In this document: positions 1-64,000 of the stretch, one piece after another | Numbering within the stretch: the first letter of the stretch is position 1 | Layout of the letters: every line of letters starts with the position of its first letter | Assembly (NCBI GenBank): GCA_963841755.1 | Contig: CAWJDX010000011.1 | Coordinates: forward strand, 412,604 to 476,603 | Direction: 5' to 3' | DNA: 64,000 nt | Origin: an uncultured Candidatus Rokubacteria bacterium | Lineage (GTDB): Bacteria > Methylomirabilota > Methylomirabilia > Rokubacteriales > CSP1-6 | Position numbers and translations under genes: made by a program | Notes under the pieces: generated by a model | Told to the model about the DNA's origin: nothing | The model's database searches: none | The model's input: only the letters and a program-made list of their open reading frames with translations

Positions 1-1091
1 GGATCGCCTGGGTCTTGCGGTCGCTCGCGAAGCCGCCGCGGCGGGTGGCGGCCGCTCCGAGCGTGCGCGCATCGGTGTCGGGGGTGACCGGGCTCCCCAG
101 CGCCTCGCTGAGCCCCTCGAAGAAGGGCAGCCGGCGCCACGGCGGGGCCAGGCGCACCGTCTCGCCCTGGTAGGTCAGGGTGTCCGCGCCGAGGAGGGTC
201 TGGCCGAGGTGCAGGAACACCTCCTCGGTCAGCTCCATCAGGTCGTGGTAGTCGGCGTAGGCCTGGTAGAACTCGAGCATCGTGAACTCGGGATTGTGCT
301 GGGTGGAGACGCCCTCGTTCCGGAAGTTGCGATTGATCTCGTACACCCGGTCCAGGCCGCCCACCACCAGGCGCTTGAGGTAGAGCTCGGGCGCCACGCG
401 CAGGTAGAGCGGCATGTCGAGCGCGTTGTGGTGCGTCACGAAGGGCTTGGCCGCGGCGCCCCCCGGGATCGGCTGCATCATCGGGGTCTCCACCTCGAGG
501 AAGCCCCGCGCGTCGAAGAACGCGCGCAGGGTCGCGATGAGGCGGCTCTTCATGACGAAGGCCTCGCGGACCTGGGGATTGACGATCAGGTCGACGTAGC
601 GTCTGCCGGTAACGAGTTTCCACGTCCTTCAGGCCGTGCCACTTCTCGGGCAGGGGGCGGAGGGCCTTGGTCAGGAACTCGAACTGCTTCACCGCCACCG
701 TCAGCTCGGCGGTGCGGGTGCGGAACAGCTCGCCGGTGACCCCGATGAAGTCGCCCACGTCGAGATCCACGAAGGCCGCGTAGGCGGGGCCGAGCACGTC
801 GGCGCGGGCGTAGATCTGGATCTGGCCGGACTGGTCCCGCAGCACCGCGAAGCAGCTCTTGCCGTGGTGGCGCATCGCCATCACCCGCCCGGCCAGCGCG
901 ACCGGCCCCGCGCTCTGCAGCATCGCCTCGTCGGCGTCCTTGAATCGCGCCTGCAGCGTGCCGCCCCAGTGGGTGACCGGGAAGCGCGCCCCGAAGGGGC
1001 TCACGCCGCGCGCCCGCCAGGTCTCGAGCTTCTCGCGGCGGCGGCGCATCTGCTCGTTGGCGTCGGGGGGCAGGCCGGGGGACGTGGTCAT
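1..1091 (-). CDS. lysS: Lysine--tRNA ligase, N-terminal ~360 aa. The gene runs off the left edge. The frame is broken by an apparent 1-nt insertion near 602.
   Basis: Minus-strand translation from the ATG at 1089-1091 gives [25 protein letters not shown]...[14 protein letters not shown]. After a shift near 602 it continues as [21 protein letters not shown]...[27 protein letters not shown], which carries the class II LysRS motifs. The ATG overlaps the prfB stop (ATGA). It is absent from the ORF track because the stop lies outside the window. Confidence 0.8.
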
Positions 1092-2210
1092 GAGCGGGCG
1101 GTCAGGGCTGGGGCGGCGGGGCGCGCCGCGGTCAGGTAGGCGCGGATGAACGGGTCGAGGCCGCCGTCCATCACCGCCTCCACGTTGCCGATCTCCACGC
1201 CGGTGCGGTGGTCCTTGATGATCTGGTACGGGGCGAAGGTGTAGGTGCGGATCTGGCTGCCGAACGCGATGTCCTTCTTCTCCCCGGTCAGGTCGGCCAG
1301 CTCCTGCTTCTGCTTCTGCTCGTAGATCTGGAAGAGGCGCGACTTGAGGATGCGCATCGCGGTGTCGCGGTTGCGCAGCTGGGAGCGCTCGTTCTGGCAG
1401 GCCACCACGATGCCGGACGGCAGGTGGGTGATGCGCACCGCGGAGTCGGCGGTGTTGACCCCCTGCCCGCCCGGCCCCGAGGAGCGGTACACGTCGATCC
1501 GGAGATCCTCGTCGCGGACGACCACCTCCACGTCCTCGACCTCGGGAATGACCGCGACCGAGGCGAACGAGGTGTGGCGCCGTCGCGAGGCGTCGAACGG
1601 GGAGATGCGGATCAGGCGGTGCACGCCGGTCTCGCCCTTGAGATGGCCGTAGGCGTACTCCCCGGTCATCTCGATCGTCACCGACTTGATCCCCGCCTCC
1701 TCGCCCGCGAGCAGGTCCACCACCTCCGCCTTGAATCCGGCCCGCTCCGCCCACCGCAGGTACATGCGCATGAGCATCTGGGCCCAGTCCTGCGACTCGG
1801 TGCCGCCCGCTCCGGGGTGGATGGAGAGGATCGCGTTCTTGCGGTCCTGCGGCCGGGAGAGGATCACCTTCAGCTCGAAGGCCTCGACCTCCTCGCCGAG
1901 GCGCTTCAGGCTCTCCTGGATCTCGGCGGTCATGCTCTCGTCGCCCGCCTCGGTGGCCATCTCCCAGAGGAGGCGGTTCTCCTCCGCGCGGCCCGCGAGA
2001 TCCTTGAAGGTGCCGACGGTGCGGGCCAGCTCCGCGCGCTCCTGCACGACGGCCTGCGCCTTGCGACTGTCCTCCCAGAACGACGGGGCGGACATCTCGG
2101 CGTCGATCAGGCCGAGGCGGGTCTCCTTGGCCGGGACGTCAAAGATGCCCCCGGAGGTCGTCCAGACGCTTGTCCAGCTCCGCCACGTCTCGCTTCAGCT
2201 CGCCTAGCAC
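1088..2210 (-). CDS. prfB: Peptide chain release factor 2, made by a programmed +1 ribosomal frameshift.
   Basis: ORF 1088..2095 encodes the RF2 body (SPF-region context, [12 protein letters not shown]). A 22-codon upstream ORF (GTG near 2208-2210) ends ...RLDDLRGHL at a TGA at 2139-2141 and is joined by a +1 shift at CUU UGA C. Confidence 0.9.
2136..2152 (-). promoter_or_regulatory. prfB autoregulatory +1 frameshift site: an internal SD-like GGGGG, then CAU, then CUU UGA C.
   Basis: The minus strand reads CUC CGG GGG CAU CUU UGA C. The arrangement matches the E. coli prfB site (AGG GGG UAU CUU UGA C). The plus-strand gtcaaag lies at 2138-2144. Confidence 0.85.
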
Positions 2211-3750
2211 GTCGCGGGTGACCTCCGGAAGAAGGCAATGCCGGCTCCCGCGAGCCCGACGGCGGCGCAGGCATAGACCAGCCAGTCGCCGAGGCGCGCG
2301 TAGAGCGTCAAGGAGCCTCGCAGGGCGATGCGGTGATGGAGCACGCCGCGCGCCTGCAGGGGCAGCGTGGGACCGATCCGCCCGGCGGGATCGACGAAGG
2401 CGGAGACGCCGGTGTTGGCCGCGCGCGCGATCGCCACGCGCTGCTCGACCGCGCGGAGCGGCAGCATCCCCAGGTGCTGCCAGGGGCCCGCCGTCTCGCC
2501 GAACCACGCGTCGTTGGTGATGTTGGCCATGAATCTCGCTCCGCCGATCACGAAGCCCCGGAACAGCTCGGGGAAGATGATCTCGTAGCAGATCACGGTT
2601 CCGAACGGCGCGCCCGGCAGCGGAAAGACGGTCTGGGTGTCCCCTTCCCCGAATTCCGAGATGAACTCCGCCCAGCCCTTGACGAAGCCGAGCAGACCCG
2701 CGAGCGGAACGTACTCTCCGAACGGAACCAAGTGGATCTTATCATACTTGCCCGTAATCCCTTGTCCGGTCAGGAAAAATGCGCTGTTCAGGAACTGTCC
2801 CCGCGGCCCGTCGCGCCGGTCGATCGAGCCGACCAGGATGGGCGTGGCGATGTCCGCCGAGAGGCGCCGCAGCCGCTCGAGCAGCTCGGGGTCCCCGCGC
2901 AGGAAGATGGTGGTCGCGGTCTCCGGCCAGAGCACCACCGCGGGTCGCGTCGAGCGCCGCCTCCCGGGTGAGCCGCTCGTAGATGTCGAGGATCTGGGCG
3001 TGGCGCGCGGGATCCCACTTGATCGTCTGCTCGATCGCCGGCTGGATCACGCCGACGTCGACGGACCCCGCGTCCGCGCCGCGCGACGACGCCGAGCGCG
3101 TGCGCGCCGAAGCCGAGCGTGCCGGCCAGGAGCAGCGCCGCCACCGCGGCCCCCGGCCACGCCCGTCGCGGGCCGAGGGCGAGCAGCGCGGCCAGCGCCG
3201 CGCTCACCGCCGCGATCACGAGCGACACCGCGTACACGCCGCCCAGCTCCGCGATCTGGATCACCGGGAGCTGGGCGTGCTGGGAGTAGCCGAGCAGGCC
3301 CCAGGGGAATCCGCCCATGAGGTGCCCGCGCAGCCACTCCCCCACCACCCAGAGCGCGGGCGCGAGCGCCAGCGCGGGCCCGGCCCCGAGCCGCCGCGCG
3401 AGCCACGCGGTCGCGCCCGCCACCGCGCCCAGGTACAGGCCGCAGTACGCGGCCAGCGCCACGATCGGCAGCCACGTGACCGGCCAGGGGATCGCGCTGT
3501 AGTGGAGGAAGGTGTGATCGAGCCAGCGCAGCAGGACGACGTAGAACACGGTGCCGGCGAGCCAGCCGTCCAGGAGGGCGGCGCGCGGGGCGCGCGTGGC
3601 CCCCGAGACCAGCGCGGGCACGAGCCAGACCCAGGCGAGCAGCGACCAGTCGGTCTTCGGGAAGGCCAGCGCGCCCAGTACCCCCGAGAGCGCGAGGACG
3701 AGGAGGGACGCGGCGCGCGCCCGCCGGGAGAGCTCCGGCTCAGGCTCCAC
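2204..3750 (-). CDS. lnt: Apolipoprotein N-acyltransferase. The reading frame is split into three pieces by two single-base lesions, near 2950 and near 3075.
   Basis: The N-terminal transmembrane region is ORF 2788..3750 (MEPEPEL...GFGAHALGVVARRG). The middle is ORF 2742..3050 (IQPAIEQTIKWDPARHAQILDIYERLTREAALDATRG). The CN-hydrolase domain is ORF 2204..2938 (VLWPETA...ICYEIIFPE...). Each junction restores a continuous Lnt sequence if one base is removed. Confidence 0.8.
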
Positions 3751-4472
3751 TGGCGAGCCGATCGGCCAGGGCCCGCGGCAGTCCCGCGGCGAGGATCTTC
3801 CGCGCCGCCGCCGCGTGATCGTACGGGACCCGGCGGATCGTCACGTCGCGCGCGTCGCGGTCCCAGATCGCGTAGCAGGCGCGCGGATCGCGATCGCGCG
3901 GCTGGCCCACGCTGCCCACGTTGACCACGTAGCGCCGGCCGTCGTCGAGCCGCACCTGCGCCGCGGGGGCGTCGAGCCGGCCCGCGTGGTCCGGGCCCCC
4001 GCTGCCCACCGACCACACCCCGGGCAGGTGCGAGTGGCCGACGAAGCAGAGTCGCGTGGCGAAGTCGCCGAACACCTGCAGGCCGTCCTCGGCCGAGACC
4101 AGGTAGTCCCACTCCTCGGGATTGCGGGGGCTCGCGTGCACGAGCGTGGCGTCCTCGACGGTGCGGACGAGCGACAGCGCGGTCAGGTAGTCGCGGTGCC
4201 CCTGGTCGAGCTGCCCGGCGGTCCAGCGGGCCGCCGCCCGCGCCCAGGGGTTGAACCACTGGAGATCCAGCAGGCCCAGGGCGGCGTGCTCGTGGTTGCC
4301 GGCCACCATCGCGCTCGCCCGCTCGCCCACCCGCTCCACGCAGGCCACCGGGTCGGCCCCGTAGCCGACCAGGTCTCCCAGGCAGAGCACCTCGTGCGCG
4401 CCCTCGGAGGCCGCGTCGGCCAGCACCGCGGTGAGCGCCTCCAGGTTCGCGTGGACGTCGGAGATGACGGCG
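3740..4472 (-). CDS. Metallophosphoesterase (calcineurin-like, YfcE/MPP family).
   Basis: ORF 3740..4426 plus an in-frame upstream stretch PIRYAVISDVHANLEALTAVLADAASEG, with the GDLVGYG, GNHE and GHSH motifs. No canonical start codon lies in frame near the expected N-terminus (ATC CGT TAC ...), so the start is unresolved. Confidence 0.7.
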
Positions 4473-4493
4473 TAACGGATGGGCGGTCTCGGC

Positions 4494-4910
4494 TCAGGGA
4501 GCGGGCGCCTGCTCTTTGTGGATGCGATCGAGGATCCCGTTGATGAAGCGGCTCGATTCGTGGGTGCTGAACTTCTTCGCCACCTCGAGGGCCTCGTTGA
4601 TCGCCACCTTCGGGGGGACGCCGGTTCCCCACAGCAGCTCGAAGATGCCCTGGCGGAGGATGTTGCGGTCGACGACCGCCATCCGCTCGAGCTCCCAGTT
4701 CTCCGCGTAGCGGACGATCAGCTCGTCGATCTTGGCCTCGTGCATCTTGGTGCCGCGCACGAGCGCCTCCGCGAACTCGCGCGCCTCCGGATCCACCGGG
4801 TGCCGGCGCCAGAACTCGTCGAGATGCGGCTGGGGATCCTCCTCGCCCTGCACGTCGAGCTGGTAGAGCAGCTGCAGGGTGAGCTCGCGGGCCTTGCGGC
4901 GGCGTCCCAT
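4494..4910 (-). CDS. nusB: Transcription antitermination factor NusB.
   Basis: It is the C-terminal 138 aa of the long ORF 4494..7280: [19 protein letters not shown]...[32 protein letters not shown]. The ATG lies at 4908-4910. Confidence 0.9.
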
Positions 4911-5431
4911 CAGCGCTTCCCTCGGGCGTTGCCGCCGCGTCCCGCCCGCGGGGCCCCGCGCTGCGCCCGCAGCCACGCCGCCATCTCGAGCGCGGCCAGC
5001 GCGGCCTCCTCGCCGCGGTTGCCGACCGCCCCGCCCGCGCGCTCCCACGCCTGCTCCTCGGTCAGCGCGGTGATCACCCCGAAGGTGACCGGCACCCCGG
5101 TGTCGAGCCCGGCGCGGGCGATGCCGTGGGCCGCCGCGCTGCAGACGTAGTCGAAGTGCGGGGTCGCTCCCTTGATCACCACCCCCACGCACACGATGCC
5201 CGCGAACCGCCCGCCGCGGGCCAGCGTCATCGCGGCCTGGCCCAGCTCGAAGGAGCCGGGCACCCAGTGCACCTCGACCAGGTCGCCGGTCACCGCGTGG
5301 TCGGCGAGCGCGGCGAGGGCGCCGTCGAGCAGCTTCTTGGAGATGGGCTCGTTGAAGCGGGCCACCACCACCGCGAAGCGCTGCCCGCGGGCGGCGGGGG
5401 CGACGGAGCGCTTCGGAGCGATGCCGGCCAT
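4910..5431 (-). CDS. ribH: 6,7-dimethyl-8-ribityllumazine synthase.
   Basis: ORF 4910..5431, 173 aa: [21 protein letters not shown]...[19 protein letters not shown]...[14 protein letters not shown]. Confidence 0.9.
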
Positions 5432-5434
5432 GGG

Positions 5435-6653
5435 CTAGTCCGGGAAGGACGAGAAGAGGTGCCCGAGCTTCTCGCGCTTGGTGCGCAGGTAGCTCCGGTT
5501 CGCGTCGGTGGCCGGCACCTCGAGCGGCAGGCGCTCGACCACCTTGAGGCCGTAGCCCTCGATGCCGACGATCTTCTTCGGGTTGTTGGTGAGGATCTTG
5601 AGGTTCTTGACCCCGAGGTCCACCAGGATCTGCGCGCCGATGCCGTAGTGGCGCAGGTCGGCCCGGAAGCCGAGGGCGTGGTTGGCCTCGACGGTGTCCT
5701 TGCCCGCGTCTTGAAGCTCGTAGGCCTTGAGCTTGTTCAGCAGGCCGATGCCGCGGCCCTCCTGGCGCATGTAGACCAGGATGCCGCGCCCGGCGTGCTG
5801 GATGATGGCGAGCGCCTTGTGGAGCTGGGGCCCGCAGTCGCAGCGGAGCGAGCCGAAGACGTCGCCGGTCAGGCACTCCGAGTGCACGCGCACCAGCACC
5901 GGGTCGTCGGTCTTGACGTCGCCCAGGACCATGGCCAGCGGCTGCCGCTCGTCCACCGTGGTCTCGTAGGCGATGACCTGGAACTCGCCGTACTCGGTGG
6001 GCATGCGGGTGGTGGCGGCGCGGCGGACCAGCTTCTCCTTGTGGATGCGGTACTCGATCAGGGCCTTGATCGTGATCACCTTGAGCCGGTACTGCGCGAC
6101 TGAGCGCCATCAGCTCGGGCAGGCGCGCCATGCCGCCTTCGTCGTCGAGCACCTCGCAGATCACCCCGGCGGGCGCGCAGCCGGCCAGGCGGGCCAGGTC
6201 GATCGCGGCCTCGGTGTGGCCGGCGCGGCGGAGCACGCCGCCCGGCATGGCCCGCAGCGGGAAGATGTGGCCGGGGCGCGTGAGGTCCTCCGGCCGCGTC
6301 GTCGGATCCACCAGCGTGCGGATGGTGACCGCGCGATCGTAGGCGGAGGTCCCGGTGGTCACGCCCCGGCGGGCGTCCACGCTGACCGTGAAGGCGGTGC
6401 CGAGCGGGGCGGTGTTGTCCGAGACCATCATCGAGATCTGCAGCTCGTCGAGGCGCTCGCCGAGCATGGGCATGCAGATGAGCCCGCGCCCGTACTTGGC
6501 CATGAAGTTGACCGCCTCCGGGGTCGCCTTCTCGGCGGCCATGAGCAGGTCACCCTCGTTCTCGCGGTCCTCGTCGTCGACCACGATGAGCATGCGGCCG
6601 GCGCGGATCTCCTCGATGCCTTCCTCGATCGGGACGAACTCCGACTCGCTCAC
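5435..6653 (-). CDS. ribBA: Bifunctional 3,4-dihydroxy-2-butanone-4-phosphate synthase / GTP cyclohydrolase II. The frame is broken near 6095.
   Basis: The RibB half sits in the frame of the long ORF ([36 protein letters not shown]...LPELMALSR), starting with GTG at 6651-6653. The RibA half is ORF 5435..6079 ([10 protein letters not shown]...CDCGPQL...GRGIGLLNK). At the junction, agtcgcGcagtaccgg has one extra base relative to a continuous reading. Confidence 0.85.
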
Positions 6654-7280
6654 CGGGTCCCCTCTCTCGCGTCCGGCCCCTTCGCGGGGGCCGGCGGCTC
6701 CCGCAGCTGCAAGACGCGCTGCACGTACTTGCCGATCATATCCATCTCGAGGTTCACCCGCCGGCCCCGCGTCAGTCCCCCCAGGGTGGTCGCGGCCAGC
6801 GTGTGCGGGATGACCATGATCTCGAAATCCCGCTCGTTGAGCCGCGCCACCGTGAGGCTGACCCCGTCCACCGCCACCGAGCCCTGCGGGATCAGCAGCG
6901 GGGCCAGCGCCTCGCCCGGCCATTCTATCGTGAGCCGGGCGGTCTCTGCCTGCCGGGTGAGCGCGGCCACCGTGCCCACTCCATCGACGTGCCCCTGGAC
7001 CAGGTGTCCGCCGACCATGCCCCCGAGCCGCATCGGGCGCTCCAGGTTGACCGGATCGCCGACCGCCAGGTCGCCGAGCGCGGTCCGCGCCAGCGTCTCG
7101 GGCCCGACGTCGAAGCGCAGCCGTGCCGGCGCCCACCTCGACCACGGTCAGGCAGGCGCCGTTCACGGCCACGCTCGCCCCCACGCCGCTGTCCTCGAGG
7201 ACCCGGTCGGCGCCGAGCACGAGACGGGAGCCCGCGCGCTCGAGCACCCGGCCCACTTCCTCGACCAGGCCGGTGAACAT
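6650..7280 (-). CDS. ribE: Riboflavin synthase alpha subunit. The frame is broken near 7125.
   Basis: The N-terminal half [22 protein letters not shown]...[17 protein letters not shown] sits in the long-ORF frame, with the ATG at 7278-7280. The C-terminal half is ORF 6650..7033 (...[27 protein letters not shown]...), continuing from an adjacent frame. Confidence 0.8.
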
Positions 7281-7281
7281 G

Positions 7282-8377
7282 TCAGCGCTCCACCCGGCCT
7301 TCCAGCAGCCAGTCCTCGCCCAGCGGCCGCGCGGTGAGGTCGCTCAGGCGGAGGGCATCGCCCAGCCGAAGGCCGGGGCCGCCCGCCGGGGTCGGCGCGG
7401 CGGATCCGCCCAGGACCTTGGGGGCGACGAACGCGGCCACCCGGTCGACCAGGCCGGCCTGCACGAACGCGCCGGTCAGCTCGGCGCCGGCCTCGAGCAG
7501 CACCGCGATGACGTCGAGGGCGAAGAGCCGCGCGCTGAGGTCGACCACGTCCACCCGCCCGTCGCGGGACTTGCACTGCAGCACGGTCACGCCGCTCGAC
7601 GCCAGACCGGCCACCCGCGCGGCCGGCGCGTCCTCTCCCACCGCCACCAGGATGCGCGCGCGAGTGCCGGCGCGCAGCATGGCGGCCTCGAGGGGCAGCC
7701 GCGCGCGGCCGTCCACCACCACGCGATACGGCTCGCGCGGCCACGGCTGCTCCGAGCCGCACGGTGAGGGTCGGGTCGTCGGCGAGCACGGTGCCGATGC
7801 CGGTGACGATGGCGTCGGCCTCGCTCCGCAGCCGATGGGCCTCCCGGCGCGCCGCCTCTCCGGTGATCCACCGCGATTGCCGATCGTGGGCCGCGATCTT
7901 GCCGTCGAGGGTCATGGCCCACTTCGCGGTCACGTGGGGGCGCTGGAGCGCGGTCGCGGTGAAGAACGCGTGGTTCAGCTCCCGCGCTTCCCGCTCGAGG
8001 CAGCCCAGGTCGACCTCGATGGAGGCGGCGGCCAGCGCCGCGGCGCCCCCACCCTTCACGCGCGGGTTCGGATCGGGCGTGGCCGCGACGACCCGGCGCA
8101 CGCCCGCGCGGACGATGGCCTCGACGCAGGGCGGGGTGCGGCCCACGTGATTGCACGGCTCGAGGGTGACGTAGAGGGTGGCCCCCCGGGCCCGCGTCCC
8201 GGCCTCCTCGAGCGCGGCCGCTTCCGCGTGCGGGCCGCCGGCCCGCTCGTGGAACCGCTCGGCGATCACCGCGCCGTCCCGGACCACCAGGGCGCCGACC
8301 ATCGGATTGGGGGACGTGAGCCCCCGGCCGCGAGCGGCCAGGGCCAGCGCGCGGGTCATCCACCGGATGTCGTCCAT
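7282..8377 (-). CDS. ribD: Diaminohydroxyphosphoribosylaminopyrimidine deaminase / 5-amino-6-(5-phosphoribosylamino)uracil reductase. The frame is broken near 7745.
   Basis: The deaminase domain sits in ORF 7163..8521 from [32 protein letters not shown]...[11 protein letters not shown]...[18 protein letters not shown] (ATG at 8375-8377). The reductase C-terminus is ORF 7282..7722 (...[18 protein letters not shown]...). Confidence 0.85.
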
Positions 8378-8417
8378 GAGTTCACCGGGGCGCTCCGAAG
8401 CCGCCCCGGCACGCATT

Positions 8418-9377
8418 CTACCCTGCCCGCGTGGTCTCCGGCTGCTCCCCCGGCTGCTCCCCGAGCAGGGCGTCCACGAAGGTCCCGGGCTCGAAGGGCT
8501 GGAGATCCTCGATCTGCTCACCCACCCCGACCAGCTTGATCGGCACCGCCAGCTCCTGGTGGATGCGCAGCGCGATCCCTCCCTTGGCGGTCCCGTCGAG
8601 CTTCGTCAGCACGAGGCCGGTGAGCCCGATGGCCTCGTGGAACATCCGCGCCTGCTGGAGCCCGTTCTGACCGGTCGGGGCCTCCAGCACCATCAGCGAC
8701 TCGTGAGGGGCGCCGGGGAGCTGCCGGCCGAGGACCCGCTTGAGCTTCGCCAGCTCGTCCATCAGGTTCGACTTGGTGTGCAGCCGCCCGGCGGTATCCA
8801 CCAGCAGCACGTCCGAGCCGCGCGAGGAGGCCGCCTTCACCGCGTCGAAGACCACCGCGGCGGGGTCCGCGCCCGGCGCCTGATGGATCACGTCGACGTC
8901 GATGCGTCGCCCCCACTCCTGGAGCTGCTCGATCGCGGCCGCCCGGAACGTGTCGGCCGCCGCCATGAGCACCCGCTTGCCGTCGGCCTTGAGCGACGCG
9001 GCCAGCTTGGCGGTGCTGGTGGTCTTGCCCGCGCCGTTGACTCCCAGCATGAGGATCACGGTCGGGTGCCCGTCGAGCAGCAGCGGCGCCGCCGCGCCCC
9101 GGAGCGAGTCGGTGAGGAAGCGGTGGAGGGCGGCGCGCACGTCCTGGCTCGAGCTGACGCGGCCGCGCTTGACCTCGTCGCGGACCTGCTTGACGAAGGC
9201 GCTCGCCGCCGTCGCGCCCAGGTCGGCCGCGATCAAGGTCTCCTCGAGCTCCTCCAGCATGGCCTCGTCGACCGGGCGGGCGATGGAGAGGATGGCCCCG
9301 AGCCCCTCGTCCATCAGCTCCCGGGTGCGTCGCAGCCCCTGCCGGACGCGCTCCCCGAGGGAGCGGAACAGGCTCAC
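8418..9377 (-). CDS. ftsY: Signal recognition particle receptor FtsY.
   Basis: ORF 8418..9524 trimmed to the GTG at 9375-9377, which overlaps the rodZ stop (GTGA). The NG domain shows GVNGAGKTTSTAKLA, DTAGR and TKLDGTAKGG. Confidence 0.85.
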   Translation of the reverse strand: MSLFRSLGERVRQGLRRTRELMDEGLGAILSIARPVDEAMLEELEETLIAADLGATAASAFVKQVRDEVKRGRVSSSQDVRAALHRFLTDSLRGAAAPLLLDGHPTVILMLGVNGAGKTTSTAKLAASLKADGKRVLMAAADTFRAAAIEQLQEWGRRIDVDVIHQAPGADPAAVVFDAVKAASSRGSDVLLVDTAGRLHTKSNLMDELAKLKRVLGRQLPGAPHESLMVLEAPTGQNGLQQARMFHEAIGLTGLVLTKLDGTAKGGIALRIHQELAVPIKLVGVGEQIEDLQPFEPGTFVDALLGEQPGEQPETTRAG

Positions 9378-10267
9378 GAGCCCGTCGTGGGCGGCGCGGG
9401 CAGCTCGAGGCGCTGGATCACCGTCCCCTTCGGCCCGAGCGGCGGCAGGGCCTTGCCGTTCAGCGTGACCTCGACGCCTCCCGCGTTGCCGATGGTCACG
9501 AGGAAGCGGCGCTCGGCCGCCCACTCACGGCTGGCCCCCGCGGGCAGGAGCTCCTCGGCGATCCGGCCCTCGTCGGTCTGCACGCGGACCCACGTGGGCT
9601 CCACCGCCCGGATGACCAGACGCTGCCCTCCGGTGGAGGTCGGACCCGAGGCCGGGCGGGTTGTGGTCGGAGCCGTGGGCGGCGGGGTGCCGGCGGGTGG
9701 AGCCATCGGCCGCGGAGGCTCCACCGTGGCCGCCGGCGCTGGAGGCGGCGTGGGAGCCGGTGTCGGTGCGGGCGCGGATGCGGCCGGTGGCGGTGCGACC
9801 GGCGCCGGGGCGGGAGCCGGAGTTGGGGCCGGGCTCGGAGGCGCCGGGGTCGAGGGCCTGGCAGGCTCCGTTCTGACGGTGGGCACTGAGGTTCCACCGT
9901 TCTTCTTGACACTGAGGTTGACCAGGATCAGCCCGACGCCCAGGATCAGCAGGAGCACGAGGCCGACCACCACCGAGCTGCTCGCCCATGTGTTGCGGGG
10001 CCGGGGCGGCGCGATCGCGGCCTGCTCCGCCGCTCGGGTCCCGGCCAGCTCCTGATAGCGGCCGAGGGCGGGCTCCGGGTTCTCGCGGAGGAAGCTGCAG
10101 TAGGCACGGATGAAGCCGCGCACGAAGACGGGCGACGGGAGGTCGGCGAGCCGCTCGTCCTCGAGGGCCTCCAGATGGCGGATCCCCACGCGGGTCGAGC
10201 GCGCCATGTCCTCGAGGGAGCCGCCCTTGGCCTCGCGGAGGGAACGTAGATACGCGCCGAGGGACAT
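9374..10267 (-). CDS. rodZ: RodZ-like cytoskeletal protein: an HTH-XRE domain, one transmembrane helix, a proline-rich linker and a C-terminal DUF4115-like domain.
   Basis: It is the C-terminal 297 aa of ORF 9374..12217: MSLGAYLRSLREAKGGSLEDMARSTRVGIRHLEALE...VVVGLVLLLILGVGLILV...PAPTPAPAPAP.... The upstream part of that ORF is a different-frame overlap of smc and is spurious. Confidence 0.7.
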   Translation of the reverse strand: MSLGAYLRSLREAKGGSLEDMARSTRVGIRHLEALEDERLADLPSPVFVRGFIRAYCSFLRENPEPALGRYQELAGTRAAEQAAIAPPRPRNTWASSSVVVGLVLLLILGVGLILVNLSVKKNGGTSVPTVRTEPARPSTPAPPSPAPTPAPAPAPVAPPPAASAPAPTPAPTPPPAPAATVEPPRPMAPPAGTPPPTAPTTTRPASGPTSTGGQRLVIRAVEPTWVRVQTDEGRIAEELLPAGASREWAAERRFLVTIGNAGGVEVTLNGKALPPLGPKGTVIQRLELPAPPTTGS

Positions 10268-10311
10268 GCCCGGAGCCTCAGCTTGCGGCATGCGCAGTAG
10301 TGTAGCGCAGG

Positions 10312-13300
10312 TCAGGCTTCGGTCAGTTTGACTGAGACGAGGCGCGAGAGCCCGGGCTCCTCCATGGTCACGCCGTACAGCACGTCGGCGGCTTCCATGG
10401 TCTTGCGGTTGTGGGTGATCACCACGAACTGGGTCTGGGTGCACAGCTCCCGCAGCACCCGGAGGAAGCGGTGGATGTTGGCGTCGTCGAGGGGCGCGTC
10501 GACCTCGTCCAGCACGCAGAACGGGCTCGGCCGGTGGTAGAAGATCGCGAAGAGCAGGGCGAGGCCGGTGAGCGCCTTCTCGCCGCCCGACATGAGGGTG
10601 ACCGCCTGCAGGCGCTTGCCGCGCGGCTGGGCCATCAGCTCCACCCCCAGCTCGAGGGGATCTTCCTCGCCCTCCTCCGGCGGCACCATCCGCAGCTCGG
10701 CCCTCCCACCCTCGAACAGGCGGGAGAAGATCTCGCCGAAGTGCCGGTTGATGTCGTCGAAGGCCTCCTGGAACCGCTCCTGGGCGGTGCGGGTCATGCC
10801 GCGGAGGGCCTTCTCCAGATCCTTGATGGAGCCGACCACGTCGTCGTGCTGGGTGCGGAGGAAGTCGAGGCGCTCGGTGAGCTCGCGGAACTCCTCGTCG
10901 GCGACCAGGTTCACCGGACCCATCGCCTCGAGCTTGGTGGAGAGCTCCTCGTGCCGCTGGCGCACTTCCTCCAGGTCCCGGGCCACGTCGTGGGCGGCCA
11001 GCAGGGCCTCCGCGGTCTCGACCGCGTGCCGGCGCCGCGCCTCCTGCAGCAGCTCCTCGCGGCGCACCCGCCCTTCCGTCTCCATGAGGTCGAGCTGGTG
11101 GAGGCGGCTCACGAGCGCGTTCAGCTGCTGCTGCACCTCGCGCAGCTCTCCGTCCACCGCCTGCCGCTCCGCGAGCTGCCGCTGGTGGTCTTCCGCGATG
11201 ACCGCGACCTCGGCCTCGAGCCGGTCGCGCTCGGTCACCGCGTCGCGCGCCTGGGCGTCGGTCCGCTCGCGCTCGGTGGCGAGGTCGGCCCGGCGCTCCG
11301 CGGTCTGCGCGCGGCGGGTCACCGACTGCTCCTGCTGCAGGCCGAAGTCGCGCTCGAGGCTCACGATCCGCTCGATGTCGCGACCGAGCGAGTCGACCCG
11401 CTCGGCCACCGTGGCCAGCTCGACGCGACAGCCGGTGAGGCGGTCGGTCAGCCCGGCCTCGTCCCCCTGCCCGCTCTCGAGCAGGGCCTGGAGCGCGCTC
11501 ATGTCGCCGCCCAGGCCCGCCTCCTGCTCGGCGGCCGCCACCAGCGCGCGCTCCAGATCGAGCAGCTGCGAGGCGGTCTCGTCGCGCTCGCCCGCGAGCT
11601 GGTCGTTCTCGGCCGCGAGGGTCTCCAGGTGCCGCGCGATCCGGTCCGACTCGCGCTGCACCGACTCGAGATCCTTCTCGCCGGACAGCCGCGCGGTCTC
11701 CTGCGCCTGGTAGTTGGACTGGATCCCTTCGAGGCGCGCGCGCAGCCCGGCCACCTCGCCTTCCACCGTCTCGAGGTGCGCCGCCGCGGTGTCGACGTCG
11801 CGCCGGAGGCCCCGCAGCTCCTCGACGAGCTGGCGGATGGCGCGCTTGCGCCCGAGGAGCGACTGATCGTTGCTCTGCCGCTCGCTGCCGCGGTGCCCGC
11901 CGGTGAGCCGGCCGCTCGGCGAGAGCACCTCGCCCGAGCGCGTGACGTAGGTCGCGATCACGCCGTTGCGGCGCCACAGGGTCTCCGCCTGGTCGAGGTG
12001 CGCGACGACCCCCACGCGCCCGAGCAGGTAGTGGAGCAGGGCCGGCCGCGGGCCGCCCACCAGCCGGGTCGCCCAGCTCACCTCGCCCGAGTCCTCCGGC
12101 ACCGCGGCGGGCGAGGGCAGCGTCTCGAGCGGCAGGAGCGTCGCCGCGCCCACCCCCTCCCGCTCGAGATAGCCGAGCGCGGCGCGGGCGTGCTCGAAGC
12201 GCTCCACCACCACCCACTGCAGGCGGTCGCCGAGGACGGCTTCGACCGCCGCCTCGAGCCCGTTCGGCACCTCCAGGAGATCGGCGACGGTCCCCACGAC
12301 CCCGCCCAGGTCTCCCGAGGCGGTGCGCGCGAACATGGCGCGCACGCCGGCGCCGTAGCCTTCGCGCTCCCGCTCGAGGCGCTCGAGCGCCTCCAGGGCC
12401 GACTGGCGCCCGGCGAGCTTCACCCGCAGGCCCGCGAGCGACTCCTGGGCCTCGGCCCGCACGGTCTCCCGATCCCGCCGCGCGCTCTCGATCTCGTGCA
12501 GCTCGGTGCTGAGCAGCGAGAGCTGGGCGCCGGTCCGCTGCCGCGCGGCTTCCAGGCGCAGGCGCGTGGCGGCGAGCGTGTCGGCCTCGCCGCGGGCGGT
12601 GGCCAGCTCGGCCGCGAGCCGGTCGGCGCGGCGGTCGACCTGGGTGCGCCGCTCGCGCAGTTCCCCGCTCGAGCGCGTCAGATCGGCGCGGGCGCCCGCC
12701 ACCCGGATCTGCTCGAGCCGGAGGGCCTCGAAGCGCTCCCGCCGCTCGCTGAGCGTGGATCGGCAGGCCTCGATCTGCGCCTCGACCGTCCGGACCTCCT
12801 CGTCCTGCCGGCCGTGCCGCTGTCGGGCCTCGTCGAGCGCCCGGCTCTTGTCGTCACGCTCGGCGGAGAGGGCGACCCGCCGCTCCGCGAGCCCGCGGAT
12901 CTCCTCCTCGAGCCGGGTCTCCTCCGCGAGCAGGTCCTGGATCTGCAGCCCCATCTGCTCGCGGCGCTCGAGCAGGCGCTCGGCCTCGCCCTGGATCTTC
13001 TGCACCGACTGGCGCAGGTCGCCCAGCCGGTACTCGGTGTCCTGGATCGCCGCCGCCTGCAGGGCCTGCCGCCCGGTCAGGGTCGCCACCCGCGCCCGCT
13101 GCTGCTCCTCCGTCTCGCGGAGCGACTCCATCTCGCGCGTGACCGTGTCGTGCTGGGTGGCGAGCGCCGCGTAGTCGGCGGCGACGAGGGCCAGGTCGAG
13201 CCCCTGCCGCTCGGACTGGAGCGCCTTGTACTGCTGGGCCTTCCGGGCCTGGCGCTCGATCGAGGAGAGCTGCCGCCGCACCTCCTCCATCACGTCGCGC

Positions 13301-13878
13301 AGCCGCTGCATGTTGAGCCGGGTCGCGTCGAGCTTGCCCTGGGTCTCGGAGCGCTGCTGCTTGTAGCGGGCGATGCCCGCCGCCTCCTCGATGAACATCC
13401 GGCGCTCCCACGGCTTGGCGGTCAGCACGTGGTTGAGGCGCTCCTGGTCCATGAGCGCGTAGGCCTTGGGATTGACCCCGGTGCCCGCGAAGAGATCCTG
13501 CACGTCCCGCAGGCGGCACACGTTGGTGTTGAGCAGGTACTCGCTCTCCCCGGTGCGGTACAGGCGCCGGGCCACCGCCACCTCGCTCCACGGCACGTTG
13601 AGGCCGCCGTCGTTGTTGAAGACGAGGCTGACCTCGGCCATGCCCACCATCTTGCGGGAGGCCGAGCCGTGGAAGATGACGTCTTCCATCTTGTTGCCAC
13701 GGAGGGTCTTCGGGCTCTGCTCGCCCAGGGCCCAGCGCATCGCGTCGGCCACGTTGGACTTGCCGCAGCCGTTCGGGCCGACGATGCAGGTGACCCCGGG
13801 GAAGACCTTCACGTCGGTCTTCTCGGCGAACGACTTGAAGCCGTGGATCAGGATCGATTCGAGTCGCATGACTGGCAC
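10312..13878 (-). CDS. smc: Chromosome segregation protein SMC.
   Basis: Intact 1188-aa ORF with the N-terminal Walker A (FPGVTCIVGPNGCGKSN), long coiled coils, a hinge, and the C-terminal signature and Walker B (LSGGEKALTGLALLFAI...VLDEVDAPLD). Confidence 0.9.
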   Translation of the reverse strand: MPVMRLESILIHGFKSFAEKTDVKVFPGVTCIVGPNGCGKSNVADAMRWALGEQSPKTLRGNKMEDVIFHGSASRKMVGMAEVSLVFNNDGGLNVPWSEVAVARRLYRTGESEYLLNTNVCRLRDVQDLFAGTGVNPKAYALMDQERLNHVLTAKPWERRMFIEEAAGIARYKQQRSETQGKLDATRLNMQRLRDVMEEVRRQLSSIERQARKAQQYKALQSERQGLDLALVAADYAALATQHDTVTREMESLRETEEQQRARVATLTGRQALQAAAIQDTEYRLGDLRQSVQKIQGEAERLLERREQMGLQIQDLLAEETRLEEEIRGLAERRVALSAERDDKSRALDEARQRHGRQDEEVRTVEAQIEACRSTLSERRERFEALRLEQIRVAGARADLTRSSGELRERRTQVDRRADRLAAELATARGEADTLAATRLRLEAARQRTGAQLSLLSTELHEIESARRDRETVRAEAQESLAGLRVKLAGRQSALEALERLEREREGYGAGVRAMFARTASGDLGGVVGTVADLLEVPNGLEAAVEAVLGDRLQWVVVERFEHARAALGYLEREGVGAATLLPLETLPSPAAVPEDSGEVSWATRLVGGPRPALLHYLLGRVGVVAHLDQAETLWRRNGVIATYVTRSGEVLSPSGRLTGGHRGSERQSNDQSLLGRKRAIRQLVEELRGLRRDVDTAAAHLETVEGEVAGLRARLEGIQSNYQAQETARLSGEKDLESVQRESDRIARHLETLAAENDQLAGERDETASQLLDLERALVAAAEQEAGLGGDMSALQALLESGQGDEAGLTDRLTGCRVELATVAERVDSLGRDIERIVSLERDFGLQQEQSVTRRAQTAERRADLATERERTDAQARDAVTERDRLEAEVAVIAEDHQRQLAERQAVDGELREVQQQLNALVSRLHQLDLMETEGRVRREELLQEARRRHAVETAEALLAAHDVARDLEEVRQRHEELSTKLEAMGPVNLVADEEFRELTERLDFLRTQHDDVVGSIKDLEKALRGMTRTAQERFQEAFDDINRHFGEIFSRLFEGGRAELRMVPPEEGEEDPLELGVELMAQPRGKRLQAVTLMSGGEKALTGLALLFAIFYHRPSPFCVLDEVDAPLDDANIHRFLRVLRELCTQTQFVVITHNRKTMEAADVLYGVTMEEPGLSRLVSVKLTEA

Positions 13879-13928
13879 GCCCGCAGGGCGTGTTTCATTG
13901 ATAACACACGGTCGGCGGATCGACCAAG

Positions 13929-13966
13929 AAAAAACCCCACGAGTGGGGGCCGCGGGGCCGCGGCGG
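13929..13966 (-). terminator. Intrinsic terminator downstream of secA.
   Basis: The minus-strand RNA has a GCCGCGG..CCGCGGC hairpin, then CCCCACUCGUGGGG, then UUUUUU, directly after the secA TAG at 13969-13971. Confidence 0.6.
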
Positions 13967-13968
13967 CA

Positions 13969-16854
<2,886 letters not shown>

Positions 16855-16902
16855 CAGGGCCTCATCTTACACCACCCGCGAGGCACGGCCGCGCGGCCTG
16901 GG

Positions 16903-18618
16903 TCAGCGCGCGTCCCGCAGGAGCTCGCGGGCGTGCCGGCGGGACGCCTCGGTGACCCGCTCGCCCCCCAGCATGCGGGCCAGCTCGTCCACCCGGGCCG
17001 CCGCGGGCAGCAGGGTCACGCTGGTCCGCGTCGCGCCGCGGGCCACGCGCTTCTCCACCAGCAGGTGCTGGCCCGCGTAGGCCGCGATGGGGGCCAGGTG
17101 GGTCACGCAGAGCACCTGGCGGCCCGCCGCGCTGGCCGCGAGCTTCTGGCCCACCACGTCCGCCACGCGGCCGCCGATCCCCGCGTCCACCTCGTCGAAG
17201 ACCAGCACCGGCACGTCGTCGGCCGCGGCGAGGACCGTCTTCGCGGCCAGCATCACGCGGGACAGCTCGCCGCCCGAGACGACCTTGGCGAGGGGGCGCA
17301 GGTCCTCGCCGGGGTTGGCGGAGAGCAGCAGCTCGGCGCTCTCGGCACCGCGCGGGCCCACCCGCCAGCCGTCGGGCCCCGCGGCGAGCTCGCCCACCGC
17401 GGCCGGCTCGCGGCGGAGGGCCACGCGGAAGCGGCCGTGCTCCATCCCGAGCCCGCGGATCTCCTTCTGGATGAGCCGCTCGAGGCGCTCGGCCCCGCGG
17501 GTGCGGGCCTGGGAGAGCGCGGCGGCCTCCGCCCCCGCCGCGGCCGCCGCCTCGGCCACCGCGCGCTCCATCTCCTCCGCGATCGCGTCGTGGCGCGTGA
17601 TGCGGTCGAGCGCGGTCGCGACTTCCTGGCGGTGGGCGAGGATCGCCGCCACCGAGTCCCCGTACTTGCGCTTGAGCTTGACGATGGTGTCGAGCCGCGC
17701 GTCGATCTGCTCGAGCCGCTCGGGGTCGAAGACCGCGCGGTCCCGCAGGGCGCGCGCCCGGCCCACCACGTCCTCGAGATAGGCCTGCGCGCCCTCGATG
17801 GCCTCGATGGAGGCGGCCGCGTCCGGCTCGTAGCGCGAGAGGTCGCGCAGGAGCGCGGCCGCGCGGCTGAGCCGCGTGGTGGCGGATTGCGGCTCCTCGT
17901 AGAGCAGGCCGACCGTCTCCTGCAGCCCGGCCACGATCCGCTCCGCGTGCTGCAGGCGCGACCGCTCGGCCCGCAGCTCGTCCTCCTCGCCGTCCTTCAG
18001 GCGGACGTCGTCGATCTCGGCGAGCTGGAACCGGTAGAGATCCTCCTGCCGGGCCCCTTCCCGCATCTCGCTCCGCAGGCGATCGAGGGCGGCGCGCGCC
18101 TCTTCCCACGTGCGCACCAGCGCCCCCACGCGCTCCCGGCGGTCGAGGGCTTCCGCGAAGCGGTCCAGCAGCAGGAGCTGGCGGGCCGGCTCCATCAGGC
18201 GCTGGTGCTCGTGCTGGCCGTGCAGCTCCACGAGCAGCTCGCCCAGGCGCTCGAGCAGGCCGACGGTGGCGGCCCCGTCGTTGACGAAGGCGCGATGACG
18301 CCCGGAGCGGGCCAGCTCCCGCTTGATGACGAGCTGGCCGTCGCCCGGATGGTGACCGGCCTCGTCGAGCAGGGCGGCCACCGGCCCCGCCGGGTCGATC
18401 TCGAAGACCGCCTCGACCAGCGCGGTGTCGGCGCCGGTGCGGATCCAGTCGAGCTGGGCGCGCGCGCCGGTGATGAGGAGCAGCGCGTCCACCACGATGG
18501 ACTTGCCGGCGCCGGTCTCGCCGGTGAGCACGTTGAGGCCGGGGGCGAAGGGCACCACCGCCTCCTCGACCACGGCCAGGTTGCGGATGGACAGCTCGCG
18601 CAGCATCGTCACCGCCAT
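16903..18618 (-). CDS. recN: DNA repair protein RecN.
   Basis: Intact 571-aa ORF: Walker A (LNVLTGETGAGKSIVVDAL), coiled coil, and signature/Walker B (GGELSRVMLAAK...LVFDEVDAGIGG). Confidence 0.85.
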   Translation of the reverse strand: MAVTMLRELSIRNLAVVEEAVVPFAPGLNVLTGETGAGKSIVVDALLLITGARAQLDWIRTGADTALVEAVFEIDPAGPVAALLDEAGHHPGDGQLVIKRELARSGRHRAFVNDGAATVGLLERLGELLVELHGQHEHQRLMEPARQLLLLDRFAEALDRRERVGALVRTWEEARAALDRLRSEMREGARQEDLYRFQLAEIDDVRLKDGEEDELRAERSRLQHAERIVAGLQETVGLLYEEPQSATTRLSRAAALLRDLSRYEPDAAASIEAIEGAQAYLEDVVGRARALRDRAVFDPERLEQIDARLDTIVKLKRKYGDSVAAILAHRQEVATALDRITRHDAIAEEMERAVAEAAAAAGAEAAALSQARTRGAERLERLIQKEIRGLGMEHGRFRVALRREPAAVGELAAGPDGWRVGPRGAESAELLLSANPGEDLRPLAKVVSGGELSRVMLAAKTVLAAADDVPVLVFDEVDAGIGGRVADVVGQKLAASAAGRQVLCVTHLAPIAAYAGQHLLVEKRVARGATRTSVTLLPAAARVDELARMLGGERVTEASRRHARELLRDAR

Positions 18619-18654
18619 GCTACGGCCCCGTCCCGGCGGCGCTCAACTGTATCC

Positions 18655-19512
18655 TTATCGCTCCCCCCACTTGAGCTTGGTCCGGAGGACCGAGAAGAAG
18701 TGCTTCTGCGGCACCCGGAGGAGCCGCGTGCGCGCGGTGGCGCGCCGCACCTCGACGGTGTCGTTGGCCTTGAGCGCGAAGCCCACCTGGCCGTCCAGGG
18801 TGAGCATCACGTCCTGGTCGGTCAGCAGGGTGATCGAGATGCGCTGGGTCGCGGGCAGCACGATCGGGCGATTGGTGAGGGTGTGCGAGCAGATCGGGGT
18901 GAGCACGACCGCGTCCATGGTCGGGAACACGATGGGCCCGCCCGCCGAGAGGCAGTAGGCGGTCGAGCCGGTGGGCGTCGAGAGGATGAGCCCGTCCGCG
19001 CGGTAGCCGGTGGCGAAGTCGCCGTCCACCGCCACCTCCAGCCGGATGATGCGGCTCATCGCCGACTTGGTGATGACCACGTCGTTGAGCGCCGCGTACT
19101 CCCCGAGCCGCTCGCCCTGGCGGAAGACGCGGGCGTCCAGCAGCATGCGGTCCTCGATGACGAGCTCGTCGCGCAGGTAGGCCTCGAGCGCCGGGAACAG
19201 CTCCTCGACGGTGAGGGCGGTGAGGAAGCCGAGCCCGCCCAGGTTGACCCCGAGGATCGGCACCGCCAGGTCGCCCACCAGGCGCGCCATGCTGAGGAGC
19301 GTGCCGTCGCCGCCGAGCACGAGCAGGAGATCGGACTGGCCCGGCAGCTCCGACCGGCCGACCACCGGCCCGGTGGCCTGCGGACAGAGGCCCGCGGTCT
19401 CCTTCTCGAGGATCGGCTGGATTCCGCGCGCGGCACACCAGTCGAGCAGCTGGGGCACGACGGTGCGCGCCTCCTCCCGGTCGGTCTTGGCGACGATGCC
19501 CAGCCGCTTCAC
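18655..19512 (-). CDS. nadK: NAD(+) kinase.
   Basis: ORF 18655..19512 with GGDGT, NxGxLGFL and DGxxxxTPTGSTAYxxSAGGP. The GTG start overlaps the tlyA stop (GTGA). Confidence 0.85.
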   Translation of the reverse strand: MKRLGIVAKTDREEARTVVPQLLDWCAARGIQPILEKETAGLCPQATGPVVGRSELPGQSDLLLVLGGDGTLLSMARLVGDLAVPILGVNLGGLGFLTALTVEELFPALEAYLRDELVIEDRMLLDARVFRQGERLGEYAALNDVVITKSAMSRIIRLEVAVDGDFATGYRADGLILSTPTGSTAYCLSAGGPIVFPTMDAVVLTPICSHTLTNRPIVLPATQRISITLLTDQDVMLTLDGQVGFALKANDTVEVRRATARTRLLRVPQKHFFSVLRTKLKWGER

Positions 19513-20531
19513 GCGGGAGGCTCCTCCTCCGCGGTCACCTGGGTGATCAGGGCGTCCAGGTCGGTCAGCGTGCGTCCGGTCTTGGTCAGCAGCAGGAAGA
19601 ACTCGCGATTGCCCTTCGGGCCCTTCAGCGGCGAGGCGGTGACCCCGCGCACGTGCCAGCCGTGCAGCACCGCGAAGCGGGCGACCCGGGCCATCACCAT
19701 CCGATGGTGCGAGCCGTCGCGCACCACGCCGCCCTTGCCGACCTGGCCCTTGCCCACCTCGAACTGGGGCTTGACCAGCACCACCGCCTCGCCCTGGGAG
19801 GTGAGCACGCCGAAGACCGAGGGCAGCACCTTCTCGAGCGAGATGAACGAGATGTCGACGGTGGCCAGGTCCGGCGACTCCGGGAAGGAGTCCACCGGCA
19901 GGTTCCGCGCGTTGGTCTTCTCCATCACCACCACCCGCCCGTCGGCCCGCAGCTTGGCGTCGAGCTGCCCGTGCCCCACGTCCACCGCGTAGACCTTCAC
20001 CGCTCCCTGCTCCAGCAGGCAGTGGGTGAACCCGCCGGTGGAGGCTCCCACGTCGATCGCGACCCGCCCGCGTGGCTCGATGGCGAAGGTGGCGAGGGCG
20101 TGAGCCAGCTTGTCGCCGCCGCGGCTCACGAAGCGCGGCCGCGCGACCAGCTCGATCTTGGCCCCCGGCGTGACCAGGGCTCCCGCCTTGTCCACGCGCT
20201 GGCCGTCCACCAGCACGTCGCCGGCCATGATGGCGCGCGCGGCCTTCTCGCGCGACTCGAGCAGCCCGCGCTCCACCAGGGCCACGTCCAGCCTGACCTT
20301 GGTCTTCGCGCGATTCTCGCCGGCCCCGCGCTCGGTCACGGCAGCCGCCTTGCCGCGGGCACTCGCGGCGCTCTTCCGCTGAGGCACGGCAGGCTTCGAC
20401 AGGCCACGCTTCTTGGGGAACCTCTTCACGCCGGCTCCTTTCTCCCGCCCGCGACCCGATCGCGCGCCCGCGCGACCGACACCTGGGCTCGTTCGCCGTT
20501 CAGGTCCACTGCCTCGTCCGCTGCCGAGCAC
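19509..20531 (-). CDS. tlyA: TlyA-family rRNA 2'-O-methyltransferase (S4 domain plus FtsJ-like methyltransferase) with a lysine/arginine-rich N-terminal extension. The true start is uncertain.
   Basis: The body matches TlyA (VRLDVALVERGLLESREKAARAIMAGDVLVDGQRV...AIDVGASTGGFT...VYAVDVG). The roughly 80-aa basic leader may or may not be translated. Confidence 0.75.
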   Translation of the reverse strand: MLGSGRGSGPERRTSPGVGRAGARSGRGREKGAGVKRFPKKRGLSKPAVPQRKSAASARGKAAAVTERGAGENRAKTKVRLDVALVERGLLESREKAARAIMAGDVLVDGQRVDKAGALVTPGAKIELVARPRFVSRGGDKLAHALATFAIEPRGRVAIDVGASTGGFTHCLLEQGAVKVYAVDVGHGQLDAKLRADGRVVVMEKTNARNLPVDSFPESPDLATVDISFISLEKVLPSVFGVLTSQGEAVVLVKPQFEVGKGQVGKGGVVRDGSHHRMVMARVARFAVLHGWHVRGVTASPLKGPKGNREFFLLLTKTGRTLTDLDALITQVTAEEEPPA

Positions 20532-20711
20532 GCCGGGTGGTCATCTCGAAGGGGGACATCGTGGGGAGCGGTGCGGTCGGCCGAGCCGAGCGCCACGGAG
20601 AGACAGGCGGTCCGGGGCCGGAGGCGTGTCCCGAATCCCAAAGCCCTGACGACGGCGTTCATGCGGGCTCCTCAGCCCCCGGGGACCGTGCCGGAAATTT
20701 CAACGGTCACA

Positions 20712-20745
20712 ATTATATAGCCGAACCCCCTCCCCCGCCCAATTC
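20712..20745 (-). promoter_or_regulatory. Candidate sigma-70 promoter for the tlyA-nadK-recN transcription unit.
   Basis: The minus strand reads TTGGGC, a 17-nt spacer, then TATATAAT. It is an AT-rich island in a GC-rich intergenic region immediately after the rhomboid stop. Confidence 0.3.
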
Positions 20746-21439
20746 AGCCGGCGCGGCTCCGGGCCCGGGGTTTCAGCACATAGAGGAGCCCCATCCCGGC
20801 CAGGAAGCCTCCGATGTGGGCGAAAAAGGCCACGCCCCCGCTCGATCCGAAGCTCCCGAGGCCGTTCAGCACCTGCAGGACGATCCAGAACCCCAGCACG
20901 ACCATGGCCGGGATGTGCACGAGCCGGAAGAAGAAGCCCAGGATGATCAGCGTGGTCACGTGGGCGTGGGGGAACAGCAGCAGGTACGCGCCGAGGACGC
21001 CCGAGACCGCCCCGCTCGCCCCCACCATCGGCACCATCGAGCTCGGCCCGATCGCGGTCTGGGCCAGCGCGGCCGCGACGCCGGAGAGCAGATAGAAGAG
21101 GAGGTATCGCCCGTGGCCGAGCGTGTCCTCGACGTTGTTGCCGAAGATCCACAGGTAGAGCATGTTCCCGCCGATGTGGAACAGCCCCCCGTGCATGAAC
21201 ATCGACGTGAAGATGGTGAGGATCGGCGACGGCAGCTCGGGGCCGACCCGACACGCCCCGGTCAGGCGACACGGCACGAGGCCGAACTCCTCGATGAAGG
21301 CCTGCCCCGCCCGCGCCCCGTCGGCGCCGCCCGCCTCGAGCGAGATCTGGTAGACGAAGAACAGGGCGTTCAGGACGATGAGCGCGACCGTGACGACGGG
21401 GGCGCTCTCGCTCGGATTGTCGTCCTTGAGAGGGAACAC
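20744..21439 (-). CDS. Rhomboid-family intramembrane serine protease.
   Basis: Intact 231-aa ORF with multiple transmembrane helices and the GASGAVSG catalytic-serine and AHIGGFLAG histidine motifs. Confidence 0.8.
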   Translation of the reverse strand: MFPLKDDNPSESAPVVTVALIVLNALFFVYQISLEAGGADGARAGQAFIEEFGLVPCRLTGACRVGPELPSPILTIFTSMFMHGGLFHIGGNMLYLWIFGNNVEDTLGHGRYLLFYLLSGVAAALAQTAIGPSSMVPMVGASGAVSGVLGAYLLLFPHAHVTTLIILGFFFRLVHIPAMVVLGFWIVLQVLNGLGSFGSSGGVAFFAHIGGFLAGMGLLYVLKPRARSRAG

Positions 21440-21445
21440 GCCGGC

Positions 21446-22753
21446 CTACTGGGCGGCCGGCCCGAGGGTCACGATCGTCGGCGCGGCGAGATAGGTCCGC
21501 GCCACGCGGAGCACGTCCTCCGCGCTGACCGCCTCCACCGCCCGGGTGTAGCGGTCGGCGAAGTCGAGCCCGACGCCGAGCGCCTCGAAGAAGGCGTCGT
21601 ACCAGGCCAGGCGCGCGTTGGTTCGCCGGTCGAGCGCGAACTGCCCGAGCAGGTACGCCTTGGCGCGGGTCAGCTCGGCGGGATTCACCGGATCGCGCCG
21701 GATCCGCTCCAGCTCGCCCAGCATGGCCGCCTCGGCGCGGACCTGGTTCGCCGGGGCGGTGCCGAGCTGCATATAGATGACGCCCGGTCCCAGCCGGGAG
21801 GGATAGGCGCCGCCGGTCGAGTAGGCCAGGCCCTGCTTGTCGCGCACCTCGGTGAAGAGGCGCCCGGCCATGCCGCCGCCCAGGGCGGTGGCCAGCACCT
21901 TCACCGCCGCGTAGTCGGGGTGCGACGTGGGCGGGGCGAGAAACGCGACCAGTACCTGCGCCTGCGCGGATGGCCTCACGAGCACGGTGCGGTCGGCGCG
22001 CGCCGCCGCGACGGGCAGCGCGGGCTCGCGCTCGCGCTCTCCCGCGGGTGCCGTCGCGAACCGGCGCGTGACCTCGGCGATCACCTCCCGCGCGTTGACG
22101 TCGCCGCTCACCGCCAGGATCATCCGCGGGGCCCGGTAGAAGCGCTGGTGGTACGCGAGCAGGGCGGCGCGATCGACGCGCTCGAGCGCGGCCGGTCGCC
22201 CGAGGATCGGGCGCCCGTAGGGATGGTCGCCGTACACGCGGCTCATGACGGTGTCCATCGCGAGCGGGAACGGCTGGTCCTGCCGGCTGCGCAGCGCGGT
22301 CAGCATCGCCCGCCGCTCGCCGTCGATCTCGGCGTCCGGCAGCGTCGGCCGGAGCGCGACGTCGGCCATCAGCTCGATCATCTTCTTCCAGTTCCGGGCG
22401 AGCGCGGTGGCGCGCAGCTCGGAGAAGTCCATGTCGGCCGATGCGCTGATTCCTCCGCCCAGGCCCTCCGCGGTCTCGGCGATCTCGAGGGCCGAGCGGG
22501 TCAGGGTTCCCTTGAGCAGCACCTGCTGCAGCAGGTGGGTGATGCCCGCGTCGTCCTCCGTCTCCCACCGCGAGCCGACGCGCACGAACAGCGAGGCGGC
22601 GACGATCGGGGTGGCGGTGTTCTCGCGCACCAGCACGGTGAGGCCGCTCGGCAGCTGCTCGCGCCGGGGCGCCTGGGCCGCCGCCACGCCGACCAGAGCC
22701 CACGCGGCCGTCGCGGCGAGCACCGCCGTCGAGACCACCCGCGACGCCCTCAC
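21446..22753 (-). CDS. M16-family (pitrilysin/insulinase-like) peptidase subunit with a degenerate zinc motif. It is probably the non-catalytic partner.
   Basis: ORF 21446..22888 trimmed to the GTG at 22751-22753, which overlaps the upstream stop (GTGA). It has a signal peptide (VVSTAVLAATAAWALVGVAAAQA). HLLQQ replaces HxxEH. Confidence 0.75.
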   Translation of the reverse strand: MRASRVVSTAVLAATAAWALVGVAAAQAPRREQLPSGLTVLVRENTATPIVAASLFVRVGSRWETEDDAGITHLLQQVLLKGTLTRSALEIAETAEGLGGGISASADMDFSELRATALARNWKKMIELMADVALRPTLPDAEIDGERRAMLTALRSRQDQPFPLAMDTVMSRVYGDHPYGRPILGRPAALERVDRAALLAYHQRFYRAPRMILAVSGDVNAREVIAEVTRRFATAPAGEREREPALPVAAARADRTVLVRPSAQAQVLVAFLAPPTSHPDYAAVKVLATALGGGMAGRLFTEVRDKQGLAYSTGGAYPSRLGPGVIYMQLGTAPANQVRAEAAMLGELERIRRDPVNPAELTRAKAYLLGQFALDRRTNARLAWYDAFFEALGVGLDFADRYTRAVEAVSAEDVLRVARTYLAAPTIVTLGPAAQ

Positions 22754-24099
22754 GGGGTCCGGGCCCGCGGGACGAAGGTGAGCCGCGCGTACGAGGGGGT
22801 CAGGTAGCGGCGCGCCGCCGCCTGCACGTCCGCCCGCGTCACCTTGCGCACGCGGTCCACGTAGGCGCGCTCGTCCTCCAGGTTCCACGTGGTCTCGGCG
22901 CGGCCGTACGCGAGGGCGAGTCCCTCCACCGTCTCGCGCGAGAACTCGCGCTCGGCCTCCGACGCGGTGATGGCCCGCGCCAGCTCATCCGGGGTGACCC
23001 CCTCGGACCGGACGCGCTCGACCTCGGCCAGGATGGCGCGCTCCACCGCATCCGCGTCCCGGCCTTCCAGCTGAGCGGTGACGCCGATGGCTCCCGCGCC
23101 CTGCAGCGCTCCGTACCAGCCGCTGATGCTCGAGACGAGCCGCGCGCGCTCCCGCAGCGCCTGGTTGAGCCGGGAGCTGCGCGAGCCGCCCAGGATATGG
23201 CCGAGCACGTCCACCGCGGCCATGTCGGGATCCCCGAGCGGCGGCCCGAGCCACGCGAGCCCGAGCTGGGTCTGTCGCTCGGGCCGCTCCACCGCCCGGT
23301 TGCGGACGCCGTCGAATCGGCCGGGCGCGGGGAGCGGCGGGCGCGTGTACGGCGCGGCCGGCCGGGCGCCGAATGCCTGCAGCGCGGCCGCTCGCACCGC
23401 GGCCGGATCGACGGGGCCGACCACCACCAGCGTCATGTTGTTCGGGACGTAGTAGCGCGCGTAGTAGCCACGGAGGGTCTCCTGGGTCGCGGCCCGCAGG
23501 TCGGCGGCGTCGCCCAGCACCGGCCGTCCGTACGGGTGCTCCTGGTAGAGCAGGCTGTAGAGCTGGCGTCCCAGCGACGAGCGCGGGTTGTCCTCGTTCA
23601 GCCGCACCTCCTCGAACACCACCTCGCGCTCCCGCGTGAGCTCGGTGGGATCGAAGACGGAGTTGAGCACCATGTCCGCGATCAGGGCGATGCCCGGCAG
23701 CGCGCGGGCCGCGGGGAGGAGCAGGTAGTAGAAGGTATAGTCGTTGGAGGTCCCCGCGTTGGTGCGTCCGCCCACCGACTCGACCTCGGATTCCACGAAG
23801 CCGCGCGGGCGCGTGGCGGTCCCCTTGAACAGCATGTGCTCCGCGAAGTGAGAGAAGCCGCGCTCGCCCACTGCCTCGTCACGTCCCCCGACCCCGGTCC
23901 AGAGATGAATCGCCACGGTGCTGGCGGCGCGGTGCTCCTGGATGATGAGGCGCATGCCGTTCGGGAGCACCTCGCGGATCGGAGCCGGTAGACCGTGCGA
24001 TGGAGCGGACGGTGCGGTGCCGGTGGCGCATCCGGCTGTCGTGAGGAGGACGATCGCGAGCGCGCAGACGCTTCTGCGTCTGCTGGGGGTGGGGGTCAT
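22750..24099 (-). CDS. M16-family zinc peptidase, a predicted lipoprotein. It is the catalytic subunit.
   Basis: Intact 449-aa ORF with a lipobox LLTTAGC, the inverted zinc motif HFAEHMLFKG and the downstream glutamate region (EREVVFEE). Confidence 0.8.
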   Translation of the reverse strand: MTPTPSRRRSVCALAIVLLTTAGCATGTAPSAPSHGLPAPIREVLPNGMRLIIQEHRAASTVAIHLWTGVGGRDEAVGERGFSHFAEHMLFKGTATRPRGFVESEVESVGGRTNAGTSNDYTFYYLLLPAARALPGIALIADMVLNSVFDPTELTREREVVFEEVRLNEDNPRSSLGRQLYSLLYQEHPYGRPVLGDAADLRAATQETLRGYYARYYVPNNMTLVVVGPVDPAAVRAAALQAFGARPAAPYTRPPLPAPGRFDGVRNRAVERPERQTQLGLAWLGPPLGDPDMAAVDVLGHILGGSRSSRLNQALRERARLVSSISGWYGALQGAGAIGVTAQLEGRDADAVERAILAEVERVRSEGVTPDELARAITASEAEREFSRETVEGLALAYGRAETTWNLEDERAYVDRVRKVTRADVQAAARRYLTPSYARLTFVPRARTP

Positions 24100-24275
24100 G
24101 GCGCTCCACGGTATCAGAGCGATGATGAGGCCTCAAGGGAGTCTCTTCCGAGGCAGATTGTCGATCCCCCTACCGGCGGCATGCCGGGCAGAACGCCCTC
24201 GTGGGTATCGGAACCAGAGAGGATAGTGATTCCTAAGATATTGATAAGACGGCCATCTCTAGATGTGGATCCCAA

Positions 24276-24291
24276 TGGCACCGGGCCTGCA
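24276..24291 (+). promoter_or_regulatory. Candidate sigma-54 (-24/-12) promoter for the repeat-protein gene.
   Basis: TGGCACcgggcCTGCA matches TGGCAC-N5-TTGCA at 10 of 11 positions. It lies about 100 nt upstream of the ATG at 24390, in a lower-GC intergenic region. Confidence 0.45.
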
Positions 24292-24389
24292 TCCTAAGGG
24301 CGCGAGTTGGGGCCCCCAGGGGGCCAAGAGGTGGAGCGGCGGTGGAAACGAAGTCAGGCATGAAAACGCAGTCAGAAAGGACGAATTCA

Positions 24390-25551
24390 ATGAAAAAGGT
24401 TCTCGCGAGTGTGTTGAGCGTGGTCACGATGGTCTCGCTCTCGGCCACGGTCGGGATGGCGCAGACCTCCTGCCCCGCCGAGGTGGCGTCGGCCAAGGCG
24501 ATGCTGAGCCAGACCGCCAAGGCTCAGGACGTGCAGGCACCCCGGTCGCTGGCGGGTGCGCGGCAGGACGTGCAGGCGCCGCGTAGCCAGGACATCCAGT
24601 CGCCCCGGAGCCAGGACGTTCAGGCGCCGCGGTCGCTGGCGGGTGCGCGGCAGGACGTGCAGGCGCCGCGTAGCCAGGACATCCAGTCTCCGCGTGGCCA
24701 GGACGTGCAGGCGCCGCGTGGTCAGGACGTCCAGTCTCCTCGTAGCCAGGACGTGCAGTCGCCCCGCAGCCAGGACATCCAGGCTCCCCGGTCGCTAGCG
24801 GGGGCGCGGCAGGACGTGCAGGCGCCGCGTAGCCAGGACATCCAGTCTCCGCGCAGCCAGGACGTGCAGGCGCCGCGCGGTCAGGACATCCAGTCTCCGC
24901 GCAGCCAGGACATTCAGTCGCCCCGGAGCCAGGACATCCAGTCTCCGCGCAGCCAGAACATCCAGTCGCCCCGCAGCCAGGACGTGCAGTCGCCGCGGAG
25001 CCAGGACATTCAGTCTCCGCGCAGCCAGGACATCCAGTCGCCCCGGAGCCAGGACATCCAGTCTCCGCGGTCGCAGGACGTCCAGTCTCCGCGCAGCCAG
25101 GACATCCAGTCGCCCCGTAGCCAGAACATCCAGTCGCCCCGCAGCCAGGACGTGCAGTCGCCCCGGAGCCAGGACATCCAGTCGCCGCGCAGCCAGGACA
25201 TCCAGTCGCCGCGGAGCCAGGACATCCAGTCTCCGCGGCAGCCAGGACGTGCAGTCGCCCCGTAGCCAGAACATCCAGTCGCCCCGCAGCCAGGACGTGC
25301 AGTCGCCCCGGAGCCAGGACATCCAGTCTCCGCGCAGCCAGGACATTCAGTCGCCCCGGAGCCAGGACATCCAGTCTCCGCGGTCGCAGGACATCCAGTC
25401 TCCGCGCAGCCAGGACATCCAGTCGCCCCGCTCGGCCGAGTTCAAGAAGGCCTCGACCCTCGTGAGCGAGGCTGAGGCGGCGTGCAAGGCGGGCAAGTCG
25501 TCCGTGGCGGCCGACAAGGCCAAGGCGGCGATGGAGCTGCTCAAGAAGTAA
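24390..25551 (+). CDS. Secreted tandem-repeat protein. It has a signal peptide, about 38 repeats of the octapeptide SQD(I/V)Q(S/A)PR, and a short helical C-terminal domain. The frame is broken inside the repeats near 25238.
   Basis: ORF 24342..25265 from the internal ATG at 24390 (AAGGA SD; MKKVLASVLSVVTMVSLSATVGMAQ...), joined to ORF 25249..25551 (...SAEFKKASTLVSEAEAACKAGKSSVAADKAKAAMELLKK). The junction unit ccgcggCagccagg carries one extra base compared with the neighbouring units. Confidence 0.7.
24520..25430 (+). repeat. Tandem array of about 38 units of 24 bp (consensus cagccaggacatccagtcgccccg), plus a few 39-bp variants carrying ctggcgggtgcgcgg.
   Basis: Direct reading shows contiguous in-frame units with no spacers. 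The variation is mostly at wobble positions and in I/V and S/A codons. Confidence 0.85.
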
Positions 25552-25571
25552 GTAGCGCCGAAGGAAAGCGA

Positions 25572-25608
25572 CGGCCCCGGGGCAGCTCTCCCGGGGCCGT
25601 TTCTTTTT
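25572..25608 (+). terminator. Intrinsic terminator after the repeat-protein gene.
   Basis: A 10-bp GC stem (cggccccggg / cccggggccg) with an 8-nt loop, followed by tttcttttt. Confidence 0.7.
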
Positions 25609-25614
25609 CCGTGG

Positions 25615-26367
25615 TCAGACGAGCCGGGCCCGGAGTCGCGACGACGCGAAGTCGACCGCCATCACGAGCGCGATGAGCACGAGCAGGACCGAGGCGGCGG
25701 CCGGGTAGTTCAACAGGCGCAGGTAGGTCTGGACGTAGAAGCCGATTCCCCCCGCCCCCACGAAGCCGAGGATCGCGGCGGCCCGGATGTTCGTCTCGAA
25801 GCGGTAGAGAGTGAAGGAGAGGAACTGGGGCACGAGCTGGGGCAGCACGCCCCAGCGCAGCACCTGGAGCGCGGTGGCTCCGGTGGCCCGGACCGCCTCG
25901 ACCGGCCCCGGCTCGATGGCCTCGATCGCCTCCGAGTAGAGCTTGGCCAGCACCGTGACCGTGTAGACGATCACCGCGAGGACGCCCGGGAACGGGCCCA
26001 GCCCGACCGCGGCCACGAAGAAGAGGGCGTACACCAGGGTATCGATCGCGCGGAACGCGTTGAGCAGCGGACGCGCGGTGTAGAAGAGCCAGGGCGGCGC
26101 GGCATTGCGGGCCGCCGCGAAGCCGATCGGCAGCGCCAGCACCGCGGCGACCACCGTGCCCACGATCGCGATCTGGATGGTCTGGATCGCTCCGCGCAGG
26201 GCATTGCCGAACACCGACGGATCCGGGGGCACCATTCGCCGCAGGAAGTCCCACATGAACGGCAGGCCTTCGATCGTGCGGCCGATCGAGACCTCGGTGG
26301 CCACCGCGGACCAGACGAAGACCGCGACGAGCGCGACCCAGCCGGCCCAGCGGCCACGGTGGCTCAC
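25615..26367 (-). CDS. phnE: Phosphonate ABC transporter permease.
   Basis: Intact 250-aa ORF, polytopic, with the EAA-like loop (...AVRATGATALQVLRWGVLPQ). Confidence 0.75.
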   Translation of the reverse strand: MSHRGRWAGWVALVAVFVWSAVATEVSIGRTIEGLPFMWDFLRRMVPPDPSVFGNALRGAIQTIQIAIVGTVVAAVLALPIGFAAARNAAPPWLFYTARPLLNAFRAIDTLVYALFFVAAVGLGPFPGVLAVIVYTVTVLAKLYSEAIEAIEPGPVEAVRATGATALQVLRWGVLPQLVPQFLSFTLYRFETNIRAAAILGFVGAGGIGFYVQTYLRLLNYPAAASVLLVLIALVMAVDFASSRLRARLV

Positions 26368-27119
26368 GCGGCGTTACCGGTCGCGCCCGGCCCGAAGATC
26401 CGCGCGGTGGCCGCCCGGTCCAGCGAGGCGGGCGGCCCGTCGTGGACCACCCGGCCCTGATGGAGCCCGATGATGCGCTGCCCGTACGCCTGCGCCAGCT
26501 CCAGCACGTGGAGCGAGGTGATGACCGTGATGCCGTCTTCCTGGTTGATCCGGCGCAGCAGCTCCATCACGGTGTGGGCCAGTGCGGGGTCGAGGCTCGC
26601 CATCGGCTCGTCGGCCAGGATGACCGCGGGTCCCTGGACCAGGGCGCGGGCGATCGCCACCCGCTGCTGCTGTCCGCCCGAGAGCGTGTCGATGCGGCGG
26701 GTGGCGAGACCGACGAGGCCCACCCGGCCGAGGGTCGCCTCGGCGCGCGCCAGGTCGGCCGGCTCGAACCACCCGATCAGGGAGCGCCATCGGCTGGTGA
26801 GGGCGAGCCGGCCCAGCACGGTGTTCTCGAGCACGCTCAGGCGGCGCAGCAGGTTGAACTGCTGGAACACGAACCCGACTCGCGTGCGGACCCGGCGAAG
26901 GGCCTCCGGGGTGGCCCCGGTCACCGCGACGCCGTCCACCTCGACCTGCCCCGCGGTGGGCGTGACGAGGCCGTTCAGGCACCGGAGGAGCGTGGACTTC
27001 CCCGCCCCGCTCGGGCCGATCAGGGCCACGAACTCTCCCCGCCCGATGTCGAGGTCGATCCCGTCCAGCGCGGGCGAGCCGCCGGAATACTCCTTGCGGA
27101 GCCCTCGGACGCGGATCAC
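26364..27119 (-). CDS. phnC: Phosphonate ABC transporter ATP-binding protein.
   Basis: It is the C-terminal 251 aa of ORF 26364..27482, from the GTG at 27117-27119: VIRVRGLRKEYSGGSPALDGIDLDIGRGEFVALIGPSGAGKSTLLR...LSGGQQQRVAIARAL...ILADEP. The start overlaps the HIT stop (GTGA). Confidence 0.75.
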   Translation of the reverse strand: MIRVRGLRKEYSGGSPALDGIDLDIGRGEFVALIGPSGAGKSTLLRCLNGLVTPTAGQVEVDGVAVTGATPEALRRVRTRVGFVFQQFNLLRRLSVLENTVLGRLALTSRWRSLIGWFEPADLARAEATLGRVGLVGLATRRIDTLSGGQQQRVAIARALVQGPAVILADEPMASLDPALAHTVMELLRRINQEDGITVITSLHVLELAQAYGQRIIGLHQGRVVHDGPPASLDRAATARIFGPGATGNAA

Positions 27120-27445
27120 CGGCGGCCGGCGGTGAAGTGAAAATGGATGTGGTCGACGACCTGCCCGCCCTCGGGCCCGGTATTGCAGGACAGGCGGTAT
27201 CCCCGCTCCGCGTAGCCGGCCCGCTCGCCGAGGAGACGGGCCACGTGGATGCACCGTCCGATCAGCGGAGCGTCGCCCGGCTCGAGGCGCGCGATGGACT
27301 CGATGTGGCGCCGGGGAATGATCAGGAAGTGGATCGGCGCCTTCGGGTAGAGGTCGCGGAACGCCACGACCTCGTCGTCCTCGTACTCGATCTCGGCCGG
27401 GCTCTCCTTGGCCGCGATGCGACAGAAGAGGCAGGGTTGGGTCAC
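27116..27445 (-). CDS. HIT-family (histidine triad) nucleotide hydrolase.
   Basis: ORF 27116..27445 with the CLFCRI zinc-binding start and the HIHFH triad. A GGGAGGAG SD lies before the GTG. Confidence 0.8.
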   Translation of the reverse strand: MTQPCLFCRIAAKESPAEIEYEDDEVVAFRDLYPKAPIHFLIIPRRHIESIARLEPGDAPLIGRCIHVARLLGERAGYAERGYRLSCNTGPEGGQVVDHIHFHFTAGRR

Positions 27446-27459
27446 GGCTCCTCCCGCTC

Positions 27460-27468
27460 GTGTATAAT
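27460..27468 (+). promoter_or_regulatory. Candidate extended -10 promoter (TGTATAAT) for the small zinc-ribbon ORF.
   Basis: A perfect TGnTATAAT sits 48 nt upstream of the ATG at 27516, in a 70-bp divergent intergenic region. Confidence 0.35.
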
Positions 27469-27515
27469 GCTCGACGCGTCACATCCTGTCAGTAATTCCG
27501 TTGGAGGAGAATGAC

Positions 27516-27638
27516 ATGGGGACCTGCCCCAAGTGCAAGCTTCGTATCCGGAAGAACGGTAATCACGTCAAGCTGGGATCGGTCTGGGTCCACAAGATGT
27601 GCCCACCGAAGCCCGGCGTGTCGACCAAGCGCGCCTAG
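27516..27638 (+). CDS. Small (40-aa) zinc-ribbon-like protein.
   Basis: MGTCPKCKLRIRKNGNHVKLGSVWVHKMCPPKPGVSTKRA (CxxC...C). GGAGGAG lies 6 nt upstream. Its stop converges on the methyltransferase stop. It is below the ORF-track length threshold. Confidence 0.4.
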   Translation: MGTCPKCKLRIRKNGNHVKLGSVWVHKMCPPKPGVSTKRA

Positions 27639-28360
27639 CTCGTCCCGCCTCCACCCTCCCGCCGTAGCGTCATCAGCAGCAGCATCGGCCACCCGACGTA
27701 GCGCGCGCCGCGCGGGTGCGCCGCCGCGAGGGCGACGTCGACCGCGTGCTCGCTCAGATGGTCGGTGACGAGTCCCGCCGACCGCGCGGCCGTCGTGTAG
27801 TCGCTCACCTGGTACGGAAAGCTCGCCGGCTGGATCGGCGCTCCCGTTCGCGCATCGTGGAAGCGCGCCTGCACCCCGCGCAGCATCATGGCCGGATGCA
27901 TGGCCGACACCACGATGAGGCCTCGGGGCGCGGGCGCGCAGACGCGGGCGAGCTCGCCGAAGAAGGAGGCCAGGTTCGCCACGTGCTCCAGCACCAGGCA
28001 GCAGAGCACGCGGTCGGCCGCGCCGTCGTCGAGCGGAAGCCGGGTGGTCACGTCGTGGAGGAGGAAGCGCACGCGCTCGGCGCCGGCCTTGGCCCGCGCG
28101 ATCTCGAGCATGCGCGGCGAGAAATCGAGCGCGGTGACCCGGGCGCCGGCGGCCGCGAGCCGCACCGCGTGCCGGCCGGTGCCGCAGCCGACGTCGACCA
28201 CCGCCAGCCTGTCGACCGCTCCCAGGAGAGGGTTGAGGTGGCGCTCCTCGAGCGCGATGAGCGGGTTGCCGTCGGTGTCGTAGACCTCGGCCCACCGATC
28301 GTAGCCTTCTCGCGTTGGCACCAGTCGGGGTGCGTCGGCGTCGAAATCCGGGTCGGTCAT
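27635..28360 (-). CDS. Class I SAM-dependent methyltransferase.
   Basis: ORF 27635..28609 trimmed to the ATG at 28358-28360 (MTDPDFDADAPRLVP...). It carries motif I (VVDVGCGTG) and motif II/post-I (ALDFSPRML, RVLCCLVLEH). Confidence 0.75.
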   Translation of the reverse strand: MTDPDFDADAPRLVPTREGYDRWAEVYDTDGNPLIALEERHLNPLLGAVDRLAVVDVGCGTGRHAVRLAAAGARVTALDFSPRMLEIARAKAGAERVRFLLHDVTTRLPLDDGAADRVLCCLVLEHVANLASFFGELARVCAPAPRGLIVVSAMHPAMMLRGVQARFHDARTGAPIQPASFPYQVSDYTTAARSAGLVTDHLSEHAVDVALAAAHPRGARYVGWPMLLLMTLRREGGGGTS

Positions 28361-28411
28361 CGCCGCGCCCGCCTTTGCCCCGATACCGCGGGAGAGGGCC
28401 GAAACCCCAAC

Positions 28412-28486
28412 CTCAAGACCGCCAAGGTCCTGCGCTTGACGATCCCCCCGTCCCTCCTCGCGAGGGCCGACAACGTCATCGAGTGA
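28412..28486 (+). pseudogene. Orphan 3' remnant of a PF04392-type ABC substrate-binding protein gene.
   Basis: It translates to ...NLKTAKVLRLTIPPSLLARADNVIE*. This matches the conserved C-termini of the two intact island paralogs (NLKTAKALGLTIPPSLLQRADQVIE). Nothing upstream is homologous. Confidence 0.5.
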
Positions 28487-28608
28487 TCGGAGGGTGCCGC
28501 GAGGGCTCGTCAAGGTGGGTGACCCTCCCTCGAACGCGGCAGCAGTGCGGGTGCCGCAGCCGCATCGAGAGAGGGCCCATCTACGCCGGCTTCGACGACC
28601 GACCGGCA

Positions 28609-28626
28609 AATGGTGGAGGGTAAGGG
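28609..28626 (+). repeat. Left direct repeat (attL-like) of the tRNA-Ala-associated island.
   Basis: ATGGTGGAGGGTAAGGGA is identical to 39756..39773, which is the 3' end of tRNA-Ala. The left copy is embedded in an imperfect palindrome (ggtggagg...cctccacc). Confidence 0.6.
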
Positions 28627-28805
28627 AGCCTCTCCCTCCTCCACCGCCATCCTCGGAAGTGCGCGTCGTACCTGATCAGCACGCTACCGCTGTCCTTTCG
28701 CAATGAGTTGCGACCGGCGATGGTGTTCCTCTTCCATCGCGTGGCGTGCCCTTCACGCGATACCAACGAGACCAATGGGAAGGAGACCGAACTAGCTGCC
28801 TGACC

Positions 28806-29162
28806 TTACGCGCGGGCGTAGTTGCTCGCCCCGAACCAGTCGACGACCACGACGGGTTCATTGCCGACGACCCACGCGTCGTGGCCGGAGGGCAACGCGG
28901 TCACGTCGCCGGGAAGGGCGTCGAACTCCGAGCCGTCGGACATGACGATGTGCAACGTGCCCGACACGTGGTACTGGAAGTGGGGTGCTTCGCACCAGGC
29001 CGTTTTCGCGATCGGCTTCACGTGCTCCGACCACTTCCACCCGGGCTGGAGCGTGAGCTTCCCCACCACGCCGCCGCCGATGTTGACCAGTTCCGCCTTC
29101 CCCTTTGGGAACTCTTGAACTTGGTCCGGTTTGCCGAACAGCTTGTGCTCCGCAGATGCCAT
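28806..29162 (-). CDS. Cupin-domain protein.
   Basis: Intact 118-aa ORF (MASAEHKLFGKP...HFQYHVSGTLHIVMSDGSEF...). Its GC and codon usage look lower than in the core genes. Confidence 0.75.
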   Translation of the reverse strand: MASAEHKLFGKPDQVQEFPKGKAELVNIGGGVVGKLTLQPGWKWSEHVKPIAKTAWCEAPHFQYHVSGTLHIVMSDGSEFDALPGDVTALPSGHDAWVVGNEPVVVVDWFGASNYARA

Positions 29163-29358
29163 AGCACTCTCCTTGTCTTGTCGAGTCCTCGTTCGTCGAT
29201 AGCGCGATTCTATGCAGTGCGAATCGCCCTCGTCAACCGTTCAGCGCCCCGTACGGGACTACGAGTCCTGCGGTGTACTTAGGTCTTGCCCCGCCAGCTA
29301 CACTGGAAGTGTGAGACCGCCGACCCGCACCGCTCCCGCTCCCGTCACCGTCGTTGCC

Positions 29359-29601
29359 ATGCAGCCCACCATAGTGGCCCGCCCGTTCCACGTCGAGGGG
29401 TTCGTCTACGAGGAGAATGTTAACGGCTACCGCATAGTGGCCTACAAGCAGGGGAGAGGCGGGGAGGAGGAGGGAGTCATGAGCGCCGATAACCGGCGGA
29501 TCGACGGTTCCAACGACGACTTCGCCCTGCTACGCCGACTCTTGGCCGAGGCCGTCGAAGAGGGTCGGCTCCGAGGGTACAGGGCAAGGCACGCCTCCTG
29601 A
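29359..29601 (+). pseudogene. Remnant of a LigD-like ligase N-terminus. Only about 30 aa of homology remain, followed by an unrelated tail.
   Basis: MQPTIVARPFHVEGFVYEENVNGYRIVAYKQG is paralogous to the N-termini at 36954 (AQPFHRDGWVYEEKYGGWRMVAYKDG) and 32979 (VPRPFHTKRWVYEEKYDPWRMLAVKEAG). Confidence 0.45.
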
Positions 29602-29624
29602 GGCAGGGGCAGTAAACTGAAGGC

Positions 29625-29990
29625 ATGGCCCGGGTGCTGATCGTGGACGACGAGCCGGTCATGCGTGAGTTGATCGAGGTAACGTTGGAGGACGCCGGCC
29701 ACGCCGTCGAGAGCGTCGCGAGCGGCCGCGCCGCGCTGGAGCGACTCGCGCAGCACGCCTATGACCTGATCGTGTGTGATCTGCACATGCCGGATCGGGA
29801 CGGGCCGGCTGTCTACCGCGCGATCGAGCGGCGGTCGTCACCCCGGCCGGCGTTCCTGTTCATCACGGGCTACGCCGAAGGCGGCCCCTACGAGGAGTTC
29901 ATCAGGGCCACGCGGTCGCCGGTCATGACCAAGCCGTTCGTCATCGACGTCCTGCGGGAGACGGTAAGCCGGCTGCTCGGCGGATCATAA
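29625..29990 (+). CDS. Stand-alone response-regulator receiver domain (CheY-like).
   Basis: Intact 121-aa ORF with the DD, D54-equivalent (IVCDLHMPDRDG), T and K (MTKPF) positions. A GAAGG SD precedes it. No cognate kinase lies nearby. Confidence 0.8.
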   Translation: MARVLIVDDEPVMRELIEVTLEDAGHAVESVASGRAALERLAQHAYDLIVCDLHMPDRDGPAVYRAIERRSSPRPAFLFITGYAEGGPYEEFIRATRSPVMTKPFVIDVLRETVSRLLGGS

Positions 29991-30059
29991 CGCGATAGCC
30001 CTGGTCGGGAGACTGGAAAGAGATCGTGTCCTCCGTCACCTCCCCTTCGCGCGCCTCCC

Positions 30060-30203
30060 CTACCACCGCCGCCCAACCCACTCCAGGATGTCGGGTGACT
30101 CGTCCCGAGTCACCAGGTCTCCGTCGAGGTGCTTCAGGATCTCGACCTTGGCGCGCTGGGGATCCCGCCGCAGCAATCCATCCAGCGGTTCCAGTTTGTT
30201 CAT
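30060..30203 (-). CDS. Small hypothetical protein (47 aa).
   Basis: MNKLEPLDGLLRRDPQRAKVEILKHLDGDLVTRDESPDILEWVGRRW, starting at the internal ATG of ORF 30060..30275. There is no homology call. Confidence 0.25.
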   Translation of the reverse strand: MNKLEPLDGLLRRDPQRAKVEILKHLDGDLVTRDESPDILEWVGRRW

Positions 30204-30428
30204 GACCCAAGCGGGGTGGACCCGGGCCGGCCGGACGGGCCGAGGCCTTCTCGATGGGCGCCCACTCAGCCGCATCCACGCCGAGACGAGGCCCGGGCCC
30301 GCATCTGCTCCTCGGAGGCTTCAGCCCCATCTGACTGGCGTATCCAGGGCAAGAGCTGCAACATACGTGCGCTGTTCCAGCGGCCGAGTTGACCTGGACA
30401 CTATGCGGGCGGAGCAAGGAGAACACGT

Positions 30429-31688
30429 ATGAGTGAAGCGTTGGGTGGGCTCCTCCTCGGCGTCGTGATCCTCTTGGCCTTGGTCGTGTGGTCGATCCGC
30501 CGCCATAGAGACCCTGACCTGCACGTCGAGTGCGACTCGCCTATCGACGAGCTGATGCCCACGCTCTCGGGCTTGACGCTGGGCACGGCGGTGGCCGGCA
30601 ACAAGGTGGAGGTGCATGAGAACGGTGCCTTCTTCGATGTATTGATCGGCCGCATCCAGGCGGCGAGAAACTCCGTGCACTTCGAGACCTTCTTGTGGAA
30701 GGAGGGCGCGCTCGGCCGGCGTGTGGCCGACGCGCTGATCGAGCGAGCGAGAGCGGGCGTGAAGGTTCGCCTACTGCTAGACGCAGAAGGCTCGAAGCAC
30801 GCGGGCAAGGCCGTCGTGCAGGAGATGCGCGACGCGGGCTGCCGCGTGGTGTTCTTTCACGAGCGGAGGCTGCGAAACATCGGAGTATTCAACGACCGCG
30901 ACCATCGTAAGCTGATGGTGATCGACGGGCGCGAGGCCTTTGTGGGCGGTCATTGCGTCGTGGACCAGTGGCTGGGCAATGCGGAAGACGGAAAGCACTA
31001 CGGCGACATCAGCCTGCACCTCCATGGGCCGATCGTGCACAGCGTGCAAGGCGCCTTCAGTGAGAACTGGGCTGGCGAGACCGGCGAGCTGTTCGTGGGC
31101 GAAGACGTGTTCCCGGTGCTGGAACCGGCGGGCGAGGTCTTGATGCACGCCGTGTTCGCTAAACCCGAGAACTCGGCGCCCGCGGTGAAGATACTCCACC
31201 ACACCGCCATCTGCCTGGCGCGCGCGCGCATCTGGATCCAGAACCCCTATTTCATCCCCGAGCCAGATGCCATCGACGCCTTCGGTGATGCGGTGAAGCG
31301 CGGCGTGGACGTGCGGGTGCTGATGCCGTCGACCAGCGGATCGGACAACCCCATGGTGCAGCACGCCGGCCACCGCAACTTCGAGAAGCTGTTGAGGTGC
31401 GGCGTTCGCCTGTTCGAATACCCGCACACCCTGCTGCACCAGAAGGTCATGACTGTCGACGGAGTCTGGAGCGCCGTTGGCTCGAGCAACTTCGACGACC
31501 GCTCGTTCGAGACAAACGACGAGATCACCCTGTCGATCAGGGACGAGGCGCTCGCGCAGCGCCTCGACGCGGTCTTCGAGAAGTACGTCCCGCGCGCGAC
31601 AGAGGTGCAACTCGAGCGGTGGCGCAAGCGCCGGCTGACGCACAAGCTGAAGGATAACTTCTTCTATCTGCTGAACGAGCTGCTCTGA
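30429..31688 (+). CDS. cls: Cardiolipin synthase / phospholipase D family protein with two HKD motifs and an N-terminal transmembrane helix.
   Basis: Intact 419-aa ORF. The HKD motifs are HRKLMVIDGREAFVGG and HQKVMTVDGVWSAVGSSNFD. Confidence 0.85.
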   Translation: MSEALGGLLLGVVILLALVVWSIRRHRDPDLHVECDSPIDELMPTLSGLTLGTAVAGNKVEVHENGAFFDVLIGRIQAARNSVHFETFLWKEGALGRRVADALIERARAGVKVRLLLDAEGSKHAGKAVVQEMRDAGCRVVFFHERRLRNIGVFNDRDHRKLMVIDGREAFVGGHCVVDQWLGNAEDGKHYGDISLHLHGPIVHSVQGAFSENWAGETGELFVGEDVFPVLEPAGEVLMHAVFAKPENSAPAVKILHHTAICLARARIWIQNPYFIPEPDAIDAFGDAVKRGVDVRVLMPSTSGSDNPMVQHAGHRNFEKLLRCGVRLFEYPHTLLHQKVMTVDGVWSAVGSSNFDDRSFETNDEITLSIRDEALAQRLDAVFEKYVPRATEVQLERWRKRRLTHKLKDNFFYLLNELL

Positions 31689-31940
31689 CAGACAGATCGG
31701 GCCCCGCCTCCGCTGCTGCAGCGGGCTCGATGCCCTTCGCTGGTGAACCGGGCCTCGACCTCGGTGAGAAGCTCGGTGACACCGGGCAGCTCGATGGCCC
31801 CACCGAGATGGCGAGGTAGACAACTGTGTCTGGGCGGTCCTGGGACAACTGCCGCAACTGGACCAGCGGGTCGACCTTACCTCGGCTCCGCGCCGTCGGT
31901 CGAGGCGAGATGACGCGTCTCTCGTCGCCCTTTCTGCGCG

Positions 31941-32675
31941 CTATCCGCCAGCCGCCTTCCGGCGCGCGGCCAGGCCCACGCCGACCATGGCGGCGCCGAG
32001 CAGGGTCAGGGTGGCGGGCTCAGGCACCGGTGAGGTGGCGCTGGCACTGGCGAAGCCGTCGACGGAGTCGGTGAGCAGCAGGCTGTGGAGGCCGGGCGTC
32101 AGGTTGAGCGTGAGCGGCACCGTCCCCCCGTCGGTGATGGTCTCGAAGGGGGGCGCGATCGCCACGTCCTCGTTCAGTTTGACCTTCACGCTGCCGTCCA
32201 GGAGCACCGAGTAGCTGAAGCCGGCCGCCGCAAACTCGTTGGCTCCGGCCGAGGCCACCACGGTCGCGCTCCAGCCGATCGTGATCGGGAACGCGACCGA
32301 GAAGTTGTTGTCGTTCAGGATGGCTCCCGTGGTGGTCGCACTGGCCATCGACATCGCAAGGGACGTGGGTGGTGCGCTCGCCGAGCCCGACACGAACACT
32401 TGGATCACCCCGGGAACCACTGGAGACCCGCTGCGGCTGGCAACGGCGTCGCCGATCTGCAGCACGGGCCCCAGCGTCACCACCCCTTGGGAGAGCGTGA
32501 TCCCAGTGCCGGGCGGCAGCGCGTCCGGCGCGCTGACCGACAGGGTGACGTCTCCGCTATAGATCGCGACGGCGGCCGCGGGCACCGGAGCGATCAAGGC
32601 ACTGCCGGCGAAGACCGCCGCGATCAATAGGACGCGGAGCGGGATGGCAGTCGAAGGGCGGCCGAGTCTGCTCAT
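31941..32675 (-). CDS. PEP-CTERM sorting-domain protein (putative exosortase substrate).
   Basis: Intact 244-aa ORF with a signal peptide and the C-terminal VPEPATLTLLGAAMVGVGLAARRK motif. An AGGAGG SD precedes it. Confidence 0.8.
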   Translation of the reverse strand: MSRLGRPSTAIPLRVLLIAAVFAGSALIAPVPAAAVAIYSGDVTLSVSAPDALPPGTGITLSQGVVTLGPVLQIGDAVASRSGSPVVPGVIQVFVSGSASAPPTSLAMSMASATTTGAILNDNNFSVAFPITIGWSATVVASAGANEFAAAGFSYSVLLDGSVKVKLNEDVAIAPPFETITDGGTVPLTLNLTPGLHSLLLTDSVDGFASASATSPVPEPATLTLLGAAMVGVGLAARRKAAGG

Positions 32676-32978
32676 GGCGTACCTCCTGCTCTCGCATGGC
32701 GAGCGGCACTGCGAAGAATTTCTAGGCAGGACGGAGATTGGGTCATGGCATCTCCAAGTCCGATGGATCCCAGGCCAATGAGTCAGTGACGGGAACCAAC
32801 CCGACCCTATGCGCCTCGGTCCGCAACGTCAAGGGCCGGTGCGCCGTTCGCCCGTCGCGTCCGAGGTGACCGCTCCGGAGGTCGCGGGTCCGGCTAGGCG
32901 GCGACCTCCCGGGGCAGGTACTCACCACGAGAACCCCCGCAATTCCTAATTATCGGTATCGCGTAGATTCGTTCCTCC

Positions 32979-33355
32979 ATGGAGCCGCCCGACCTCATGC
33001 ACGCCACGCAAGTCCCGCGCCCGTTTCACACGAAGAGATGGGTCTATGAAGAGAAGTACGACCCGTGGCGAATGCTCGCGGTCAAGGAAGCTGGTGGCGT
33101 GCGGCTCGTCAGCCGGAACGGCCGGGACCACACCAAGCGCTTTCGCGCGATAGCCGAAGCACTCGCGGCACTCAAGCCCAAGACCCTCACCCTCGACGGT
33201 GTAGTGGCGGTGTTCGACGCCGAGCTAGTTTCCCGCTTCGAGTGGCTCCGTAGGACCCGGAGTCACCTTACGTGGCCGGGCGCACCCTCAAGTGGCTCAA
33301 GGTGAAGCAACCCGAGTACCGACTAGAGAAACGCGGTTGGGCATGAGGGAATAGC
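32979..33355 (+). pseudogene. LigD-like ATP-dependent ligase paralog with an internal deletion (about 330 nt missing relative to the 36361..36954 copy) and a frame change.
   Basis: The N-terminal part MEPPDLMHATQVPRPFHTKRWVYEEKYDPWRMLAVKEAGGVRLVSRNGRDHTKRF...SRFEWLRR is followed, in another frame, by PYVAGRTLKWLKVKQPEYRLEKRGWA*. This corresponds to the extreme C-terminus (SPYLGGRSLSWLKVRQRDYRVEERGW) of the intact copy. Confidence 0.55.
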
Positions 33356-33375
33356 CCCTCCGGCAGAGTCAGTAA

Positions 33376-33540
33376 TCAGACGCTCGGGCCGCCTGGCGGC
33401 GAGGGCATGTGGTGGTCGTGCTTGCGTCGTTCTTGCTCAAACTCGTGAGGCTGGGGCGCCATTGTCCGCCGCCTGCTAATGAGATAGGCGAGTGCAGCGA
33501 CTCCACTTACTACTAGAATCACGAATACCGCGAGCCACAT
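33376..33540 (-). CDS. Small hypothetical membrane protein (54 aa).
   Basis: MWLAVFVILVVSGVAALAYLISRRRTMAPQPHEFEQERRKHDHHMPSPPGGPSV, with a GGGAGGGG SD upstream. It is below the ORF-track threshold. Confidence 0.3.
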   Translation of the reverse strand: MWLAVFVILVVSGVAALAYLISRRRTMAPQPHEFEQERRKHDHHMPSPPGGPSV

Positions 33541-34052
33541 CTCGACCCCTCCCACTCACTATGCAGCCACCCGGGCAAAGTATGGCACAGGCTAGCCCCC
33601 AGGAGCGACGAGCACCGTGGGAGAGTGCGGCGTTAAACAACTGGCCGCATTCCTAACCTTGGGCCAAGGACGCTACCAGAACACTGCTAGACCGGGCAAG
33701 CCCTTGGCGCTACGCTTCCTCTACCGGGTGCTACGGCCGCGCCCGGCTTCGCCCGAAGGGGATGAGCCGCCCTCTTGAGGCTGCCACTTCGGGCTCTAGC
33801 TCGCCAACCAGCCGCCGCGAGCGCGGATTGTAACTGCCAAGTCGGCCGCACCAGCGGCACAGACAACGTAGTAGGTTCGCGTGCATCTGGGTGGTCACGA
33901 TTCAACCAGTCTACCGGATGGTGGACGCCGCGCTGACCCCGCCGTAATGATCCTTGACTACGTACGCGCGATGGTGTTGACTCACGGCCTCACTCGTCTA
34001 GTGGCGTGTCCCTATACTAGATGGTCTATCGCACCGCCGGGAGGAGAACCTA

Positions 34053-34418
34053 ATGAGTCAATCTGAGATCGCGGCCGTGAATCGTATGTTTGAGGAAGCA
34101 GCGAGCAAAGGGGACCTTGATACCCTCGCCTCGCTGTACACCAAGGACGCCGTAGCCCTTCCACCGGACGGGCCGTTTGTCAGGGGCCGAGACAATATAA
34201 AGCAGATGTGGGCGGCCATTGCTCAGCAAATCGGGCTGAAGAGCGTGAAGCTCGAGACGGTCGATCTCGAGGTGGCCGGCGAGATGGCACATGAGGTCGG
34301 TGAGGCACAACTAACTCTTGGATCCGGTACTGCGGTTGCGAAGTATGTCGTGGTCTGGAAAAAGACGGATGGGCAATGGCGTTTGCATCGGGACATCTGG
34401 AACACGAAGGCCACATAG
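34053..34418 (+). CDS. SnoaL-like / NTF2-fold (DUF4440-like) protein.
   Basis: Intact 121-aa ORF with a GGAGGAG SD and noticeably lower GC. Confidence 0.75.
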   Translation: MSQSEIAAVNRMFEEAASKGDLDTLASLYTKDAVALPPDGPFVRGRDNIKQMWAAIAQQIGLKSVKLETVDLEVAGEMAHEVGEAQLTLGSGTAVAKYVVVWKKTDGQWRLHRDIWNTKAT

Positions 34419-34924
34419 CGGCGCGAACTCGTCTCCGGAGTTCCGGGAGGCGGCGGAGCGGCCGGTGGCGTTCCAGGCCTGGGCGTCTCAGCAGCAGTTG
34501 TAGGCCGCGTCGCAGCAGACTGGGCGGATCCTCGATATCGCTGCGCTTCGTCGTCCCGATGGACAGGGACGTGCAGTGCCGCCCTAGCGGATCATAGAGG
34601 TCCAGGCCACCCATCGCTGTAGAGTCTCGTTCCGAAAACCCCTCCCTGCCGCCCCGAAAGTGCGCACCGAGTCAGAGCTCCGCCCCCCGTGAAGTCCCGT
34701 GCCGAAATCAGGTGATTCCGGGACAGCCAGACCGTACCTCTCGGTCTAGCCGGGTGGCGTCGCTCCGGGAACGGCGTCATGGTCCCCGCGCCATGATCTC
34801 GTCCCGGATGGCCTGACGAGCAGGGTCGCCCGATCCCCGCCTACCCCTGCCCGCGCTGCGGTCTCGTCTCGCAGTCAAAGGTTTCTCTCGAGAGAACCCC
34901 AGCTCATAGTGCTGCTTGGCTTGA

Positions 34925-36187
34925 TCAACCTTGGCTGTCGTCGATACGCCTCCGGCCGCGGGTCAACCCCAATCCCGCCATTATGGTCCCGAGAAGCAGT
35001 AGCGTCGTCGGCTCAGGGACGGGAGCGTCCGGGACGTCCGCAATAAGTGGCGTCATCGTGCCCGTGAAGTCTCCGTCGCCGACGAAAGTGAGCCCAGTGA
35101 TGAATGCGGTGACGTTGTTCGGATCGAGCCCCGCCGACGTCTCGATGCCGGTCACGTCGAAAGCACTGACACCGCCCTGTGGGAAAAAGAACTGAGTATT
35201 CGCAGCAATCTGCTGAAGGATGGTGTTTTGGCCCAGCAGAAAGGACAGCAGGAACAGATTGTCGCCCACTGACGGAAGCGTTACCGAGGCAAAAGTCGGG
35301 TTGCCGGTGCCGGTCGCGTATTTGTAGCCAATCGCGACGGCGGGGTCGATGAAGATCGTTTGTCCTCCCTTGATCCCTTGAACTTGGAACTGATACGGCG
35401 CATTGATCCCGGGACCCCGCGTGGGAATGAACGCGGCTGGCTGCGGTCCCGAGAGCGGCGAGAAATCGAAGAACGAATTCGACCGGCTGAGGATGCTGGA
35501 ATTGGGAAGGCTCCCGCCGGGAGACGGCGTTACGTGGTTCCGAGAGTCGATCAACTGCACATTAAGGACATATTGTCCGTTCGACTTCAGAACACCAGCG
35601 GGAACTTGAAAGCTCGATTGGGCGCCGGTGAGATTTGCGGAAAAGATAATATCGTTCTGTCCATTCGAAAGGACGATGCTCTTGTCGTAGACTTGCACAC
35701 GGACTGCATCCGGATTGAAGCCACCTGGGACCGTCCAACTGAGGGTCGGCGTCGTGCCCGAGTTGGAAATCGTTACGCTCGCTGGAAAGGGTATCGGGTC
35801 CGTTGGAATCCCCGCCAAGCTGGGGGTCAAGGCGGTTGCTGTATCGGCCCCGTTCTGAAACGTGAGCGCCCAGGAACCGAGCCGGCTCGGATTGAAAGCC
35901 GGACCGCGAGCGCAGAAGTTCGGGTCCACCGCCAGTGGCACGCACGGGGTAGCGGCCAGCGTTATGCCCTGCACCGCAGCGATAGTCGTCCCAAGAGCAG
36001 GCACAACGTCCGCACCAAATTGGTTGACATCACCTGACGCGATGCCAACGTCGTTCGCGCCGCGGAAATCGCGAAAGTTGTTCAGGTTGGTGATGTTCGT
36101 GATCGGCGCGCCGTGCGCGGTGGGGAGATCAGTAGAGATCAGAAGGGCGATGGCGGTGAGGACGGCGCCGAAAGCTCGAAGGATCAT
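34925..36187 (-). CDS. PEP-CTERM sorting-domain protein (second copy, unrelated in its body).
   Basis: Intact 420-aa ORF with a signal peptide, a Ser/Thr/Asn/Gly-rich body and the C-terminal VPEPTTLLLLGTIMAGLGLTRGRRR motif. Its GC is lower. Confidence 0.8.
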   Translation of the reverse strand: MILRAFGAVLTAIALLISTDLPTAHGAPITNITNLNNFRDFRGANDVGIASGDVNQFGADVVPALGTTIAAVQGITLAATPCVPLAVDPNFCARGPAFNPSRLGSWALTFQNGADTATALTPSLAGIPTDPIPFPASVTISNSGTTPTLSWTVPGGFNPDAVRVQVYDKSIVLSNGQNDIIFSANLTGAQSSFQVPAGVLKSNGQYVLNVQLIDSRNHVTPSPGGSLPNSSILSRSNSFFDFSPLSGPQPAAFIPTRGPGINAPYQFQVQGIKGGQTIFIDPAVAIGYKYATGTGNPTFASVTLPSVGDNLFLLSFLLGQNTILQQIAANTQFFFPQGGVSAFDVTGIETSAGLDPNNVTAFITGLTFVGDGDFTGTMTPLIADVPDAPVPEPTTLLLLGTIMAGLGLTRGRRRIDDSQG

Positions 36188-36360
36188 GGGATACCTCCCT
36201 GAGCGGACGGTCGGACGCAGGCAGACTACCGCAGCATCCTCGGCTGAACCAAGAGCTTTCGATCCCAGCAGGTGTGCTTACTGTGTACGTCCCTGCCGTA
36301 GCTTCCGAGATGGCCTCGCGGGCCACCCGCAGGAGCAGGTGACGAGCCGACGCGGACGGT

Positions 36361-36954
36361 CTATGCCCTGTTCCTCGGGTCCCACCCGCGCTCCTCCACC
36401 CGGTAGTCCCGCTGCCGGACCTTGAGCCACGAAAGCGACCGCCCACCGAGATACGGTGAGGATTCATCCTTGCCGACCATGCCCTCGTAGCCGCGCTCGA
36501 GCACCTGCTGCCATGCCTTGAGCCCTTTGTCGGCCAGCCGCCGCGCCGGGAACAGCAGTGTGTGGTCGTTCTCCAGGAGCCGTTCGAGCTCTGCCCGTCG
36601 CTCTCGTAGCGGCAGCGGCCGCAGGTCGCGCCGATCCAGGTACAGGCAGTCAAAGGCTATGTAGACCGGCGGGGTCGAGGCGGCATCCTCCGGACGCTTG
36701 CGGAACCACTCGAACCGCGAGATCAGCTGCTCGTCGAAGATCGCCACTTCCCCGTCGAGGATCAGGGTCAGGACCGGAAGGGCGCGGATCGCGGCGGCCA
36801 GCTCCGCGAACCGCCGCGCGTGGTCCTTGCCGGCCCGGCTGATCAGCCGGACGTGGGTGCCGTCCTTGTAAGCGACCATGCGCCAGCCACCGTACTTCTC
36901 CTCGTACACCCAGCCGTCGCGGTGAAACGGCTGGGCGACTTCGGTGGACTGCAT
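36361..36954 (-). CDS. ATP-dependent DNA ligase family protein (LigD-like). It has only the NTase domain and its motif I is degenerate.
   Basis: The 197-aa ORF starts at the internal ATG at 36952-36954. It has motif III (LDGEVAIFDE), motif IIIa (YIAFDCLYLDRRDLRPLPLRERR), motif IV (EGMVGKDESSPY) and motif V (WLKVRQ). Motif I reads EEKYGGWR rather than KxDGxR. There is no OB domain. Confidence 0.7.
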   Translation of the reverse strand: MQSTEVAQPFHRDGWVYEEKYGGWRMVAYKDGTHVRLISRAGKDHARRFAELAAAIRALPVLTLILDGEVAIFDEQLISRFEWFRKRPEDAASTPPVYIAFDCLYLDRRDLRPLPLRERRAELERLLENDHTLLFPARRLADKGLKAWQQVLERGYEGMVGKDESSPYLGGRSLSWLKVRQRDYRVEERGWDPRNRA

Positions 36955-37155
36955 GGGGTCAACCTTGGGGAGGTTGGTCACCCTTCCAGTGTACGGGCCG
37001 GGGGAACCCGGGCCGGCTTGGCGGGATGCACGATGCTGGCCCGCAGTCGCAGGTGATCCACACGCGATCCGGCTCGACGGCGGCGTCCAGATCGCCACAG
37101 CGGCGATGCTCCTGGAGGAAGGCGTCGAGGGTGGCGAGCAGCTCGGGCATCGGGA

Positions 37156-38148
37156 CTACTCGATCACCTGGTCCGCCCGCTGGAGGAGCGACGGCGGGAT
37201 CGTCAGGCCGAGCGCCTTGGCGGTCTTGAGGTTGATGACCAGCTCGAACTTCGTGGGCTGCTCGATCGGGAGGTCTCCGGGGCTCGTCCCCTTCAGGATC
37301 TTATCGACGTAGGTTCCGGCCCGCCGGTTCAAATCGGGAATGCTCGCTCCATAGGCGACGAGGCCACCAAGCTCGACAAACTCCGTTGCATTGAACATCG
37401 AGGGTAGGCGGTGGCTCGCGGCGAGTCCGACGAGACGGCGTCGCTCATAGTAGAACATCGGGCTGGGAAAGGTGACGAGGGCACCGGCATGCTCCTTGGT
37501 CATCGTAGAGAATGCACGGTCCAACTCGTCGGAGGTCCGCACCCCGACAGGAATAAGCTGTACTTTCAGTGCCTGCGCGACCGCGCCAGTTTCCTTGAAC
37601 ATCTCGCGAGTTGTGGGTTCGCCGAAGGCGCCCGGATGCCAGAGGGTAGCGACCCGAGACGCTCTGGGAACTACCTCCTTCAGAAGTTCGAGACGCTTGG
37701 GGACTAGCCCCGGGCCGAGGAACGTAGACCCCGTGATGTTTCCCCCGGGCCGCGCGAGGCTGGCAACGAACCCGTCCCCTACTGGATCACCCAACGCGGG
37801 TGCAACGATGGGGATCGTCGTGGTCGCTTGCCGAACCGCCCGGGCGACAGGGGTACTCGCGGCGACGATGACATCGACTTTGAGGCGGACGAGTTCAGTG
37901 GCCAAATCTGGTAGCCTCTCCAGTCTTCCTTCCGCTGCCCGGTACTCGATGATGATGTTCTGCCCCTCCACGTAGCCATGTTCCCGAAGTCCTCGACGAA
38001 GGTCATCAGGACGCGAGTCACGTGATTCAAATGAACCGGCTATCAGGTAACCGATCCGTGGAGGTTTCGCACCCGTCTGTGCCTTGGCGGTAAACGGCAC
38101 CGCCACGAGCCCGCCTGCCACGGTCCCGATGAAGCCCCGCCTGTCCAC
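37156..38148 (-). CDS. ABC transporter substrate-binding protein (PF04392 family) with a twin-arginine signal.
   Basis: Intact 330-aa ORF with an MDRRGFIG Tat motif and the conserved C-terminus LTIPPSLLQRADQVIE. Confidence 0.8.
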   Translation of the reverse strand: MDRRGFIGTVAGGLVAVPFTAKAQTGAKPPRIGYLIAGSFESRDSRPDDLRRGLREHGYVEGQNIIIEYRAAEGRLERLPDLATELVRLKVDVIVAASTPVARAVRQATTTIPIVAPALGDPVGDGFVASLARPGGNITGSTFLGPGLVPKRLELLKEVVPRASRVATLWHPGAFGEPTTREMFKETGAVAQALKVQLIPVGVRTSDELDRAFSTMTKEHAGALVTFPSPMFYYERRRLVGLAASHRLPSMFNATEFVELGGLVAYGASIPDLNRRAGTYVDKILKGTSPGDLPIEQPTKFELVINLKTAKALGLTIPPSLLQRADQVIE

Positions 38149-39122
38149 TACTCGATCACCTGATCCGCCCGCTGGAGGAGCGACGGCGGGATCGTCAAGC
38201 CGAGGGCCTGGGCGGTCTTGAGGTTGATGACGAGTTGGAACGTGGTCACCTGTCGGATAGGTACCTCGCTGACCGGCGTCCCCCGAAGAATCGTGTCGAC
38301 GGTCTCAGCGAGCAAGCGGTAAAGCTCGCGGAGGTCGTAGCCGTAAGAGAGGAGGCCGCCGAGTGGGGCGAAGTCCGAGAGCTCGCAGATCGTGGGGATT
38401 CGATGCTTCAAGGCAAGGTCCGCCACTGTCTTTCGGTGGAGGCCCACAAGGCGGCTGCGCAATACCAGGACCCCTTGAGCGCGTCCGGCTCGAAGCGCCA
38501 AGAATGCCGGGTCAAGATCCTCGACGCGAAGAACTGGCTCGATCCGGAGGCGGATACCCAACGCCTTCCCACTCGTTTCGGCTACTCGGACAGCCGCGCT
38601 GACCTCAGATCCTCCCTTGAGGACGCCTGCCCGAGAGAGACCTGGGATGGCCTCTTTCATGAGGGCCAACTGCTTGCCAACAACCTCGGGCATCAGGGTC
38701 TGGGTTCCGGTGACGTTGCCGCCAGGTCTGGCGACGCTGGCCGCGAGCCCGCTCTCCACGAGATCTTCCGCTTCAGACACGACGATCGGGATCGTTCGGG
38801 TCACCTTCTGCAGGAGCTTGGCATGGAGGTCACCTGAGACGACGAACATATCCACGCGCGATCGCAGAAACTCGGCGGCCAGGTCGGGAATGCGCTCGGG
38901 CTGATCACCATAGGTTCGGCGTTCGACAACGAAGTGCTGCCCGTAGACCCAACCAAGCAGTCGCATCCGGTCGTACCATTGCCCCTCGCCCGGTGGGGTG
39001 CTCGGTAACCCGGCAAGGAATGATCCAATCCGGTACACCTTCCCAACCTGCTGCGCCTCGACGGCGAGCGGCGCGGCGAGGAGGCTGCCGGCCAAGGTGC
39101 CGATGAATGCACGTCGGTCCAC
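38148..39122 (-). CDS. ABC transporter substrate-binding protein (PF04392 family), a tandem paralog with a twin-arginine signal.
   Basis: Intact 324-aa ORF with MDRRAFIG and the same C-terminal motif. Its stop and the downstream start overlap by 1 nt. Confidence 0.8.
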   Translation of the reverse strand: MDRRAFIGTLAGSLLAAPLAVEAQQVGKVYRIGSFLAGLPSTPPGEGQWYDRMRLLGWVYGQHFVVERRTYGDQPERIPDLAAEFLRSRVDMFVVSGDLHAKLLQKVTRTIPIVVSEAEDLVESGLAASVARPGGNVTGTQTLMPEVVGKQLALMKEAIPGLSRAGVLKGGSEVSAAVRVAETSGKALGIRLRIEPVLRVEDLDPAFLALRAGRAQGVLVLRSRLVGLHRKTVADLALKHRIPTICELSDFAPLGGLLSYGYDLRELYRLLAETVDTILRGTPVSEVPIRQVTTFQLVINLKTAQALGLTIPPSLLQRADQVIE

Positions 39123-39755
39123 TACGAAGCCCTCACTTGGCCGCGTCGTTTAGGAGGGACAGGGCGGGGCGGCCAGCGGCACGACCTTACACCAAGAGGC
39201 CGAGAGAGAGCAGCCTAGTAGTAGTCTCGCATCCGGCCAACCTGCTGGTGCAGGCGTTTGCGACGCCAAAGATAGGTGTTCCGATTGTGTAATGCCCTGT
39301 GCCTAGACGCCATAACTACTATGTCGATAGATGCCTCGTGCCCGCACGGACCGTCAACGTTGGCAGGAGGAAGTAGCAGAGCTGCCCGAACAGATCGATC
39401 GCTGGCAATCCGAGTTGACAACGCTCTCCCCCGGTGACCGCGTGCGGCGGGAGATGCTGGAGTGGACAATCCCGGCGGCTCGGCTGCGGAGGAGACGGTG
39501 GCAAAGTGGATCGAGCAGGCGGACACCGAATCGACCTAGCCGCACCACCCCGTGCGCCGGGTGCGGTGTTGTCGGGCCTCCGTGAGGCAGGCGGGCCGGC
39601 ATGCGGGTCTCAGTCTACGGGTCCCAACCCACGAGGGCCGAGTGAGCCTAGATGCGGTGCTGGCCGGCGTCCACTCACGTCCACCGGCGTCCACGCTATC
39701 CGACGCCGATGGGGTGAGGGCAGGTCAACTACGCGATTTTCCGCGTGAGGAATTC

Positions 39756-39773
39756 ATGGTGGAGGGTAAGGGA
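39756..39773 (+). repeat. Right direct repeat (attR-like), which is the 3' terminal 17 nt of tRNA-Ala plus 1 nt.
   Basis: It is identical to 28609..28626. Confidence 0.6.
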
Positions 39774-39832
39774 TTCGAACCCTCGACCTCGGCGTTGCGA
39801 ACGCCGCGCTCTCCCAACTGAGCTAACCCCCC
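39757..39832 (-). tRNA. tRNA-Ala (anticodon CGC), with an encoded CCA.
   Basis: The minus strand reads GGGGGGTTAGCTCAGTTGGGAGAGCGCGGCGTTCGCAACGCCGAGGTCGAGGGTTCGAATCCCTTACCCTCCACCA. The cloverleaf folds, the anticodon loop is TTCGCAA, and the G3:U70 alanine identity pair is present. Confidence 0.9.
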
Positions 39833-39896
39833 GTCGGATCGGCCCATTGTACTCGGCCGCGCTCCGGCCGACAAGCCAAAGACGCGCCCGGACGGC

Positions 39897-40709
39897 TCAG
39901 CTCTTGGGCGGCGGGTTGTCCCCGAACGCGCGCAGGAGCGGGGTGAAGAGGTCGAGCGGCAGGGGGAAGAAGGTCGTGGTGTTTCGCTCGGAGGCGACCT
40001 CGCGCATGGTCTGGAGGTAACGGAGCTGCACCGCGATCGGGAACCGCATGAGCACCTCGGCGGCCTCGCCCAGCTTGGCCGCGGCCTGGAACTCGCCCTC
40101 CGCGTTGATCACCTTGGCGCGCCGCTCGCGCTCGGCCTCGGCCTGCTTGGACATCGCGCGCTGCATGTCCTGGGGCAGGTCCACGTTCTTCACCTCGACC
40201 GCGGCCACCTTCACGCCCCACGGGCTCGTGTGCTGGTCGATGATCCGGGTCAGCTCCTCGTTGATCTTCTCGCGGCTCGCCAGGAGGTCGTCCATCTCCT
40301 GCTGGCCGAGCACGCTCCGGAGCGTGGTCTGGGCCATCTGGGAGGTCGCGTAGAGGTAGTCCTCCACGCTGATCACCGCCTTGGCCGCGTCGAGCACGCG
40401 GAAGAAGATCACCGCGTTGACCTTCACCGAGACGTTGTCGCGGGTGATCACGTCCTGCGGCGGCACGTCCATCGTGATCGTCCGCAGGCTCACCTTGACC
40501 ATCTTGTCGATGAACGGGATCAGGAGCACGAGCCCCGGTCCCGACCCCTCTCCTCCCGGATTGAAGATGGCGTTGGTCCGCCGGCCGAATCGGAAGATGA
40601 CCGCGCGCTCGTACTCGCGCAGGATCCGGAACGAGGAGAAGAAGATGTAGAGCAGGATCACCACCACCGGGATGATGCCGAAGAGGAGCTGGACGCCTTC
40701 CATGGGCAA
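39897..40709 (-). CDS. SPFH/band-7 (stomatin-like) protein.
   Basis: Intact 270-aa ORF with an N-terminal transmembrane helix and an SPFH core (...[16 protein letters not shown]...). Confidence 0.85.
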
Positions 40710-40722
40710 TCTCCTGGGGTCC

Positions 40723-42042
40723 TTAGGGTCGTCGAGGGGAGCGCGTGACGGTGAGGGTGAGCCCGTCGATGGCGGTGACCTGGACCGGCTCGCCCGCGGG
40801 CACGCCCGGGTCCGGGCTGACCGCGCGCCAGAGCTCGCCGTCGATGAGCACCTGCCCGTCCGGCTGGAGCGCGGTCCGGGTCACGCCGAGGCGGCCGACC
40901 ATCGCGGACGAGCCGGTCACCGAGGGCCGGTAGAGGGCGCGGATGCCCATGGTCACCGCGAAGAACACGAGGGCCGCGGTGGTGCCCACGGTGGGGACGA
41001 TGACGAACCACGAGAGACGGATGCCGGTGACGTCCGGGGAGTCGTAGAGCATGATCGAGCCGAGCAGCATCGCGATCACCCCGCCGATCGTGAGGACGCC
41101 GTGACTCACCACCTTGATCTCCACGATCAGCAGCACCACCCCGAACAGGAGCAGGAGCAGGCCCGCCCAGTTGACCGGCAGGCTCTGGAAGGCGAAGAAG
41201 GCCAGGATCAGGCAGATGCCGCCGATGATTCCCGGCAGGATGGAGCCCGGGTTCGAGAGCTCGAAGAAGATGCCGAGCATGCCGGCCATCATCAGGAGGT
41301 AGGCGATGTTCGGGTCCGAGATGAGGGCCAGGAAGCGGTCGCGGAAGCGCACCTCGATGACCTTCACCGGCGCGTCCCGGGTGGCGAGGGTCACCGGGCC
41401 CTTCGAGGTCTTCACGGTGCGGCCGTCGATCTTGGCGAGGAGGTCCGGCACGCTCTCGGCCACCAGGTCGACCACCTTGAGCTTCACCGCCTCCCGCTCG
41501 GTGGCCGAGACCGAGGAGCGCACCGCCTTCTCGGCCCACTCCGCGTTGCGCCCGCGCTCGGTCGCGATGGTGCGGGCGAAGGCGGCCGCGTCGTTCTCCA
41601 CCTTCTTGCTCATCTCCTTGTCCATGCTCCCGCCCACCGCCACCGGATGCGCGGCGCCGATGTTGGTGGCCGGCGCCATCGCGGCCACGTGGGCCGCCAT
41701 CGTGATGAAGACGCCCGCGGAGGCGGCGCGGGCGCCGGTGGGCGCCACGTAGACGATGACCGGGATGGGCGAGCCCAGGATGGTCTGCACCATCGAGCGC
41801 ATCGAGCGCTCGAGCCCGCCCGGGGTGTTGAGCTGCACGATCAGGGCCTGGGCCCCCTCGCTCTGCGCGCGATCGAGCGCGGTGGTGAGCAGGCGGACCG
41901 TCACCGGGGTGATGGCGGAGTCCATCTCGATGGAGGCGACCGGCGCCGCGGCCCGGACGGTGGCGGCGGTGGAAAGGAGCGTGGCGAGGCCGAGCAGGAC
42001 GACGAGCGGGCCGCGAAGGCGCCGACAGTTCGCCGATGTCAC
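40723..42042 (-). CDS. NfeD-family membrane-bound serine protease, the partner of the stomatin.
   Basis: Intact 439-aa ORF with a signal peptide, a ClpP-class protease domain, a transmembrane segment and a C-terminal OB-like domain. This is the classic nfeD-stomatin operon. Confidence 0.8.
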
Positions 42043-42083
42043 GGCGTCATCTTAGCACCGGCGCGGGCCTTCCCGCCGCCGCT

Positions 42084-43025
42084 CTACCGGCCGAGGGCCA
42101 CCACCGAGAGCAGCTCGAAGAGCAGGTTCGCGGCGAGGACGCCGGTGATGGCGCCCGGCCCGTCGTAGGGCGGCGAGACCTCGACGATGTCGCCGCCGGC
42201 CAGCTCGAGCCCGCGCAGGCCTCGCACCAGGCTCAGGGCCTCGTACGAGGTGAGGCCGCCCGCCTCGGGCGTGCCGGTGCCGGGGGCGTACGCGGGATCC
42301 GCCGCGTCGACGTCGAACGAGCAGTAGACCGGCCCGCCGGCCAGGCGGCGCAGGCGCTCCACCACCGGGGCCACGCCTCCCTCCTTCACGTCCTCGATGC
42401 GGATCACCTCGAAGCCGTGCTCGCGGTGGAAGTCGAAGTCCTCGGGCCCGTAGAGCGGCCCGCGGATCCCCACCTGGATCGAGCGCCGGCCGTCGATCAG
42501 CCCCTCCTCCATCGCGCGGCGGAACGTACTGCCGTGGTAGTAGGGCAGCCCGAAGTAGCGGTCCCAGGTGTCGGGGTGCGCGTCGAAGTGCACGAGCCCG
42601 AGCCGCCCGTGGCGCTTCGCGAGCGCGCGCAGCACCGCCAGGGTCACGGTGTGGTCGCCGCCCACGCAGAGCGGCACCGCGCGCGCCTCCACCACCGGGG
42701 CCAGCGTCCGCTCGATGGCCGCGAAGGTGTGCTCGATCGAGACCGGCACCACGTCGACGTCGCCGCAGTCGGCGACCCGCAGCCGCTCGAAGGGGTGCAC
42801 CCGCAGCGCCGAGTTCCACGGCCGGATCAGGGAGGACTGCTCGCGCACGTGACGCGGCCCCATCCGCGCGCCGGAGCGATAGGAGCAGCCGCCGTCGAAC
42901 GGGATGCCGCACAGGGCCACGTCGAGCCCGGCGGGCGACTCCACGTGGGGCAGCCGCATGAACGTCGCCGGCTGCGCGAAGCGGGGCGACGCGAAGCCGT
43001 CGCGGGGCCGGGGCCAGTCGCTCAC
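42084..43025 (-). CDS. speB: Agmatinase / arginase-family ureohydrolase.
   Basis: Intact 313-aa ORF with the manganese-binding motifs GGDH, DAHPD and SFDVDAADP. Confidence 0.8.
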   Translation of the reverse strand: MSDWPRPRDGFASPRFAQPATFMRLPHVESPAGLDVALCGIPFDGGCSYRSGARMGPRHVREQSSLIRPWNSALRVHPFERLRVADCGDVDVVPVSIEHTFAAIERTLAPVVEARAVPLCVGGDHTVTLAVLRALAKRHGRLGLVHFDAHPDTWDRYFGLPYYHGSTFRRAMEEGLIDGRRSIQVGIRGPLYGPEDFDFHREHGFEVIRIEDVKEGGVAPVVERLRRLAGGPVYCSFDVDAADPAYAPGTGTPEAGGLTSYEALSLVRGLRGLELAGGDIVEVSPPYDGPGAITGVLAANLLFELLSVVALGR

Positions 43026-43047
43026 GATGGCCTCCAGGAGGCCGCGG

Positions 43048-44265
43048 CTAGAGCTCGCCGCGCAGCGAGGCCACCGCGTCCGCCAGCCGCTGCACGTCTC
43101 CGGGCGTGCTGTAGACCGAGAAGCTCGCCCGCAGCGTGCCCGCGATGCCGAGGCACTTCATGAGCGGCTGGGCGCAGTGGTGTCCCGCGCGCACCGCGAT
43201 GCCGTGCTGGTCGAGGAGCGCGGCGCCGTCGTGGGGGTGAATGCCGTCGACGTTGAACGCCACCACCGCGCCCTTCATCTCCGGGTTCGCGGGCCCGTAG
43301 AGCGAGACGCCGGGAATGCGGGCCAGCGCCTCCATGGTCGCCGCGGTCAGCGCCTGCTCGTGGGCGCTCACCTGCCCCATGCCGAGCTTGCCCAGGTACT
43401 CGACCGCGGCGTGGAGGCCGACCGCGCCCGCGATCGGGGGCGTGCCCGGCTCGAAGCGCCACGGCAGGTCGTTCCACTGGGCGTGGTCGATCCAGACCTC
43501 CTTGATCATCTCGCCCCCGCCCCAGGCGGGCTCGAGGCGCTCGAGAACTTCGCGGCGCCCGTGGAGCACTCCGATGCCGGTCGGGCCGAGCATCTTGTGG
43601 CCGGAGAACGCATAGAAGTCCGCGCCAATGGCGGTCACGTCGACCGGCAGGTGCGGCACCGCCTGCGCGCCGTCGAGCAGCACCAGCGCGCCGACCCGGT
43701 GCGCCTGCTCGACCATCTGCGCCACCGGGTTGATGGTGCCGAGCACGTTGGAGACGTGGGCCAGGGCCACCACCCGGGTGCGCGGCGAGAGGAGCCGCGC
43801 GTAGGCCTCGAGGTCGAGGTAGCCCTCGGCCAGCACCGGAACCGCCCGCAGCACCGTGCCGCGGTCGCGGCACACCATCTGCCACGGGATCAGGTTCGAG
43901 TGATGCTCGAGCTCGCTCACCACGATCTCGTCGCCGGGAGCCAGGGTGCGCCCCACCGCCTGGGCCACGAGGTTGATCGACTCGGTGGTCCCGCGGGTGA
44001 AGATGACCTCCTCGCGGCCGCGCGCTCCGATGAAGGCGCGCACCGCGTCGCGCGCGCCCTCGTAGCGCTCGGTGGCTTCCTCGCCGAGGGTGTGGATCGA
44101 GCGGTGCACGTTGGCGTGGCTGGTCTCGTAGTAGCGCTGGATCGCCTCGATCACCGCGCTCGGCTTCTGGCTCGACGCGGCCGAGTCCAGATAGACGAGC
44201 GGGTGCCCGTTGACGATCCGCGAGAGGATGGGGAAGTCGCGCCGGCAGCGCTCGCCCAGGTTCAT
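43048..44265 (-). CDS. sufS: Cysteine desulfurase (SufS-type, class V aminotransferase).
   Basis: Intact 405-aa ORF with the PLP lysine (SGHKMLGPTG) and the active-site cysteine region (RAGHHCAQPL). Confidence 0.85.
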   Translation of the reverse strand: MNLGERCRRDFPILSRIVNGHPLVYLDSAASSQKPSAVIEAIQRYYETSHANVHRSIHTLGEEATERYEGARDAVRAFIGARGREEVIFTRGTTESINLVAQAVGRTLAPGDEIVVSELEHHSNLIPWQMVCRDRGTVLRAVPVLAEGYLDLEAYARLLSPRTRVVALAHVSNVLGTINPVAQMVEQAHRVGALVLLDGAQAVPHLPVDVTAIGADFYAFSGHKMLGPTGIGVLHGRREVLERLEPAWGGGEMIKEVWIDHAQWNDLPWRFEPGTPPIAGAVGLHAAVEYLGKLGMGQVSAHEQALTAATMEALARIPGVSLYGPANPEMKGAVVAFNVDGIHPHDGAALLDQHGIAVRAGHHCAQPLMKCLGIAGTLRASFSVYSTPGDVQRLADAVASLRGEL

Positions 44266-44269
44266 GGGG

Positions 44270-44659
44270 TCACCTCCCAGACTCGTGGGGTCCCTCGTTG
44301 GTGAGCGCGCCCTGCAGCACGGTGAGGGGCAGGGCCACGCACTTCATCCGGGACGGGCGGATATCGGAGTCGAGCCGCTCGAGGATGCTCTCGATCGTCA
44401 ACGCGCGGACCGTCGACGCAGGCTGGCCCGTCGCCATCTCCAGCAGCACGTCCGCGGACGCGGCCGAGATGGCGCAGCAATCGCCGGTCCACCGCCCCTC
44501 GACGAGCCGCCCGTCGGCGAGGTTCGCCTGGATGCGCACGCGGTCTCCGCAGAGCGGGTTCACGTCCTCTCCCGAGACGTCCGGCCGCTCGAGCGTGCCG
44601 CGGTACCGCGGCCGGCGGAACCGGTCGCGGATGACGTTGCTGTAGAGCGCCACGGTCAC
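44270..44659 (-). CDS. sufU: SufU/IscU-like sulfur-acceptor scaffold.
   Basis: 129 aa from the GTG at 44657-44659: ...NPLCGDRVRI...GDCCAISAASADVL...MKCVALPL. The start overlaps the upstream stop (GTGA). Confidence 0.8.
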   Translation of the reverse strand: MTVALYSNVIRDRFRRPRYRGTLERPDVSGEDVNPLCGDRVRIQANLADGRLVEGRWTGDCCAISAASADVLLEMATGQPASTVRALTIESILERLDSDIRPSRMKCVALPLTVLQGALTNEGPHESGR

Positions 44660-45708
44660 TCCGACAGCTCCCCGCGCGCGCCGCTCTTGCGGTAGGGCGG
44701 GAAGCGGTAGGCGCTGTCGCGCGACAGGAGGCCCCCGTGGCCGAGCGCGGCCAGCTCGGTCGCGCCGTCCGGCTCGCCGGCCAGGACGCGGGGCAGGACC
44801 AGATCGAAGGTGGTGGCCTGCGAGAACATCCCGCAGGCGGGCATGCCCAGCACCGGATGGCCGCGCAGGTCCGCGATCCAGAGCAGGCTGCCGGGATGGG
44901 CGGGCGCCCCGTGGCGGATCATCCGCCCGCCGAGGCGCTCGAGACCGGCGAAGACCGGATCGAGCGGATCGAGCGATCCGGCGCCCGCCGCGATCAGGAT
45001 CTGAGCCCCCGCGGCGAGCAGGCTCTCCATCTCGGCCGCGACCGCCCCCGCGTCGCCCGGCGTATAGCGCACCGGCAGGAGGCGCGATCCGAACCAGTCC
45101 ACCTTCTCGGTCAGCGAGGACTCGAACCGCTGGCGCTGGGGCGGGGCCAGGGTCTCTCGGCTCAGCGCCCCCAGGACGTGCGGGCGGAAGGTCTTCACCG
45201 CGACGAGGCCGCCCGCGCTCCACGCCCGCGACTCGGCGTCCTTCACGAGCCGCTCCGGGATCGCGAGCGGGGTGATCTTGGCTCGCGCGACCACCTCACC
45301 CGCCTCCACCGGCTGGAGATCGTAGAGGGTGAACACCGACATGCCCTCGAGCGCGTTCACCGCCGCGAGCGCGGCCACGTTCACCCGGACGAGGCCTCGG
45401 CGCTGGCCCGCGAGCGTCCACTGTCCGCCCGAGTAGCCCTTCACCTCGACCTGGTCGCCGCACGCCGCGGCGGCCAGCCGAGACCCGGCCGGCTCCTCGT
45501 GCACGTCGCCGGGGTCCAGCTCGAGCAGGTGCACCTCTCCGTCCCGCCACGGGAGCGCGAGCAGCTGGGCCGCCGCGGCCGCGTCGAGGGTCTGTCCCTT
45601 GGAGATCGCGATCCGTCCCGCTTCGTCCCGCACGTCGTGGCAGGCGATTCGCCCTTCGAGCGCGGCGGCGGCCGGCGAGGCCTCCTTCCGGATCGCAATG
45701 GCTCTCAT
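44656..45708 (-). CDS. MoeA-like molybdopterin-binding protein (MoCF-biosynthesis domain). Its exact function is unclear.
   Basis: 350-aa ORF. The C-terminal half resembles the MogA/MoeA fold (LIAAGAGSLDPLDPV...GMPACGMFSQATTFDLVLPRVLAGE). Confidence 0.6.
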   Translation of the reverse strand: MRAIAIRKEASPAAAALEGRIACHDVRDEAGRIAISKGQTLDAAAAAQLLALPWRDGEVHLLELDPGDVHEEPAGSRLAAAACGDQVEVKGYSGGQWTLAGQRRGLVRVNVAALAAVNALEGMSVFTLYDLQPVEAGEVVARAKITPLAIPERLVKDAESRAWSAGGLVAVKTFRPHVLGALSRETLAPPQRQRFESSLTEKVDWFGSRLLPVRYTPGDAGAVAAEMESLLAAGAQILIAAGAGSLDPLDPVFAGLERLGGRMIRHGAPAHPGSLLWIADLRGHPVLGMPACGMFSQATTFDLVLPRVLAGEPDGATELAALGHGGLLSRDSAYRFPPYRKSGARGELSE

Positions 45709-45717
45709 GCGCGCGTC

Positions 45718-46808
45718 TTACTTGAGGCCCCGGCGGACCTTCTCGGAGATCGGCATCCCGGTCGCCTTGCGCTGGACCGCGAGGGCCTCGGCCAGGATGC
45801 TGAGGGCGATCTCGGACGCGGACTGGGCGCCCAGGTCGAGGCCGATCGGCACCCGTACCCGCGCGAGCGGTCCTCGCTCACCCCGTCTTCGCGCAGCAGG
45901 TTCAGGATGGCGGCTCCGCGCCGCGTGCTGCCGAGGAGCCCGACGTAGCCGACCGGCGTGCCGAGCGCGTGGCGCAGCACCGGCAGGTCGTACTTGTAGT
46001 CGTGCGCCACCAGCACCAGCGCGGTGGTCGGGATGAGCGGCACCTGCTGAATCAGCTCGGACGGCACGCCGATCCGGAGCGCGTCCACGTGGGGGAAGCG
46101 CTCCGGGGTCGCGAAGCGGGGCCGCCCGTCGATCACGACGGTGCGGAAGCCGAGCTCCTTGGCCATCACGGTCAGCGGCATCGCCACGTGGCTCGCTCCC
46201 ACCACCAGGAGGATGGCGGGCGGGGTGAAGACCTCCGCGAAGGCCCGCACGTTCTCGAGAAAGAGGGTGCGCGACTTGCCCGCCTCCAGCGCCTGCCGGG
46301 CCTCCGCCGCGAAGCGCTCGTCGAGGAACGGATCGCCCAGGCTGCCCTCGCGGTCGCCCCGATCGAGGATCAGGAGCTTGGCCCCGTCGTGGGGCGGGTC
46401 GAGGCGCGTGACGATCGCGGCGCGGCCCCCGGTCTCGGCGTGAGCCCGCGCCTTCTCGTGGAAGGCGAGCGTGGCGTCGTCGGCCCGGTCGAGATCCAGC
46501 GGCTCCACGAACACCTCGATGGTCCCGCCGCACGTGAGCCCGATCTCCCACGCCTCCTCGTCGCCCAGGTTCAGCTCGAGCAGCCGCGGGGCGTTCTTGT
46601 CCATCACGTCGGCCGACTCCTCGATGACCTGGGCGTCCACGCACCCGCCGATGGTCACCGAGCCGAGCACGCGGCCTCCCTCGCCCACCAGCATCTTGGC
46701 CCCTTCCTTCCGGGGCGTGGTGCCGCGGGTGTTGACGAGCGTGGCCACCGCCACCCTCGACTCGTTCTGCTTGAGCTGGTTCAGCTGATCGAAGAGCTCG
46801 TCGCCCAT
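45718..46808 (-). CDS. xdhC: XdhC/CoxI-family Moco-insertion/sulfuration chaperone. The frame is broken near 45855.
   Basis: ORF 45705..47084 from the internal ATG at 46806-46808 (MGDELFDQLNQLKQNESRVAVATLVNTRGTTPRKEGAKMLV...). The C-terminus (...RVRVPIGLDLGAQSASEIALSILAEALAVQRK...) is the end of ORF 45718..46644, in an adjacent frame. Confidence 0.75.
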
Positions 46809-46816
46809 GGTCTCGC

Positions 46817-47971
46817 TTACCTCAGGTTGAGATGCCCGGCGAGATCCCGGAGGCTCGCCAGATTGTGCGCCGCCGCGAAGTGGTCCACGAGCGGCAGCGC
46901 CGCGGCCATGCCGCGGGTCAGCGGCTCGTAGGACGGGTTGCCGAGCAGCGGATTGAGCCAGATGAGCCGCCCCGCCTTGCGCTTGATGGTGAGCATCTCG
47001 TTGGCCAGGATCTCGGGCTCGCCGGTGTCCCACCCGTCCGACAGCAGGAGCACGATCGTGTGCCGATTGACCAGGCTCCCCCACCGCGCGTTGAACTCCT
47101 GCAGCGATTCGCCGATGCGCGTGCCGCCGGAGAAGTCCCGCACCTCGGTCAGGCGGGCCAGGGCCGTGCGGTAAGACGCACCCTTGAGATGCTCGGTGAC
47201 CCGCGTCAGTCGCGTGGAGAACGTGAAGGTCTCCACCCGGCCGAAGACGTTCTGGAGCGCGTAGAGGAACTGGAGGAGGAAGCGGCTGTAGAGATCCATG
47301 GAGCCCGAGACGTCGCAGAGCAGGACCAGCCGGACCTTGCGCCTCCGGCGCTCGCGTCTCCGCAGCTCGATGATCTCGCCCTTCATCAGATTGGCCCGGA
47401 TGCTCCGACGCATATCGATGACGCCCCCGCGCCGGGTCGGCCGCTTGCGGCGGCTGATGCGCCGCGCGAGCCGCTTGGCGATCAGGATGGTGAGCCGCGC
47501 CACCTCGTCCAGATCCTCAACCGGGAAGGACGAAAAGTCCTGATCCAGAAGGATTTCCTTGTCGCTGACGCCGGGCACCTCGAGCGGCTCTCCGTCGTCG
47601 TCCCCCTCCTCCTCCCAGCCCTCCAGCGCGACCGAGAGCTTCTTCTGGGCCGCCTCGGCCCCGCTGTCGCCCGCGTGCTCCTCGGGGATGGCGGGCGTGG
47701 CGGGTCCGGTGAGCCCTTCGAGCTCCTGGCCCTCCCCGGCCTGGAACCGCCAGAAGGTCTCGAAGCAGCGGTCGAAGATCGGGAACTCCTCGTACCGGGC
47801 CACCAGCGTGGTGCGAAGGGCCAGGTACACGTCCTGGCGGTCGAGCAGATCCACCATGTCGAGGGCCCGCACCCCGTCCATCATTTCGCCGATGGTGAGC
47901 GGCATCCCCGAGGCGCGCAGCATGTGGCCGAAGCGCAGCACCGCGGTGGTGAGATCGCGAGGGCCGGCCAC
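46817..47971 (-). CDS. coxE: VWA-domain protein of the CoxE family.
   Basis: Intact 384-aa ORF with the MIDAS motif (LLCDVSGSM). Confidence 0.8.
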   Translation of the reverse strand: MAGPRDLTTAVLRFGHMLRASGMPLTIGEMMDGVRALDMVDLLDRQDVYLALRTTLVARYEEFPIFDRCFETFWRFQAGEGQELEGLTGPATPAIPEEHAGDSGAEAAQKKLSVALEGWEEEGDDDGEPLEVPGVSDKEILLDQDFSSFPVEDLDEVARLTILIAKRLARRISRRKRPTRRGGVIDMRRSIRANLMKGEIIELRRRERRRRKVRLVLLCDVSGSMDLYSRFLLQFLYALQNVFGRVETFTFSTRLTRVTEHLKGASYRTALARLTEVRDFSGGTRIGESLQEFNARWGSLVNRHTIVLLLSDGWDTGEPEILANEMLTIKRKAGRLIWLNPLLGNPSYEPLTRGMAAALPLVDHFAAAHNLASLRDLAGHLNLR

Positions 47972-47972
47972 G

Positions 47973-48863
47973 CTACCCCTCGGCGGCCACGAAGCGCTTG
48001 AGCCCGCTCGAGGTCAGCTCCCGCTTGAAGCGCTTGACGTCGTCGGCGTCCTTGAGCACGCAGCCGAGGGTCTCGAGGACCAGCTCCTCGTCGATGTGGT
48101 CGGCGTGGAGCGAGGCCAGGGCCTGGGCCCAGTCCAGGGTCTCGGCCACTCCCGGCACCTTGGCGAGCCGGATGCTGCGCAGGCTCTCCATGAAGCGCGA
48201 GATCTGCCGGGCCAGGGCCTCGTTGACGCCCGGCACCTTGCGCATCACGATCCGGACCTCCTTGTCGAAGCCGGGGAAGTCCACCCAGAGGTAGAGACAG
48301 CGGCGCCGGAGCGCGTCGGAGAGCTCGCGCACCCGGTTCGACGTCAGGATCACGTACGGCGGATGCGTCGCCTTGAGGGTCCCGATCTCGGGGATCGTCA
48401 CCTGGAACTCGGAGAGGACTTCCAGCAGGAACGCCTCGAATTCCTCGTCGGCCCGGTCGACCTCGTCGATCAGCAGCACCGGCGGCTTGCCGTCCTGGCT
48501 GATCGCCTGCAGCAGCGGCCGGCGGATCAGAAAGGGCTCGGAGAAGATCGTGGCCTCCTTCTCCCGCAGGCTGTGGGTGGTGGACTCCTCGAGCTTGATG
48601 TGCAGCAGCTGCTTGGGGTAGTTCCACTCGTAGAGGGCCTGGGCCGCGTCGAGCCCCTCGTAGCATTGCAGCCGGATCAGGTTGGCGTGGAGCATCCGCG
48701 ACATCACCTTCGCGATCTCGGTCTTGCCCACGCCCGCGTGCCCCTCGATGAGGAGCGGCTTCTTGAGGGTCATGGCCAGGTGGACCGACGTGGCGATGGC
48801 GGGATCCGTCACGTAGTCGGCGCTCTCCATCATCTGCTGGATCTTCTCGATCTCGGGTCTCAT
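47973..48863 (-). CDS. coxD: MoxR-type AAA+ ATPase of the CoxD family.
   Basis: Intact 296-aa ORF with Walker A (GHAGVGKTEIAK) and Walker B (LLIDEVDRA). Confidence 0.85.
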   Translation of the reverse strand: MRPEIEKIQQMMESADYVTDPAIATSVHLAMTLKKPLLIEGHAGVGKTEIAKVMSRMLHANLIRLQCYEGLDAAQALYEWNYPKQLLHIKLEESTTHSLREKEATIFSEPFLIRRPLLQAISQDGKPPVLLIDEVDRADEEFEAFLLEVLSEFQVTIPEIGTLKATHPPYVILTSNRVRELSDALRRRCLYLWVDFPGFDKEVRIVMRKVPGVNEALARQISRFMESLRSIRLAKVPGVAETLDWAQALASLHADHIDEELVLETLGCVLKDADDVKRFKRELTSSGLKRFVAAEG

Positions 48864-48875
48864 GGCCCTCTCAGT

Positions 48876-49479
48876 CTACACCGCGTGGTTGGGACGGGTT
48901 GGCAGGTCGAGTGCGCTCCGGATCTTCTCATAGTCGGCCGGGGTATCGACGTCCTGGGGCATGGGCAGGTCGAGGACCACCCATTCGACGCGGGCGGGCT
49001 CCCGGGCGATGACCGGACGCGCGCCCTGGTCACCCTGGAGCGCCAGGAGCTCGGCGAAGATGACGCGGTCGAAGAGCACCGGGTTGCCGGGCCCGTCCTG
49101 GTAGCGGGGCGCGACGATCGGTCGGCCGCTCGCGCGGTGGGCCGCCAGCAGCGCCGGGATGATCGTCGGGGCGAGCGCCGGCTGATCGCCCAGCGCGACC
49201 AGCACCGTGTCCACCGTGTCGGGCAGCGCGGCGATGCCGGCGCGCACCGAGCCCGCCTGCCCGGCCTCGGGGGTCGGATTCACCACGATCCGCACGTCGA
49301 GCCCGGCCAGCGCCGCCTCGATCGGGGCGGGCGCGGGCCCGGTGACGACCAGCACCGGGTCGAGCCCCGCGGCCCGGACTCCCTCGACCGCGTGGCGCAC
49401 GATCGGGTGCCCGCCCACCGGGAGCAGCAGCTTGGCCTGCCCCATCCGGCGCGCGAGGCCGGCGGCCAGCACCAGCGCC
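48876..49479 (-). CDS. mocA: MobA/MocA-like molybdenum cofactor nucleotidyltransferase. The start is uncertain.
   Basis: It is the C-terminal part of ORF 48876..50159 (...LAAGLARRMGQAKLLLPVGGHPIVRHAVE...LGDQPA...). The candidate start is a GTG just downstream of the coxM terminator. Confidence 0.65.
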
Positions 49480-49498
49480 GCGATCAGGGCCGATCCCC

Positions 49499-49531
49499 AA
49501 AGAAGAACCCCGCGGGCTGTGTCCCGCGGGG
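49499..49531 (-). terminator. Intrinsic terminator after coxM.
   Basis: A 9-bp GC stem (CCCCGCGGG / CCCGCGGGG) with a 6-nt loop, followed on the minus strand by UUCUUCUUU. Confidence 0.5.
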
Positions 49532-49564
49532 CTCGGGGGTCGATCGGTCGGCTCAACAGGAGGC

Positions 49565-50428
49565 TTACTTCACGGCCGCGGCGGCCGCCTCCATCGCGCG
49601 CTTGGCGAACACGCGCAGCAGGTGGCTCTTGTACTCCACCGATCCCTGCAGGTCGGCCTGCACGTCCACGCCCTCGGCCGCCTTCTCGGCCGCCGCCTGG
49701 ATGGACGCGGCGTCGGTCCCCTTGCCGGTGATCGCGGCCTCGACGCCCTTGGCGCGTACCGCCTTGGTGCCGGCGCCGGTGATGCCCACGCTGGCCTTGC
49801 CCACCTTGCCGCCGTCCACGCTCAGCACCGCCGCCACGCCCACCACCGCGAAGCGCGAGGCCGGGTGCGGGAACTTCATGTACGCGGCGCCGGTCTTGGC
49901 CGCGAGCGCGGGCACGCGCACCTCGGTCAGGATCTCGTCCTCCGCGAGCGCGGTGGTGAGCAGGCCCTTGAAGAAGTCGTCGGCCTTGATCGTGCGCTTG
50001 CCCTTGGGACCCTCGGCGACCATCTCGGCGCCGAGCGCGATGATCGCGGCCGGGTAGTCGGCGGCCGGGTCGGCGTGGGCGAGGCTGCCGCCGATCGTGC
50101 CCATGTTGCGCACCATCGGGTCGCCGATCTGGGCCGCCACCGCGGCCAGGACCGGGCACTTCGACTTGACCACCGACGAGGACTCGACCTGGTAGTGCGT
50201 CGTCATCGCTCCGATCACCAGGGTGCCGCCCTCTTCCTTGATGCCGGAGAGCCCGGAGAGCTTCCGGAGGTCCACCAGGTGCTTGGGCTGAGCGAGGCGC
50301 AGCTTCATGGCGGGTAGCAGGCTGTGCCCGCCCGCCAGCAGCTTGGCGTCGTCCTTGTGGCGCCCGAGCAGGTCCAGCGCCTCCTTCATCGTCCCCGGCG
50401 TGTGGTACTCGAACTGGGCTGGGTACAT
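49565..50428 (-). CDS. coxM: FAD-binding medium subunit of a xanthine-dehydrogenase-family molybdoenzyme.
   Basis: It is the C-terminal 287 aa of ORF 49565..52162, from the ATG at 50426-50428 with an AGGGAG SD: [39 protein letters not shown].... Confidence 0.8.
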
Positions 50429-50442
50429 TGTCGGCGTCTCCC

Positions 50443-52805
50443 TTACTTCTTCGATTTGGCGGCCTGGGCGGTCTTCCAGACCCGCTCCGGCGTCATCGGC
50501 ATGGCGTCGATGTGATCCACGCCGAGCCCGGACAGGGCGTCCACCACCGCGTTGACCACCGCCGGCGTCGAGGCGATGGTGCCGGTCTCTCCCGCGCCCT
50601 TCACGCCCAGCGGATTGACCAGGGTGGGCGTCTCGGTGCGATCGGTCTCGTAGAAGGGCAGCATGTCGGCCTTGGGCAGCGTGTAGTCCATCATGCTGCC
50701 GCTGACGAGCTGGCCGGAGTCTCCGTCGTAGACCGCCTCTTCCCAGAGCGCCTGCGCGACGCCCTGGGCGATGCCCCCGTGCACCATGCCGTCCACGATC
50801 ATCGGGTTGATGACGTTGCCGACGTCGTCGACCGCGAGGTAGCGGAGGATCTTCACGTGGCCGGTGTCCGGATCCACCTCCACCACGCAGGCGTGGGCCC
50901 CGAACGGGAAGCAGAAGTTGGAGGGATCGTAGAAGCTCGTCTCCTCGAGACCGGGCTCCACCCCCTCCGGGTAGTTGTGCGGCACGTACGCGGTCAGCGC
51001 GACCTGGCCGAACGGGATCGCCTTCTGGGGCGACCCCTTGACCACGAAGTTGCCGCCCACGTACTCCATGTCCTTCGGGTTCGCCTCGAGGAGATGGGCC
51101 GCGATCTTCTTGCCCTTCTCCTTGATCTTGTCGAGCGACATCACGATCGCGGTGCCGCCCACCGAGGCCGAGCGGCTGCCGTAGGTGCCCATGCCGAACG
51201 GTACCCGGCCGGTGTCGCCGTGCACGATCTCGATGTCGTCCATCGGGATGCCGAGCGAGTCGGCCACGATCTGGGCCATCGTCGTCTCGTGCCCCTGCCC
51301 GTGCGAGTGCGAGCCGGTGAAGACGCTGACCTTGCCGGTCGGGATGCACCTGGACCTTGCCGGACTCCCAGAGCCCGGCCTGGGCTCCGAGCGAGCCGAC
51401 GACCTTGGAGGGCGCGATGCTGCAGGCCTCGATGTAGGTCGAGAAGCCGATGCCCATCAGCCGGCCCTGCGCGCGGGCCGCGGCCTGGTCGGCCCGGAAC
51501 TTCTTGTAGTCGAGCATCGTCAGCAGCTTGTCGAGGGCGCCGCCGTAGTTGCCGCTGTCGTAGGAGAGCGCCACCTTCGTCTGGTAGCCGTTGTCGAACT
51601 TGGGGATGAAGTTCTTCCGGCGGATCTCGACCGGGTCCATCTTGAGCGCGGCCGCCGCCGCGTCCATCATGCGCTCGAGCAGGTAGCAGGCCTCGGGGCG
51701 CCCCGCCCCGCGGTAGGCGTCCACCGGGGTGGTGTTGGTGAAGACCCCGGTGACCTCCGCGTGGATCGCGGGCCACTCGTACACCCCGTTGAGCAGGGTG
51801 GCGTAGAGATAGGTCGGCACCGCCGGCGCGAAGGTGGAGAGGTAGGCGCCCAGGTTCGCGGTGGTCTTCACCCGCAGCCCCAGGAGCTTGCCGTCCTTCG
51901 CGACCGCGACCTCGGCGTCGGTCACGTGATCCCGCCCGTGGGCGTCGGTCTGGAAGGCCTCGCGGCGCGACGACGTCCAGCGGATCGGCCGCTTGATCTG
52001 CTTGGTGGCCCAGGTGCAGACCGTCTCCTCGTTGTAGAGGAAGATCTTGGAGCCGAAGGCGCCGCCCACGTCGGGCGCGATGACCCGCACCTTGTGCTCC
52101 GGGATGCCGAGCACGAAGGCGGTCATCAGGAGCCGGTGCACGTGGGGGTTCTGCGAGGTCACCCAGAGCGTCCAGTCTCCCGGTGGAGTCGTCGTAGCGC
52201 GCCACGCAGGCGCGCGGCTCCATCGGATTGGCCACCAGGCGCTGGTTGATGATGCGCTTCTTCACCACCACCGGGGCCGCCTTGAACGCGGCGTCGGTCG
52301 CGGCCGCGTCGCCGATCTGCCACTTGAAGGCCTCGTTGTTCGGGGCCACCTCGTGGATCTGGACCGAGCCCTTGGCGGCCGCCTTCTCGGTGTTGGTCAC
52401 CGAGGGCTGGACGTCCCAGTCGACCACCACCAGCTCCGCCGCGTCGCTCGCGGCCGACTGGCTCTCCGCGATGACGATGGCCACCGGGTCGCCCACGTAG
52501 TGGGCCGCGTCGGAGGCGAGCGGCATGTGGGGCGGGATCTTCAGCTCGGGCAGGAGCCAGCCGCACGGCAGCGAGTTCACCCCGGCCATGTCCTTGCCGG
52601 TGAAGATCGCGACGACGCCCGGGGCCTTCGACGCCTTGCCGGTGTCGATCTTGCGGATCTTGGCGTTCGCGTGCGGGCTGCGCACGAAGACCGCGTGGGT
52701 CAGGCCGGCCAGCTTCAGGTCGTCGGTGTAGTTGCCCTTGCCGGTGATGAACCGGGGGTCCTCACGCCGCTTGATGCTCGCGCCGAGCACACGCGCGGTG
52801 GCCAT
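50443..52805 (-). CDS. coxL: Molybdopterin-binding large subunit with the form-II CODH-like active-site loop AYRGAGR. The frame is broken near 51355 and near 52170.
   Basis: Three consecutive ORF pieces lie in three frames: 51141..52805 ([29 protein letters not shown]...), the middle of 49565..52162 (...[15 protein letters not shown]...[21 protein letters not shown]...) and 50443..51279 ([14 protein letters not shown]...[20 protein letters not shown]...). Each junction reads through if one base is removed. Confidence 0.8.
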
Positions 52806-52814
52806 GGTCGTCTC

Positions 52815-53288
52815 CTACTTCCCCGCCATCTTCTCGGCGGCGTACTGGATGGCCTTGACGATGTTGTGGTAGCCCGTGCAGCGGCACAGGTTGCCTTCGA
52901 GGTCGTGGCGGATCTGGGCCTCGGTGGGCCGCGGATTGCGCTGCAGCATCTGGTGGGCGGACATGATCATGCCCGGCGTACAGAAGCCGCACTGCAGTCC
53001 GTGCTTCTCCCAGAAGCCCTCCTGGATCGGATGGAGCTTGCCGTCCTTGGCCAGGCCCTCGATGGTCAGCACCTGCGCGCCGTCGCACTGGACCGACAGC
53101 AGCGTGCACGACTTCACCGCCACGCCGTTGACGTGCACCGTGCAGGCTCCGCACTGGCTCGTGTCGCAGCCGACGTGCGTGCCGGTGAGGCCGGCCAGCT
53201 CCCGGATGTAGTGCACGAGCAGCAGCCGCGGCTCCACCTCGTGGGATTGGGGGGCACCGTTGATCGTCATCGACACGGTCTTTTTCAC
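52815..53288 (-). CDS. coxS: [2Fe-2S] small subunit of a xanthine-dehydrogenase-family molybdoenzyme.
   Basis: ORF 52815..53336 trimmed to the GTG at 53286-53288, with a GGAGG 7 nt upstream. The cysteine motifs are [11 protein letters not shown] and CGFCTPGM. Confidence 0.85.
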
Positions 53289-53360
53289 CGCGCTACCTCC
53301 TGAGTGAAGGGTCCGAGGCCGGGAAAGCGCCCCCAACCGTAGTCCCGGCCGGGGGTTCTG

Positions 53361-54615
53361 TCAAGGGGACGAGAGGAGCCGGCGGCCCTCGGTGCGCGCC
53401 TGCTCGAGGACCTCGCGCACCGCGAGGCCCCGGTCGCGCGCGATGCGGCGGATCTCCTCGAACTCGGGGGTCACCGTGATCGCCCGCCCGTCGAGCCGGG
53501 AGACCTTGAAGGTCACCGGGCCGTGCGCGGTGTCGAGCCGGACCATCTCGCGCTCGAGGCGGGCGCGCTGGTAGGCGGTCCACCGCACGCCGATGGTCGG
53601 GGACTCCTCGAAGAGCAGCCGGGAGAGGTCGGCCACCCGGCCCGGCTCGCAGAGGGCGGTCAGGACCACCCCGGGGCGGCTGCGCTTCATGATGACCGGG
53701 GTGAGCCAGGCGTCCAGGGCGCCGCTCTCGAGCAGGCGCTCGAGCAGCGGCTCGTAGAGCTGGGGCGACATGTCGTCCACCGTGGTCTCGACCTGGATGA
53801 TGGTCTCGGTCGGGGTCCCGGTGGGCGCGGCCACCGCCGCCTCCCCGACGAAGACCCGGAGCACGTTCGGGGTCTCGAGCTCCATGGTCCCCGCCCCGTA
53901 GCCCACCGCGGTCACCCGCATCGCCGGCATCGCGCCCGCGCCGGCGGCCAGGGTGGTCAGGATGGCGGCCCCGGTCGGGGTCACCAGCTCCCGGCGGATC
54001 CCGGTGTCGAGGGTCGGGAAGCCCTTCAGCAGCTCCGCGGTGGCCGGGCCCGGCACCGGGATGCGCCCGTGCGGGCCGTCGATGAACCCGCCGCCCACCG
54101 GGAGCGCGCCGAAGTGGACCGCGTCGATGCCGAGCAGGTGGAGGCCGATGCAGGAGCCGGTCACGTCCACGATCGCGTCGATCGCGCCCACGTCGTGGAA
54201 CTGCACCCGCTCGGGGGTGGTGCCGTGCACCCGGGCCTCGGCGTCGGCGAGCCGGCGGAAGACGCGGGAGGCCATGTCGCGGACCTCGGGCGCCAGGCGG
54301 CTCCGCGTCGAGGATGGCCAGGATCTCGCCGAGCCCCCGATGTCCCGCCGGGTGGTGCGGCTGGTGCGCGCCCGGGTCCGGCACGCGTCCCATGTAACCC
54401 GGGTCGCGATCGTAGCCGGCCAGGTGCACGTCGATCTTCGTGGCGCGGAAGCCGGCCTTCATCACCTCCGAGCGCTCGAGCCGGTAGCCCTCGACGCCGA
54501 GCCCGGCCAGCTCGCGCTCGAGGGTCTCGAAGGGGACGCCCGCGTCGACCAGCGCGCCCAGGATCATGTCGCCGGAGGCGCCGCTCGGGCAGTCGAAGTA
54601 CGCGAGCTTGAGCAA
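53361..54615 (-). CDS. larC: LarC (nickel-pincer nucleotide cofactor nickel insertase). The frame is broken near 54290.
   Basis: The N-terminus, from the TTG at 54613-54615 (MLKLAYFDCPSGASGDMILGAL...HQPHHPAGHRGLGEILAILDAE), lies in the frame of ORF 53293..56133. The C-terminus is ORF 53361..54275 (MASRVFRRLADAEARVHG...VQFHDVGAIDAIVDVTG...). The junction is cctGgcgcccgag. Confidence 0.75.
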
Positions 54616-54617
54616 GC

Positions 54618-55377
54618 TTAGCGGAGCTTCGTGGCGAGCTTGTTGATCTGGTTGGCCTGGGCGGCCGCGCCGTAGCCGTTGTCGATGTTGACCACCGACA
54701 CGCCGGGGGCGCAGGAGTTCAGCATGGCGAGGAGCGCGGCCACGCCGCCGAAGGAGGCGCCGTAGCCCACGCTGGTGGGCACCGCGATGACCGGCCGGTC
54801 CACGAGGCCGCCCAGCACGCTCGGCAGCGCGCCGTCCATGCCCGCCACCGCCACGATCGCGTTGGCCTCGTTGAGCCGGTCGAGGTGCGGGACGAGACGA
54901 TGCAGCCCGGCCACTCCGCAATCGAACAACCGTTCGACGATGGTTGCCCATCACCTCCGCGGTCACCGCGGCCTCCTCGGCCACCGGGAGATCGGAGGTG
55001 CCCGCGCTGACCACCACGATGAGCCCCACCCCGTCGCGCGCGACGGGCTTCACCACGACCAGGCGCGCGGCCTCGTGCACGCGGCACGGCAGCCCGCTCG
55101 CGACCAGGGCCGCCACCACCGCAGGCTCCGCGCGGGTGGCCAGCACGTTGTCGTGGTGCAGGGCCAGGCGCTCCACGATGGCCACCACCTGCTCCGGGGT
55201 CTTGCCCGCGCAGTAGACGGCCTCCGGCACGCCGTGGCGCAGCGAGCGATGCAGGTCGACGCGGGCGAAGCGGAGGTCGTCGTACGGCAGCGTGCGCAGC
55301 CGGGCGAGCGCCTGCTCGGGGGCGAGCGAGCCGGCCGCGACCTCCTCCAGCAGGGCCCTTACTTTTTCCCGATCCAT
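54618..55377 (-). CDS. larB: LarB (PurE-like pyridinium-3,5-biscarboxylic acid mononucleotide synthase). The frame is broken near 54938.
   Basis: The N-terminus, from the ATG at 55375-55377 ([18 protein letters not shown]...[29 protein letters not shown]), is joined to ORF 54618..54929 (...[11 protein letters not shown]...[14 protein letters not shown]...). The junction is aaccatCgtcgaacgg. Confidence 0.75.
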
Positions 55378-56133
55378 CGGAGGGCCTCGTTGGCGCTGCC
55401 GCTGCGGAAGCCCTGCAGGTCGAGCGTCACGTAGAGGTAGCCCAGCTCGCGGAAGCGGCGGACGATCGCGCCGTGCCGGTCCTCCTGCCAGAGCCGCGGC
55501 ATCTCCTCCGCGGGCAGCTCGATGCGGGCGAGCCGGTCGTGGTGGCGCACCCGGAACTGGCGGAAGCCCAGGCTCCGCACGAAGGCCTCCGCCTGCGTCG
55601 ATCTGGCGCAGCTTCGCGGCGGTGATCGCGTCGCCGTACTGGAAGCGCGAGGAGAGGCACGCGAACGACGGCTTGTCCCAGGTGGGGAGCCCCAGCTCGC
55701 GGGAGAGCGCCCGGATCTCCTCCTTCCACAGATCGGCCTCGATCAGGGGCGCGCGCACCCCGCGCGCCTCGGCCGCCTTCATGCCGGGCCGGTGGTCGCC
55801 CAGGTCGTCCATGTTGGCGCCGTAGACCATCTGGGCGTCGCCCGCGCGCCGGGCGATCGGCTCGAGCCGGCTGAACAGCTCCTCCTTGCAGTGGAAGCAG
55901 CGATCGGGCCCGTTGCGCGCGTACTCCGGCCGGTCCAGCTCGCGCGTCTGGATCACCTCGTGGGGCATCCCGAGCAGGCCGGCGAGGCGGCGGGTCTCCT
56001 CGAGCTCGGCGGTCGGATAGGTCTCCGAGTCGGCGGTGACCAGCAGCGCGCGGTCGCCGAGCGCGTCCTTGGCGGCGCGGGCCAGGAAGGTCGAGTCCAC
56101 GCCGCCGGAGAAGGCCACGATCACGCGGGTCAT
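55359..56133 (-). CDS. larE: LarE (ATP-dependent sacrificial sulfur insertase, PP-loop). The frame is broken near 55597.
   Basis: The N-terminus (MTRVIVAFSGGVDSTFLARAA...CFHCKEELF...AKLRQID) is joined to ORF 55359..55580 (...FRQFRVRHHDRLARIE...). An in-frame KYDRLLELLRG upstream of the ATG suggests the true start may lie further upstream. Confidence 0.75.
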
Positions 56134-56199
56134 CCCCCGGAGCAGCTCCAGGAGCCGGTCGTACTTGGGCGCGAGGGCGCCGACGTCGGCTCACGCCGG

Positions 56200-57184
56200 T
56201 CATCCCAGCACCGCCGCGGCCAGCTCGGTCAGCGGCACCATCGGCCGCGCGCCCACGTGGGCGATGACCTCGGCGGCGGCGAGGGAGCCGAGCCGCCCGC
56301 ACGTCGGCAGATCGAGCCCCTGGGCGAGCCCGTAGAGCACGCCGGAGGCGTAGAGGTCTCCCGCCCCGGTGGTGTCCACCACCGCGTCGACCGGATGCGC
56401 CTGGACCACGTGCAGCCGATCCCCCTGCACCAGCACCGAGCCCTTGGCGCTCCGGGTCAGCGCGGCCAGCTCGCAGTGCCCGCGCACGTGCGAGACCGCG
56501 GCGTCGAAATCGCGCACCTGGTAGAGCGCGCAGATCTCGGCCTCGTTCGCGAACAGGATGTCGACGTGGTGCTGGACCAGGTCGAGGAAGGCGGCGCGGT
56601 GGCGCTCCACGCAGAACGGGTCGGAGAGGGTGAGCGCGACCTTGCGCCCGGCCGCGTGGGCGATGGCGGCGGCGGCGCGGAACGCCTCCTGCGCGTCCGG
56701 CGGGTCGAAGAGGTAGCCCTCGAGATAGAGGATCTTCCCGCGCGCGATCAGCGCGCGGTCCACGTCGGCGGGACCGAGCCGCACCGAGGCGCCGAGGAAC
56801 GTGCTCATCGTGCGCTGCGCGTCCGGGGTGACCAGGATGAGGCACCGCCCGGTGGGCGGCCCGCTGGTCGCCCGCGGGGTGTCGTAGCCGACGCCGGTCG
56901 CGCGCAGGTCGTGCCCGAACACGTCGCCGAGCTGATCGTCGCGGACCTTGCCCACGTAGTGCGCCCGGCCCCCGAAGGAGGCGACGCCCACCACGGTGTT
57001 GGCCGCGGAGCCGCCCGACATCTCCACCCCCGGGCCCATCGCCTCGTAGAGCGCGCGGGCCTGGGCCTCGTCGACCAGGCGCATCGTGCCCTTGGCGAGG
57101 CCCTGCCGGACGACCAGATCCTCGTCGGCGTGGCTCAGCACGTCCACCAGCGCGTTGCCGATGCCGATCACGTCGAGAGCGCCG

Positions 57185-57192
<8 letters not shown>
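56200..57192 (-). CDS. PfkB-family carbohydrate/nucleoside kinase (adenosine-kinase-like).
   Basis: Intact 330-aa ORF with the GG motif (IGIGNALVDVL) and the anion-hole/DTxGAGD motif (VDTTGAGDLYASG). Confidence 0.8.
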
Positions 57193-58110
<918 letters not shown>

Positions 58111-58114
<4 letters not shown>

Positions 58115-59439
58115 GCGGGCACCTCCACGAGGCGCCCGTGCGTCCGCTCGCCGCGGACCTCGGCGATCTCCACCGTCGCCATGCGCCGCCCGAGACCGTC
58201 CGGCCCCGGGAACAGCACCTCGACGTAGTTGGACGTGAGGCCGGACAGCAGCCCGGTCTGGTGGTCCCGCGCCTCCAGCACCAGGACCTCGCGCGCCGAG
58301 CCGACGAGCGCGCTCCGGAAGGCGTGGCTCTTCTCGCGGCCGAGGCGCCGCAGCCGCTGGCTGCGCTCGCGGATGACCGCGGCCGGCACGTGGCCCGGGC
58401 GCCGCGCGGCCTCGGTGCCCTTGCGGTCCGAGTAGGTGAAGACGTGCAGGTAGGAGAAGGGCAGCGAGCCGACGAGCGCGAGCGTGGCCTCGAAGTCCTC
58501 GTCGGTCTCGCCCGGGTGCCCGACGATGACGTCGGCGCCGAGCCCGAGCCCGGGGATGGCGGCGGCCAGCCGGTCCACCAGCGCGCGGTACATCCCGGTG
58601 TGGTACGGCCGCCGCATGAGGCGCAGCACGCGGTCGCTCCCGCTCTGGAGCGGCAGATGCAGGTGCGGCGCCACCACCGGCAGCGTGGCGACCGCGTCGA
58701 CGAGATCGTCGGTGAAGTAGGACGGCAGCACCGAGGAGAGGCGGAGCCAGCGCAGGCCGGCGACGCCGGCGAGGCTCCGCACGAGGGCCGCGAGCGACGT
58801 CCGGGGGTAGAGATCCCAGCCGTAGTGGCCGATGTCGACGCCGGTCAGCGTGACGTCCGGATACCCGGCCTCCGCCAGCGCGCGCACCTGGTCGAGCACG
58901 ACCTTCGGCTCCTGGCTCCGGCTCCCGCCGCGCGCGGCGGGCACGATGCAGAAGGCGCAGCGGTGCTGGCAGCCGTCCTGGATCTTCACGAAGGGGCGCG
59001 ACCGGCCGGTCATCCGCGCTGATCGGCGCGACCGGGACCGAGCGGGCCTCGGCGGATGTCGGCCACCGTCACCGCGGGCCGCGCGCGCTTGACCAGCGAG
59101 TCGAGCAGATCGGGCAGCCGGTACTTCTCCTGATTGCCCACCACGAGGTCCACGCCGGGCAGGGCGGCGACCGTGTCCGGATCGGTCTGGGCATAGCAGC
59201 CGGTCACGACGAGGAAGGCGCCCGGGTCCTCACGGCCGATCCGGCGGATGATCTGGCGGTCGGAGAAGTCGGCGCGCCCGGTCACCGTGCAGGTGTTCAC
59301 CACGTGGACCTGCGCGCGGCTGCCCGCGGGCACCACCCGGAAGCCGCGCCCCTCGAGGAGCGCGCCCATCTCCTGCGACTCGACCTGGTTGAGCCGGCAG
59401 CCGAGCGTGGTGAGGGCCACCGTCACCGGCGCGCTCATG
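58111..59439 (-). CDS. mtaB: MtaB/MiaB-like radical-SAM methylthiotransferase. The frame is broken near 59015.
   Basis: The N-terminal MTTase domain starts at the ATG at 59437-59439 (GGAGGTG SD): MSAPVTVALTTLGCRLNQVESQEM...VNTCTVTGRA.... The radical-SAM core and TRAM domain are ORF 58111..59013 (FVKIQDGCQHRCAFC...). Confidence 0.75.
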
Positions 59440-60469
59440 CCGGCACCTCCTCGCGGAGCTGGCCGCACGCCGCCCCGATGTCCTCCCCCTTGCTCCAGCG
59501 GATGGTCGCGGTGATCCCGTGCTCGAGCAGCACCGCCTGGAACGCGAGGATGCGCGGCAGCGGCGGCCGCGCGAAGCTCGAGCCCTCCCAGTCGTTGAAC
59601 GGGATCAGGTTGATCTTGCCGCGGATCCCCTTCAGCAGCTTCACGAGCCGGCGGGCGTCCTCGACCGAGTCGTTGATCCCGTCGAGCAGCACGTACTCGA
59701 AGGTCATGCGCTGGCGGAACGGCAGCGGAAAGCGCCGGCAGGCCGCGAGCAGCTCCTCGATGGCGAAGCCGCGATTGACCGGCATGATCCGGTCGCGGAT
59801 CTCGTTGCTGGTGGCGTGCAGCGAGATGGCCAGGTTGACCTTGAGGGTCTCCTTGGCCAGCCGCTCGATACCGCTCACGAGCCCCACCGTCGACACCGTG
59901 ATGCGTCGGGGCGAGAAGGCGAAGGCCTGGGGGTCGGTCAGCAGGCGGAGCGACTTCACGGTGGCCGAGTAGTTGGCGAGCGGCTCGCCCATCCCCATGT
60001 AGACGATGTGGGTGATCCGCTCGCCCGGGCCGAGCCCCGCGCGGGCCACCAGCACCTGGGCCACGATCTCGCCCGCGCTCAGGTTGCGCTCGAGCCCCAT
60101 GGTGCCGGTGAAGCAGAACGCGCAGGCGAAGCCGCACCCCACCTGGGTGGAGACGCAGAGGGTGAGGCGGTCGCCGTCCGGCATCAGCACCGCCTGGACG
60201 CGGGCGCCGTCGCCGTAGCGGAGCACGAGCTTGTGGCTACCGTCCTGCGACGGGGTCCGGCGCTCGACCTCCGGCACGTCCACCGTCGCCCGGGCCGCCA
60301 GCGCGGCGCGGAAGTCGCGCGGCAGATCGGTCATCGCCTCGAGATCCACCACGCCGCGGGCGAAGATCCACCGCGCCAGCTGCCGCCCGCGGTACCGGGG
60401 GGCTCCCAGCGACTCGGCCAGCGCTTCCAGCTCGGCGGGCGAGCAATCCAGCAGGTTCGTCGAAGACAT
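59435..60469 (-). CDS. rlmN: 23S rRNA (adenine2503-C2)-methyltransferase RlmN.
   Basis: ORF 59435..60505 from the ATG at 60467-60469 (MSSTNLLDCSPAELEAL...). The radical-SAM motif is CVSTQVGCGFACAFC, and the catalytic cysteine region (IGAACGQL) is present. Confidence 0.85.
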   Translation of the reverse strand: MSSTNLLDCSPAELEALAESLGAPRYRGRQLARWIFARGVVDLEAMTDLPRDFRAALAARATVDVPEVERRTPSQDGSHKLVLRYGDGARVQAVLMPDGDRLTLCVSTQVGCGFACAFCFTGTMGLERNLSAGEIVAQVLVARAGLGPGERITHIVYMGMGEPLANYSATVKSLRLLTDPQAFAFSPRRITVSTVGLVSGIERLAKETLKVNLAISLHATSNEIRDRIMPVNRGFAIEELLAACRRFPLPFRQRMTFEYVLLDGINDSVEDARRLVKLLKGIRGKINLIPFNDWEGSSFARPPLPRILAFQAVLLEHGITATIRWSKGEDIGAACGQLREEVPA

Positions 60470-60540
60470 ACGCGTCGGATAGTAGCACAGGGATGGAGGG
60501 CTCACCGGGCACGGTCCGCCTGCTCCGCGAGGGCGGCGGG

Positions 60541-60630
60541 AAGCGGAAAGCTAGTCGTCGCCCAGCGTGAAGGCGGAGGCGCAGAGAAATCCGAACGCGA
60601 ACACCACGACTACCACCAGGTACGTCCACA
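60541..60630 (-). CDS. Small hydrophobic peptide (29 aa), hypothetical.
   Basis: MRFVWTYLVVVVVFAFGFLCASAFTLGDD. GGAGGA lies 9 nt upstream. A hairpin-U8 element lies just upstream (about 60700-60745), on the same strand. Confidence 0.25.
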
Positions 60631-60886
60631 CGAAGCGCATGGGTCATGGTCCTCCGACGCGGAGTATTCTCCGGTGACTCGCGCTCCGCGACGGCAAAAA
60701 AAACTCCGATCCCCTCGGCCCCACCCGTAGTGGTGGGTGCCGCGAACGCGACCAGATGCACGGAAGACCCGACCGTCCCGGGTCGGACATTCCTTCCGAC
60801 TCCAGGAGCGACGTCTTTCCTCGTCCGCGTAAGTGTCGACGCAGGAGTCCTTCTCGGATCGGCACGGGCTTGCCTCCCCACTATTC

Positions 60887-61273
60887 ATGGACGCTCAGTG
60901 CAACATCGAATGGCTGCTCTTCGTGCTGCGTGCGAAGCGTCATCAGCATCCACGCGAGCGATCGCATCGCTCGCCGCCGCGCGGGCGATCCCCGCGCCAC
61001 ATCGCCGGCGGCAGCGATCTGCCGACCGAGACGTCGCGACGGGAGATCCGCGAGCGGCTCGCGGATGGCCGGCTGTTCCCCGCCGGCAGCATGTCGGTCG
61101 CGCGTCGGGGCACGGGACGCCCGTGCCTCGTCTGCGGCAAGGCGATCACGAGGGACACCGTGGAGCGGGAGGTGGAAGGCCCCGGCGCCGTCCCGGGGCT
61201 CGCTCACGAGGATTGTTACAAGATCTGGCGGGAGGAGTCCCGTCGCGGCGACCGGCCAGAATCTACGCGGTAG
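60887..61273 (+). CDS. Hypothetical zinc-finger protein (CxxC...HxxC).
   Basis: ORF 60833..61273 from the ATG at 60887. The latter two thirds (..RPCLVCGKAITRDTVEREVEGPGAVPGLAHEDCYKIWREE) have a strong GC3 coding bias. There is no family call. Confidence 0.4.
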   Translation: MDAQCNIEWLLFVLRAKRHQHPRERSHRSPPRGRSPRHIAGGSDLPTETSRREIRERLADGRLFPAGSMSVARRGTGRPCLVCGKAITRDTVEREVEGPGAVPGLAHEDCYKIWREESRRGDRPESTR

Positions 61274-61332
61274 TCCCTGCCCGTCGCGGGTAGCCGTCCG
61301 GACGATCCGGACCGATTCGAACGCTCGAGGGC

Positions 61333-61554
61333 GTGAAACGAGACGGGCATGCTCCATGCGTATTCGCGAGACCACGATGCCGGCCTCCGAGGAGTCTCTC
61401 ACGCTGCGAGAAGTGCGGGCGTGCCCTCGCGACCCGGCTGCGACGCGAGGGCGATCGGGTGCGCACGTACCTCGAGTGCCCCGACTGTACCCGGCCTAGC
61501 GACGATCGGCCCGGATCGGAGCCGGCCGAGCCGGCAGCGCCGCCCGGGGAGTGA
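61333..61554 (+). CDS. Small zinc-ribbon protein (CxxC...CPDC). The 5' frame is uncertain.
   Basis: ..SRCEKCGRALATRLRREGDRVRTYLECPDCTRPSDD... The GC3 bias suggests the true N-terminus (MPASEESLTL...) lies in the adjacent frame, with a one-base frame change near 61395. Confidence 0.35.
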   Translation: MKRDGHAPCVFARPRCRPPRSLSRCEKCGRALATRLRREGDRVRTYLECPDCTRPSDDRPGSEPAEPAAPPGE

Positions 61555-62378
61555 TCGGAGCCTTGCGCGCCTCATCGGCCGCGGACCTCAGCTCCCCGCT
61601 CCGTCGCTCGAGGGCCGCGAGCGCTCGACGCATGGCGGCCACGCGTCGCTCCGCCGCCTGAGCCGCCCGCTCCGCCCGATCGGCCTGTTGCGCGAGAGAC
61701 CGCGCCGCGCGTGTCGCCCGCTGCTCCTCGCGTGCGGCCAGCCGCGCGGCGCGCGCCTGCTCGCGGGCGAGGCGGCGAGTCTCTCCCGGGTCGCTCGCGG
61801 GAGCGGGCCTGGCGGGAGCGGGCTTGGCGGAGAGGCTTGGCCGGACCGGCGGAGTGCTTCTTCCGCGGCCGGTCGAGAAGGAACCCGGCCGGAACCGGAC
61901 CTCCCGAGAGGACCGCGAATCCCGGCTCGGCGTGCTCGTCAGCCAGGCGAGCGGCCTCGAGATCGGCGCGCAGACCTCGATCGGTGACCGCGGCCAGCAG
62001 CGTGCTCCGGATTCGCCGGTCGAGCGCGGCCGACACCGCCGCGCCGGCCTCCCGCAGCGCCTGACTCGCGCCGCGCACGAGCGGCTCGAACGCGCTCCGA
62101 TACCGCTCCATGGCCGCGCGGAGATCGCCCCCGCCCAGCTGGGCGCGACGGAGCCGGTCGACCGCGTCGACGAGCGCGCCGAGCTCCCGCGGCCGGGCGG
62201 CCGCGGCGCGGTTGAGCGCCCAGGCGACCGGGCTCGGGCGTCGGAGCCGCGCGACCTGCCGCGCCTCGGCGGCCTTCCCGTCCTTCGCGAGCTGCGCGGC
62301 GAGCGCATTCCGCGCGCCGACGAAGTCGCGCGGCGGCACCGCGCGTAGCGCGTCGGCCGGGCTCGCCTTCGGCTTCAT
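61496..62378 (-). CDS. Hypothetical Ala/Arg-rich protein with a C-terminal coiled coil. The frame is broken near 61815.
   Basis: The N-terminal part is ORF 61572..62411 from MKPKASPADALRAVPPRDFVGARNALAAQLAKDG.... The C-terminal part is the end of ORF 61496..62308 (...RLAREQARAARLAAREEQRATRAARSLAQQADRAERAAQAAERRVAAMRRALAALERR...). The ATG overlaps the GNAT stop (ATGA). Confidence 0.5.
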
Positions 62379-62961
62379 CGCGGTCGCGAGTCCTCGGCGA
62401 GCAATGCCCATCGCTCGTGGTCCGCCCAGCGCCCCGCGATCTCGAGATACCGCGGCGAGTACCCTTCCCGGCGGAATCCGGCGTGCCGGACCAGGGTGAG
62501 CGAGGCTCGATTCACCGGCAAGATGTTGGCCTCGACCCGATGCAGGCCCAGGGTCCGGAAGGCGTGGCGGAGCGCGAGCTGCAGAGCTTCCGTCATGTAG
62601 CCTCGCCTCGCGTGAGCGGCCCCGATCCAGTAGCCCAGGTAGGCGCTCTGGGCGGGGCCGCGAACGATCTCGTTCAGGTTGATGGCGCCGACGATGGCCC
62701 CGTCATCGAGGCGGCAGATCAGGAGCTTCTCGTGTCGGCCGCCCCGCGCCGACGCCACCCAGTCGGCGAACCGCGGGCCGCGGAGCGCGTGGCGATCGGA
62801 CGCGGCTCCCAGCGCCTGAGGAACCGGGCGCTGTCTCGCCGGAGGGCGAGATACTCGTCCCGATCACGCGCGGCCGGCTTCCTCAGGAAGACTCGCTCGC
62901 CAACCAGCGATCCGCATTGGCCGTCGGGGCATGTGGCGCGCCGCCGCGCTACCGCGATCAC
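62375..62961 (-). CDS. GNAT-family N-acetyltransferase (RimJ/RimL-like). The frame is broken near 62790.
   Basis: The N-terminus is ORF 62719..62961 (...LVGERVFLRKPAARDRDEYLALRRDSARFLRRWEP...). The C-terminus is ORF 62375..62758 (...HEKLLICRLDDGAIVGAINLNEI...GYWIGAAHARRGYMTEAL...). Confidence 0.65.
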
Positions 62962-63341
62962 GGGGCGGCGCCGGCGATGAGCGGTCCGCGAGAGGTTTGG
63001 CGACGATCATCACCGCGAGAGCTCGGCGTCCTGATGCGTAGGCATCTCAGAGCTTGCTCAAGACGTGGCAGCGGGCTTGCAGGAAGGCTGACGAGGTGGG
63101 CCGCGATGCCTGCCGGGCCTGGGCGCTCGGATCGTTGTGCATGGCCCCGAGGTGGAGTTGACGGGCACAATCGGACAAATGATTTCCCGGATGATCGGTT
63201 TGCCAAACCCCCAGCTTTCGTGGGCGGCCCGTGGATAAGTCGGTGGGCTCGTGCCGCTCCGGCTCGCGATTTCGCGCACTAAGAGCAAGTCGCCTTGTTT
63301 CTGTGCAATCCCGCTGAACCGCGATTCGCGATCGCGGCCGG

Positions 63342-64000
63342 CTACTTGACGATCGCTTCGTGCAGCGGCATCCACTGGTCGCCGCGCGGAGTCCACGTCA
63401 GGCGCTCGCGGCTCGCGTAGATGTCGACCTGCTGCATCAGGAACACCCACGTGGCGTCCTCGACCATCGCGCGGGCCAGGTCCGCGTAGATCTTCTTCCG
63501 CTTCGCCGGGTCCATGGTGGTGCGGCCCGCGTCGAAGAGCGCGTCCACCTTCTCGTTCTTGTAGTAGAGGCCGCGGCCCTTCGACGAGACCAGGTTGTAC
63601 AGCTCGTCGCCGTCCTGCATGGGGCCGCCCAGGCCGAGGAGGTAGGCGTCCTGGAACTGCTTGCCGAGATAGCGCTTGAAGTAGGCGCCCCACTCGGCCA
63701 CCTGCACGCGCGGCTTGAAGCCGGCCTTCTGCCACTGGCCGCCGAGCGCCTCCGCGATCTCCTTGTCGCCCTGATAGCGCCCCGCCGGCGCCTCGAGCGT
63801 GATCTCGAGGCCGTCCGGATACCCGGCCTCGGCCAGCAGGCGGCGGGCCCGGGCCGGGTCCGGAGCGTAGCCCTTCACCGACGGATCGAAGCCGAACATG
63901 TGCGCGGTGAACGGGCCGTCCATCCGGCGGGCGTTGCCGTCGAGCACGCTCTTGACGAGCGCGTCCGCGTCGGTCGCGTAGTTGAGGGCCTGGCGCACCC
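63342..64000 (-). CDS. ABC transporter substrate-binding protein family 5 (peptide/nickel type), C-terminal 218 aa. The gene continues beyond the right edge.
   Basis: ORF 63342..63998 (...YLLGLGGPMQDGDELYNLVSSKGRGLYYKNEKVDALF...). Confidence 0.75.
   Translation of the reverse strand, partial: VRQALNYATDADALVKSVLDGNARRMDGPFTAHMFGFDPSVKGYAPDPARARRLLAEAGYPDGLEITLEAPAGRYQGDKEIAEALGGQWQKAGFKPRVQVAEWGAYFKRYLGKQFQDAYLLGLGGPMQDGDELYNLVSSKGRGLYYKNEKVDALFDAGRTTMDPAKRKKIYADLARAMVEDATWVFLMQQVDIYASRERLTWTPRGDQWMPLHEAIVK

Follow-up and report, generated by a model that had tools for sequence, protein, structure and literature searches.

The genes that appear broken in this stretch of a ~72% GC contig are in all likelihood intact in the organism, their lesions being base-calling or polishing consensus indel errors in a deposited Methylomirabilota ('Rokubacteria') metagenome contig. 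In the window, by which we mean the whole 64,000-nucleotide stretch analysed, 17 one-base insertions, two one-base deletions and one net −2 event fall within 16 genes, a density of ~1 frame-breaking indel per 3 kb; one further +1, in a stop codon, is silent. A preliminary description of the sequence had reported at least 16 single-base frame disruptions, a count that was real and somewhat low, given the 20 private frame-breaking events found here.

Frame switches were located by GC3-based six-frame Viterbi decoding, and the lesions were then fixed by alignment to close relatives (L001–L006, L090, L091, L148, L092–L094, L097 and L167–L169). These comprise up to eight independent soil-metagenome contigs per site, from other samples and at 90–98% nucleotide identity. 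The lesions are as follows.

606..607, reverse strand: +1 in lysS; a CGC/CGG codon reads CGGC, and 4/4 close relatives are one base shorter.
2951..2952, reverse strand: +1 in lnt; Leu CTC (L093) or CTG (L148, L090 and L091) reads CTCG in the window.
3084..3086, reverse strand: second +1 in lnt; Val GTG (L093) reads GTCG, a net +1 against 5/5 relatives.
6094, reverse strand: +1 in ribBA; GAG of the relatives reads GCAG.
7122..7124, reverse strand: +1 in ribE; GGC-AGA or GGC-CGG in relatives, GGC-A-CGG in the window, the base being absent in 7/7.
7752..7753, reverse strand: +1 in ribD; CTC GAG reads CTC G GAG (7–8 relatives aligned).
14559, reverse strand: +1 in secA; GCC CAC of the relatives reads GCC G CAG.
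25237..25238, forward strand: +1 in a SPRSQD(I/V)Q repeat protein; where adjoining repeats have Arg CGC or CGG, this one reads CGGC.
40724, reverse strand: silent +1 in the NfeD stop codon; TAG reads TAA+G, the base being absent in 3/3 relatives.
45870, reverse strand: −1 with a neighbouring substitution in xdhC; GAT GCG reads GAC -CG (5/5 relatives).
51341..51344, reverse strand: +1 in coxL; His is CAT in five relatives and CAC in L002, and CATC in the window.
52178, reverse strand: second +1 in coxL; GGG GAC reads GGG A GAC (6/6 relatives).
54306, reverse strand: +1 in larC; GAC CGG of the relatives reads GAC G CGG.
54940, reverse strand: +1 in larB; CAC of the relatives reads CATC.
55595, reverse strand: +1 in larE; GAG reads GCAG (4/4 relatives).
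56191, reverse strand: +1 at codon 5 of larE; GTG GCC reads GTG A GCC (4/4 relatives).
59019 and 59052, reverse strand: two +1 in mtaB; ACG reads AGCG and CGC reads CGCC, compared with L167, L168 and L169.
61396..61397, forward strand: +1 and a substitution in the seventh codon of a zinc-ribbon ORF (~58–67 aa), compared with L167 and L169.
61828 and 61833, reverse strand: two −1 in a Pro-rich hypothetical gene (289–305 aa); net −2 against L167 and +13 against L169.
62774, reverse strand: −1 with a neighbouring substitution in a GNAT gene (relatives aligned).

These positions agree closely with those first proposed. A Viterbi switch lies no more than 10 nt from 15 of 18 of them, and the xdhC and coxL switches fall within 11 nt; those at 61395 and 61815 were not resolved by the decoding. 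Alignment retained two sites in lnt but moved the second from 3075 to 3085. A single extra base, the lesion originally suggested for most of the genes, was upheld for lysS, lnt, ribBA, ribE, ribD, secA, coxL, larC, larB and larE, but xdhC has lost a base. The −1 proposed for GNAT stood, whereas that in mtaB resolved into two insertions 33 nt apart that together mimic a −1. In larE, the expected site at 55597 was recovered at 55595, and the second insertion at 56191 had been overlooked. The possible disruption at 61395 proved to be the +1 at 61396/7. At 61815, the frame is indeed broken, at 61828/61833, in a Pro-rich repeat whose length varies among relatives, and this may be a naturally length-variable repeat.

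Undoing the single-base lesions restored full-length ORFs, and single Pfam domains cross most of the junctions. This was the case for tRNA-synt_2 in lysS (residues 157–332), CN_hydrolase in lnt (233–476, across 2951..2952), RibD_C in ribD (147–358), SecA_SW in secA (661–879) and, with one base added, XdhC_C in xdhC (200–341). Repair likewise left DHBP_synthase (11–201) unbroken in ribBA and Ni_insertion (4–401) in larC, together with two domains of coxL, MoCoBD_2 (427–716) across 51341..51344 and MoCoBD_1 (150–399) across 52178. The repaired GNAT gene regained Acetyltransf_3 in full (1–138/138), the ribE product has Lum_binding domains, and larB encodes a 252-aa protein with an AIRC domain. 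For the repeat protein, the disruption noted earlier at 25238 was confirmed as a +1 from the repeat register, the site being covered by no relative: removal of one base keeps the 24-nt register and regains an ORF of 437 codons, C-terminal tail included.

The orthologous loci, to which the preliminary description had pointed for comparison, gave a uniform picture. Every relative covering a lesion site lacks the lesion and reads through in frame, which makes each lesion private to the window, and the genes called at these loci in relatives are of normal length (for example, an intact 441-aa MtaB). When the same automated test was applied throughout, the 35.3 kb of the window's coding sequence that is represented in two or more other contigs had 20 private frame-breaking indels, compared with 2 in ~133 kb for 13 relatives; the excess in the window is therefore far above chance.

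Were the frameshifts real and very recent, pseudogenes would be forming on a massive scale in this strain or population, which might be a mutator or a lineage in decay. The lesions do stand in the deposited sequence, the truncated 127-aa form of GNAT is common to more than 10 other contigs and the Pro-rich repeat at 61828 is length-variable in nature. We nevertheless regard this scenario as very improbable. Single-copy housekeeping genes (secA, lysS, ribBA/E/D, lnt and mtaB) are struck together, all other sampled members of the population are intact, and no broken gene has more than 1–2 lesions, all of one base; neither nonsense mutations nor larger deletions were seen in these genes. Selection on these genes never relaxed, and purifying selection has acted on them as on the intact genes around them: 79% of window-private substitutions downstream of the lesions fall at codon position 3, compared with 77% upstream of them and 80% in genes without lesions (Fisher P = 0.90), and the substitution rate downstream is not elevated. 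Inside genes, there are about five insertions for each deletion (17 versus about 3–4), and the insertions lie outside homopolymers, whereas known bacterial indel spectra show the opposite pattern; private intergenic indels in the window are balanced between insertions and deletions. Genome decay, as in Mycobacterium leprae or recent host-restricted pathogens, also leaves many interrupted genes in a short stretch, but with mixed lesions, relaxed selection and the loss of dispensable genes, whereas here the lesions are single-base, affect essential genes and leave selection unchanged. True pseudogenes were rejected, as we found neither relaxed selection, nor mixed lesion types, nor lesions common to relatives, GNAT being a possible exception. 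The earlier preference for sequencing or assembly error over true pseudogenes is thus borne out by the privacy of the lesions and by selection that has not relaxed.

An exact-sequence look-up placed the lesions in the public record. The frameshifted 961-aa SecA ORF, out-of-frame tail included, is present verbatim in the NCBI/ENA protein collection, as are truncated forms of MtaB (300 aa), LarC (304 aa), RibD (146 aa), GNAT (127 aa) and, as C-terminal fragments, CoxL (278 aa), RibBA (214 aa) and Lnt (244 aa). Each lies on one 572,859-bp contig (sources NCBI and ENA), which also holds the intact RecN, NfeD, agmatinase, PNP, PfkB, CoxE and IscS of the window. The window is a slice of this contig, which already carries the broken ORFs, and the lesions are therefore a property of the assembly as deposited, not the result of engineering.

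That finding bears directly on deliberately introduced lesions, which the preliminary description had kept as an option and which no longer stand. Planting in silico in clean sequence might account for lesions that are single-base, mostly insertions, not homopolymer-linked and located in recognisable genes, but it would leave the public source record free of them, and there the lesion-shaped ORFs occur letter for letter, on one contig. The distribution is also non-uniform, with 7 lesions in 0–17 kb, 1 in 17–45.8 kb and about 13 in 45.8–63 kb, and 3–4 insertions match two alleles of the relatives (P about 0.01 under random planting). We give planting practically no credence.

Homopolymers, a context raised earlier, do not explain the sites: no lesion lies in a run of at least 3 bases, though 12.9% of coding bases do, and 11 of the 17 insertions copy no adjoining base. 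On these two counts, we rejected classical Nanopore- or 454-type homopolymer error. At the insertion sites, no common motif survived Bonferroni correction, no slippery contexts were found and an excess at codon boundaries was not significant after allowing for placement ambiguity.

The same observations weigh on the idea that the extra bases are real and bypassed, by programmed +1 frameshifting, quadruplet decoding, transcriptional slippage or RNA editing. That 17 lesions share one sign (+1) in genes otherwise under purifying selection would fit such a bypass. However, −1 and double lesions are present too, the orthologues are in frame even in relatives that have diverged by no more than 2–5%, and prfB-type +1 frameshifting and endosymbiont transcriptional slippage, in which an extra base also interrupts a conserved ORF, depend on a slippery or homopolymer site that is conserved and show a frameshift conserved among orthologues, neither of which occurs here. 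Recoding on such a scale, about 20 unrelated sites within 64 kb, is not known from any bacterial genome. With no motif common to the insertion sites, recoding is as implausible as first judged and extremely unlikely; programmed frameshifting was rejected, as neither a conserved slippery motif or stimulator nor a conserved frameshift was found. Equally hard to believe is a viable Rokubacterium in which ~15 genes, including secA and lysS, rely on a lineage-specific +1 correction, for which the candidate mechanisms would be quadruplet decoding at third-position 'doublets' or RNA editing that deletes single bases.

If consensus error is the cause, the insertions may hold a trace of how it arose. 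At 2952, 7123 and 51343, the window has side by side precisely the two bases that different relatives carry as alternative alleles, and 606 and 7753 are tandem alleles too when more distant relatives are admitted. Tandem alleles are counted at 3–4 of 15 insertions, against 0.45 expected from a chance of ~0.03 per site (P about 0.01–0.001). In 12 of the 17 insertions, the four-letter 'codon' can be parsed as a pair of codons that are alike except for the third base, and in 10 of these the pair is synonymous. At a SNP between co-assembled strains, the consensus might retain the two alleles next to each other, and there is close to an even chance that many of the insertions arose in this way, an idea that rests on 3–4 sites. 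The relatives compared are monomorphic at 7 or more insertion sites. The strain-specific 11-kb island has no lesions, where about 3.8 are expected, and strain collapse would spare such an island.

Plain random long-read consensus error at low coverage, unlinked to strain variation, is a variant of the artefact explanation and not a competitor to it; we consider it a serious possibility, if somewhat short of even. It fits the ~1 per 3 kb density of indels only, which resembles unpolished long-read MAGs (PMC9262707), and the sites 52178, 54306, 54940, 55595 and 56191, which are monomorphic among the relatives compared. Against it stand the excess of tandem alleles, the missing homopolymer association and the uneven spread, including the lesion-free island; the clustering of lesions runs against a uniform random error process.

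Consensus errors of either origin have close parallels. A half-megabase contig from soil points to long-read sequencing, and ~1 indel per 3 kb to a low-coverage assembly that probably received no short-read polishing. Nanopore-only consensus carries indels that yield frameshifted gene calls, and bins below 40-fold require short-read polishing (PMC9262707); large sets of soil long-read MAGs have had a single Medaka round as their sole polishing (PMC12313526). Long-read-only genomes and MAGs (IDEEL-type; PMC9262707) share with the window indels only, gene pieces in adjacent frames, tens of lesions per 100 kb and a long contig from a complex community, but here the lesions lie outside homopolymers and are overwhelmingly insertions. 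As the literature ties Nanopore indels mainly to homopolymers, the consensus-error reading is less expected on this point. Collapse of allelic variants in long-read assembly, described in Trypanosoma brucei Lister 427, is a source of INDEL or complex errors and of apparent frameshifts (PMC8445201). There, as here, these lie at or beside variant sites and include SNP and indel combinations (here 45870, 61397 and 62774) and repeat-length variants (here 61828 and 25238). That organism is a diploid eukaryote, whereas the 'alleles' here would be co-existing soil strains, and only 3–4 sites are tied to known polymorphism.

None of this changes the biology, as secA, lysS and the rib, cox and lar genes are almost certainly intact in the organism. 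The value of the result lies in curation: in a public 573-kb MAG contig, an indel breaks the frame about every 3 kb, and gene calls, completeness and pseudogene statistics, as well as pathway inferences on riboflavin, CO dehydrogenase and LarBCE, would be wrong if drawn from it with neither frameshift-aware annotation nor polishing. If true, the tandem-allele pattern would be a recognisable mark that strains had been collapsed in a long-read metagenome consensus, and one that can be corrected.

Two lesions, GNAT 62774 and the Pro-rich repeat at 61815–61833, may be natural variation instead of error. The middle of the window holds genes with complete Pfam domains (smc, recN, nadK, a tlyA-like gene, rhomboid, two M16 and ftsY), in line with the earlier statement that smc and recN are intact. 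The companion claim that all island genes are intact holds for the recognisable ones, which are domain-complete, with the exception of one partial ligase ORF (32979–33302). The repaired zinc-ribbon ORF translates as MPASEESSRCEKCG...; it was named from its CxxC motifs, and its match to a Pfam zinc ribbon is below threshold (E = 0.0074, 16.3 bits against a cutoff of 27).

The frame-breaking lesions in the window are not a biological feature; our analysis supports sequence error, which the preliminary description had preferred over pseudogenes, as the lesions are private to the window, absent from its relatives and accompanied by unchanged selection.

The window has a GC content of about 72%, with nearly all genes on the minus strand, and a genome scan with the repaired RibBA as query placed it in the Methylomirabilota ("Candidatus Rokubacteria"). 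The best species-representative matches were the genomes L007 and L008, with 81% and 79% protein identity, respectively. Soil metagenomes hold far closer relatives.

Close relatives (contigs; part of the window covered; nucleotide identity)
L001–L006 and L170–L173; 39.7–58.8 kb; 96–98%
L090, L091, L148, L092–L094, L097 and L098; 1–19.5 kb; 90–97%
L167–L169; 57.9–64 kb; 95–97.5%

A six-frame Viterbi decoder using GC content by codon position changed frame no more than 10 nt from 15 of the 18 coordinates listed in the preliminary description, and translations showed conserved motifs running on in the adjacent frame at the junctions. In tblastn with L007 and L008 ORFs, query-contiguous matches switched frame in lysS, lnt (twice), ribBA, ribE, ribD and secA, and were continuous in smc. 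Nucleotide alignment with the close relatives fixed the lesion positions to 1–3 nt.

Lesions in the window, placed by alignment to relatives except where stated
+1 insertions, 0–17 kb
606/7, lysS
2951/2, lnt
3084–6, lnt
6094, ribBA
7122–4, ribE
7752/3, ribD
14559, secA
+1 insertions, 51–57 kb
51341–4, coxL
52178, coxL
54306, larC
54940, larB
55595, larE
56191, larE
+1 insertions, 59–62 kb
59019, mtaB
59052, mtaB
61396/7, zinc-ribbon ORF
Other lesions
45870, xdhC, −1 deletion
62774, GNAT, −1 deletion
61828/61833, Pro-rich repeat, two −1 deletions
25238, repeat protein, +1 read from the 24-nt repeat register alone, at a site without a covering relative
40724, silent +1 within a stop codon

The preliminary list was thus confirmed as far as it went but undercounted the lesions, which now number about 20 in 16 genes and include a second one in larE, in its fifth codon. 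The extra base proposed for xdhC is a deletion in the relatives' alignment, the −1 proposed for mtaB is actually two insertions 33 nt apart, and the second lnt lesion is present but lies at 3085 rather than 3075. Every orthologous locus compared is unshifted, even at 2–3% divergence. One-base repairs give ORFs as long as those of the relatives (Lnt ~517–548, SecA 951, CoxL 786, LarC 416, LarB 252, LarE 280, XdhC 363, MtaB 441 and RibBA 405 aa), and single Pfam domains then span most junctions. Lesions could go unseen at 19.5–26.7 kb and in the ~11-kb low-GC island, where relatives are lacking; genes in both stretches have complete Pfam domains.

The GNAT site and the Pro-rich repeat at 61.8 kb may represent natural variation, because the 127-aa GNAT form is common to more than 10 other contigs and the repeat differs in length among relatives. 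The gene at ~9391–10241, in which the decoder showed a brief GC3 frame change at 9626–9843, carries no lesion: relatives differ in this low-complexity middle by 3, 15 and 24 nt, all multiples of three, and, because the frame stays open, this is natural length variation. Between the SBP_bac_5 and GNAT genes (62961–63050), ~1.15 kb with an ABC_sub_bind gene is missing compared with L167 and L169, through either natural structural variation or a deletion introduced in assembly. The repeat protein (24342–25551, plus strand) comprises ~35 tandem copies of the 8-residue SPRSQD(I/V)Q (24-nt period) and a short non-repeat C-terminal tail. It is predicted to be secreted, judging by eye from a hydrophobic N-terminal stretch that resembles a signal peptide, and its sole Pfam match, a weak one, is to the T4 gp5 C-terminal repeat.

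The lesion frequency is unusual. In an automated test restricted to coding sequence that two or more other contigs cover, private indel events that break the frame numbered 20 in 35.3 kb of the window, compared with 2 in ~133 kb for 13 relatives pooled; the relatives' called genes have uniform, full lengths. These short-read metagenome contigs are not error-free, because they carry blemishes of their own (a split arginase gene in L001, 14996–16038; a 29-nt deletion in ribBA of L093, ~4569; a single private +1 in L090, ~14885; and a 117-aa GNAT call in L167, 6504–6857), at a rate ~40-fold below that of the window. Private intergenic indels of the window (13873–13983, 16880/16899, 45710, 47972, 49539, 54606 and 60547–60866) are balanced between insertions and deletions and include ordinary homopolymer changes, as would be expected of natural variation. 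The sole homopolymer-type indels seen, G4 versus G5 at 49535–49539 and A8 versus A9 at 60696, both private and intergenic, may reflect natural variation or else classical long-read error.

Gene decay is a very unlikely source of the lesions. Of the window-private substitutions downstream of lesions, 79% fall on codon position 3; the figure is 77% for those upstream and, in intact genes, 80% (Fisher p = 0.90), and the downstream substitution rate is not raised (1.64% versus 2.07%). Nonsense mutations and larger deletions are absent from the lesion-bearing genes, among which are secA, lysS, the riboflavin genes and mtaB. Recoding that bypasses the extra bases is likewise very improbable, upholding the earlier judgement: the insertion sites share no k-mer after multiple-test correction, none is a homopolymer or slippery run, and the shift is absent from all orthologues, down to 2–3% divergence. 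A common motif, whether a recoding signal or a cause of methylation-motif error, was rejected: GCAG/CTGC looked enriched, at 5 of 17 insertions, but no motif survives Bonferroni correction.

The suggestion that the lesions were deliberately introduced is excluded, and here an exact-sequence search of a public collection of 15 billion proteins was decisive. It returned the 961-aa SecA ORF complete with the out-of-frame tail that results from the insertion at 14559, as well as the truncated MtaB (300 aa), CoxL (278), LarC (304), RibBA (214), Lnt (244), RibD (146) and GNAT (127). Each match lies on a single 572,859-bp contig, with NCBI and ENA as sources, and the intact RecN, NfeD, agmatinase, PNP, PfkB, CoxE, IscS and CoxD of the window lie on a contig of that length. 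It follows that the window was cut from a deposited assembly in which the lesions were already present. The finding is useful as a quality warning for a public MAG.

A 573-kb contig from an uncultured soil bacterium would imply long reads, and damage confined to indels, at ~1 per 3 kb, matches unpolished long-read MAGs of modest coverage. Nanopore consensus indels shift the frame of called genes, and short-read polishing is required for bins below ~40-fold (PMC9262707); by its isolate name, L007, the nearest GTDB genome, is part of a recent and very large set of long-read soil MAGs whose only polishing was a single Medaka round (PMC12313526). Homopolymer slippage and classical homopolymer errors are ruled out by the lesion contexts: insertions avoid homopolymers, which fits neither plain random error nor homopolymer error. 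The uneven spread (7 lesions in 0–17 kb, 1 in 17–45.8 kb and ~13 in 45.8–63 kb, with none in the island) also fits plain random error poorly.

Strain collapse would account for part of the data. Co-occurring alleles at codon position 3 may stand side by side in the consensus as an extra base, and a strain-specific island would be spared. On the coding strand, 12 of 17 insertions form a four-letter "codon" readable as two codons differing at position 3 (for example, CGGC, CTCG, GTCG, GCCG, CATC, GGGA and GTGA); the codons are synonymous in ten of these pairs, the exceptions being two cases of GACG (Asp/Glu). Relatives have CTC or CTG at 2952, CAT or CAC at 51343, and AGA or CGG at 7123, where the window reads A+CGG. 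Such coincidence holds for 3–4 of 15 insertions, with a chance of ~3% per random insertion (P about 0.01–0.001). Furthermore, three lesions (deletions at 45870 and 62774, insertion at 61397) count as complex, combining an indel with an adjacent substitution, the class reported when allelic variants collapse in long-read assembly and produce apparent frameshifts (PMC8445201). We nevertheless give strain collapse only roughly even odds, because the relatives available are monomorphic at no fewer than seven insertion sites and the codon-boundary excess is not significant. A strict rule of insertion after position 3 was downgraded: allowing for placement ambiguity, 7–9 of 15 insertions occupy the 3|1 slot and 12 are beside position 3, versus 10 expected. 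Substitutions within 3–4 nt accompany 6 of 18 lesions (about 22% expected; not significant). Should strain collapse during consensus calling be responsible, such lesions may be a recognisable signature of it.

The island itself (GC 61–65% versus 72%) is absent from L002 and L003.

Features of the island
28610–39832, ~11-kb island
28610–28627 and 39756–39773, flanking 18-nt direct repeat of the tRNA 3' end, ATGGTGGAGGGTAAGGGA
39757–39832 (minus), adjoining tRNA-Ala(CGC)
32979–33302 (plus), isolated ~100-residue ATP-dependent DNA ligase adenylation-domain fragment (profile positions 16–98 of 204)
34925–36187, 420-aa ORF with no Pfam match

The repeat pair is a tRNA-targeted integration scar; no integrase was recognised in the island. 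The island's cargo includes a response regulator, a PLD-family protein, a PEP-CTERM protein, an ATP-dependent DNA ligase plus the ligase fragment, a SnoaL/DUF4440 protein and two ABC_sub_bind paralogues. A further frameshift in the ligase (36.1–37.1 kb) or the fragment was rejected, as Pfam searches of the other frames gave no downstream domain. The ~750 nt after the fragment lack convincing ORFs, and the fragment itself appears to be a true remnant of a gene within the island.

Follow-up and report, generated by a model that had tools for sequence, protein, structure and literature searches.

The question raised by this locus is whether a gene that consists largely of tandem octapeptide codons, and that is interrupted by a single extra base, still encodes a working protein, and what such a protein might do. 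Rokubacteria are abundant, uncultivated soil bacteria, and the repeat protein is phylum-wide, predicted to be exported, without annotation and probably inducible. Our preferred reading of the window (the whole 64-kb stretch of DNA that was analysed), to which we give a probability of roughly 70%, is that the gene here is intact and functional and represents an undescribed family specific to Rokubacteria, and that the one-base break is an assembly error.

The repeat gene and its family

The gene (24390..25551, plus strand) encodes a signal peptide, a short Cys-bearing helix, the tandem units and a helical tail, and is followed by a terminator. Its ATG start codon (24390, plus strand) has a ribosome-binding site 8 nt 5′ (GAAAGGA, 24375..24381, plus strand), read from the sequence and kept as a block in the upstream alignment. 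The Sec signal peptide that a sequence-only reading of this DNA had described, MKKVLASVLSVVTMVSLSATVGMA (24390..24461, plus strand), was assigned by inspection of the translation, with a signal peptidase I cut predicted after GMA, and both family alignments (A1 and A2) show its n, h and c regions to be conserved. A lipoprotein was considered and rejected: there is no lipobox ([LVI][ASTVI][GAS]C), the invariant Cys being preceded by Q-T-S, and elsewhere in the family the residues before this Cys vary and are polar. Export by Sec and removal of the signal peptide would leave a mature protein of a predicted 362 residues. This protein begins with the N-terminal cap QTSCPAEVASAKAMLSQTAKA (24462..24524, plus strand), which carries an invariant Cys-Pro, and it ends with the C-terminal cap AEFKKASTLVSEAEAACKAGKSSVAADKAKAAMELLKK (25435..25551 including the stop codon, plus strand), which carries a second invariant Cys. 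The 38-residue helical tail reported earlier (AEFKK...LLKK) was recovered as described and ends with the stop at 25551. Beyond it lies an intrinsic terminator (25570..25611, plus strand) with a 13-pair GC-rich stem and then the T-tract TCTTTTTCC, which bears out the strong terminator proposed before. Terminator-like matches in the region numbered 3 against 0.3 expected, and equivalent terminators are found 3′ of the repeat gene in the relatives L001 and L024. The transcript would be monocistronic and would end at this terminator.

Between the caps lies an array of 36 units of the form [SG]Q[DN][IV]Q[SA]PR (24525..25434, plus strand), with TRF scores of 801-881. It is composed of 32 units of 24 bp, one of 25 bp and three of 39 bp, the last of which (QD[VI]QAPRSLAGAR, at 24525, 24612 and 24771) have an SLAGAR insert. 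The tandem arrangement and the 39-bp variants had been recognized correctly from the sequence, but the count of about 38 units had been slightly too high. Among the 33 24-mers there are 20 distinct DNA units but just 6 distinct peptides; the variation from unit to unit falls mostly at third codon positions, and in three units the Ser codon is swapped between AGC and TCG. Therefore, judged by its codons, the octapeptide sequence is under selection at the protein level. Length differences between proteins of the family are multiples of 8 residues, although copy numbers taken from short-read assemblies are unreliable. We propose that array length would shift by whole units through unequal recombination, and that the unit sequence would be homogenized within each lineage. 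Variation in the number of whole repeats with the frame kept is a feature shared with the streptococcal alpha C and Rib proteins. Those proteins are anchored to the wall and their repeats are folded domains some 80 residues long, whereas here the units are 8 residues long and predicted to be disordered, and there is no anchor.

By sequence comparison, the repeat protein is a member of an undescribed family found in Rokubacteria/Methylomirabilota, an uncultivated soil phylum. The same architecture recurs in more than 100 homologues rich in repeats and in 478 matched through the caps; the profile search gave 404 representatives at the 50% identity level, and almost all of the 84 matching genome loci are labelled Rokubacteria/Methylomirabilota. 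Two profile-search matches (P0251 and P0365) were set aside as unrelated proteins that have only a similar octapeptide. Three features recur in the family and are all present in the window. The signal peptide is followed by C-P-[PA]-E-[VL]..A[KQ].[ML] (here QTSCPAEVASAKAML), whose C, P and E do not vary in alignment A1; the first unit ends in PRSLAGAR and is followed by x-Q/E-D/E/N-x-Q-[AS]-[PAG]-R octapeptides; and the protein closes with a hairpin of the form L[VI].EAE.AC[KA].G...KA.AA..L[LM]K (here TLVSEAEAACKAGKSSVAADKAKAAMELLKK, in the frame that follows the extra base). The sequence-only reading could place the repeat in no known family, and indeed no curated placement emerged from Pfam, NCBIfam or the PDB. 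The homology search of repeat and tail that it called for thus returned no curated family, while it revealed the large Rokubacteria-specific family that had gone unseen. Pfam searched with the caps alone gave no match, and an exact-sequence look-up of the window ORF returned no record. In NCBIfam, the matches to thiovarsolin (NF033878, 17.5 bits against a cut-off of 35) and STY0301 were both below cut-off and were discarded. A literature search on the repeat peptides and on secreted, tandem-repeat or sigma-54 proteins of Rokubacteria found nothing relevant.

The frame break at about 25238

The 25-bp unit CAGGACATCCAGTCTCCGCGGCAGC (25218..25242, plus strand) carries one extra base at about 25238, in the context CGCGG-C-AGC, and splits the ORF into 24342..25265 and 25249..25551, exactly as had been reported. 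An assembly error, slipped-strand phase variation and pseudogenization had all been offered as explanations, and the first of these proved to be the best supported. A frameshift is likewise present in the window's secA gene (14.55-14.59 kb), whose zinc-finger C-terminus is read in a different frame; this case comes from tblastn and translation, as a GC3 frame-plot was too noisy for counting frameshifts across the window. The two caps are in frame, without a stop codon, in 57 of the 67 loci that have both. The 10 out-of-frame loci comprise three with runs of N, one with a mis-joined unit and six from MFD MAGs, which are Nanopore assemblies (PMC12313526). In the short-read relatives, the array is in frame except for scaffold gaps and the one mis-joined unit. 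The array is broken too in the closest relative, the Nanopore MAG L084, and a noisy contig of 92% identity showed 147 gap openings across 6.6 kb. Given the frameshift in secA, the bias toward Nanopore MAGs, the in-frame short-read relatives and the arithmetic of the units, the single extra base is most likely an assembly or sequencing error.

It could be argued that the frameshift is genuine, and that the locus is either a recent pseudogene or the source of a 291-residue product cut short before the C-terminal cap. The extra base is, after all, present in the sequence as given, and it sits at the left edge of an internal duplication (the 8-unit, 191-nt block 25240-25430, 95% identical to 24927-25117), where it could be an imprecise recombination junction. 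The loss of a neighbouring protease gene in the window's clade, described below, may also mean that the module is decaying. However, the reading frame 3′ of the extra base is undamaged, with eight units and the entire cap remaining open and conserved in the shifted frame; an essential gene, secA, is frameshifted likewise; and breaks in the array follow Nanopore assemblies. A real frameshift is therefore unlikely.

A reversible slipped-strand switch is scarcely credible, even though long, near-perfect tandem arrays are a classic substrate for slippage. Since the units are 24 or 39 bp, both multiples of 3 bp, gain or loss of copies never alters the frame and slippage is unable to switch it, which contradicts the phase variation suggested earlier. 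Moreover, the insertion site lies outside any homopolymer or short repeat tract, and a shift at the equivalent site is conserved in no relative. Programmed ribosomal frameshifting is equally hard to credit and was dismissed, as there is neither a slippery or stop-codon context for +1 shifting nor conservation. Arrays of this kind are compressed or broken in short-read assemblies and acquire false frameshifts in Nanopore assemblies; with artefacts in both platforms, neither "pseudogene" calls nor repeat numbers in the family should be taken at face value.

Upstream region and neighbouring genes

The intergenic region before the gene had been noted for its lower GC content, and this was confirmed (0.55-0.58 over 24100..24400, against about 0.70-0.75 in the flanks). 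Judged by motif matches and alignment, this region contains a conserved sigma-54 promoter architecture, which had escaped the earlier reading. The pattern TGGCAYN5YTGCW has a single match in the 64-kb window, against 0.16 expected. This match, TGGCACCGGGCCTGCA (24276..24291, plus strand), has a -24 element TGGCAC (GG at 24277-24278) and a -12 element TTGCW (GC at 24289-24290) at exact spacing and is oriented toward the gene, with a predicted transcription start at about 24302. Of 63 related loci, 53 have a relaxed sigma-54 motif at the corresponding position, compared to 0.017 expected per locus. Two further elements are conserved blocks in an alignment of 25 upstream regions. Upstream box 1, GGCAGATTGTCG (24152..24163, plus strand), lies about 150 nt 5′ of the predicted transcription start and has the family consensus of a GGCA-N3-TGCC palindrome. 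Upstream box 2, GGGCAGAACGCC (24186..24197, plus strand), is an imperfect GGCA-N3-YGCC about 115 nt upstream and some three helical turns from box 1. Both are candidate sites for an enhancer-binding protein. Among the 49 loci that fit the strict sigma-54 pattern, 41 have a box 1 match at a fixed distance of 98-113 nt from the -24 box, and 41 have a box 2 match 56-123 nt (mostly 65-80) 5′ of that box.

An IHF-like site, TAAGATATTGATA (24234..24246, plus strand), fits YAANNNNTTGATW and lies where the DNA is AT-rich, 3′ of the boxes and 5′ of the promoter. The 25 aligned sequences all share its TAA triplet, while the relaxed consensus YAA-N4-TTGA[TAC] occurs in just 9 of the 49 loci, and we regard it as a weaker element. 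It is probable from this layout that the repeat gene is under sigma-54 control and inducible. Transcription would start from the promoter at 24276-24291 and would need an activator bound at the two boxes. A search of the window, and of the DNA within 10 kb of the gene in every locus, gave no gene for a GAFTGA-motif activator; Rfam, run on the whole window, found a single tRNA and no match in the leader. The defined promoter and its candidate enhancer sites offer a route to the regulator and to the signal.

On the 5′ side of the repeat gene lies a minus-strand run of secA-recN-nadK-tlyA-rhomboid-M16-M16, and on the 3′ side, in the window, phnE/phnC. These neighbours agree with the earlier remark that the repeat gene is the only sizeable plus-strand gene in a 28-kb minus-strand block. 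The divergent pair of M16 peptidase genes from this secA operon is upstream of the repeat gene in the window and in 43 of 56 loci. Directly 3′ of the repeat gene, 44 of 76 loci have a gene for an HtrA-like membrane protease, a neighbour that has been lost in the window's clade. In L001 (protease gene at 8735-10063) and L024, the terminator stands between the repeat gene and the protease gene, and there is no space for a second promoter. Overall, the neighbours encode peptidases, housekeeping proteins and an ABC transporter, and no RiPP-modifying enzymes are among them.

Predicted structure and possible function

AlphaFold predicts a helix for the N-terminal cap (block-mean pLDDT 74-82) and a helical hairpin for the C-terminal cap (pLDDT 74-88), whereas the repeats of homologues are predicted to be disordered, with pLDDT below 50 and no strands. 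In a clasp model of moderate confidence (pTM 0.46), the N-terminal helix (helix 1) and the C-terminal hairpin (helices 2 and 3) are predicted to pack as a small clasp of three helices, split between the two ends of the protein and bearing the invariant Cys pair, that closes the repeats into a loop. Both cap cysteines are invariant in alignment A1 and a disulfide between them probably staples the clasp, a proposal drawn from this moderate-confidence model and from topology. Foldseek aligned the minimal family member over 72-78 columns with three-helix bundles, and in searches of both models against the PDB it returned only generic helical hairpins and three-helix bundles; at E-values of about 1, the fold assignment is generic. 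The 302-residue repeat region is rich in Q (24%), S (20%), R (13%), P (12%) and D (11%), with a GRAVY of -1.55. We envisage this array, a Gln-rich D/R polyampholyte with one Pro per 8 residues, as a disordered, strongly hydrated loop held by the clasp. A tiny split helical clasp that encloses a long disordered repeat loop is an unusual design.

A quite different structure is suggested by Pfam, where the array scores 60 bits against Gp5_trimer_C (PF22178, cut-off 30.9). As gp5 and the array share an 8-residue period, the repeats might fold as a triple-stranded beta-helix like that of T4 gp5 and form a secreted needle or fibre. However, 8-mers with the same residues in scrambled or reversed order scored 49, 31 and 63 bits, and by this control the Pfam match is a periodicity artefact. 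A phmmer search against all PDB sequences also found nothing at E<=10, and the AlphaFold models lack strands. We consider such a fibre extremely improbable. A role in the S-layer or as an adhesin, raised speculatively before, is nearly as improbable. The protein is exported, repetitive and variable in length, as are many surface proteins, but our searches turned up no lipobox and no signal of the anchoring, SLH, autotransporter or sortase type; its caps make up only a very small bundle of helices, and the mature protein has only its 362 residues, most of them predicted to be disordered.

Retaining the disordered loop and its clasp, we tentatively suggest that the repeat protein may be an inducible envelope component, acting either as a hydrophilic filler or protectant or as a substrate or partner of the HtrA-like protease. 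The missing protease neighbour in the window's clade counts against this suggestion. Several exported or hydrophilic proteins share parts of this description. E. coli Asr is a small, Sec-exported, stress-inducible and largely disordered protein with imperfect internal repeats that is exposed to proteases in the periplasm. The exported, disordered and repetitive character of such periplasmic stress proteins is common to both, but there is no sequence relation (Pfam gave artefacts only), and the Rokubacterial protein is set apart by its split helical clasp with cysteines, by 30-50 copies of an exact octapeptide unit and by a sigma-54 promoter. ZraP, CpxP and Spy, all small helical proteins that are exported, have links to envelope stress; expression of zraP depends on sigma-54, and DegP, an HtrA protease, degrades CpxP. 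The repeat protein resembles them in being exported, in its small helical part, in its sigma-54 promoter and in the HtrA-like gene located 3′ in most relatives. It differs in having no LTXXQ motif or family match, in the disordered repeat loop that makes up its bulk and in the absence of an adjacent two-component system. Like hydrophilins and LEA proteins, it is very hydrophilic, has short tandem repeats and predicted disorder, and belongs to an organism of soils, where it is exposed to drying. In LEA proteins, which are mostly cytoplasmic, the repeats are 11-mers forming amphipathic helices, whereas the units here are Pro-containing 8-mers in an exported protein capped by a helical clasp. If an envelope role is correct, the family would provide a test case for disordered envelope proteins that work with HtrA-type proteases.

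The array could, alternatively, be a polyprotein. Periplasmic proteases would then cut each of the 36 Pro-Arg/Ser(Gly) junctions and free dozens of identical octapeptides, and the disulfide-stapled clasp would be a handle by which the loop is offered to the protease. The released product might serve as a signal or as another extracellular peptide. Yeast alpha-factor, the fungal KEX2-processed repeat proteins and multi-core RiPPs such as thiovarsolin likewise have a signal peptide followed by many identical units with a basic end residue, and the repeat protein, if processed in this way, would be a bacterial counterpart of the first two. The final Arg of the unit is invariant, the Q-[AS]-P-R core is kept across lineages while other positions drift, and P-R before G or S resembles a serine-protease site. 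An M16 pair flanks the gene, as does an S1 protease in most relatives. However, that S1 enzyme is HtrA/DegS-like, and enzymes of this type usually cleave after aliphatic residues; the M16 peptidases are encoded in a housekeeping operon on the opposite strand; and in some lineages the Pro is replaced by Ala or Gly (QAAR, QAGR). Maturation or modifying enzymes are also missing from the neighbourhood, and conserved, folded, Cys-bearing caps are unexpected in a multi-copy precursor and left unexplained by a pure precursor role. We therefore consider both the processing and an extracellular peptide product improbable. Apart from any processing in the cell, trypsin would give one octapeptide in 20-40 copies per molecule, which could serve as a very easy metaproteomic marker for the protein.

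Reading frame of the repeat gene

Direct reading of 23900-25800 placed the ATG of the repeat gene at 24390 (+), with the ribosome-binding site GAAAGGA 8 nt upstream. Residues 1-24 read as a typical Sec signal peptide (MKK, a hydrophobic core and GMA). Cutting the DNA at every CAG[GA]AC, together with Tandem Repeats Finder, resolved an array of 36 octapeptide units at 24525-25434 (+): 32 units of 24 bp, three of 39 bp that carry an extra SLAGAR, and one of 25 bp. The C-terminal tail (AEFKK...LLKK) ends at 25551 (+), followed by a terminator of 13 pairs and a T-run at 25570-25601 (+), and GC falls to 0.55-0.58 within 24100-24400. The signal peptide, array, tail, lower-GC upstream stretch and terminator described by the sequence-only reading were thus all re-found, although its count of about 38 units becomes 36. 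The 33 24-mers of the array comprise 20 distinct DNA units that specify only 6 peptides. Since they differ mostly at third codon positions (the last Ser is TCG, not AGC, in three units), the array is, as judged from its sequence, protein-coding, beyond mere repetitive DNA. The array also has a higher-order period of 6-7 units, marked by three units with CAGAAC (Asn).

The 25-bp unit (25218-25242, +) holds an extra base in CGCGG-C-AGC, which splits the gene into ORFs 24342..25265 and 25249..25551 (+), as previously described. This frame break is seemingly the most exciting part of the finding, but it is most likely an artefact: we put the probability of an assembly error, one of the causes originally offered, at roughly 80%, based on unit arithmetic, the frames of relatives and a frameshift in secA. 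Another of those causes, slipped-strand phase variation, fares poorly because all units apart from the broken one measure 24 or 39 bp, so that slippage or unequal recombination keeps the frame, and because the insertion lies outside any homopolymer or short tract. These points rule it out as the mechanism, and phase variation or programmed frameshifting is given hardly any weight.

The short helical, Cys-bearing ends that flank the array (N-cap and C-cap) are in frame with no stop between them in 57 of the 67 loci holding both. Among the other ten, the array is interrupted by runs of N in three and contains a mis-joined 35-bp unit in one, and six are "MFD" MAGs, a product of deep Nanopore sequencing (PMC12313526). 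The closest relative, L084, is an MFD MAG whose array is likewise broken, and in a 92%-identical contig (L086) the alignment had 147 gap openings over 6.6 kb and many genes were fragmented. Within the window itself, secA (13969..16854, -) changes frame near 14565-14575. SecA proteins of relatives match one frame as far as residue 766 and a second from residue 763 onward, translation places the true C-terminus, including the zinc motif, in the second frame, apart from the N-terminal 760 residues, and the nucleotide alignment gives a net +1 base. Because secA is an essential gene, a frameshift there indicates at the sequence level that the window assembly carries indel errors. At 44650-46130 the ORFs of relatives align in two or three frames, and further indels may be present there, whether in the window or in the relatives' sequences.

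The extra base at 25238 coincides with the left edge of a 191-nt, 8-unit block (25240-25430) that is 95% identical to 24927-25117 and thus duplicated inside the array. This position at the exact edge of a duplication could mark an imprecise junction and lends some weight to a real recent frameshift, which we nevertheless consider unlikely. The eight remaining units and the C-cap 3' of 25238 are undamaged.

The distance from N-cap to C-cap had a median of 1034 nt in Nanopore MAGs (range 756-1262, n=11) and 558 nt in other assemblies (range 210-885, n=54), and thirteen short-read contigs terminate within the array. Both observations suggest that short-read assemblies probably compress such arrays. 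The 36 units of the window are typical of long-read assemblies and represent no unusual expansion.

A family of capped repeat proteins

A sequence search of the kind called for by the sequence-only reading was run with the whole 386-residue protein, obtained by removing the extra base, and with both ends alone. The full query matched 111 proteins, nearly all with one architecture: a signal peptide; C-P-[PA]-E-[VL]..AK.ML; ..QAPRSLAGAR; a run of octapeptides with the consensus x-Q/E-D/E/N-x-Q-[AS]-[PAG]-R; and a C-terminal L[VI].EAEAAC[KA].G......KA.AA..L.K. The ends retrieved 478 additional proteins, whose lengths rise in 8-residue steps (105, 113, 121 ... up to 169). An exhaustive profile search gave 404 cluster representatives at E<=0.001, of which 205 also passed E<=1e-10. 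One profile match, P0365 (475 aa), is an unrelated protein with about 25 octapeptides RQ[VI]D[VL]Q[TA]P; it has D-hydrophobic-Q-small-P-R in common with the family, differs from it in the N-terminal domain and carries a membrane anchor at its C-terminus, and the likeness may be convergent or reflect a wider motif.

A scan of one genome per species yielded 84 loci, of which L084 is nearest to the window (~81% nucleotide identity). Nearly all are labelled Candidatus Rokubacteria, Rokuibacteriota or Methylomirabilota. The few other labels (the archaeon Nitrosocosmicus, Limnocylindria, Acidoferrum, Dormiibacterota, Binatia and Deferrimicrobiaceae) all come from one bin catalogue. These contigs (L022, L026, L035, L044, L054, L060 and L061) show Rokubacterial synteny in those checked. 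They are probably mis-binned contigs of that one MAG catalogue, since several carry the same syntenic genes as the other loci and some have ~80% nucleotide identity to the window. Lineages have their own unit flavours (for example GQEVQAPR, GENPQAAR and TQDVNAPR), which points to concerted evolution of the units within lineages. Some MAGs hold a second copy in an unrelated context (L028 with L064; L018 with L079); these second copies are short, with ~8 units in L064 and ~5 in L079.

Neither Pfam nor NCBIfam held a genuine match for the repeat protein, nor Pfam for the caps alone, and PDB sequences gave none at E<=10, in keeping with the original statement that the repeat could be placed in no known family. 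A 60-bit Pfam match to Gp5_trimer_C was rejected as an artefact, as scrambled or reversed 8-mers of equal composition scored 49, 31 and 63 bits. Full-text literature searches returned nothing relevant for the peptide strings, or for Rokubacteria with sigma-54 or repeats. On these comparisons the protein represents a new family inside the known broad class of secreted tandem-repeat disordered proteins; its split-clasp design is unusual and its sigma-54 control region well defined.

AlphaFold2 modeled the family member P0003 (28 sequences) with helices at 31-47, 183-198 and 202-216 (block-mean pLDDT 74-88), and nearly all of its repeats fell below pLDDT 50. P0156, a minimal member with one or two units (45 sequences), has predicted helices at 30-48, 68-85 and 89-104 (block-mean pLDDT 74-84, pTM 0.46). 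Its best Foldseek matches were the small three-helix bundles 2pmr and 4fzo over 72-78 columns, and at E about 1 they indicate a fold class only, not homology. An up-down-up arrangement puts the beginning of helix 1 and the last part of helix 2 on one end of the bundle, and because the two invariant cysteines of P0156 (Cys28 and Cys84) sit there in the model, a disulfide between them is plausible. The caps would then form a disulfide-linked clasp closing a disordered loop of repeats. The 302-residue repeat region (Q 24%, S 20%, R 13%, P 12%, D 11%; charged fraction 0.24, net charge +6, GRAVY -1.55) is by composition an expanded, hydrated polyampholyte.

Control region and neighboring genes

We aligned the 420 nt 5' of the Cys codon from the window and 24 loci. 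In this 25-sequence alignment, conserved islands stood out from otherwise poorly alignable flanks, the strongest being TGGCA[CT]-N5-[TCG]TGC[AT], the sigma-54 -24/-12 consensus. The predicted promoter, TGGCACCGGGCCTGCA (24276-24291, +), is the sole match in 64 kb (0.16 expected), and a relaxed pattern occurs at the equivalent position in 53/63 loci (0.017 expected per locus); upstream of the L079 copy, the usual position showed no sigma-54 motif. Conservation further upstream marks two candidate boxes, GGCAGATTGTCG (24152-24163, +; family form GGCA-N3-TGCC, a palindrome) and GGGCAGAACGCC (24186-24197, +). Each lies at a fixed distance from the promoter in 41 of the 49 loci matching the strict sigma-54 pattern. 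Between boxes and promoter, an AT-rich segment contains TAAGATATTGATA (24234-24246, +), which matches the IHF consensus, with universal conservation limited to TAA. Together these putative elements have the classical layout of an enhancer-dependent promoter, with a predicted transcription start near 24302 and an 88-nt leader. No gene for a GAFTGA-motif activator was found in the window, nor within 10 kb in any of the loci.

Upstream, on the opposite strand, lies the conserved run secA-recN-nadK-tlyA-rhomboid-M16-M16, and the M16 pair is the divergent neighbor of the repeat gene in 43/56 loci. In the window, the adjoining M16 peptidase (22750..24099, -) begins with MTPTPSRRRSVCALAIVLLTTAGCATG, which may be a lipoprotein signal; the M16 pair may thus act in the envelope too. 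One tRNA gene (39760..39832, -) is the only Rfam match in the window.

Directly downstream, 44 of 76 loci carry a same-strand gene for a protein of ~440 residues with a signal peptide, an HtrA/DegS-like S1 domain (best PDB match DegS at 1e-12; TNGH, DLALL and GNSGGP motifs intact), a transmembrane helix and a short cytoplasmic tail. The protease encoded at L001 8735-10063, and in L004, L006, L024 and others, lacks a PDZ domain and has its transmembrane helix near residue 350 and a tail that looks rhodanese-like, judging by sequence an unusual domain combination. Between the two genes lies a terminator, and the protease start follows ~25 nt after it, so the protease is probably expressed by read-through. 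The two genes also occur together in L008, L031 and L085, where no upstream M16 gene was detected, and this makes the link between them stronger. The window's clade lacks the protease gene, phnE/phnC (-) directly following the repeat gene (15/76 loci), and no protease homologue was found elsewhere in the 64-kb window. L024, L033 and L072 are intermediates with both the protease gene and phnE/phnC, and a remnant of ~80 residues between repeat gene and phnE (L014 4337-4573) documents the disappearance of the protease gene along the lineage that gave rise to the window's clade.

Possible function

Sequence and comparison establish that the coding gene is conserved, that its product has an export signal and caps whose cysteines are invariant, and that the repeats evolve in frame; they also establish the conserved sigma-54 motif, the terminator and, in most relatives, a conserved protease neighbor. 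Expression would be induced through the enhancer-dependent promoter. Tentatively, we propose that the protein is an inducible polyampholyte of the envelope, serving as filler or protectant of the periplasm, and that the HtrA-like protease either degrades it or acts as its partner. Functionally, periplasmic disordered stress proteins (Asr) are among the closest known systems, and ZraP and CpxP (helical envelope-stress regulators tied to sigma-54 or HtrA), hydrophilins and multi-copy peptide precursors are also close, although the repeat protein is a member of none of these. A polyprotein releasing octapeptides, which would resemble the last of them, is improbable. The portion of the unit that stays invariant from lineage to lineage is Q-[AS]-[PAG]-R, which hints at recognition, by binding or cleavage, over pure bulk properties.

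Follow-up and report, generated by a model that had tools for sequence, protein, structure and literature searches.

A probable decayed, composite genomic island at the tRNA-Ala(CGC) gene of a soil Rokubacteria chromosome

Gene content and composition of the locus

The window, a stretch of DNA of 64,000 nucleotides analysed here as a whole, derives from a soil Rokubacteria (Methylomirabilota) chromosome; both the organism and a conserved NfeD-SPFH-tRNA-Ala synteny were drawn from 80 genomes (Rokubacteria/Methylomirabilota contigs). A single tRNA, tRNA-Ala(CGC), was found by ARAGORN and Rfam, and adjoins an 11.1-kb block that ends at a second copy of the tRNA 3′ end (Table 1). Genes in the block lie on both strands, as the earlier note had described, and the cargo list given there mostly stands on Pfam and NCBIfam matches, with the exception of a 'cupin', for which the match is weak (E 0.0078) and below the Pfam cut-off. 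The PF07589 match of the second PEP-CTERM protein (34925..36187) is likewise weak (E 0.0031, below cut-off). Both NHEJ-ligase-domain genes are truncated; the TIGR02779 match of the longer is limited to positions 4-186 of 302, and the two products align locally over 88 residues (BLOSUM62 score 266). The tandem PF04392 substrate-binding proteins share 139 identical positions in a 330-column alignment, and their genes have GC3 values of 0.72-0.75.

Table 1. Features at and around the tRNA-Ala(CGC) gene, in window coordinates
Feature	Position	Strand	Remarks
Variable segment outside repeat	27635..28487	-	methyltransferase gene and PF04392 remnant
Class I methyltransferase gene	27635..28360	-	boundaries as called in L172
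PF04392 gene 3′ remnant	28408..28487	-	79 nt
Strong hairpin	28521..28577	-	in sequence after distal repeat
Distal direct repeat	28610..28627		displaced copy of tRNA 3′ end, same orientation as tRNA
Imperfect palindrome	28612..28645		spans distal repeat and adjacent island-side sequence
Island block	28628..39755
Shared left part of island	28806..32675		97-99% identity with L172 and other strains (L172-L181)
118-aa protein	28806..29162	-
Small ORF	29212..29601	+
Receiver domain protein	29625..29990	+	Pfam/NCBIfam
PLD/cardiolipin-synthase-like protein	30429..31688	+	Pfam/NCBIfam
PEP-CTERM protein	31941..32675	-	Pfam/NCBIfam
Second ligase-domain gene fragment	32979..33305	+	108 aa; PF01068 4.6e-9, profile positions 16-98 of 204
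Segment missing in conspecific contig L172/L186	32992..39756		~200 bp with 52-aa DUF6538 ORF in its place
DUF4440/SnoaL-like protein	34053..34418	+	PF14534 2.2e-16; TIGR02246 7e-12; 56.8% GC
PEP-CTERM protein	34925..36187	-	TIGR02595 8.6e-5; lowest-GC gene block, 59.5% GC
Truncated NHEJ-type ATP-dependent DNA ligase domain gene	36361..37098	-	PF01068 2.4e-28
PF04392 ABC substrate-binding-protein genes, tandem pair	38148..39122 and 37156..38148	-	Pfam 1.8e-32 and 5.3e-50
Gene-free stretch	39123..39626		~500 bp; six-frame Pfam scan empty, no Rfam match
Tyrosine integrase remnant	39627..39668	+	last 14 codons (THEGRVSLDAVLAG)
Attachment-site arm	39630..39755	-	126 nt, adjoining tRNA
Three GTGGACG repeats	39668..39694	-	exact 10-bp spacing
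Proximal direct repeat	39756..39773		tRNA 3′ terminal 17 nt + 1 nt
tRNA-Ala(CGC)	39757..39832	-	intact, CCA encoded; ARAGORN and Rfam RF00005, 67.8 bits

The block differs in composition from its flanks, as had been claimed from the sequence, and the GC content is 64.0% for the island against 71.9% and 71.4% for the left and right flanks, respectively. One-kb windows inside the island have a mean GC of 0.640 (0.594-0.687), those outside a mean of 0.718 (sd 0.026), with one alone below 0.66; blocks within the island range from 0.57 to 0.70. GC3 is 0.66-0.89 in island genes and 0.92-0.98 in core flank genes.

A six-frame scan revealed no Pfam domain in any frame of the island gaps; 39123..39190 resembles the region upstream of the substrate-binding-protein gene in the L192 element, one of the relatives' elements at this tRNA (81% identity over 39048..39190). 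Phage structural, packaging, replication and lysis genes were sought among the island proteins and gap translations and none was found, so a phage origin of the island is not shown. The island was not found elsewhere as one unit, and many unrelated contexts contain the PLD gene by itself, its module elsewhere being 93-95% identical; part of the content may thus have come by other routes. An integron or gene-cassette array was considered because single-gene modules recur elsewhere, and was rejected on strand and integrase content, the genes being on both strands and an integrase gene absent.

The repeat pair and the two island ends

The 18-mer ATGGTGGAGGGTAAGGGA comprises the T-loop end, the 3′ strands of the T-stem and acceptor, the CCA and 1 further nt, and occurs in exactly two copies in the window, with no third copy even at ≤3 mismatches, no match in 100 shuffles, and identity extending past 18 nt on neither side. 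The direct repeats of the tRNA-Ala 3′ end noticed earlier are therefore confirmed, although the left copy, exact as reported, lies one base to the right of 28609..28626. Four other, unrelated exact direct repeats of at least 18 nt occur in this GC-rich window, so that an 18-mer repeat by itself is not rare; the improbable part is its coincidence with a tRNA 3′ end in the same orientation. The 3′ terminal 17 nt of tRNA-Ala are identical in 57 related loci, and the 17-mer is not a dispersed repeat: 57 of its 58 occurrences in 1.70 Mb of related loci are tRNA-Ala 3′ ends, and the remaining one is the boundary of another island. Homology between the window and nearly all relatives stops at the tRNA 3′ end (39755-39757), whilst homology to the conspecific contig L184 begins exactly at the distal repeat and runs outward. 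Both copies are thus homology breakpoints, which supports the proposed attL/attR-type ends of a tRNA-integrating element. The tRNA-Ala(CGC) gene is the integration target, its 3′ part re-supplied by the inserted DNA.

At the tRNA-proximal end, the arm is common to L187 (same species), L015, L016, L019, L021 and L064, with blastn identities of 72-79% over 94-126 nt; the L187 homology reaches 39630. Its GTGGACG repeats are the sole 10/10-spaced triple repeat in the window outside a tandem array, and analogous triples were found in 8/52 of the relatives' trailers, compared with 7/2000 random segments. They are putative arm-type integrase binding sites. The 14-codon remnant aligns with the integrase tails RHERRVDLDAVL of L187 and ERHERRVDLDGILG of L044; deletion has taken the rest of the gene, and the break lies near 39626-39630. 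By itself the remnant is not long enough to score, and the integrase identification therefore rests on alignment with the longer remnants. A tblastn search with the L044 integrase gave no match to the window at E<10, and no integrase gene lies within the 64 kb. The statement that the island has no integrase hence holds for an intact gene but not for traces; the tail and arm lie within 39123..39755, where integrase pseudogene traces had been suggested as worth seeking.

At the distal end, the imperfect palindrome noticed around the left repeat is real (GGTGGAGG..AGGGAG CCT CTCCCT..CCTCCACC; fold −36.9 kcal/mol, z −2.6), and probably reflects dyad symmetry at the former attachment site, copying the GAGGG strand of the tRNA T-stem. 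The distal repeat is exact in the window, and among five conspecific contigs it takes three different forms, each changed by a single base. The hairpin beyond the repeat (−56.5 kcal/mol, z −4.6) is interpreted as what originally lay downstream of the tRNA gene: in L184 the same trailer lies behind the second repeat copy, and the tRNA is followed by a trailer copy 77% identical to it. Further outward, the methyltransferase gene (GC3 0.85, intermediate) is absent in 80/80 genome loci from other species, and homology picks up again there at ~27640-27735. Both this gene and the adjoining substrate-binding-protein remnant are missing in the other species sampled and carried by conspecific strains, one of which (L173) has an intact PF04392 gene at the site of the 79-nt remnant.

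States of the tRNA site in related genomes

Strains with an identical SPFH protein present several other states of the tRNA site. In L184, which is one of these, a different 1.4-kb insert is followed by a second exact repeat copy and then by the distal flank of the window at 96% identity, whilst L187 has the same arm together with a 175-aa integrase fragment (PF00589, 2e-11). The DUF6538 ORF of the shorter L172 form adjoins the tRNA and reads away from it, whereas the integrase tail of the window reads towards the tRNA and has an unrelated trailer. The L172 fragment is probably the start of a different integrase, DUF6538 being a domain with which integrases presumably begin; one 498-aa homologue with a sub-threshold PF00589 match (E 9e-4) is in keeping with this. 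The ligase-fragment ORF persists in L172 as its first 13 nt (window 32979..32991). Contigs from six or more samples have the left part of the island at one and the same position. Conspecific L183 has neither the island nor the distal repeat; with 53 nt of the proximal arm still in place, it looks like a deletion scar. In the search for an empty tRNA-Ala site proposed earlier, conspecifics without all or part of the island were found, but the species yielded neither a precise absence of 28627..39755 nor a virgin attB.

The island is also absent in L002, L003 and L029, in the last of which just 59 bp separate the tRNA from the ABC operon region. Full-length integrase genes are present at this tRNA in L044, L038, L192 (PF00589 E-values of 7e-24, 1e-14 and 1e-5, respectively) and L166, further intact or fragmentary PF00589 integrases in L185 and L190, and remnants with PHROG integrase matches in L015 and L016. 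L166 is a prophage (terminase 1e-157, integrase 1e-52) that also has head protease and HNH endonuclease genes. L047 clearly holds a tandem array, its second repeat copy being followed by an integrase remnant. The arrangement of the window recurs independently in L047, L021, L064 and L184. Integrase genes or remnants adjoin the tRNA in most occupied states; in other species the slot holds unrelated genes (pilin, HtrA-like protease, Ku). Within the species of the window, tRNA-Ala(CGC) is an insertion hotspot, and a very busy one. It is also a frequent point of breaks in assemblies.

Origin of the island and relation to known systems

The homology breakpoints, the arm with its integrase tail, the intact integrases of the same family in relatives and the absences among strains support a decayed island integrated at the tRNA, and we assign a probability of roughly 0.85 to the reading of the block as a decayed, composite genomic island. 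The view of a fixed, decayed island in the earlier note is thus supported by comparative data and refined: the island is the relic of at least two integrations plus deletions, involving at least two integrase types. Truncation of the ligase genes, the empty gaps and the single-base drift of the distal repeat indicate decay, and the island is now probably immobile by itself.

In the general mechanism established for such elements, for which the island ends are also defined (PMC4383910), recombination by a tyrosine integrase would join a circular element to tRNA-Ala(CGC) at its 3′ end, with crossover within the 17-nt identity block between the end of the T-loop and the CCA. The element would supply a new tRNA 3′ end, such that the gene stays intact, and the original 3′ end would be moved to the far side with the old downstream hairpin still behind it. 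Accretion and decay at one tRNA are described (PMC5704250; 10.1101/2020.12.28.424599), and we infer the following order of events. An older element would have put an integrase gene, probably one starting with DUF6538, beside the tRNA and brought the genes that today make up the left side of the island; the regenerated tRNA would then have received a later element, of the L187/L021 type. Both integrase genes would have been lost by deletion, as would any inner repeat copy, of which none survives in the island, leaving the arm of the second element with its GTGGACG triple, 14 integrase codons and a fixed set of accessory genes. The boundary between these two presumed elements would fall somewhere within 32992..39626.

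Homologous recombination between strains may have built most of the content, with the tRNA/SPFH and ABC-operon sides as anchors and the repeat as an old scar. The many site states among strains with identical SPFH protein, the unrelated genes that fill the slot across species and the frequent assembly breaks all accord with such exchange, which we nevertheless consider unlikely as the main source: breakpoints fall exactly at the tRNA end and the distal repeat and not at variable flank points, and integrase genes or remnants sit beside the tRNA in most occupied states. Recombination is better seen as a supplement to integration than as a replacement for it.

It is rather doubtful that all 11.1 kb arrived in one integration and that the integrase alone was lost later. 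There is one repeat pair with no inner tRNA fragment, and the 13 nt of the ligase-fragment ORF in L172 make the shorter form a deletion derivative of something longer. However, the DUF6538 ORF and the integrase tail differ, with opposite reading directions and unrelated trailers, GC varies blockwise, and the PLD module is found alone elsewhere.

We regard as quite improbable an island still mobilisable in cis, with its own integrase lost and its ends usable, that would be excised or moved when another element supplies a related integrase. This concept is established for CIMEs (PMC5704250); both repeat copies are exact, the proximal arm retains its three repeats and integrases targeting this tRNA are common in the population. 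Nonetheless, the distal variants in the sister contigs suggest neutral drift over maintained function, the left part occupies the same place in at least six samples, and the proximal arm and distal end appear to derive from different elements, making them probably mismatched for any one integrase. The single-base drift likewise makes mobilisation in trans, the alternative raised in the earlier note, less likely. Furthermore, the search turned up no intact integrase with arms of the GTGGACG type, L187 providing only a fragment, and the window itself contains none. A chance repeat match in a low-GC block unrelated to the tRNA, for which the four other exact repeats might be cited, is effectively refuted by the shuffles, the coincidence with the tRNA 3′ end in the right orientation, the breakpoints at both copies, the adjoining integrase remnant and arm, and the independent recurrence of the arrangement.

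The composite island, as we read it, belongs to a kind of feature that is already well known, the busy hotspot role of this tRNA being the added finding. Islands formed in tRNA genes by tyrosine integrases are defined in the Islander database (PMC4383910; Williams 2002 cited there). As in those, an intact tRNA at one end and a displaced fragment of the same tRNA in the same orientation at the other (17 nt + 1, exact) mark the ends, with an identity block running from the T-loop/T-stem region to the 3′ end as in class J. The composition is unlike that of the host in both GC and GC3, relatives lack the content or have other DNA there, with breakpoints at the repeats (the distal one from L184), and the integrase position is beside the tRNA. 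In contrast to them, the island is composite and retains 14 integrase codons alone; as tblastn and six-frame Pfam searches found no integrase gene inside it, it would fail the integrase filter of Islander. Cryptic (defective) prophages also lie at tRNA genes, for example in E. coli K-12. The likeness to these consists in decay by deletion and in the use of the same tRNA by a temperate phage in a close relative (L166), but no phage structural or replication gene is left in the window.

CIMEs and accretion at one attachment site have been described for streptococcal ICEs and IMEs (PMC5704250). Here too there is evidence of successive integrations at one target. The integrase is lost and both core repeats are exact, and the flanking arms, which appear to derive from different elements, may or may not still form a working pair. 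Unlike in those systems, no conjugation genes were seen in the related elements, the two ends are probably of different origin, and the distal repeat is drifting among strains.

Parallels are also offered by the tycheposons of Prochlorococcus, which build flexible islands beside tRNA genes (10.1101/2020.12.28.424599). Common to both are one tRNA as hotspot, older elements displaced inward by newer ones, leftover partial tRNAs and broken integrases, uptake and envelope cargo, and strains of one species that differ at the site; the differences lie in phylum and habitat, in a replication module, none of which was seen here, and in one occupant (L166) that is a true prophage. We put forward, as a speculative extension, that tRNA-Ala(CGC) of soil Rokubacteria is a population-level exchange point at which related tyrosine integrases, each of which may have its own 10-bp-spaced triple arm repeat, deliver, stack and strip accessory genes, with integrase-less relics still moved in trans or by recombination between stacked repeats. 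If true, this would be a soil counterpart, in an uncultivated phylum, of the tycheposon system.

The repeat pair and the tRNA-Ala gene

The earlier note had read the block at 28628..39755 as a possible decayed island left by a tRNA-integrating element, and this reading is supported, with refinements, by the repeats, by an attachment-site arm carrying the tail of an integrase gene, and by the states of the site in relatives. Its tRNA-Ala(CGC), the single tRNA gene of the window, was confirmed by Rfam. The 18-bp direct repeats reported for this site are an exact pair at the tRNA end, although the left copy had been placed one base too low. The 18-mer, ATGGTGGAGGGTAAGGGA, occurs in two exact copies, with no further copy in the window at up to three mismatches, no match in 100 shuffles and no extension of the match beyond either edge. 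Read on the tRNA strand it is TCCCTTACCCTCCACCA followed by T, and takes in the final T-loop base, the 3′ strands of both the T-stem and the acceptor stem, and then the discriminator base with CCA. Four other exact repeats of 18 to 21 nt, unrelated and all in GC-rich coding sequence, exist in the window, so that repeat length alone is no argument; the case for the pair is its identity with the tRNA end together with its correct orientation. Nor is the 17-mer a dispersed repeat, a doubt raised with the original proposal, since 57 of its 58 occurrences in 1.70 Mb of related DNA are at tRNA-Ala 3′ ends and the remaining one is at the boundary of another island.

The distal repeat, exact in the window, shows three different single-base variants among five sister contigs, the pattern expected of a relic free of selection. 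The imperfect palindrome described at this repeat is present (z -2.6); the repeat pairs with island-side sequence copying the GAGGG strand of the T-stem, which probably reflects the dyad symmetry of the former attachment site. Outward of the distal repeat, the sequence starts TTTGCCGG and is predicted to form a strong hairpin (-56.5 kcal/mol, z -4.6). We take this trailer to be the original sequence downstream of the tRNA gene, as fits the integration model; in the same-species contig L184 the window's trailer comes after the repeat's second copy, and the tRNA is followed by a version of it with 77% identity.

The attachment-site arm and integrase traces

The 126 nt that adjoin the tRNA, here termed the arm, are 72-79% identical to the post-tRNA sequence of L015, L016, L019, L021 and L064, and contain three copies of GTGGACG at an exact 10-bp spacing, the sole 10/10-spaced triple repeat in the window outside the tandem array. 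By a strict criterion, such triple repeats lie 40-62 nt from the tRNA end in 8 of 52 relatives' trailers (7 of 2000 random 140-nt segments); the loci concerned (L006, L038, L042, L047, L052, L055, L058, L166) have one layout, with a motif that varies with locus or integrase type. By the known organisation of integrase attachment sites, these repeats are putative arm-type integrase binding sites.

Intact integrase genes adjoin tRNA-Ala in L044 (PF00589, 7e-24) and L038 (1e-14), and remnants of the same family are present in L015, L016, L021, L064, L030, L006 and L042. A plus-strand frame of the window, THEGRVSLDAVLAG, can be aligned with the ends of the L187 (RHERRVDLDAVL), L021 and L044 integrases. 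As the similarity stops upstream of approximately 39626 and the window holds no other integrase-like sequence, the integrase gene appears to have been deleted to its last 14 codons. The reported lack of an integrase therefore stands at the level of a gene, but this short tail survives: a six-frame Pfam scan of 39110..39760, 33290..34060, 34410..34935 and 29980..30440 found no integrase pseudogene, tblastn of the window with an intact relative's integrase gave no match, and PHROGs profiles did not recognise the remnant. The integrase frame is open past its expected stop and continues through the arm repeats into the opposite-strand tRNA gene, with equivalents in L015, L016, L021, L064 and L187; variable sites in this open-frame tail number 10, 10 and 18 by codon phase, of about 32 each.

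Composition and cargo of the island

The low GC content suspected for several genes extends to the 1-kb windows of the island (mean 0.640 versus 0.718 in the flanks), and the gene list drawn up from sequence was largely borne out, except that the cupin call is sub-threshold. An Rfam search of the gaps at E<=1 returned the tRNA as its sole match, with no other non-coding RNA; neither inner tRNA fragments nor additional arm-like triple repeats dividing the island were found in the window.

Features of the window (window positions) and states of the tRNA-Ala site in compared loci
Feature or locus	Coordinates	Observation
Gene with 24-bp tandem repeats	24342..25265 and beyond	long array at 24525..25500
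372-aa ORF, mechanically listed	26364..27482	
HIT-family gene	27116..27445	109 aa
Methyltransferase gene	27635..28360	just outside left repeat
PF04392 gene remnant	28408..28487	last 79 nt
Distal repeat	28610..28627	
Imperfect palindrome	28612..28645	
Stretch 5′ of PLD gene	30095..30216	122 bp
PLD gene with short flanks	30269..31739	
Smaller NHEJ-ligase-domain gene, truncated	32979..33305	108-aa fragment; 88 residues align with larger gene's product
Larger NHEJ-ligase-domain gene, truncated	36361..37098	profile positions 4-186 of 302 only
Open integrase frame	39552..39821 (+)	
Integrase tail	39627..39668 (+)	
Arm	39630..39755	
GTGGACG triple	39668..39694	
Proximal repeat	39756..39773	
tRNA-Ala(CGC)	39757..39832 (-)	Rfam, 67.8 bits
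Overall GC		island 64.0%; flanks 71.9% (left), 71.4% (right)
GC, 1-kb windows		island range 0.594-0.687; flanks sd 0.026, one window <0.66
GC3, genes		island 0.66-0.89; flanks 0.92-0.98
118-aa protein		cupin match, E 0.0078, sub-threshold
Small ORF		island
Stand-alone receiver domain		island
PLD-type cardiolipin-synthase-like protein		283.5 bits; cut-off 290
Two PEP-CTERM proteins		island
DUF4440/SnoaL-like protein		island
Two PF04392 substrate-binding proteins		island, tandem
L029		59 bp between tRNA and resumed homology
L002, L003, L007		pilin gene in interval
L004, L009-L011		HtrA-like protease in interval
L049		Ku in interval
Other loci		far longer inserts in interval
L183		island absent; 105 nt in place of window 28321..39702
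L184		different 1.4-kb insert, one 415-aa gene; second exact repeat copy, then window's distal flank (96% identity) from exactly 28627
L187		window's arm to 39630, then 175-aa integrase fragment (PF00589 2e-11; 71% identical to L044)
L185, L190		different arm; integrase genes of 295 and 240 aa
L192		492-aa integrase, HTH_17 excisionase-like gene, small ORFs, PF04392 gene
L188, L189, L191		contig terminates at or just past tRNA

Seven or more soil metagenome contigs (L081-L087) with unrelated neighbours also carry the PLD gene and its short flanks, at 93-95% nucleotide identity, the shared block ending sharply about 160 bp upstream and about 50 bp downstream of the gene; by this distribution, the gene appears to behave as a single-gene module, mobile by some route. 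In a metagenome scan with the PLD protein, none of 80 loci had another island gene adjoining at high identity; no second occurrence of the island as a whole was found. Exact-protein look-ups matched the receiver protein, the SnoaL-like protein and the 268-aa SPFH protein encoded beside the tRNA; they gave no match for the PLD protein, the second PEP-CTERM protein, both substrate-binding proteins or the ligase. The 122-bp stretch 5′ of the PLD gene is found in the window, L174 and L175 and is missing from L172 and L176-L178.

A Ku gene follows tRNA-Ala in L049 (14508..15392), and the island has two NHEJ-ligase-domain genes, both truncated; it seems that the tRNA-Ala slot is one in which end-joining genes travel. 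In the left flank, the 372-aa ORF is two genes according to the L172/L183 calls, encoding an ABC ATPase (251 aa) and the HIT-family protein. The gene that holds the 24-bp tandem repeats (8-residue units) also encodes a domain like the C-terminal trimerisation domain of phage T4 gp5; the array is kept beside the ABC operon in relatives, with varying copy number.

The tRNA-Ala site in relatives and a proposed history of the island

Scanning species-representative genomes with the neighbouring SPFH protein yielded 80 loci, nearly all from Candidatus Rokubacteria/Methylomirabilota, with protein identity up to 99%. Almost all keep the order NfeD-SPFH-tRNA-Ala(CGC); in most, nucleotide homology to the window ends at the tRNA 3′ end (39755-39757) and, where contigs are long enough, restarts at approximately 27640-27735, just upstream of the HIT/ABC-transporter genes. 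The methyltransferase gene is missing from all other species sampled, and the variable stretch thus slightly exceeds the repeat-bounded block; a 75% match of L003 to the 3′ end of this gene is weak and was discounted as evidence. Many contigs terminate at the tRNA. Assemblies of many samples stop at or just after it (L001, L012, L013, L026, L031, L036, L037, L046, L188, L189, L191), as strain heterogeneity at the site could explain.

PF04392 genes also adjoin tRNA-Ala in L045, L047, L058 and L192, the upstream region of the L192 gene matching window 39048..39190 at 81%. The IMG/VR contig L166, with an SPFH protein 98% identical, carries at tRNA-Ala genes for integrase (1e-52), large terminase (1e-157), head protease and HNH endonuclease. 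L047, which reads tRNA, arm, cargo, exact repeat copy, second arm with integrase remnant, third repeat copy and hairpin, is, as judged from this order, a clean independent example of stacking.

Within the species, contigs of Logan ERR5859547 are 99.9-100% identical to the window, and a look-up with the exact receiver protein retrieved L172 (12.3 kb; the same as L186), of 97-99% nucleotide identity. L172 and the window have in common the ABC genes, the HIT gene, the methyltransferase gene, the distal repeat, apart from one mismatch, and the island's left part up to and including the first PEP-CTERM gene. After window position 32991, L172 continues with about 200 bp containing a 52-aa DUF6538 ORF (8.8e-10), whose start is 79 bp from the tRNA and whose direction is away from that gene; since 13 nt from the beginning of the ligase-fragment ORF are kept, L172 is a deletion derivative of a longer form. 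We take DUF6538 to be the N-terminal domain of one integrase class; an exhaustive protein search gave the sole support obtained for this link, a 498-aa homologue whose PF00589 match is below threshold. A word-indexed protein search returned three short fragments only, and we found no paper mentioning DUF6538. Many database proteins starting with DUF6538 (P0013, P0039 and others) are either short or joined to an unrelated domain such as GerE or Lipocalin_5, a pattern that frequent read-through from truncated integrase starts into adjacent genes would predict.

Exact look-up of the identical 268-aa SPFH protein gave at least 10 contigs (L186 and nine further). The empty site sought among these strains has a counterpart in L183, which lacks the island but is ruled out as a virgin site: we read this contig, with 53 nt of the arm left in place and the distal repeat missing, as a deletion scar. 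In L184, approximately 90 nt of trailer is duplicated with the 17-mer (10948..11035 and 12373..12455; 77% identical) on either side of the 415-aa gene, which matches no Pfam family; the source of this insert may have been the tRNA-Ala locus of another genome rather than a classical element. L173 has an intact PF04392 gene (L173 805..1785) between the methyltransferase gene and the distal repeat, of which the window keeps the remnant.

In the proposed history, a tyrosine integrase would have joined a circular element to the 3′ end of tRNA-Ala, regenerating the tRNA and displacing its old 3′ end. Two different integrase traces occur in one species, a DUF6538-type start in L172 and an L187-type tail in the window; with the 13 nt of the ligase-fragment ORF kept in L172, they indicate that the window's lineage underwent two or more integrations, with later deletions presumably removing both integrase genes and any inner repeat. 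Mobilisation of the island in trans, which the earlier note had allowed, is possible in principle; against it stand the drift of the distal repeat among strains and the probable mismatch of the two island ends. Excision would be expected to leave the repaired site ...CCGACCGGCAA-ATGGTGGAGGGTAAGGGA-TTCGAACCC... and the circle ...GAGGAATTC-ATGGTGGAGGGTAAGGGA-GCCTCTCCC....

Taken alone, the decayed island is a routine tRNA island of a known kind, of descriptive value, which leaves general mobile-element biology unchanged; the hotspot behaviour of tRNA-Ala in Rokubacteria is the more noteworthy by-product. One tRNA gene of an uncultivated soil phylum is documented as a very active insertion site, where strains with an identical neighbouring protein display many states, a prophage among them, and where the gain and loss of accessory uptake, envelope and lipid genes is illustrated. 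For the mining of integrases of defined target, this set of related enzymes, which share one identical core but differ in their matched arm repeats, could be of use. In the standard account, tRNA islands are built by an integrase at the tRNA 3′ end (PMC4383910); the island of the window resembles the accretion and decay at one attachment site that have been described in other systems (PMC5704250; 10.1101/2020.12.28.424599).

Follow-up and report, generated by a model that had tools for sequence, protein, structure and literature searches.

Three LigD-type ligase copies in graded states of decay on a tRNA-Ala island of a Rokubacteria chromosome

Why does LigD-type DNA ligase sequence occur three times in one region of a Methylomirabilota (Rokubacteria) chromosome, each time in a different condition, and could any of these copies still work as a ligase? 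The original prediction for the 64-kb stretch of DNA analysed here (the window) proposed either a repeated island module undergoing erosion or a non-catalytic family of ligase-domain proteins. We favour, at a probability of roughly three in four, a decaying accessory island at tRNA-Ala that gathered three members of an OB-less ligase family, now at three stages of loss.

Three ligase copies and their states of decay

A tblastn search of the 64-kb window with the 197-aa copy 3 protein located three LigD-type ligase sequences:

29359..29454, plus strand: ligase copy 1, a 32-codon N-terminal stub, MQPTIVARPFHVEGFVYEENVNGYRIVAYKQG (tblastn)
32997..33340, plus strand: ligase copy 2, a pseudogene (tblastn; PF01068 positions 16-98 only)
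36361..36954, minus strand: ligase copy 3, an intact open reading frame (ORF) with only a nucleotidyltransferase (NTase) domain, 197 aa from the ATG at 36954

No further match in the window was better than E 0.4, which excludes chance similarity, and the predicted gradient of decay is borne out by an intact ORF, a deleted and frameshifted gene, and a stub. Copy 1 aligns with copy 3 over 32 codons (20/32 identical, E 1e-8), much as the estimate of about 30 homologous residues with an unrelated tail had it; it is embedded in an ORF at 29212-29601, in which a Pfam scan found no match. Its motif I is destroyed, reading EENVNGYR (K20N, D22N), with loss of the catalytic lysine. Copy 2 retains codons 1-86 at 32997-33254 in frame +3 (48/86 identical to copy 3, E 3e-29) and codons 163-191 at 33254-33340 in frame +2 (18/29 identical, E 3e-9). 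The shift of its C-terminal codons into another frame had been recognized correctly; the deletion, put at about 330 nt, measures 229 nt (codons 87-162 plus 1 nt) and removes motifs IIIa and IV. Two invariant active-site positions are also substituted, G23P in motif I (KYDP) and E69V in motif III (LDGV).

Copy 3 probably starts at the GTG at 36981, giving 206 aa and an N-terminus that matches that of the closest homologue. In Pfam it matches PF01068 only (E 1.7e-28, profile positions 13-203 of 204), and its alignment to TIGR02779 covers model positions 5-186 of 302 at 151 bits, under the cutoff of 227.75. Together these matches identify copy 3 as an NTase domain without an OB domain, as predicted; a match to PF09414 (RNA_ligase) is weak (E 2.9e-4) and below its cutoff. 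The best solved relative is the Mycobacterium tuberculosis LigD ligase domain (~31% identity, E 6.7e-18), which is also the closest fold to an AF2 model of copy 3 (Foldseek probability 1.0), though the model itself is of no more than moderate confidence (mean pLDDT 63.7, termini below 50). All the motifs that had been listed are present, namely III (LILDGEVAIFD), IIIa (YIAFDCLYLD), IV (EGMVGK) and V (LSWLKVR), and motif I reads EEKYGGWR, with KYGG in place of KYDG (D22G). This substitution is a single A-to-G change (GAT/GAC to GGT) and might also have arisen from an error in sequencing or assembly. The protein chain extends 15 residues beyond motif V and then stops, as in at least 20 genomic homologues.

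The three copies are not each other's closest relatives. Copy 2 shares 74% identity with a homologue in an Acidimicrobiaceae MAG (L006) and 56% with copy 3; for copy 1 the values are 72% with the P0048/P0052 subclade and 62% with copy 3. Synonymous divergence between the copies is saturated (dS 0.8-3.0), copy 3 runs in the opposite direction to copies 1 and 2, and the copies have no flanking genes in common. On these comparisons they belong to different subclades and are not local duplicates, so they represent separate arrivals or old, diverged paralogues with no duplication in place. Duplication of one module inside the island followed by progressive erosion is very unlikely given these identities, dS values, flanks and mixed orientations, even though the three copies lie within 8 kb, inverted repeats I3 and I6 reflect some similarity between copies 1 and 3 ahead of their start codons, and the ABC_sub_bind and PEP-CTERM families are also doubled in the island. 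The idea of a repeated island module under erosion thus holds for the island and the erosion, and fails for the repeated module and the in-place paralogues.

A decaying island at tRNA-Ala(CGC)

The copies lie between an 18-nt direct repeat and the tRNA gene that it matches, together with other cargo:

28610..28627, plus strand: left island boundary, 18-nt direct repeat ATGGTGGAGGGTAAGGGA, an exact copy of the tRNA-Ala 3' end
29625..29990, plus strand: REC-only stand-alone response regulator, 121 aa (PF00072, E 1.2e-23), directly after copy 1
33723..33798, plus strand: ~80-nt dispersed structured repeat with two hairpins (blastn)
37156..39122, minus strand: two tandem ABC_sub_bind (PF04392) paralogues (Pfam E 5e-50 and 2e-32), between copy 3 and tRNA-Ala
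39756-39773: right-hand direct repeat, in the tRNA-Ala(CGC) 3' end
39757-39832 (listed 39756..39832), minus strand: tRNA-Ala(CGC) (ARAGORN and Rfam RF00005, 67.8 bits)

The left repeat matches the tRNA region at 18/18 positions (E 1.2e-4, blastn-short, 64-kb window) and was recovered by a repeat search of the window as family D2. GC content falls from ~0.71 to 0.61-0.67 across 28-40 kb of the window. Three close relatives (L209, L210 and L211; 77-91% nucleotide identity) are without the 11.1-kb island and carry different cargo at the site; synteny with them breaks off at 39742-39756, homology ending exactly at the tRNA 3' end and resuming at a methyltransferase or HIT gene. The segment 28,610-39,773 is an 11.1-kb low-GC accessory island that has tRNA-Ala(CGC) as its integration site, with the insertion at the 3' end of that gene, and the location of all three copies on an island is confirmed. 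The site is a hot spot, since other cargo occupies it in every close relative.

This island resembles other tRNA-linked genomic islands in its tRNA edge, 3'-end direct repeat, deviant composition and strain-specific cargo that differs in each relative. Unlike typical examples, it has no integrase or excisionase left, and no integrase or integrase remnant was detected within it. It is decaying and its integrase is gone; with its patchwork of pseudogenes and expanded paralogue families (Pfam identifies two ABC_sub_bind and two PEP-CTERM genes), it is no longer an active element but a fossil. The ~80-nt repeat occurs in variable regions of Methylomirabilota and matches no Rfam family. Copies lie near ligase genes in L086, L004, L087, L014, L005, L085, L001 and L019 (blastn), but a ligase was hit in only 12/80 of the loci examined among its at least 120 metagenome matches, and the repeat is island cargo, not a ligase-specific partner.

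Copies 1 and 2 point the same way, 3.6 kb apart, and enclose cargo, an arrangement that raises the idea of the ligase gene as an integration target in its own right: elements would insert into its 5' part and bring a replacement 5' end, leaving an N-terminal stub (copy 1) in direct orientation with a restored gene (copy 2). Such behaviour would parallel the duplication of tRNA ends by tRNA-targeting islands, and N-terminal fragments (residues 1-38, 1-111, 6-105 and 11-66) are frequent in metagenome loci and cluster representatives, with integrases near some family members. However, the end of copy 1 shares no identical crossover core with copy 2, no integrase lies between the two, and fragment end points vary by locus, many metagenome fragments perhaps being cut by contig ends. 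We regard this explanation as very improbable and retain the decaying accessory island as the preferred reading.

An OB-less family of LigD-type NTase domains

The three copies belong to one widespread, conserved and uncharacterised OB-less family of LigD-type NTase domains of ~195-206 aa. The family comprises hundreds of proteins, mostly from Methylomirabilota (513 clusters at 50% identity with E<=1e-30), and the best 120 homologues are nearly all 190-230 aa long. All NTase motifs are invariant or nearly so, including residues E18, K20, G23, E69, E157 and K162; KxDG is present in 110/111 full-length homologues, and dN/dS is 0.09-0.38. These values contradict the suggestion of a non-catalytic family.

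By sequence and fold the family is best matched by the LigD ligase domain and stand-alone LigC-type ligases (TIGR02779; M. tuberculosis LigD LigDom, PDB 1VS0/6NHZ), with which it shares motifs I, III, IIIa, IV and V and the N-terminal signature P..W.YE.K.DG.R. It differs in stopping 10-15 residues past motif V, about where the LigD OB domain begins, and so has neither OB domain nor motif VI; the closest relatives with both NTase and OB domains (L016, L030 and L035) are 53-58% identical over the NTase part. Like Chlorella virus ligase and bacterial LigE, its members are small stand-alone ATP-dependent cores with the same NTase chemistry and motifs, but those minimal two-domain enzymes have an OB domain as well.

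Some bacteria and archaea encode LigD modules in separate genes, and the NTase-only gene could in principle be half of a split ligase. Five OB domains, taken from the closest NTase+OB relatives and used as tblastn queries, matched no OB domain in the window or in 26 NTase-only loci (flanks of up to 10 kb each side), the sole match having E 0.02, and family ligases showed no conserved operon partner or neighbouring gene; a split ligase is unsupported for linked genes and extremely unlikely overall. Nor are end-joining partners present. A query that recovered Ku in five control loci matched nothing Ku-like in the 64-kb window, and a Pfam scan of ten genes in or beside the island found no Ku. The original prediction was right that no Ku lies nearby and that this is not an NHEJ locus, there being no Ku, OB domain, polymerase or phosphoesterase module.

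Family members occur in several copies per genome (at least four in one Rokubacteria MAG), in low-GC3 variable regions and often as fragments, which are common in metagenome loci. In L001-L004 and L086 the ligase has an integrase 1-5 kb away, and L004 also has TraG, relaxase and methylase genes, but with an integrase HMM built from few seeds this proximity was seen in only 3 distinct contexts of ~30 with usable flanks. ABC_sub_bind genes recur around ligase homologues in L005, L010, L011, L018, L023 and L086, and the response regulator of the window is 62% identical to one that immediately precedes the ligase in L005 and 67% to one in L087/L088, orthologues that adjoin ligase genes. Multiple copies, variable regions, fragments and occasional neighbouring integrases or conjugative-element genes suggest accessory cargo with rapid gain and loss and a link to mobile elements. 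LigD-clade ligases are also temperate-phage cargo next to attP/integrase in Rhizobium phage PPF1 and Sinorhizobium phage phiLM21; these are ~35% identical to the family, but they have 330-348 aa and an OB domain, whereas the ligases described here are OB-less and lie in a degraded chromosomal island without an integrase.

Possible activity of copy 3 and of the family

The D22G change had been taken to impair adenylation. The literature, however, discusses the motif I aspartate as a residue for steps 2 and 3, the transfer of AMP to DNA and the sealing, and not for the adenylylation of lysine (PMC6035275), and that claim is not upheld; copy 3 would at best be impaired in AMP transfer or sealing. 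A different possibility is that copy 3 and the few KxGG/KxAG members are functional variants in which the aspartate is dispensable, for example for lysine adenylylation or nucleotide binding only. Consistent with this, the copy 3 ORF is intact and departs from the >=90% family consensus at only two positions (D22G and T173S; family median 2), and its dN/dS against the nearest homologue is 0.09, although a pairwise value over a long branch is blind to recent inactivation. Two other members lack the aspartate, L008 (Ala, KVAG) and L023 (Gly, KSGG), and their dN/dS of 0.22 and 0.20 against Asp-bearing sister copies gives no sign of relaxed selection. Loss of the aspartate may thus be tolerated rather than inactivating. 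Experimental precedents point both ways, with human LigIV D275A still proficient on pre-adenylylated DNA and Chlorella virus ligase D29A nearly dead on adenylylated DNA (PMC6035275). Given the near-universal conservation of the aspartate and a local setting of loss, in which copies 1 and 2 are certainly dead, we consider a functional variant rather unlikely.

Under the preferred reading of a decaying island, the copies would form a series of loss, from copy 3, full-length with D-to-G in motif I as its only unusual change, through copy 2 to the copy 1 stub, and none of the three is expected to be a normal enzyme. Intact members keep every residue that a covalent nucleotidyltransferase requires (the motif I lysine that would accept AMP from ATP, the motif III glutamate, the motif IV glutamate and lysine, and the motif V lysine) under purifying selection, and are thus probably active adenylyltransferases or strand-joining enzymes. 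In canonical ligases the OB domain and motif VI serve lysine adenylylation and DNA clamping. The feature of this family that would compromise step 1 is the absence of both. OB-less members would need either a partner in trans, which is pure inference given that no gene recurred as a conserved operon partner, or a reaction of limited scope, for example the sealing of already adenylylated ends or the adenylylation of 5' ends. In the Shuman-lab literature, the isolated N-terminal NTase domain of T4 RNA ligase 2 reportedly self-adenylylates and seals pre-adenylylated ends without its C-terminal domain. It offers a precedent for activity of an isolated NTase, but it belongs to the Rnl2 clade, was produced by truncation in experiments and is not a natural protein, and acts on RNA.

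As a locus, this is a case of ordinary decay. According to a review (PMC7470946), effective ligation takes at least a scaffold of both NTase and OB domains, and the family falls below this accepted two-domain minimum.

Three Ligase Copies in a tRNA-Ala Island

A search of the whole window with the 197-aa product of copy 3 (tblastn) returned four matches, that of copy 3 itself included, and every remaining match had E ≥ 0.4. The original prediction of three related LigD-like ligase copies within 8 kb is thus borne out, and chance similarity does not account for E values of the order found:

29359–29454, plus strand: copy 1, 20/32 residues identical, E 1e-8
32997–33254, plus strand, frame +3: copy 2, first part, 48/86 residues identical, E 3e-29
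33254–33340, plus strand, frame +2: copy 2, second part, 18/29 residues identical, corresponding to residues 163–191, E 3e-9
36361–36954, minus strand: copy 3

As had been proposed, copy 3 contains a nucleotidyltransferase (NTase) domain without an OB domain. It matches PF01068 alone (E 1.7e-28, profile positions 13–203 of 204), with no PF04679 match in the Pfam search, and it covers positions 5–186 of the 302 in TIGR02779, the NCBIfam NHEJ-ligase model, under that model's cutoff. Its reading frame stops 15 residues past motif V, as do those of at least 20 homologous loci. The ligase fold is recovered both by sequence, where the closest solved structure is the Mycobacterium tuberculosis LigD ligase domain (E 6.7e-18), and by a fold search with an AF2 model (mean pLDDT 63.7, with a confident core at 80–93 and poor termini), in which 1VS0 and 6NHZ ranked first and archaeal and human ligases next, each with probability 1.0. 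The protein is 197–206 aa long depending on the start codon, which is probably the GTG at 36981: translation from there gives VTNLPKVDPMQ, in line with MTNLPKIDPMQ at the N-terminus of the closest homologue.

The predicted gradation of decay holds, with corrected dimensions. Copy 3 is near consensus, departing from columns conserved in at least 90% of the family at two positions only (D22G and T173S), which is also the family median, and its dN/dS against the nearest homologue is 0.09. Copy 2, which matches PF01068 at positions 16–98, has lost 76 codons plus 1 nt, or 229 nt instead of the roughly 330 nt first estimated, with a frameshift, and carries the substitutions G23P in KxDG and E69V in the motif III LDGE. 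Copy 1 retains 32 of about 200 codons, a stub in which the catalytic lysine is gone (K20N, EENVNGYR). Compared with intact homologues, copies 1 and 2 have disrupted frames or lack essential parts and are pseudogenes. The surviving codons of copy 2 give a dN/dS of 0.15 against the gene of L006, a locus from an Acidimicrobiaceae MAG, so copy 2 acquired its lesions recently on the time scale of its divergence. None of the three copies has an undamaged motif I (KYGG in copy 3, KYDP in copy 2, and NVNG in copy 1); the glycine of copy 3, encoded by the GGT codon at 36889–36891 on the minus strand, is possibly a single-base assembly error.

The proposal that the copies represent a repeated module does not survive comparison with other genomes. 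Over its N-terminal part, copy 2 shares 74% identity with the L006 gene and 65–68% with several metagenome proteins, against only 56% with copy 3. Copy 1 shares 72% with a subclade of homologous proteins (P0048, P0052, and P0091) and 62% with copy 3. Synonymous divergence between the window copies is saturated (dS 0.8–3.0), and copy 3 runs in the opposite orientation to copies 1 and 2. Judged by these sequence distances, the three copies are different lineages of the family brought together in the same 8 kb, not mutual duplicates.

The setting is a genomic island bounded by the only tRNA gene in the window. The last 17 nt of this tRNA-Ala plus one flanking base recur exactly at the far end (18/18, E 1.2e-4), and GC content falls to 0.61–0.67 inside (28–40 kb) versus about 0.69–0.74 outside, with GC3 of 0.66–0.89 versus 0.9–0.99. 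Three relatives (L209, L210, and L211), found via the neighboring slipin gene (96–98% protein identity), share the gene order NfeD, slipin, tRNA-Ala, variable slot, HIT, ABC transporter. Their nucleotide homology to the window (77–91%) stops at 39742–39756, the tRNA 3′ end, and resumes at window position 27704 (L209), 28320 (L210), or 27645 (L211). Among these close Methylomirabilota relatives, the slot between tRNA-Ala and the HIT and ABC transporter genes is hypervariable, with four contents in four genomes:

39757–39832, minus strand: tRNA-Ala(CGC)
28610–28627 and 39756–39773: 18-nt exact direct repeat
27645–39756: variable slot of the window, holding the 11.1-kb island
L209, 10931–11725: variable slot, pilin-like gene
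L210, 6148–8893: variable slot, Metallophos, beta-lactamase, and methyltransferase genes
L211, 10975–12347: variable slot, DnaJ-domain gene

Besides the three ligase sequences (stub 1, pseudogene 2, and copy 3), the island carries genes for a cupin, a REC-only response regulator, a PLD-family protein, two PEP-CTERM proteins, a DUF4440 protein, and two ABC_sub_bind proteins. Neither tblastn nor an ad hoc HMM built from the integrases of homologous loci detected an integrase or integrase remnant in the island, which therefore is no longer mobile, and no long ORF occurs in the 635 nt that separate the tRNA from the last gene. A comparison of the island with all loci by tblastx returned high-GC noise. 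The tRNA and repeat boundaries, the absence from relatives, and the deviant composition are all present, and a tyrosine or serine recombinase gene next to the att site is not; the locus is a fossil island at a tRNA hot spot, undergoing ordinary island decay. The island and its erosion, visible in the tRNA-Ala repeats, the drop in GC, the absence from the three relatives, and the pseudogene copies, are thus as originally proposed.

Other repeated sequences were observed in and around the island. The ABC_sub_bind genes (PF04392) are tandem paralogues at 37156–38148 and 38148–39122 on the minus strand, with overlapping stop and start and 79% identity over their last 155 nt. This gene family is greatly expanded in these genomes and has a nearly invariant C-terminal LKTAKALGLTIPPSLLQRADQVIE. 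A 77-nt leftover of an ABC_sub_bind 3′ end lies at 28408–28484 on the plus strand, translating as ...LKTAKVLRLTIPPSLLARADNVIE, with 82% nucleotide identity to the 3′ ends of the intact genes (37158–37234 and 38150–38226) in inverted orientation. It sits about 125 nt outside the left direct repeat, between the repeat and a methyltransferase gene, and suggests that an earlier round of insertion and decay took place at this hot spot. A long tandem array at 24525–25431 has a 24-nt period (about 26–32 copies, approximately 80% matches, consensus CAGGACATCCAGTCGCCGCGCAGC) and, if translated, would give a repeat of 8 residues; many offset self-similar matches to it occur in the syntenic gene of the relatives (355–362 aa, no Pfam match).

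The OB-Less LigD-Like Family

A homologue search of 5.8 billion proteins with copy 3 gave 3,559 matches, the best 120 of which are 60–88% identical to it, nearly all 190–230 aa long with PF01068 alone. A profile search of 1.84 billion cluster representatives gave 513 clusters at E ≤ 1e-30. In at least 20 genomic relatives the reading frame ends 0–15 codons past the end of the NTase match, whereas more distant relatives continue for about 105–123 further codons of OB domain; the latter are ordinary LigD/LigC-type ligases, often with Ku adjoining. Most OB-less genes come from Methylomirabilota/Rokubacteria MAGs, one of which holds at least four copies, and others come from Gemmatimonadota, Acidimicrobiia, Vicinamibacteria, Thermoanaerobaculia, and Holophagales.

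Members have the NTase domain with motifs I (KxDGxR), III, IIIa, IV, and V expected of the LigD/LigC clade. Among 112 aligned full-length members, E18, G23, K30, E69, D74, E82, E157, and D163 are invariant, and conservation reaches at least 90% at K20, D22, R25, K162, and the WLKVK of motif V. A C-terminal tail of the pattern Y-R-x-x-E-R-G-W is also conserved. Of 111 aligned homologues, 110 keep the motif I aspartate (the exception has alanine), and copy 3 is the only sequence in the alignment with glycine. Pairwise dN/dS among seven members is 0.09–0.38. On this pattern of length and conservation, we regard the family as a genuine conserved OB-less derivative of LigD-type ligases, and the suggestion that it is non-catalytic is contradicted, at the sequence level, by the same conservation. 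In a rough neighbor-joining tree, three OB-bearing relatives fall within the OB-less group. This hints that the OB domain was lost more than once, although the tree is too crude to rely on.

Single changes at conserved motif positions were also seen elsewhere, namely KVAG in L008, KSGG in L023, and FGVLY in place of the usual FDxLY of motif IIIa in L020 (L020 and L010 both derive from Rokubacteria MAG MFD09212.bin.1.136). All three members have intact ORFs with dN/dS of about 0.2, so point lesions or tolerated motif variants recur in the family.

Several associations suggest a link to mobile elements. Tyrosine recombinases lie 1–5 kb from the ligase in four loci (L001–L003 and L086), L004 is a conjugative-element end with TraG, relaxase, methylase, and integrase, and genes around family members typically have GC3 below that of core genes. 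Among cluster representatives, and among metagenome loci seeded with the conserved element of about 80 nt described below, many family matches are either fragments or an N-terminal portion joined to an unrelated tail. The stub and deletion copy of the window thus fit the pattern of a family that turns over rapidly. Placement of ligase cargo at the integration end of a mobile element has precedent in temperate rhizobiophages, whose LigD-type ligases adjoin attP and the integrase; these, however, are full-length. Plasmid and phage databases returned relatives at no more than 40% identity, and the three inspected were full NTase+OB proteins.

Missing Partners and the Motif I Aspartate

Queries made from the OB domains of the nearest NTase+OB relatives found no OB-domain sequence in any frame of the window or of 26 OB-less loci, which excludes a split ligase with a linked OB gene. 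Ku gave no window match at E ≤ 1 (tblastn with M. tuberculosis Ku, an approximate query sequence), while the same query was positive in L008, L040, L056, L057, and L069, and Ku was absent among the ten genes in or beside the island scanned by Pfam. Polymerase/primase and phosphoesterase modules are neither fused to copy 3 nor beside it, its neighbors being PEP-CTERM and ABC_sub_bind genes. The locus therefore differs from a bacterial NHEJ locus (Ku plus LigD), as originally proposed.

A conserved operon partner was likewise sought and rejected: when 277 neighboring proteins from 26 loci were clustered, no family was common to most loci, and the only recurrent neighbors were ABC_sub_bind, a small response regulator, and a small unknown protein (four loci). 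PEP-CTERM genes are also recurrent companions of family loci. The response regulator (121 aa) immediately precedes the ligase in L005 and lies some 600 nt upstream of it in L087/L088, and the one beside copy 1 is 62–67% identical to these. A defense system found no support, with no PADLOC match for copy 3 or two homologues, and PHROGs returned a generic phage ligase family only.

The small unknown protein, with the motif ALGFLQVxPTEPELQxLHRWLDTWxGxGLV, is immediately upstream of the OB-less ligase in several Rokubacteria loci and has no counterpart in the window:

L008, 9311–9610
L020, 6116–6427 and 9481–9936
L011, 6667–6855
L043, 2573–3514

A conserved element of about 80 nt was considered as a ligase-linked RNA or recombination site:

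Window, 33723–33798, plus strand
L086, 8640–8715
L004, 8607–8679
L087, 1302–1375
L014, 120–195
L005, 11830–11889
L085, 1654–1701
L001, 6282–6342
L019, 10638–10690
L089–L168, further copies

In ligase-seeded loci it is oriented as the ligase in 9/9 cases. The reciprocal search, seeded with the element, found a ligase-family match in just 12 of 80 loci, with matches on both strands, and ABC_sub_bind genes more often (29/80); the ligase-linked interpretation was rejected on this count, and the element is therefore a dispersed repeat of variable regions. Its copy number is high in soil Methylomirabilota-like contigs, where a 26-nt pattern is matched exactly at least 120 times. It has no Rfam family match and a single-sequence folding z-score of -1.0, and could be a REP- or MITE-like repeat, a terminator module, or a small RNA. 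The element comprises two hairpins, P1 (CCGGGYG...CRCCCGG) and a second with an 11-bp stem (GCCCGAAGGGG/CCCCTTCGGGC) around a smaller hairpin showing A-U to G-C covariation. A T-rich stretch often follows, and copies often stand just after stop codons or before start codons.

The residues of covalent nucleotidyl transfer are conserved under selection in the family, and intact members, judged by these residues and by purifying selection, probably form Lys-AMP and act on nucleic acid ends. They would either be helped in trans or be limited to a partial reaction, such as sealing of pre-adenylylated ends or 5′ end adenylylation.

From the KxGG motif I of copy 3 it had been argued that a canonical ligase would probably be adenylation-impaired. 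That expectation sits poorly with the hypothesis that the motif I aspartate acts directly in adenylyl transfer from enzyme to DNA (PMC6035275); copy 3 is probably impaired at AMP transfer or sealing, not at self-adenylylation. Replacement of this residue in Chlorella virus ligase (D29A) left undetectable or trace activity on adenylylated DNA, and human LigIV D275A was proficient on adenylylated DNA (PMC6035275). Alternatively, loss of the aspartate may be tolerated: the Asp-less genes of L008 (Ala) and L023 (Gly) have dN/dS of 0.22 and 0.20 against Asp-bearing sisters and give no sign of relaxed selection.

Place Among Bacterial Ligases

The original interpretation is partly supported: the separation of the locus from NHEJ and the picture of an eroding island hold, and the readings as a repeated module, a non-catalytic family, or an adenylation-impaired enzyme do not. 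The minimal ligase scaffold is described as NTase plus OB, and four bacterial ATP-dependent classes are distinguished, LigB, LigC, LigD, and LigE (PMC7470946). The present family appears by sequence to descend from and work like LigD/LigC-type ligase domains, but lacks their defining OB domain with motif VI. We found no description of an OB-less LigD-like family, or of Rokubacteria ligases, in the searchable literature, although absence there is not proof. It is the family itself that constitutes a new variant; the window locus is ordinary, and matters less than the family, as a clear case of a tRNA hot spot gathering and then eroding accessory genes.

A large OB-less family with all catalytic residues under purifying selection falls outside the current NTase+OB scheme. 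Either the NTase domain can carry out a useful reaction, alone or with a partner, or the function of these proteins lies outside classical nick sealing. The JGI pipeline label carried by the best homologues, "bifunctional NHEJ protein LigD," misleads inference of NHEJ capacity from metagenomes. Tentatively, at a probability of roughly 0.3, we propose that the family is a fifth bacterial class of ATP-dependent nucleic acid ligase or adenylyltransferase, consisting of a single NTase domain, spread by mobile elements, and having a role in mobile-element biology or host-element conflict. If so, a single NTase domain would work below the accepted minimal scaffold, and the soil phyla Methylomirabilota, Gemmatimonadota, Acidobacteriota, and Actinomycetota would share the family via mobile elements. 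Its rapid gain, loss, and fragmentation would mirror such a role, for example in re-sealing or adenylylating nuclease-made DNA or RNA ends, and the window would capture one genome shedding three such genes.
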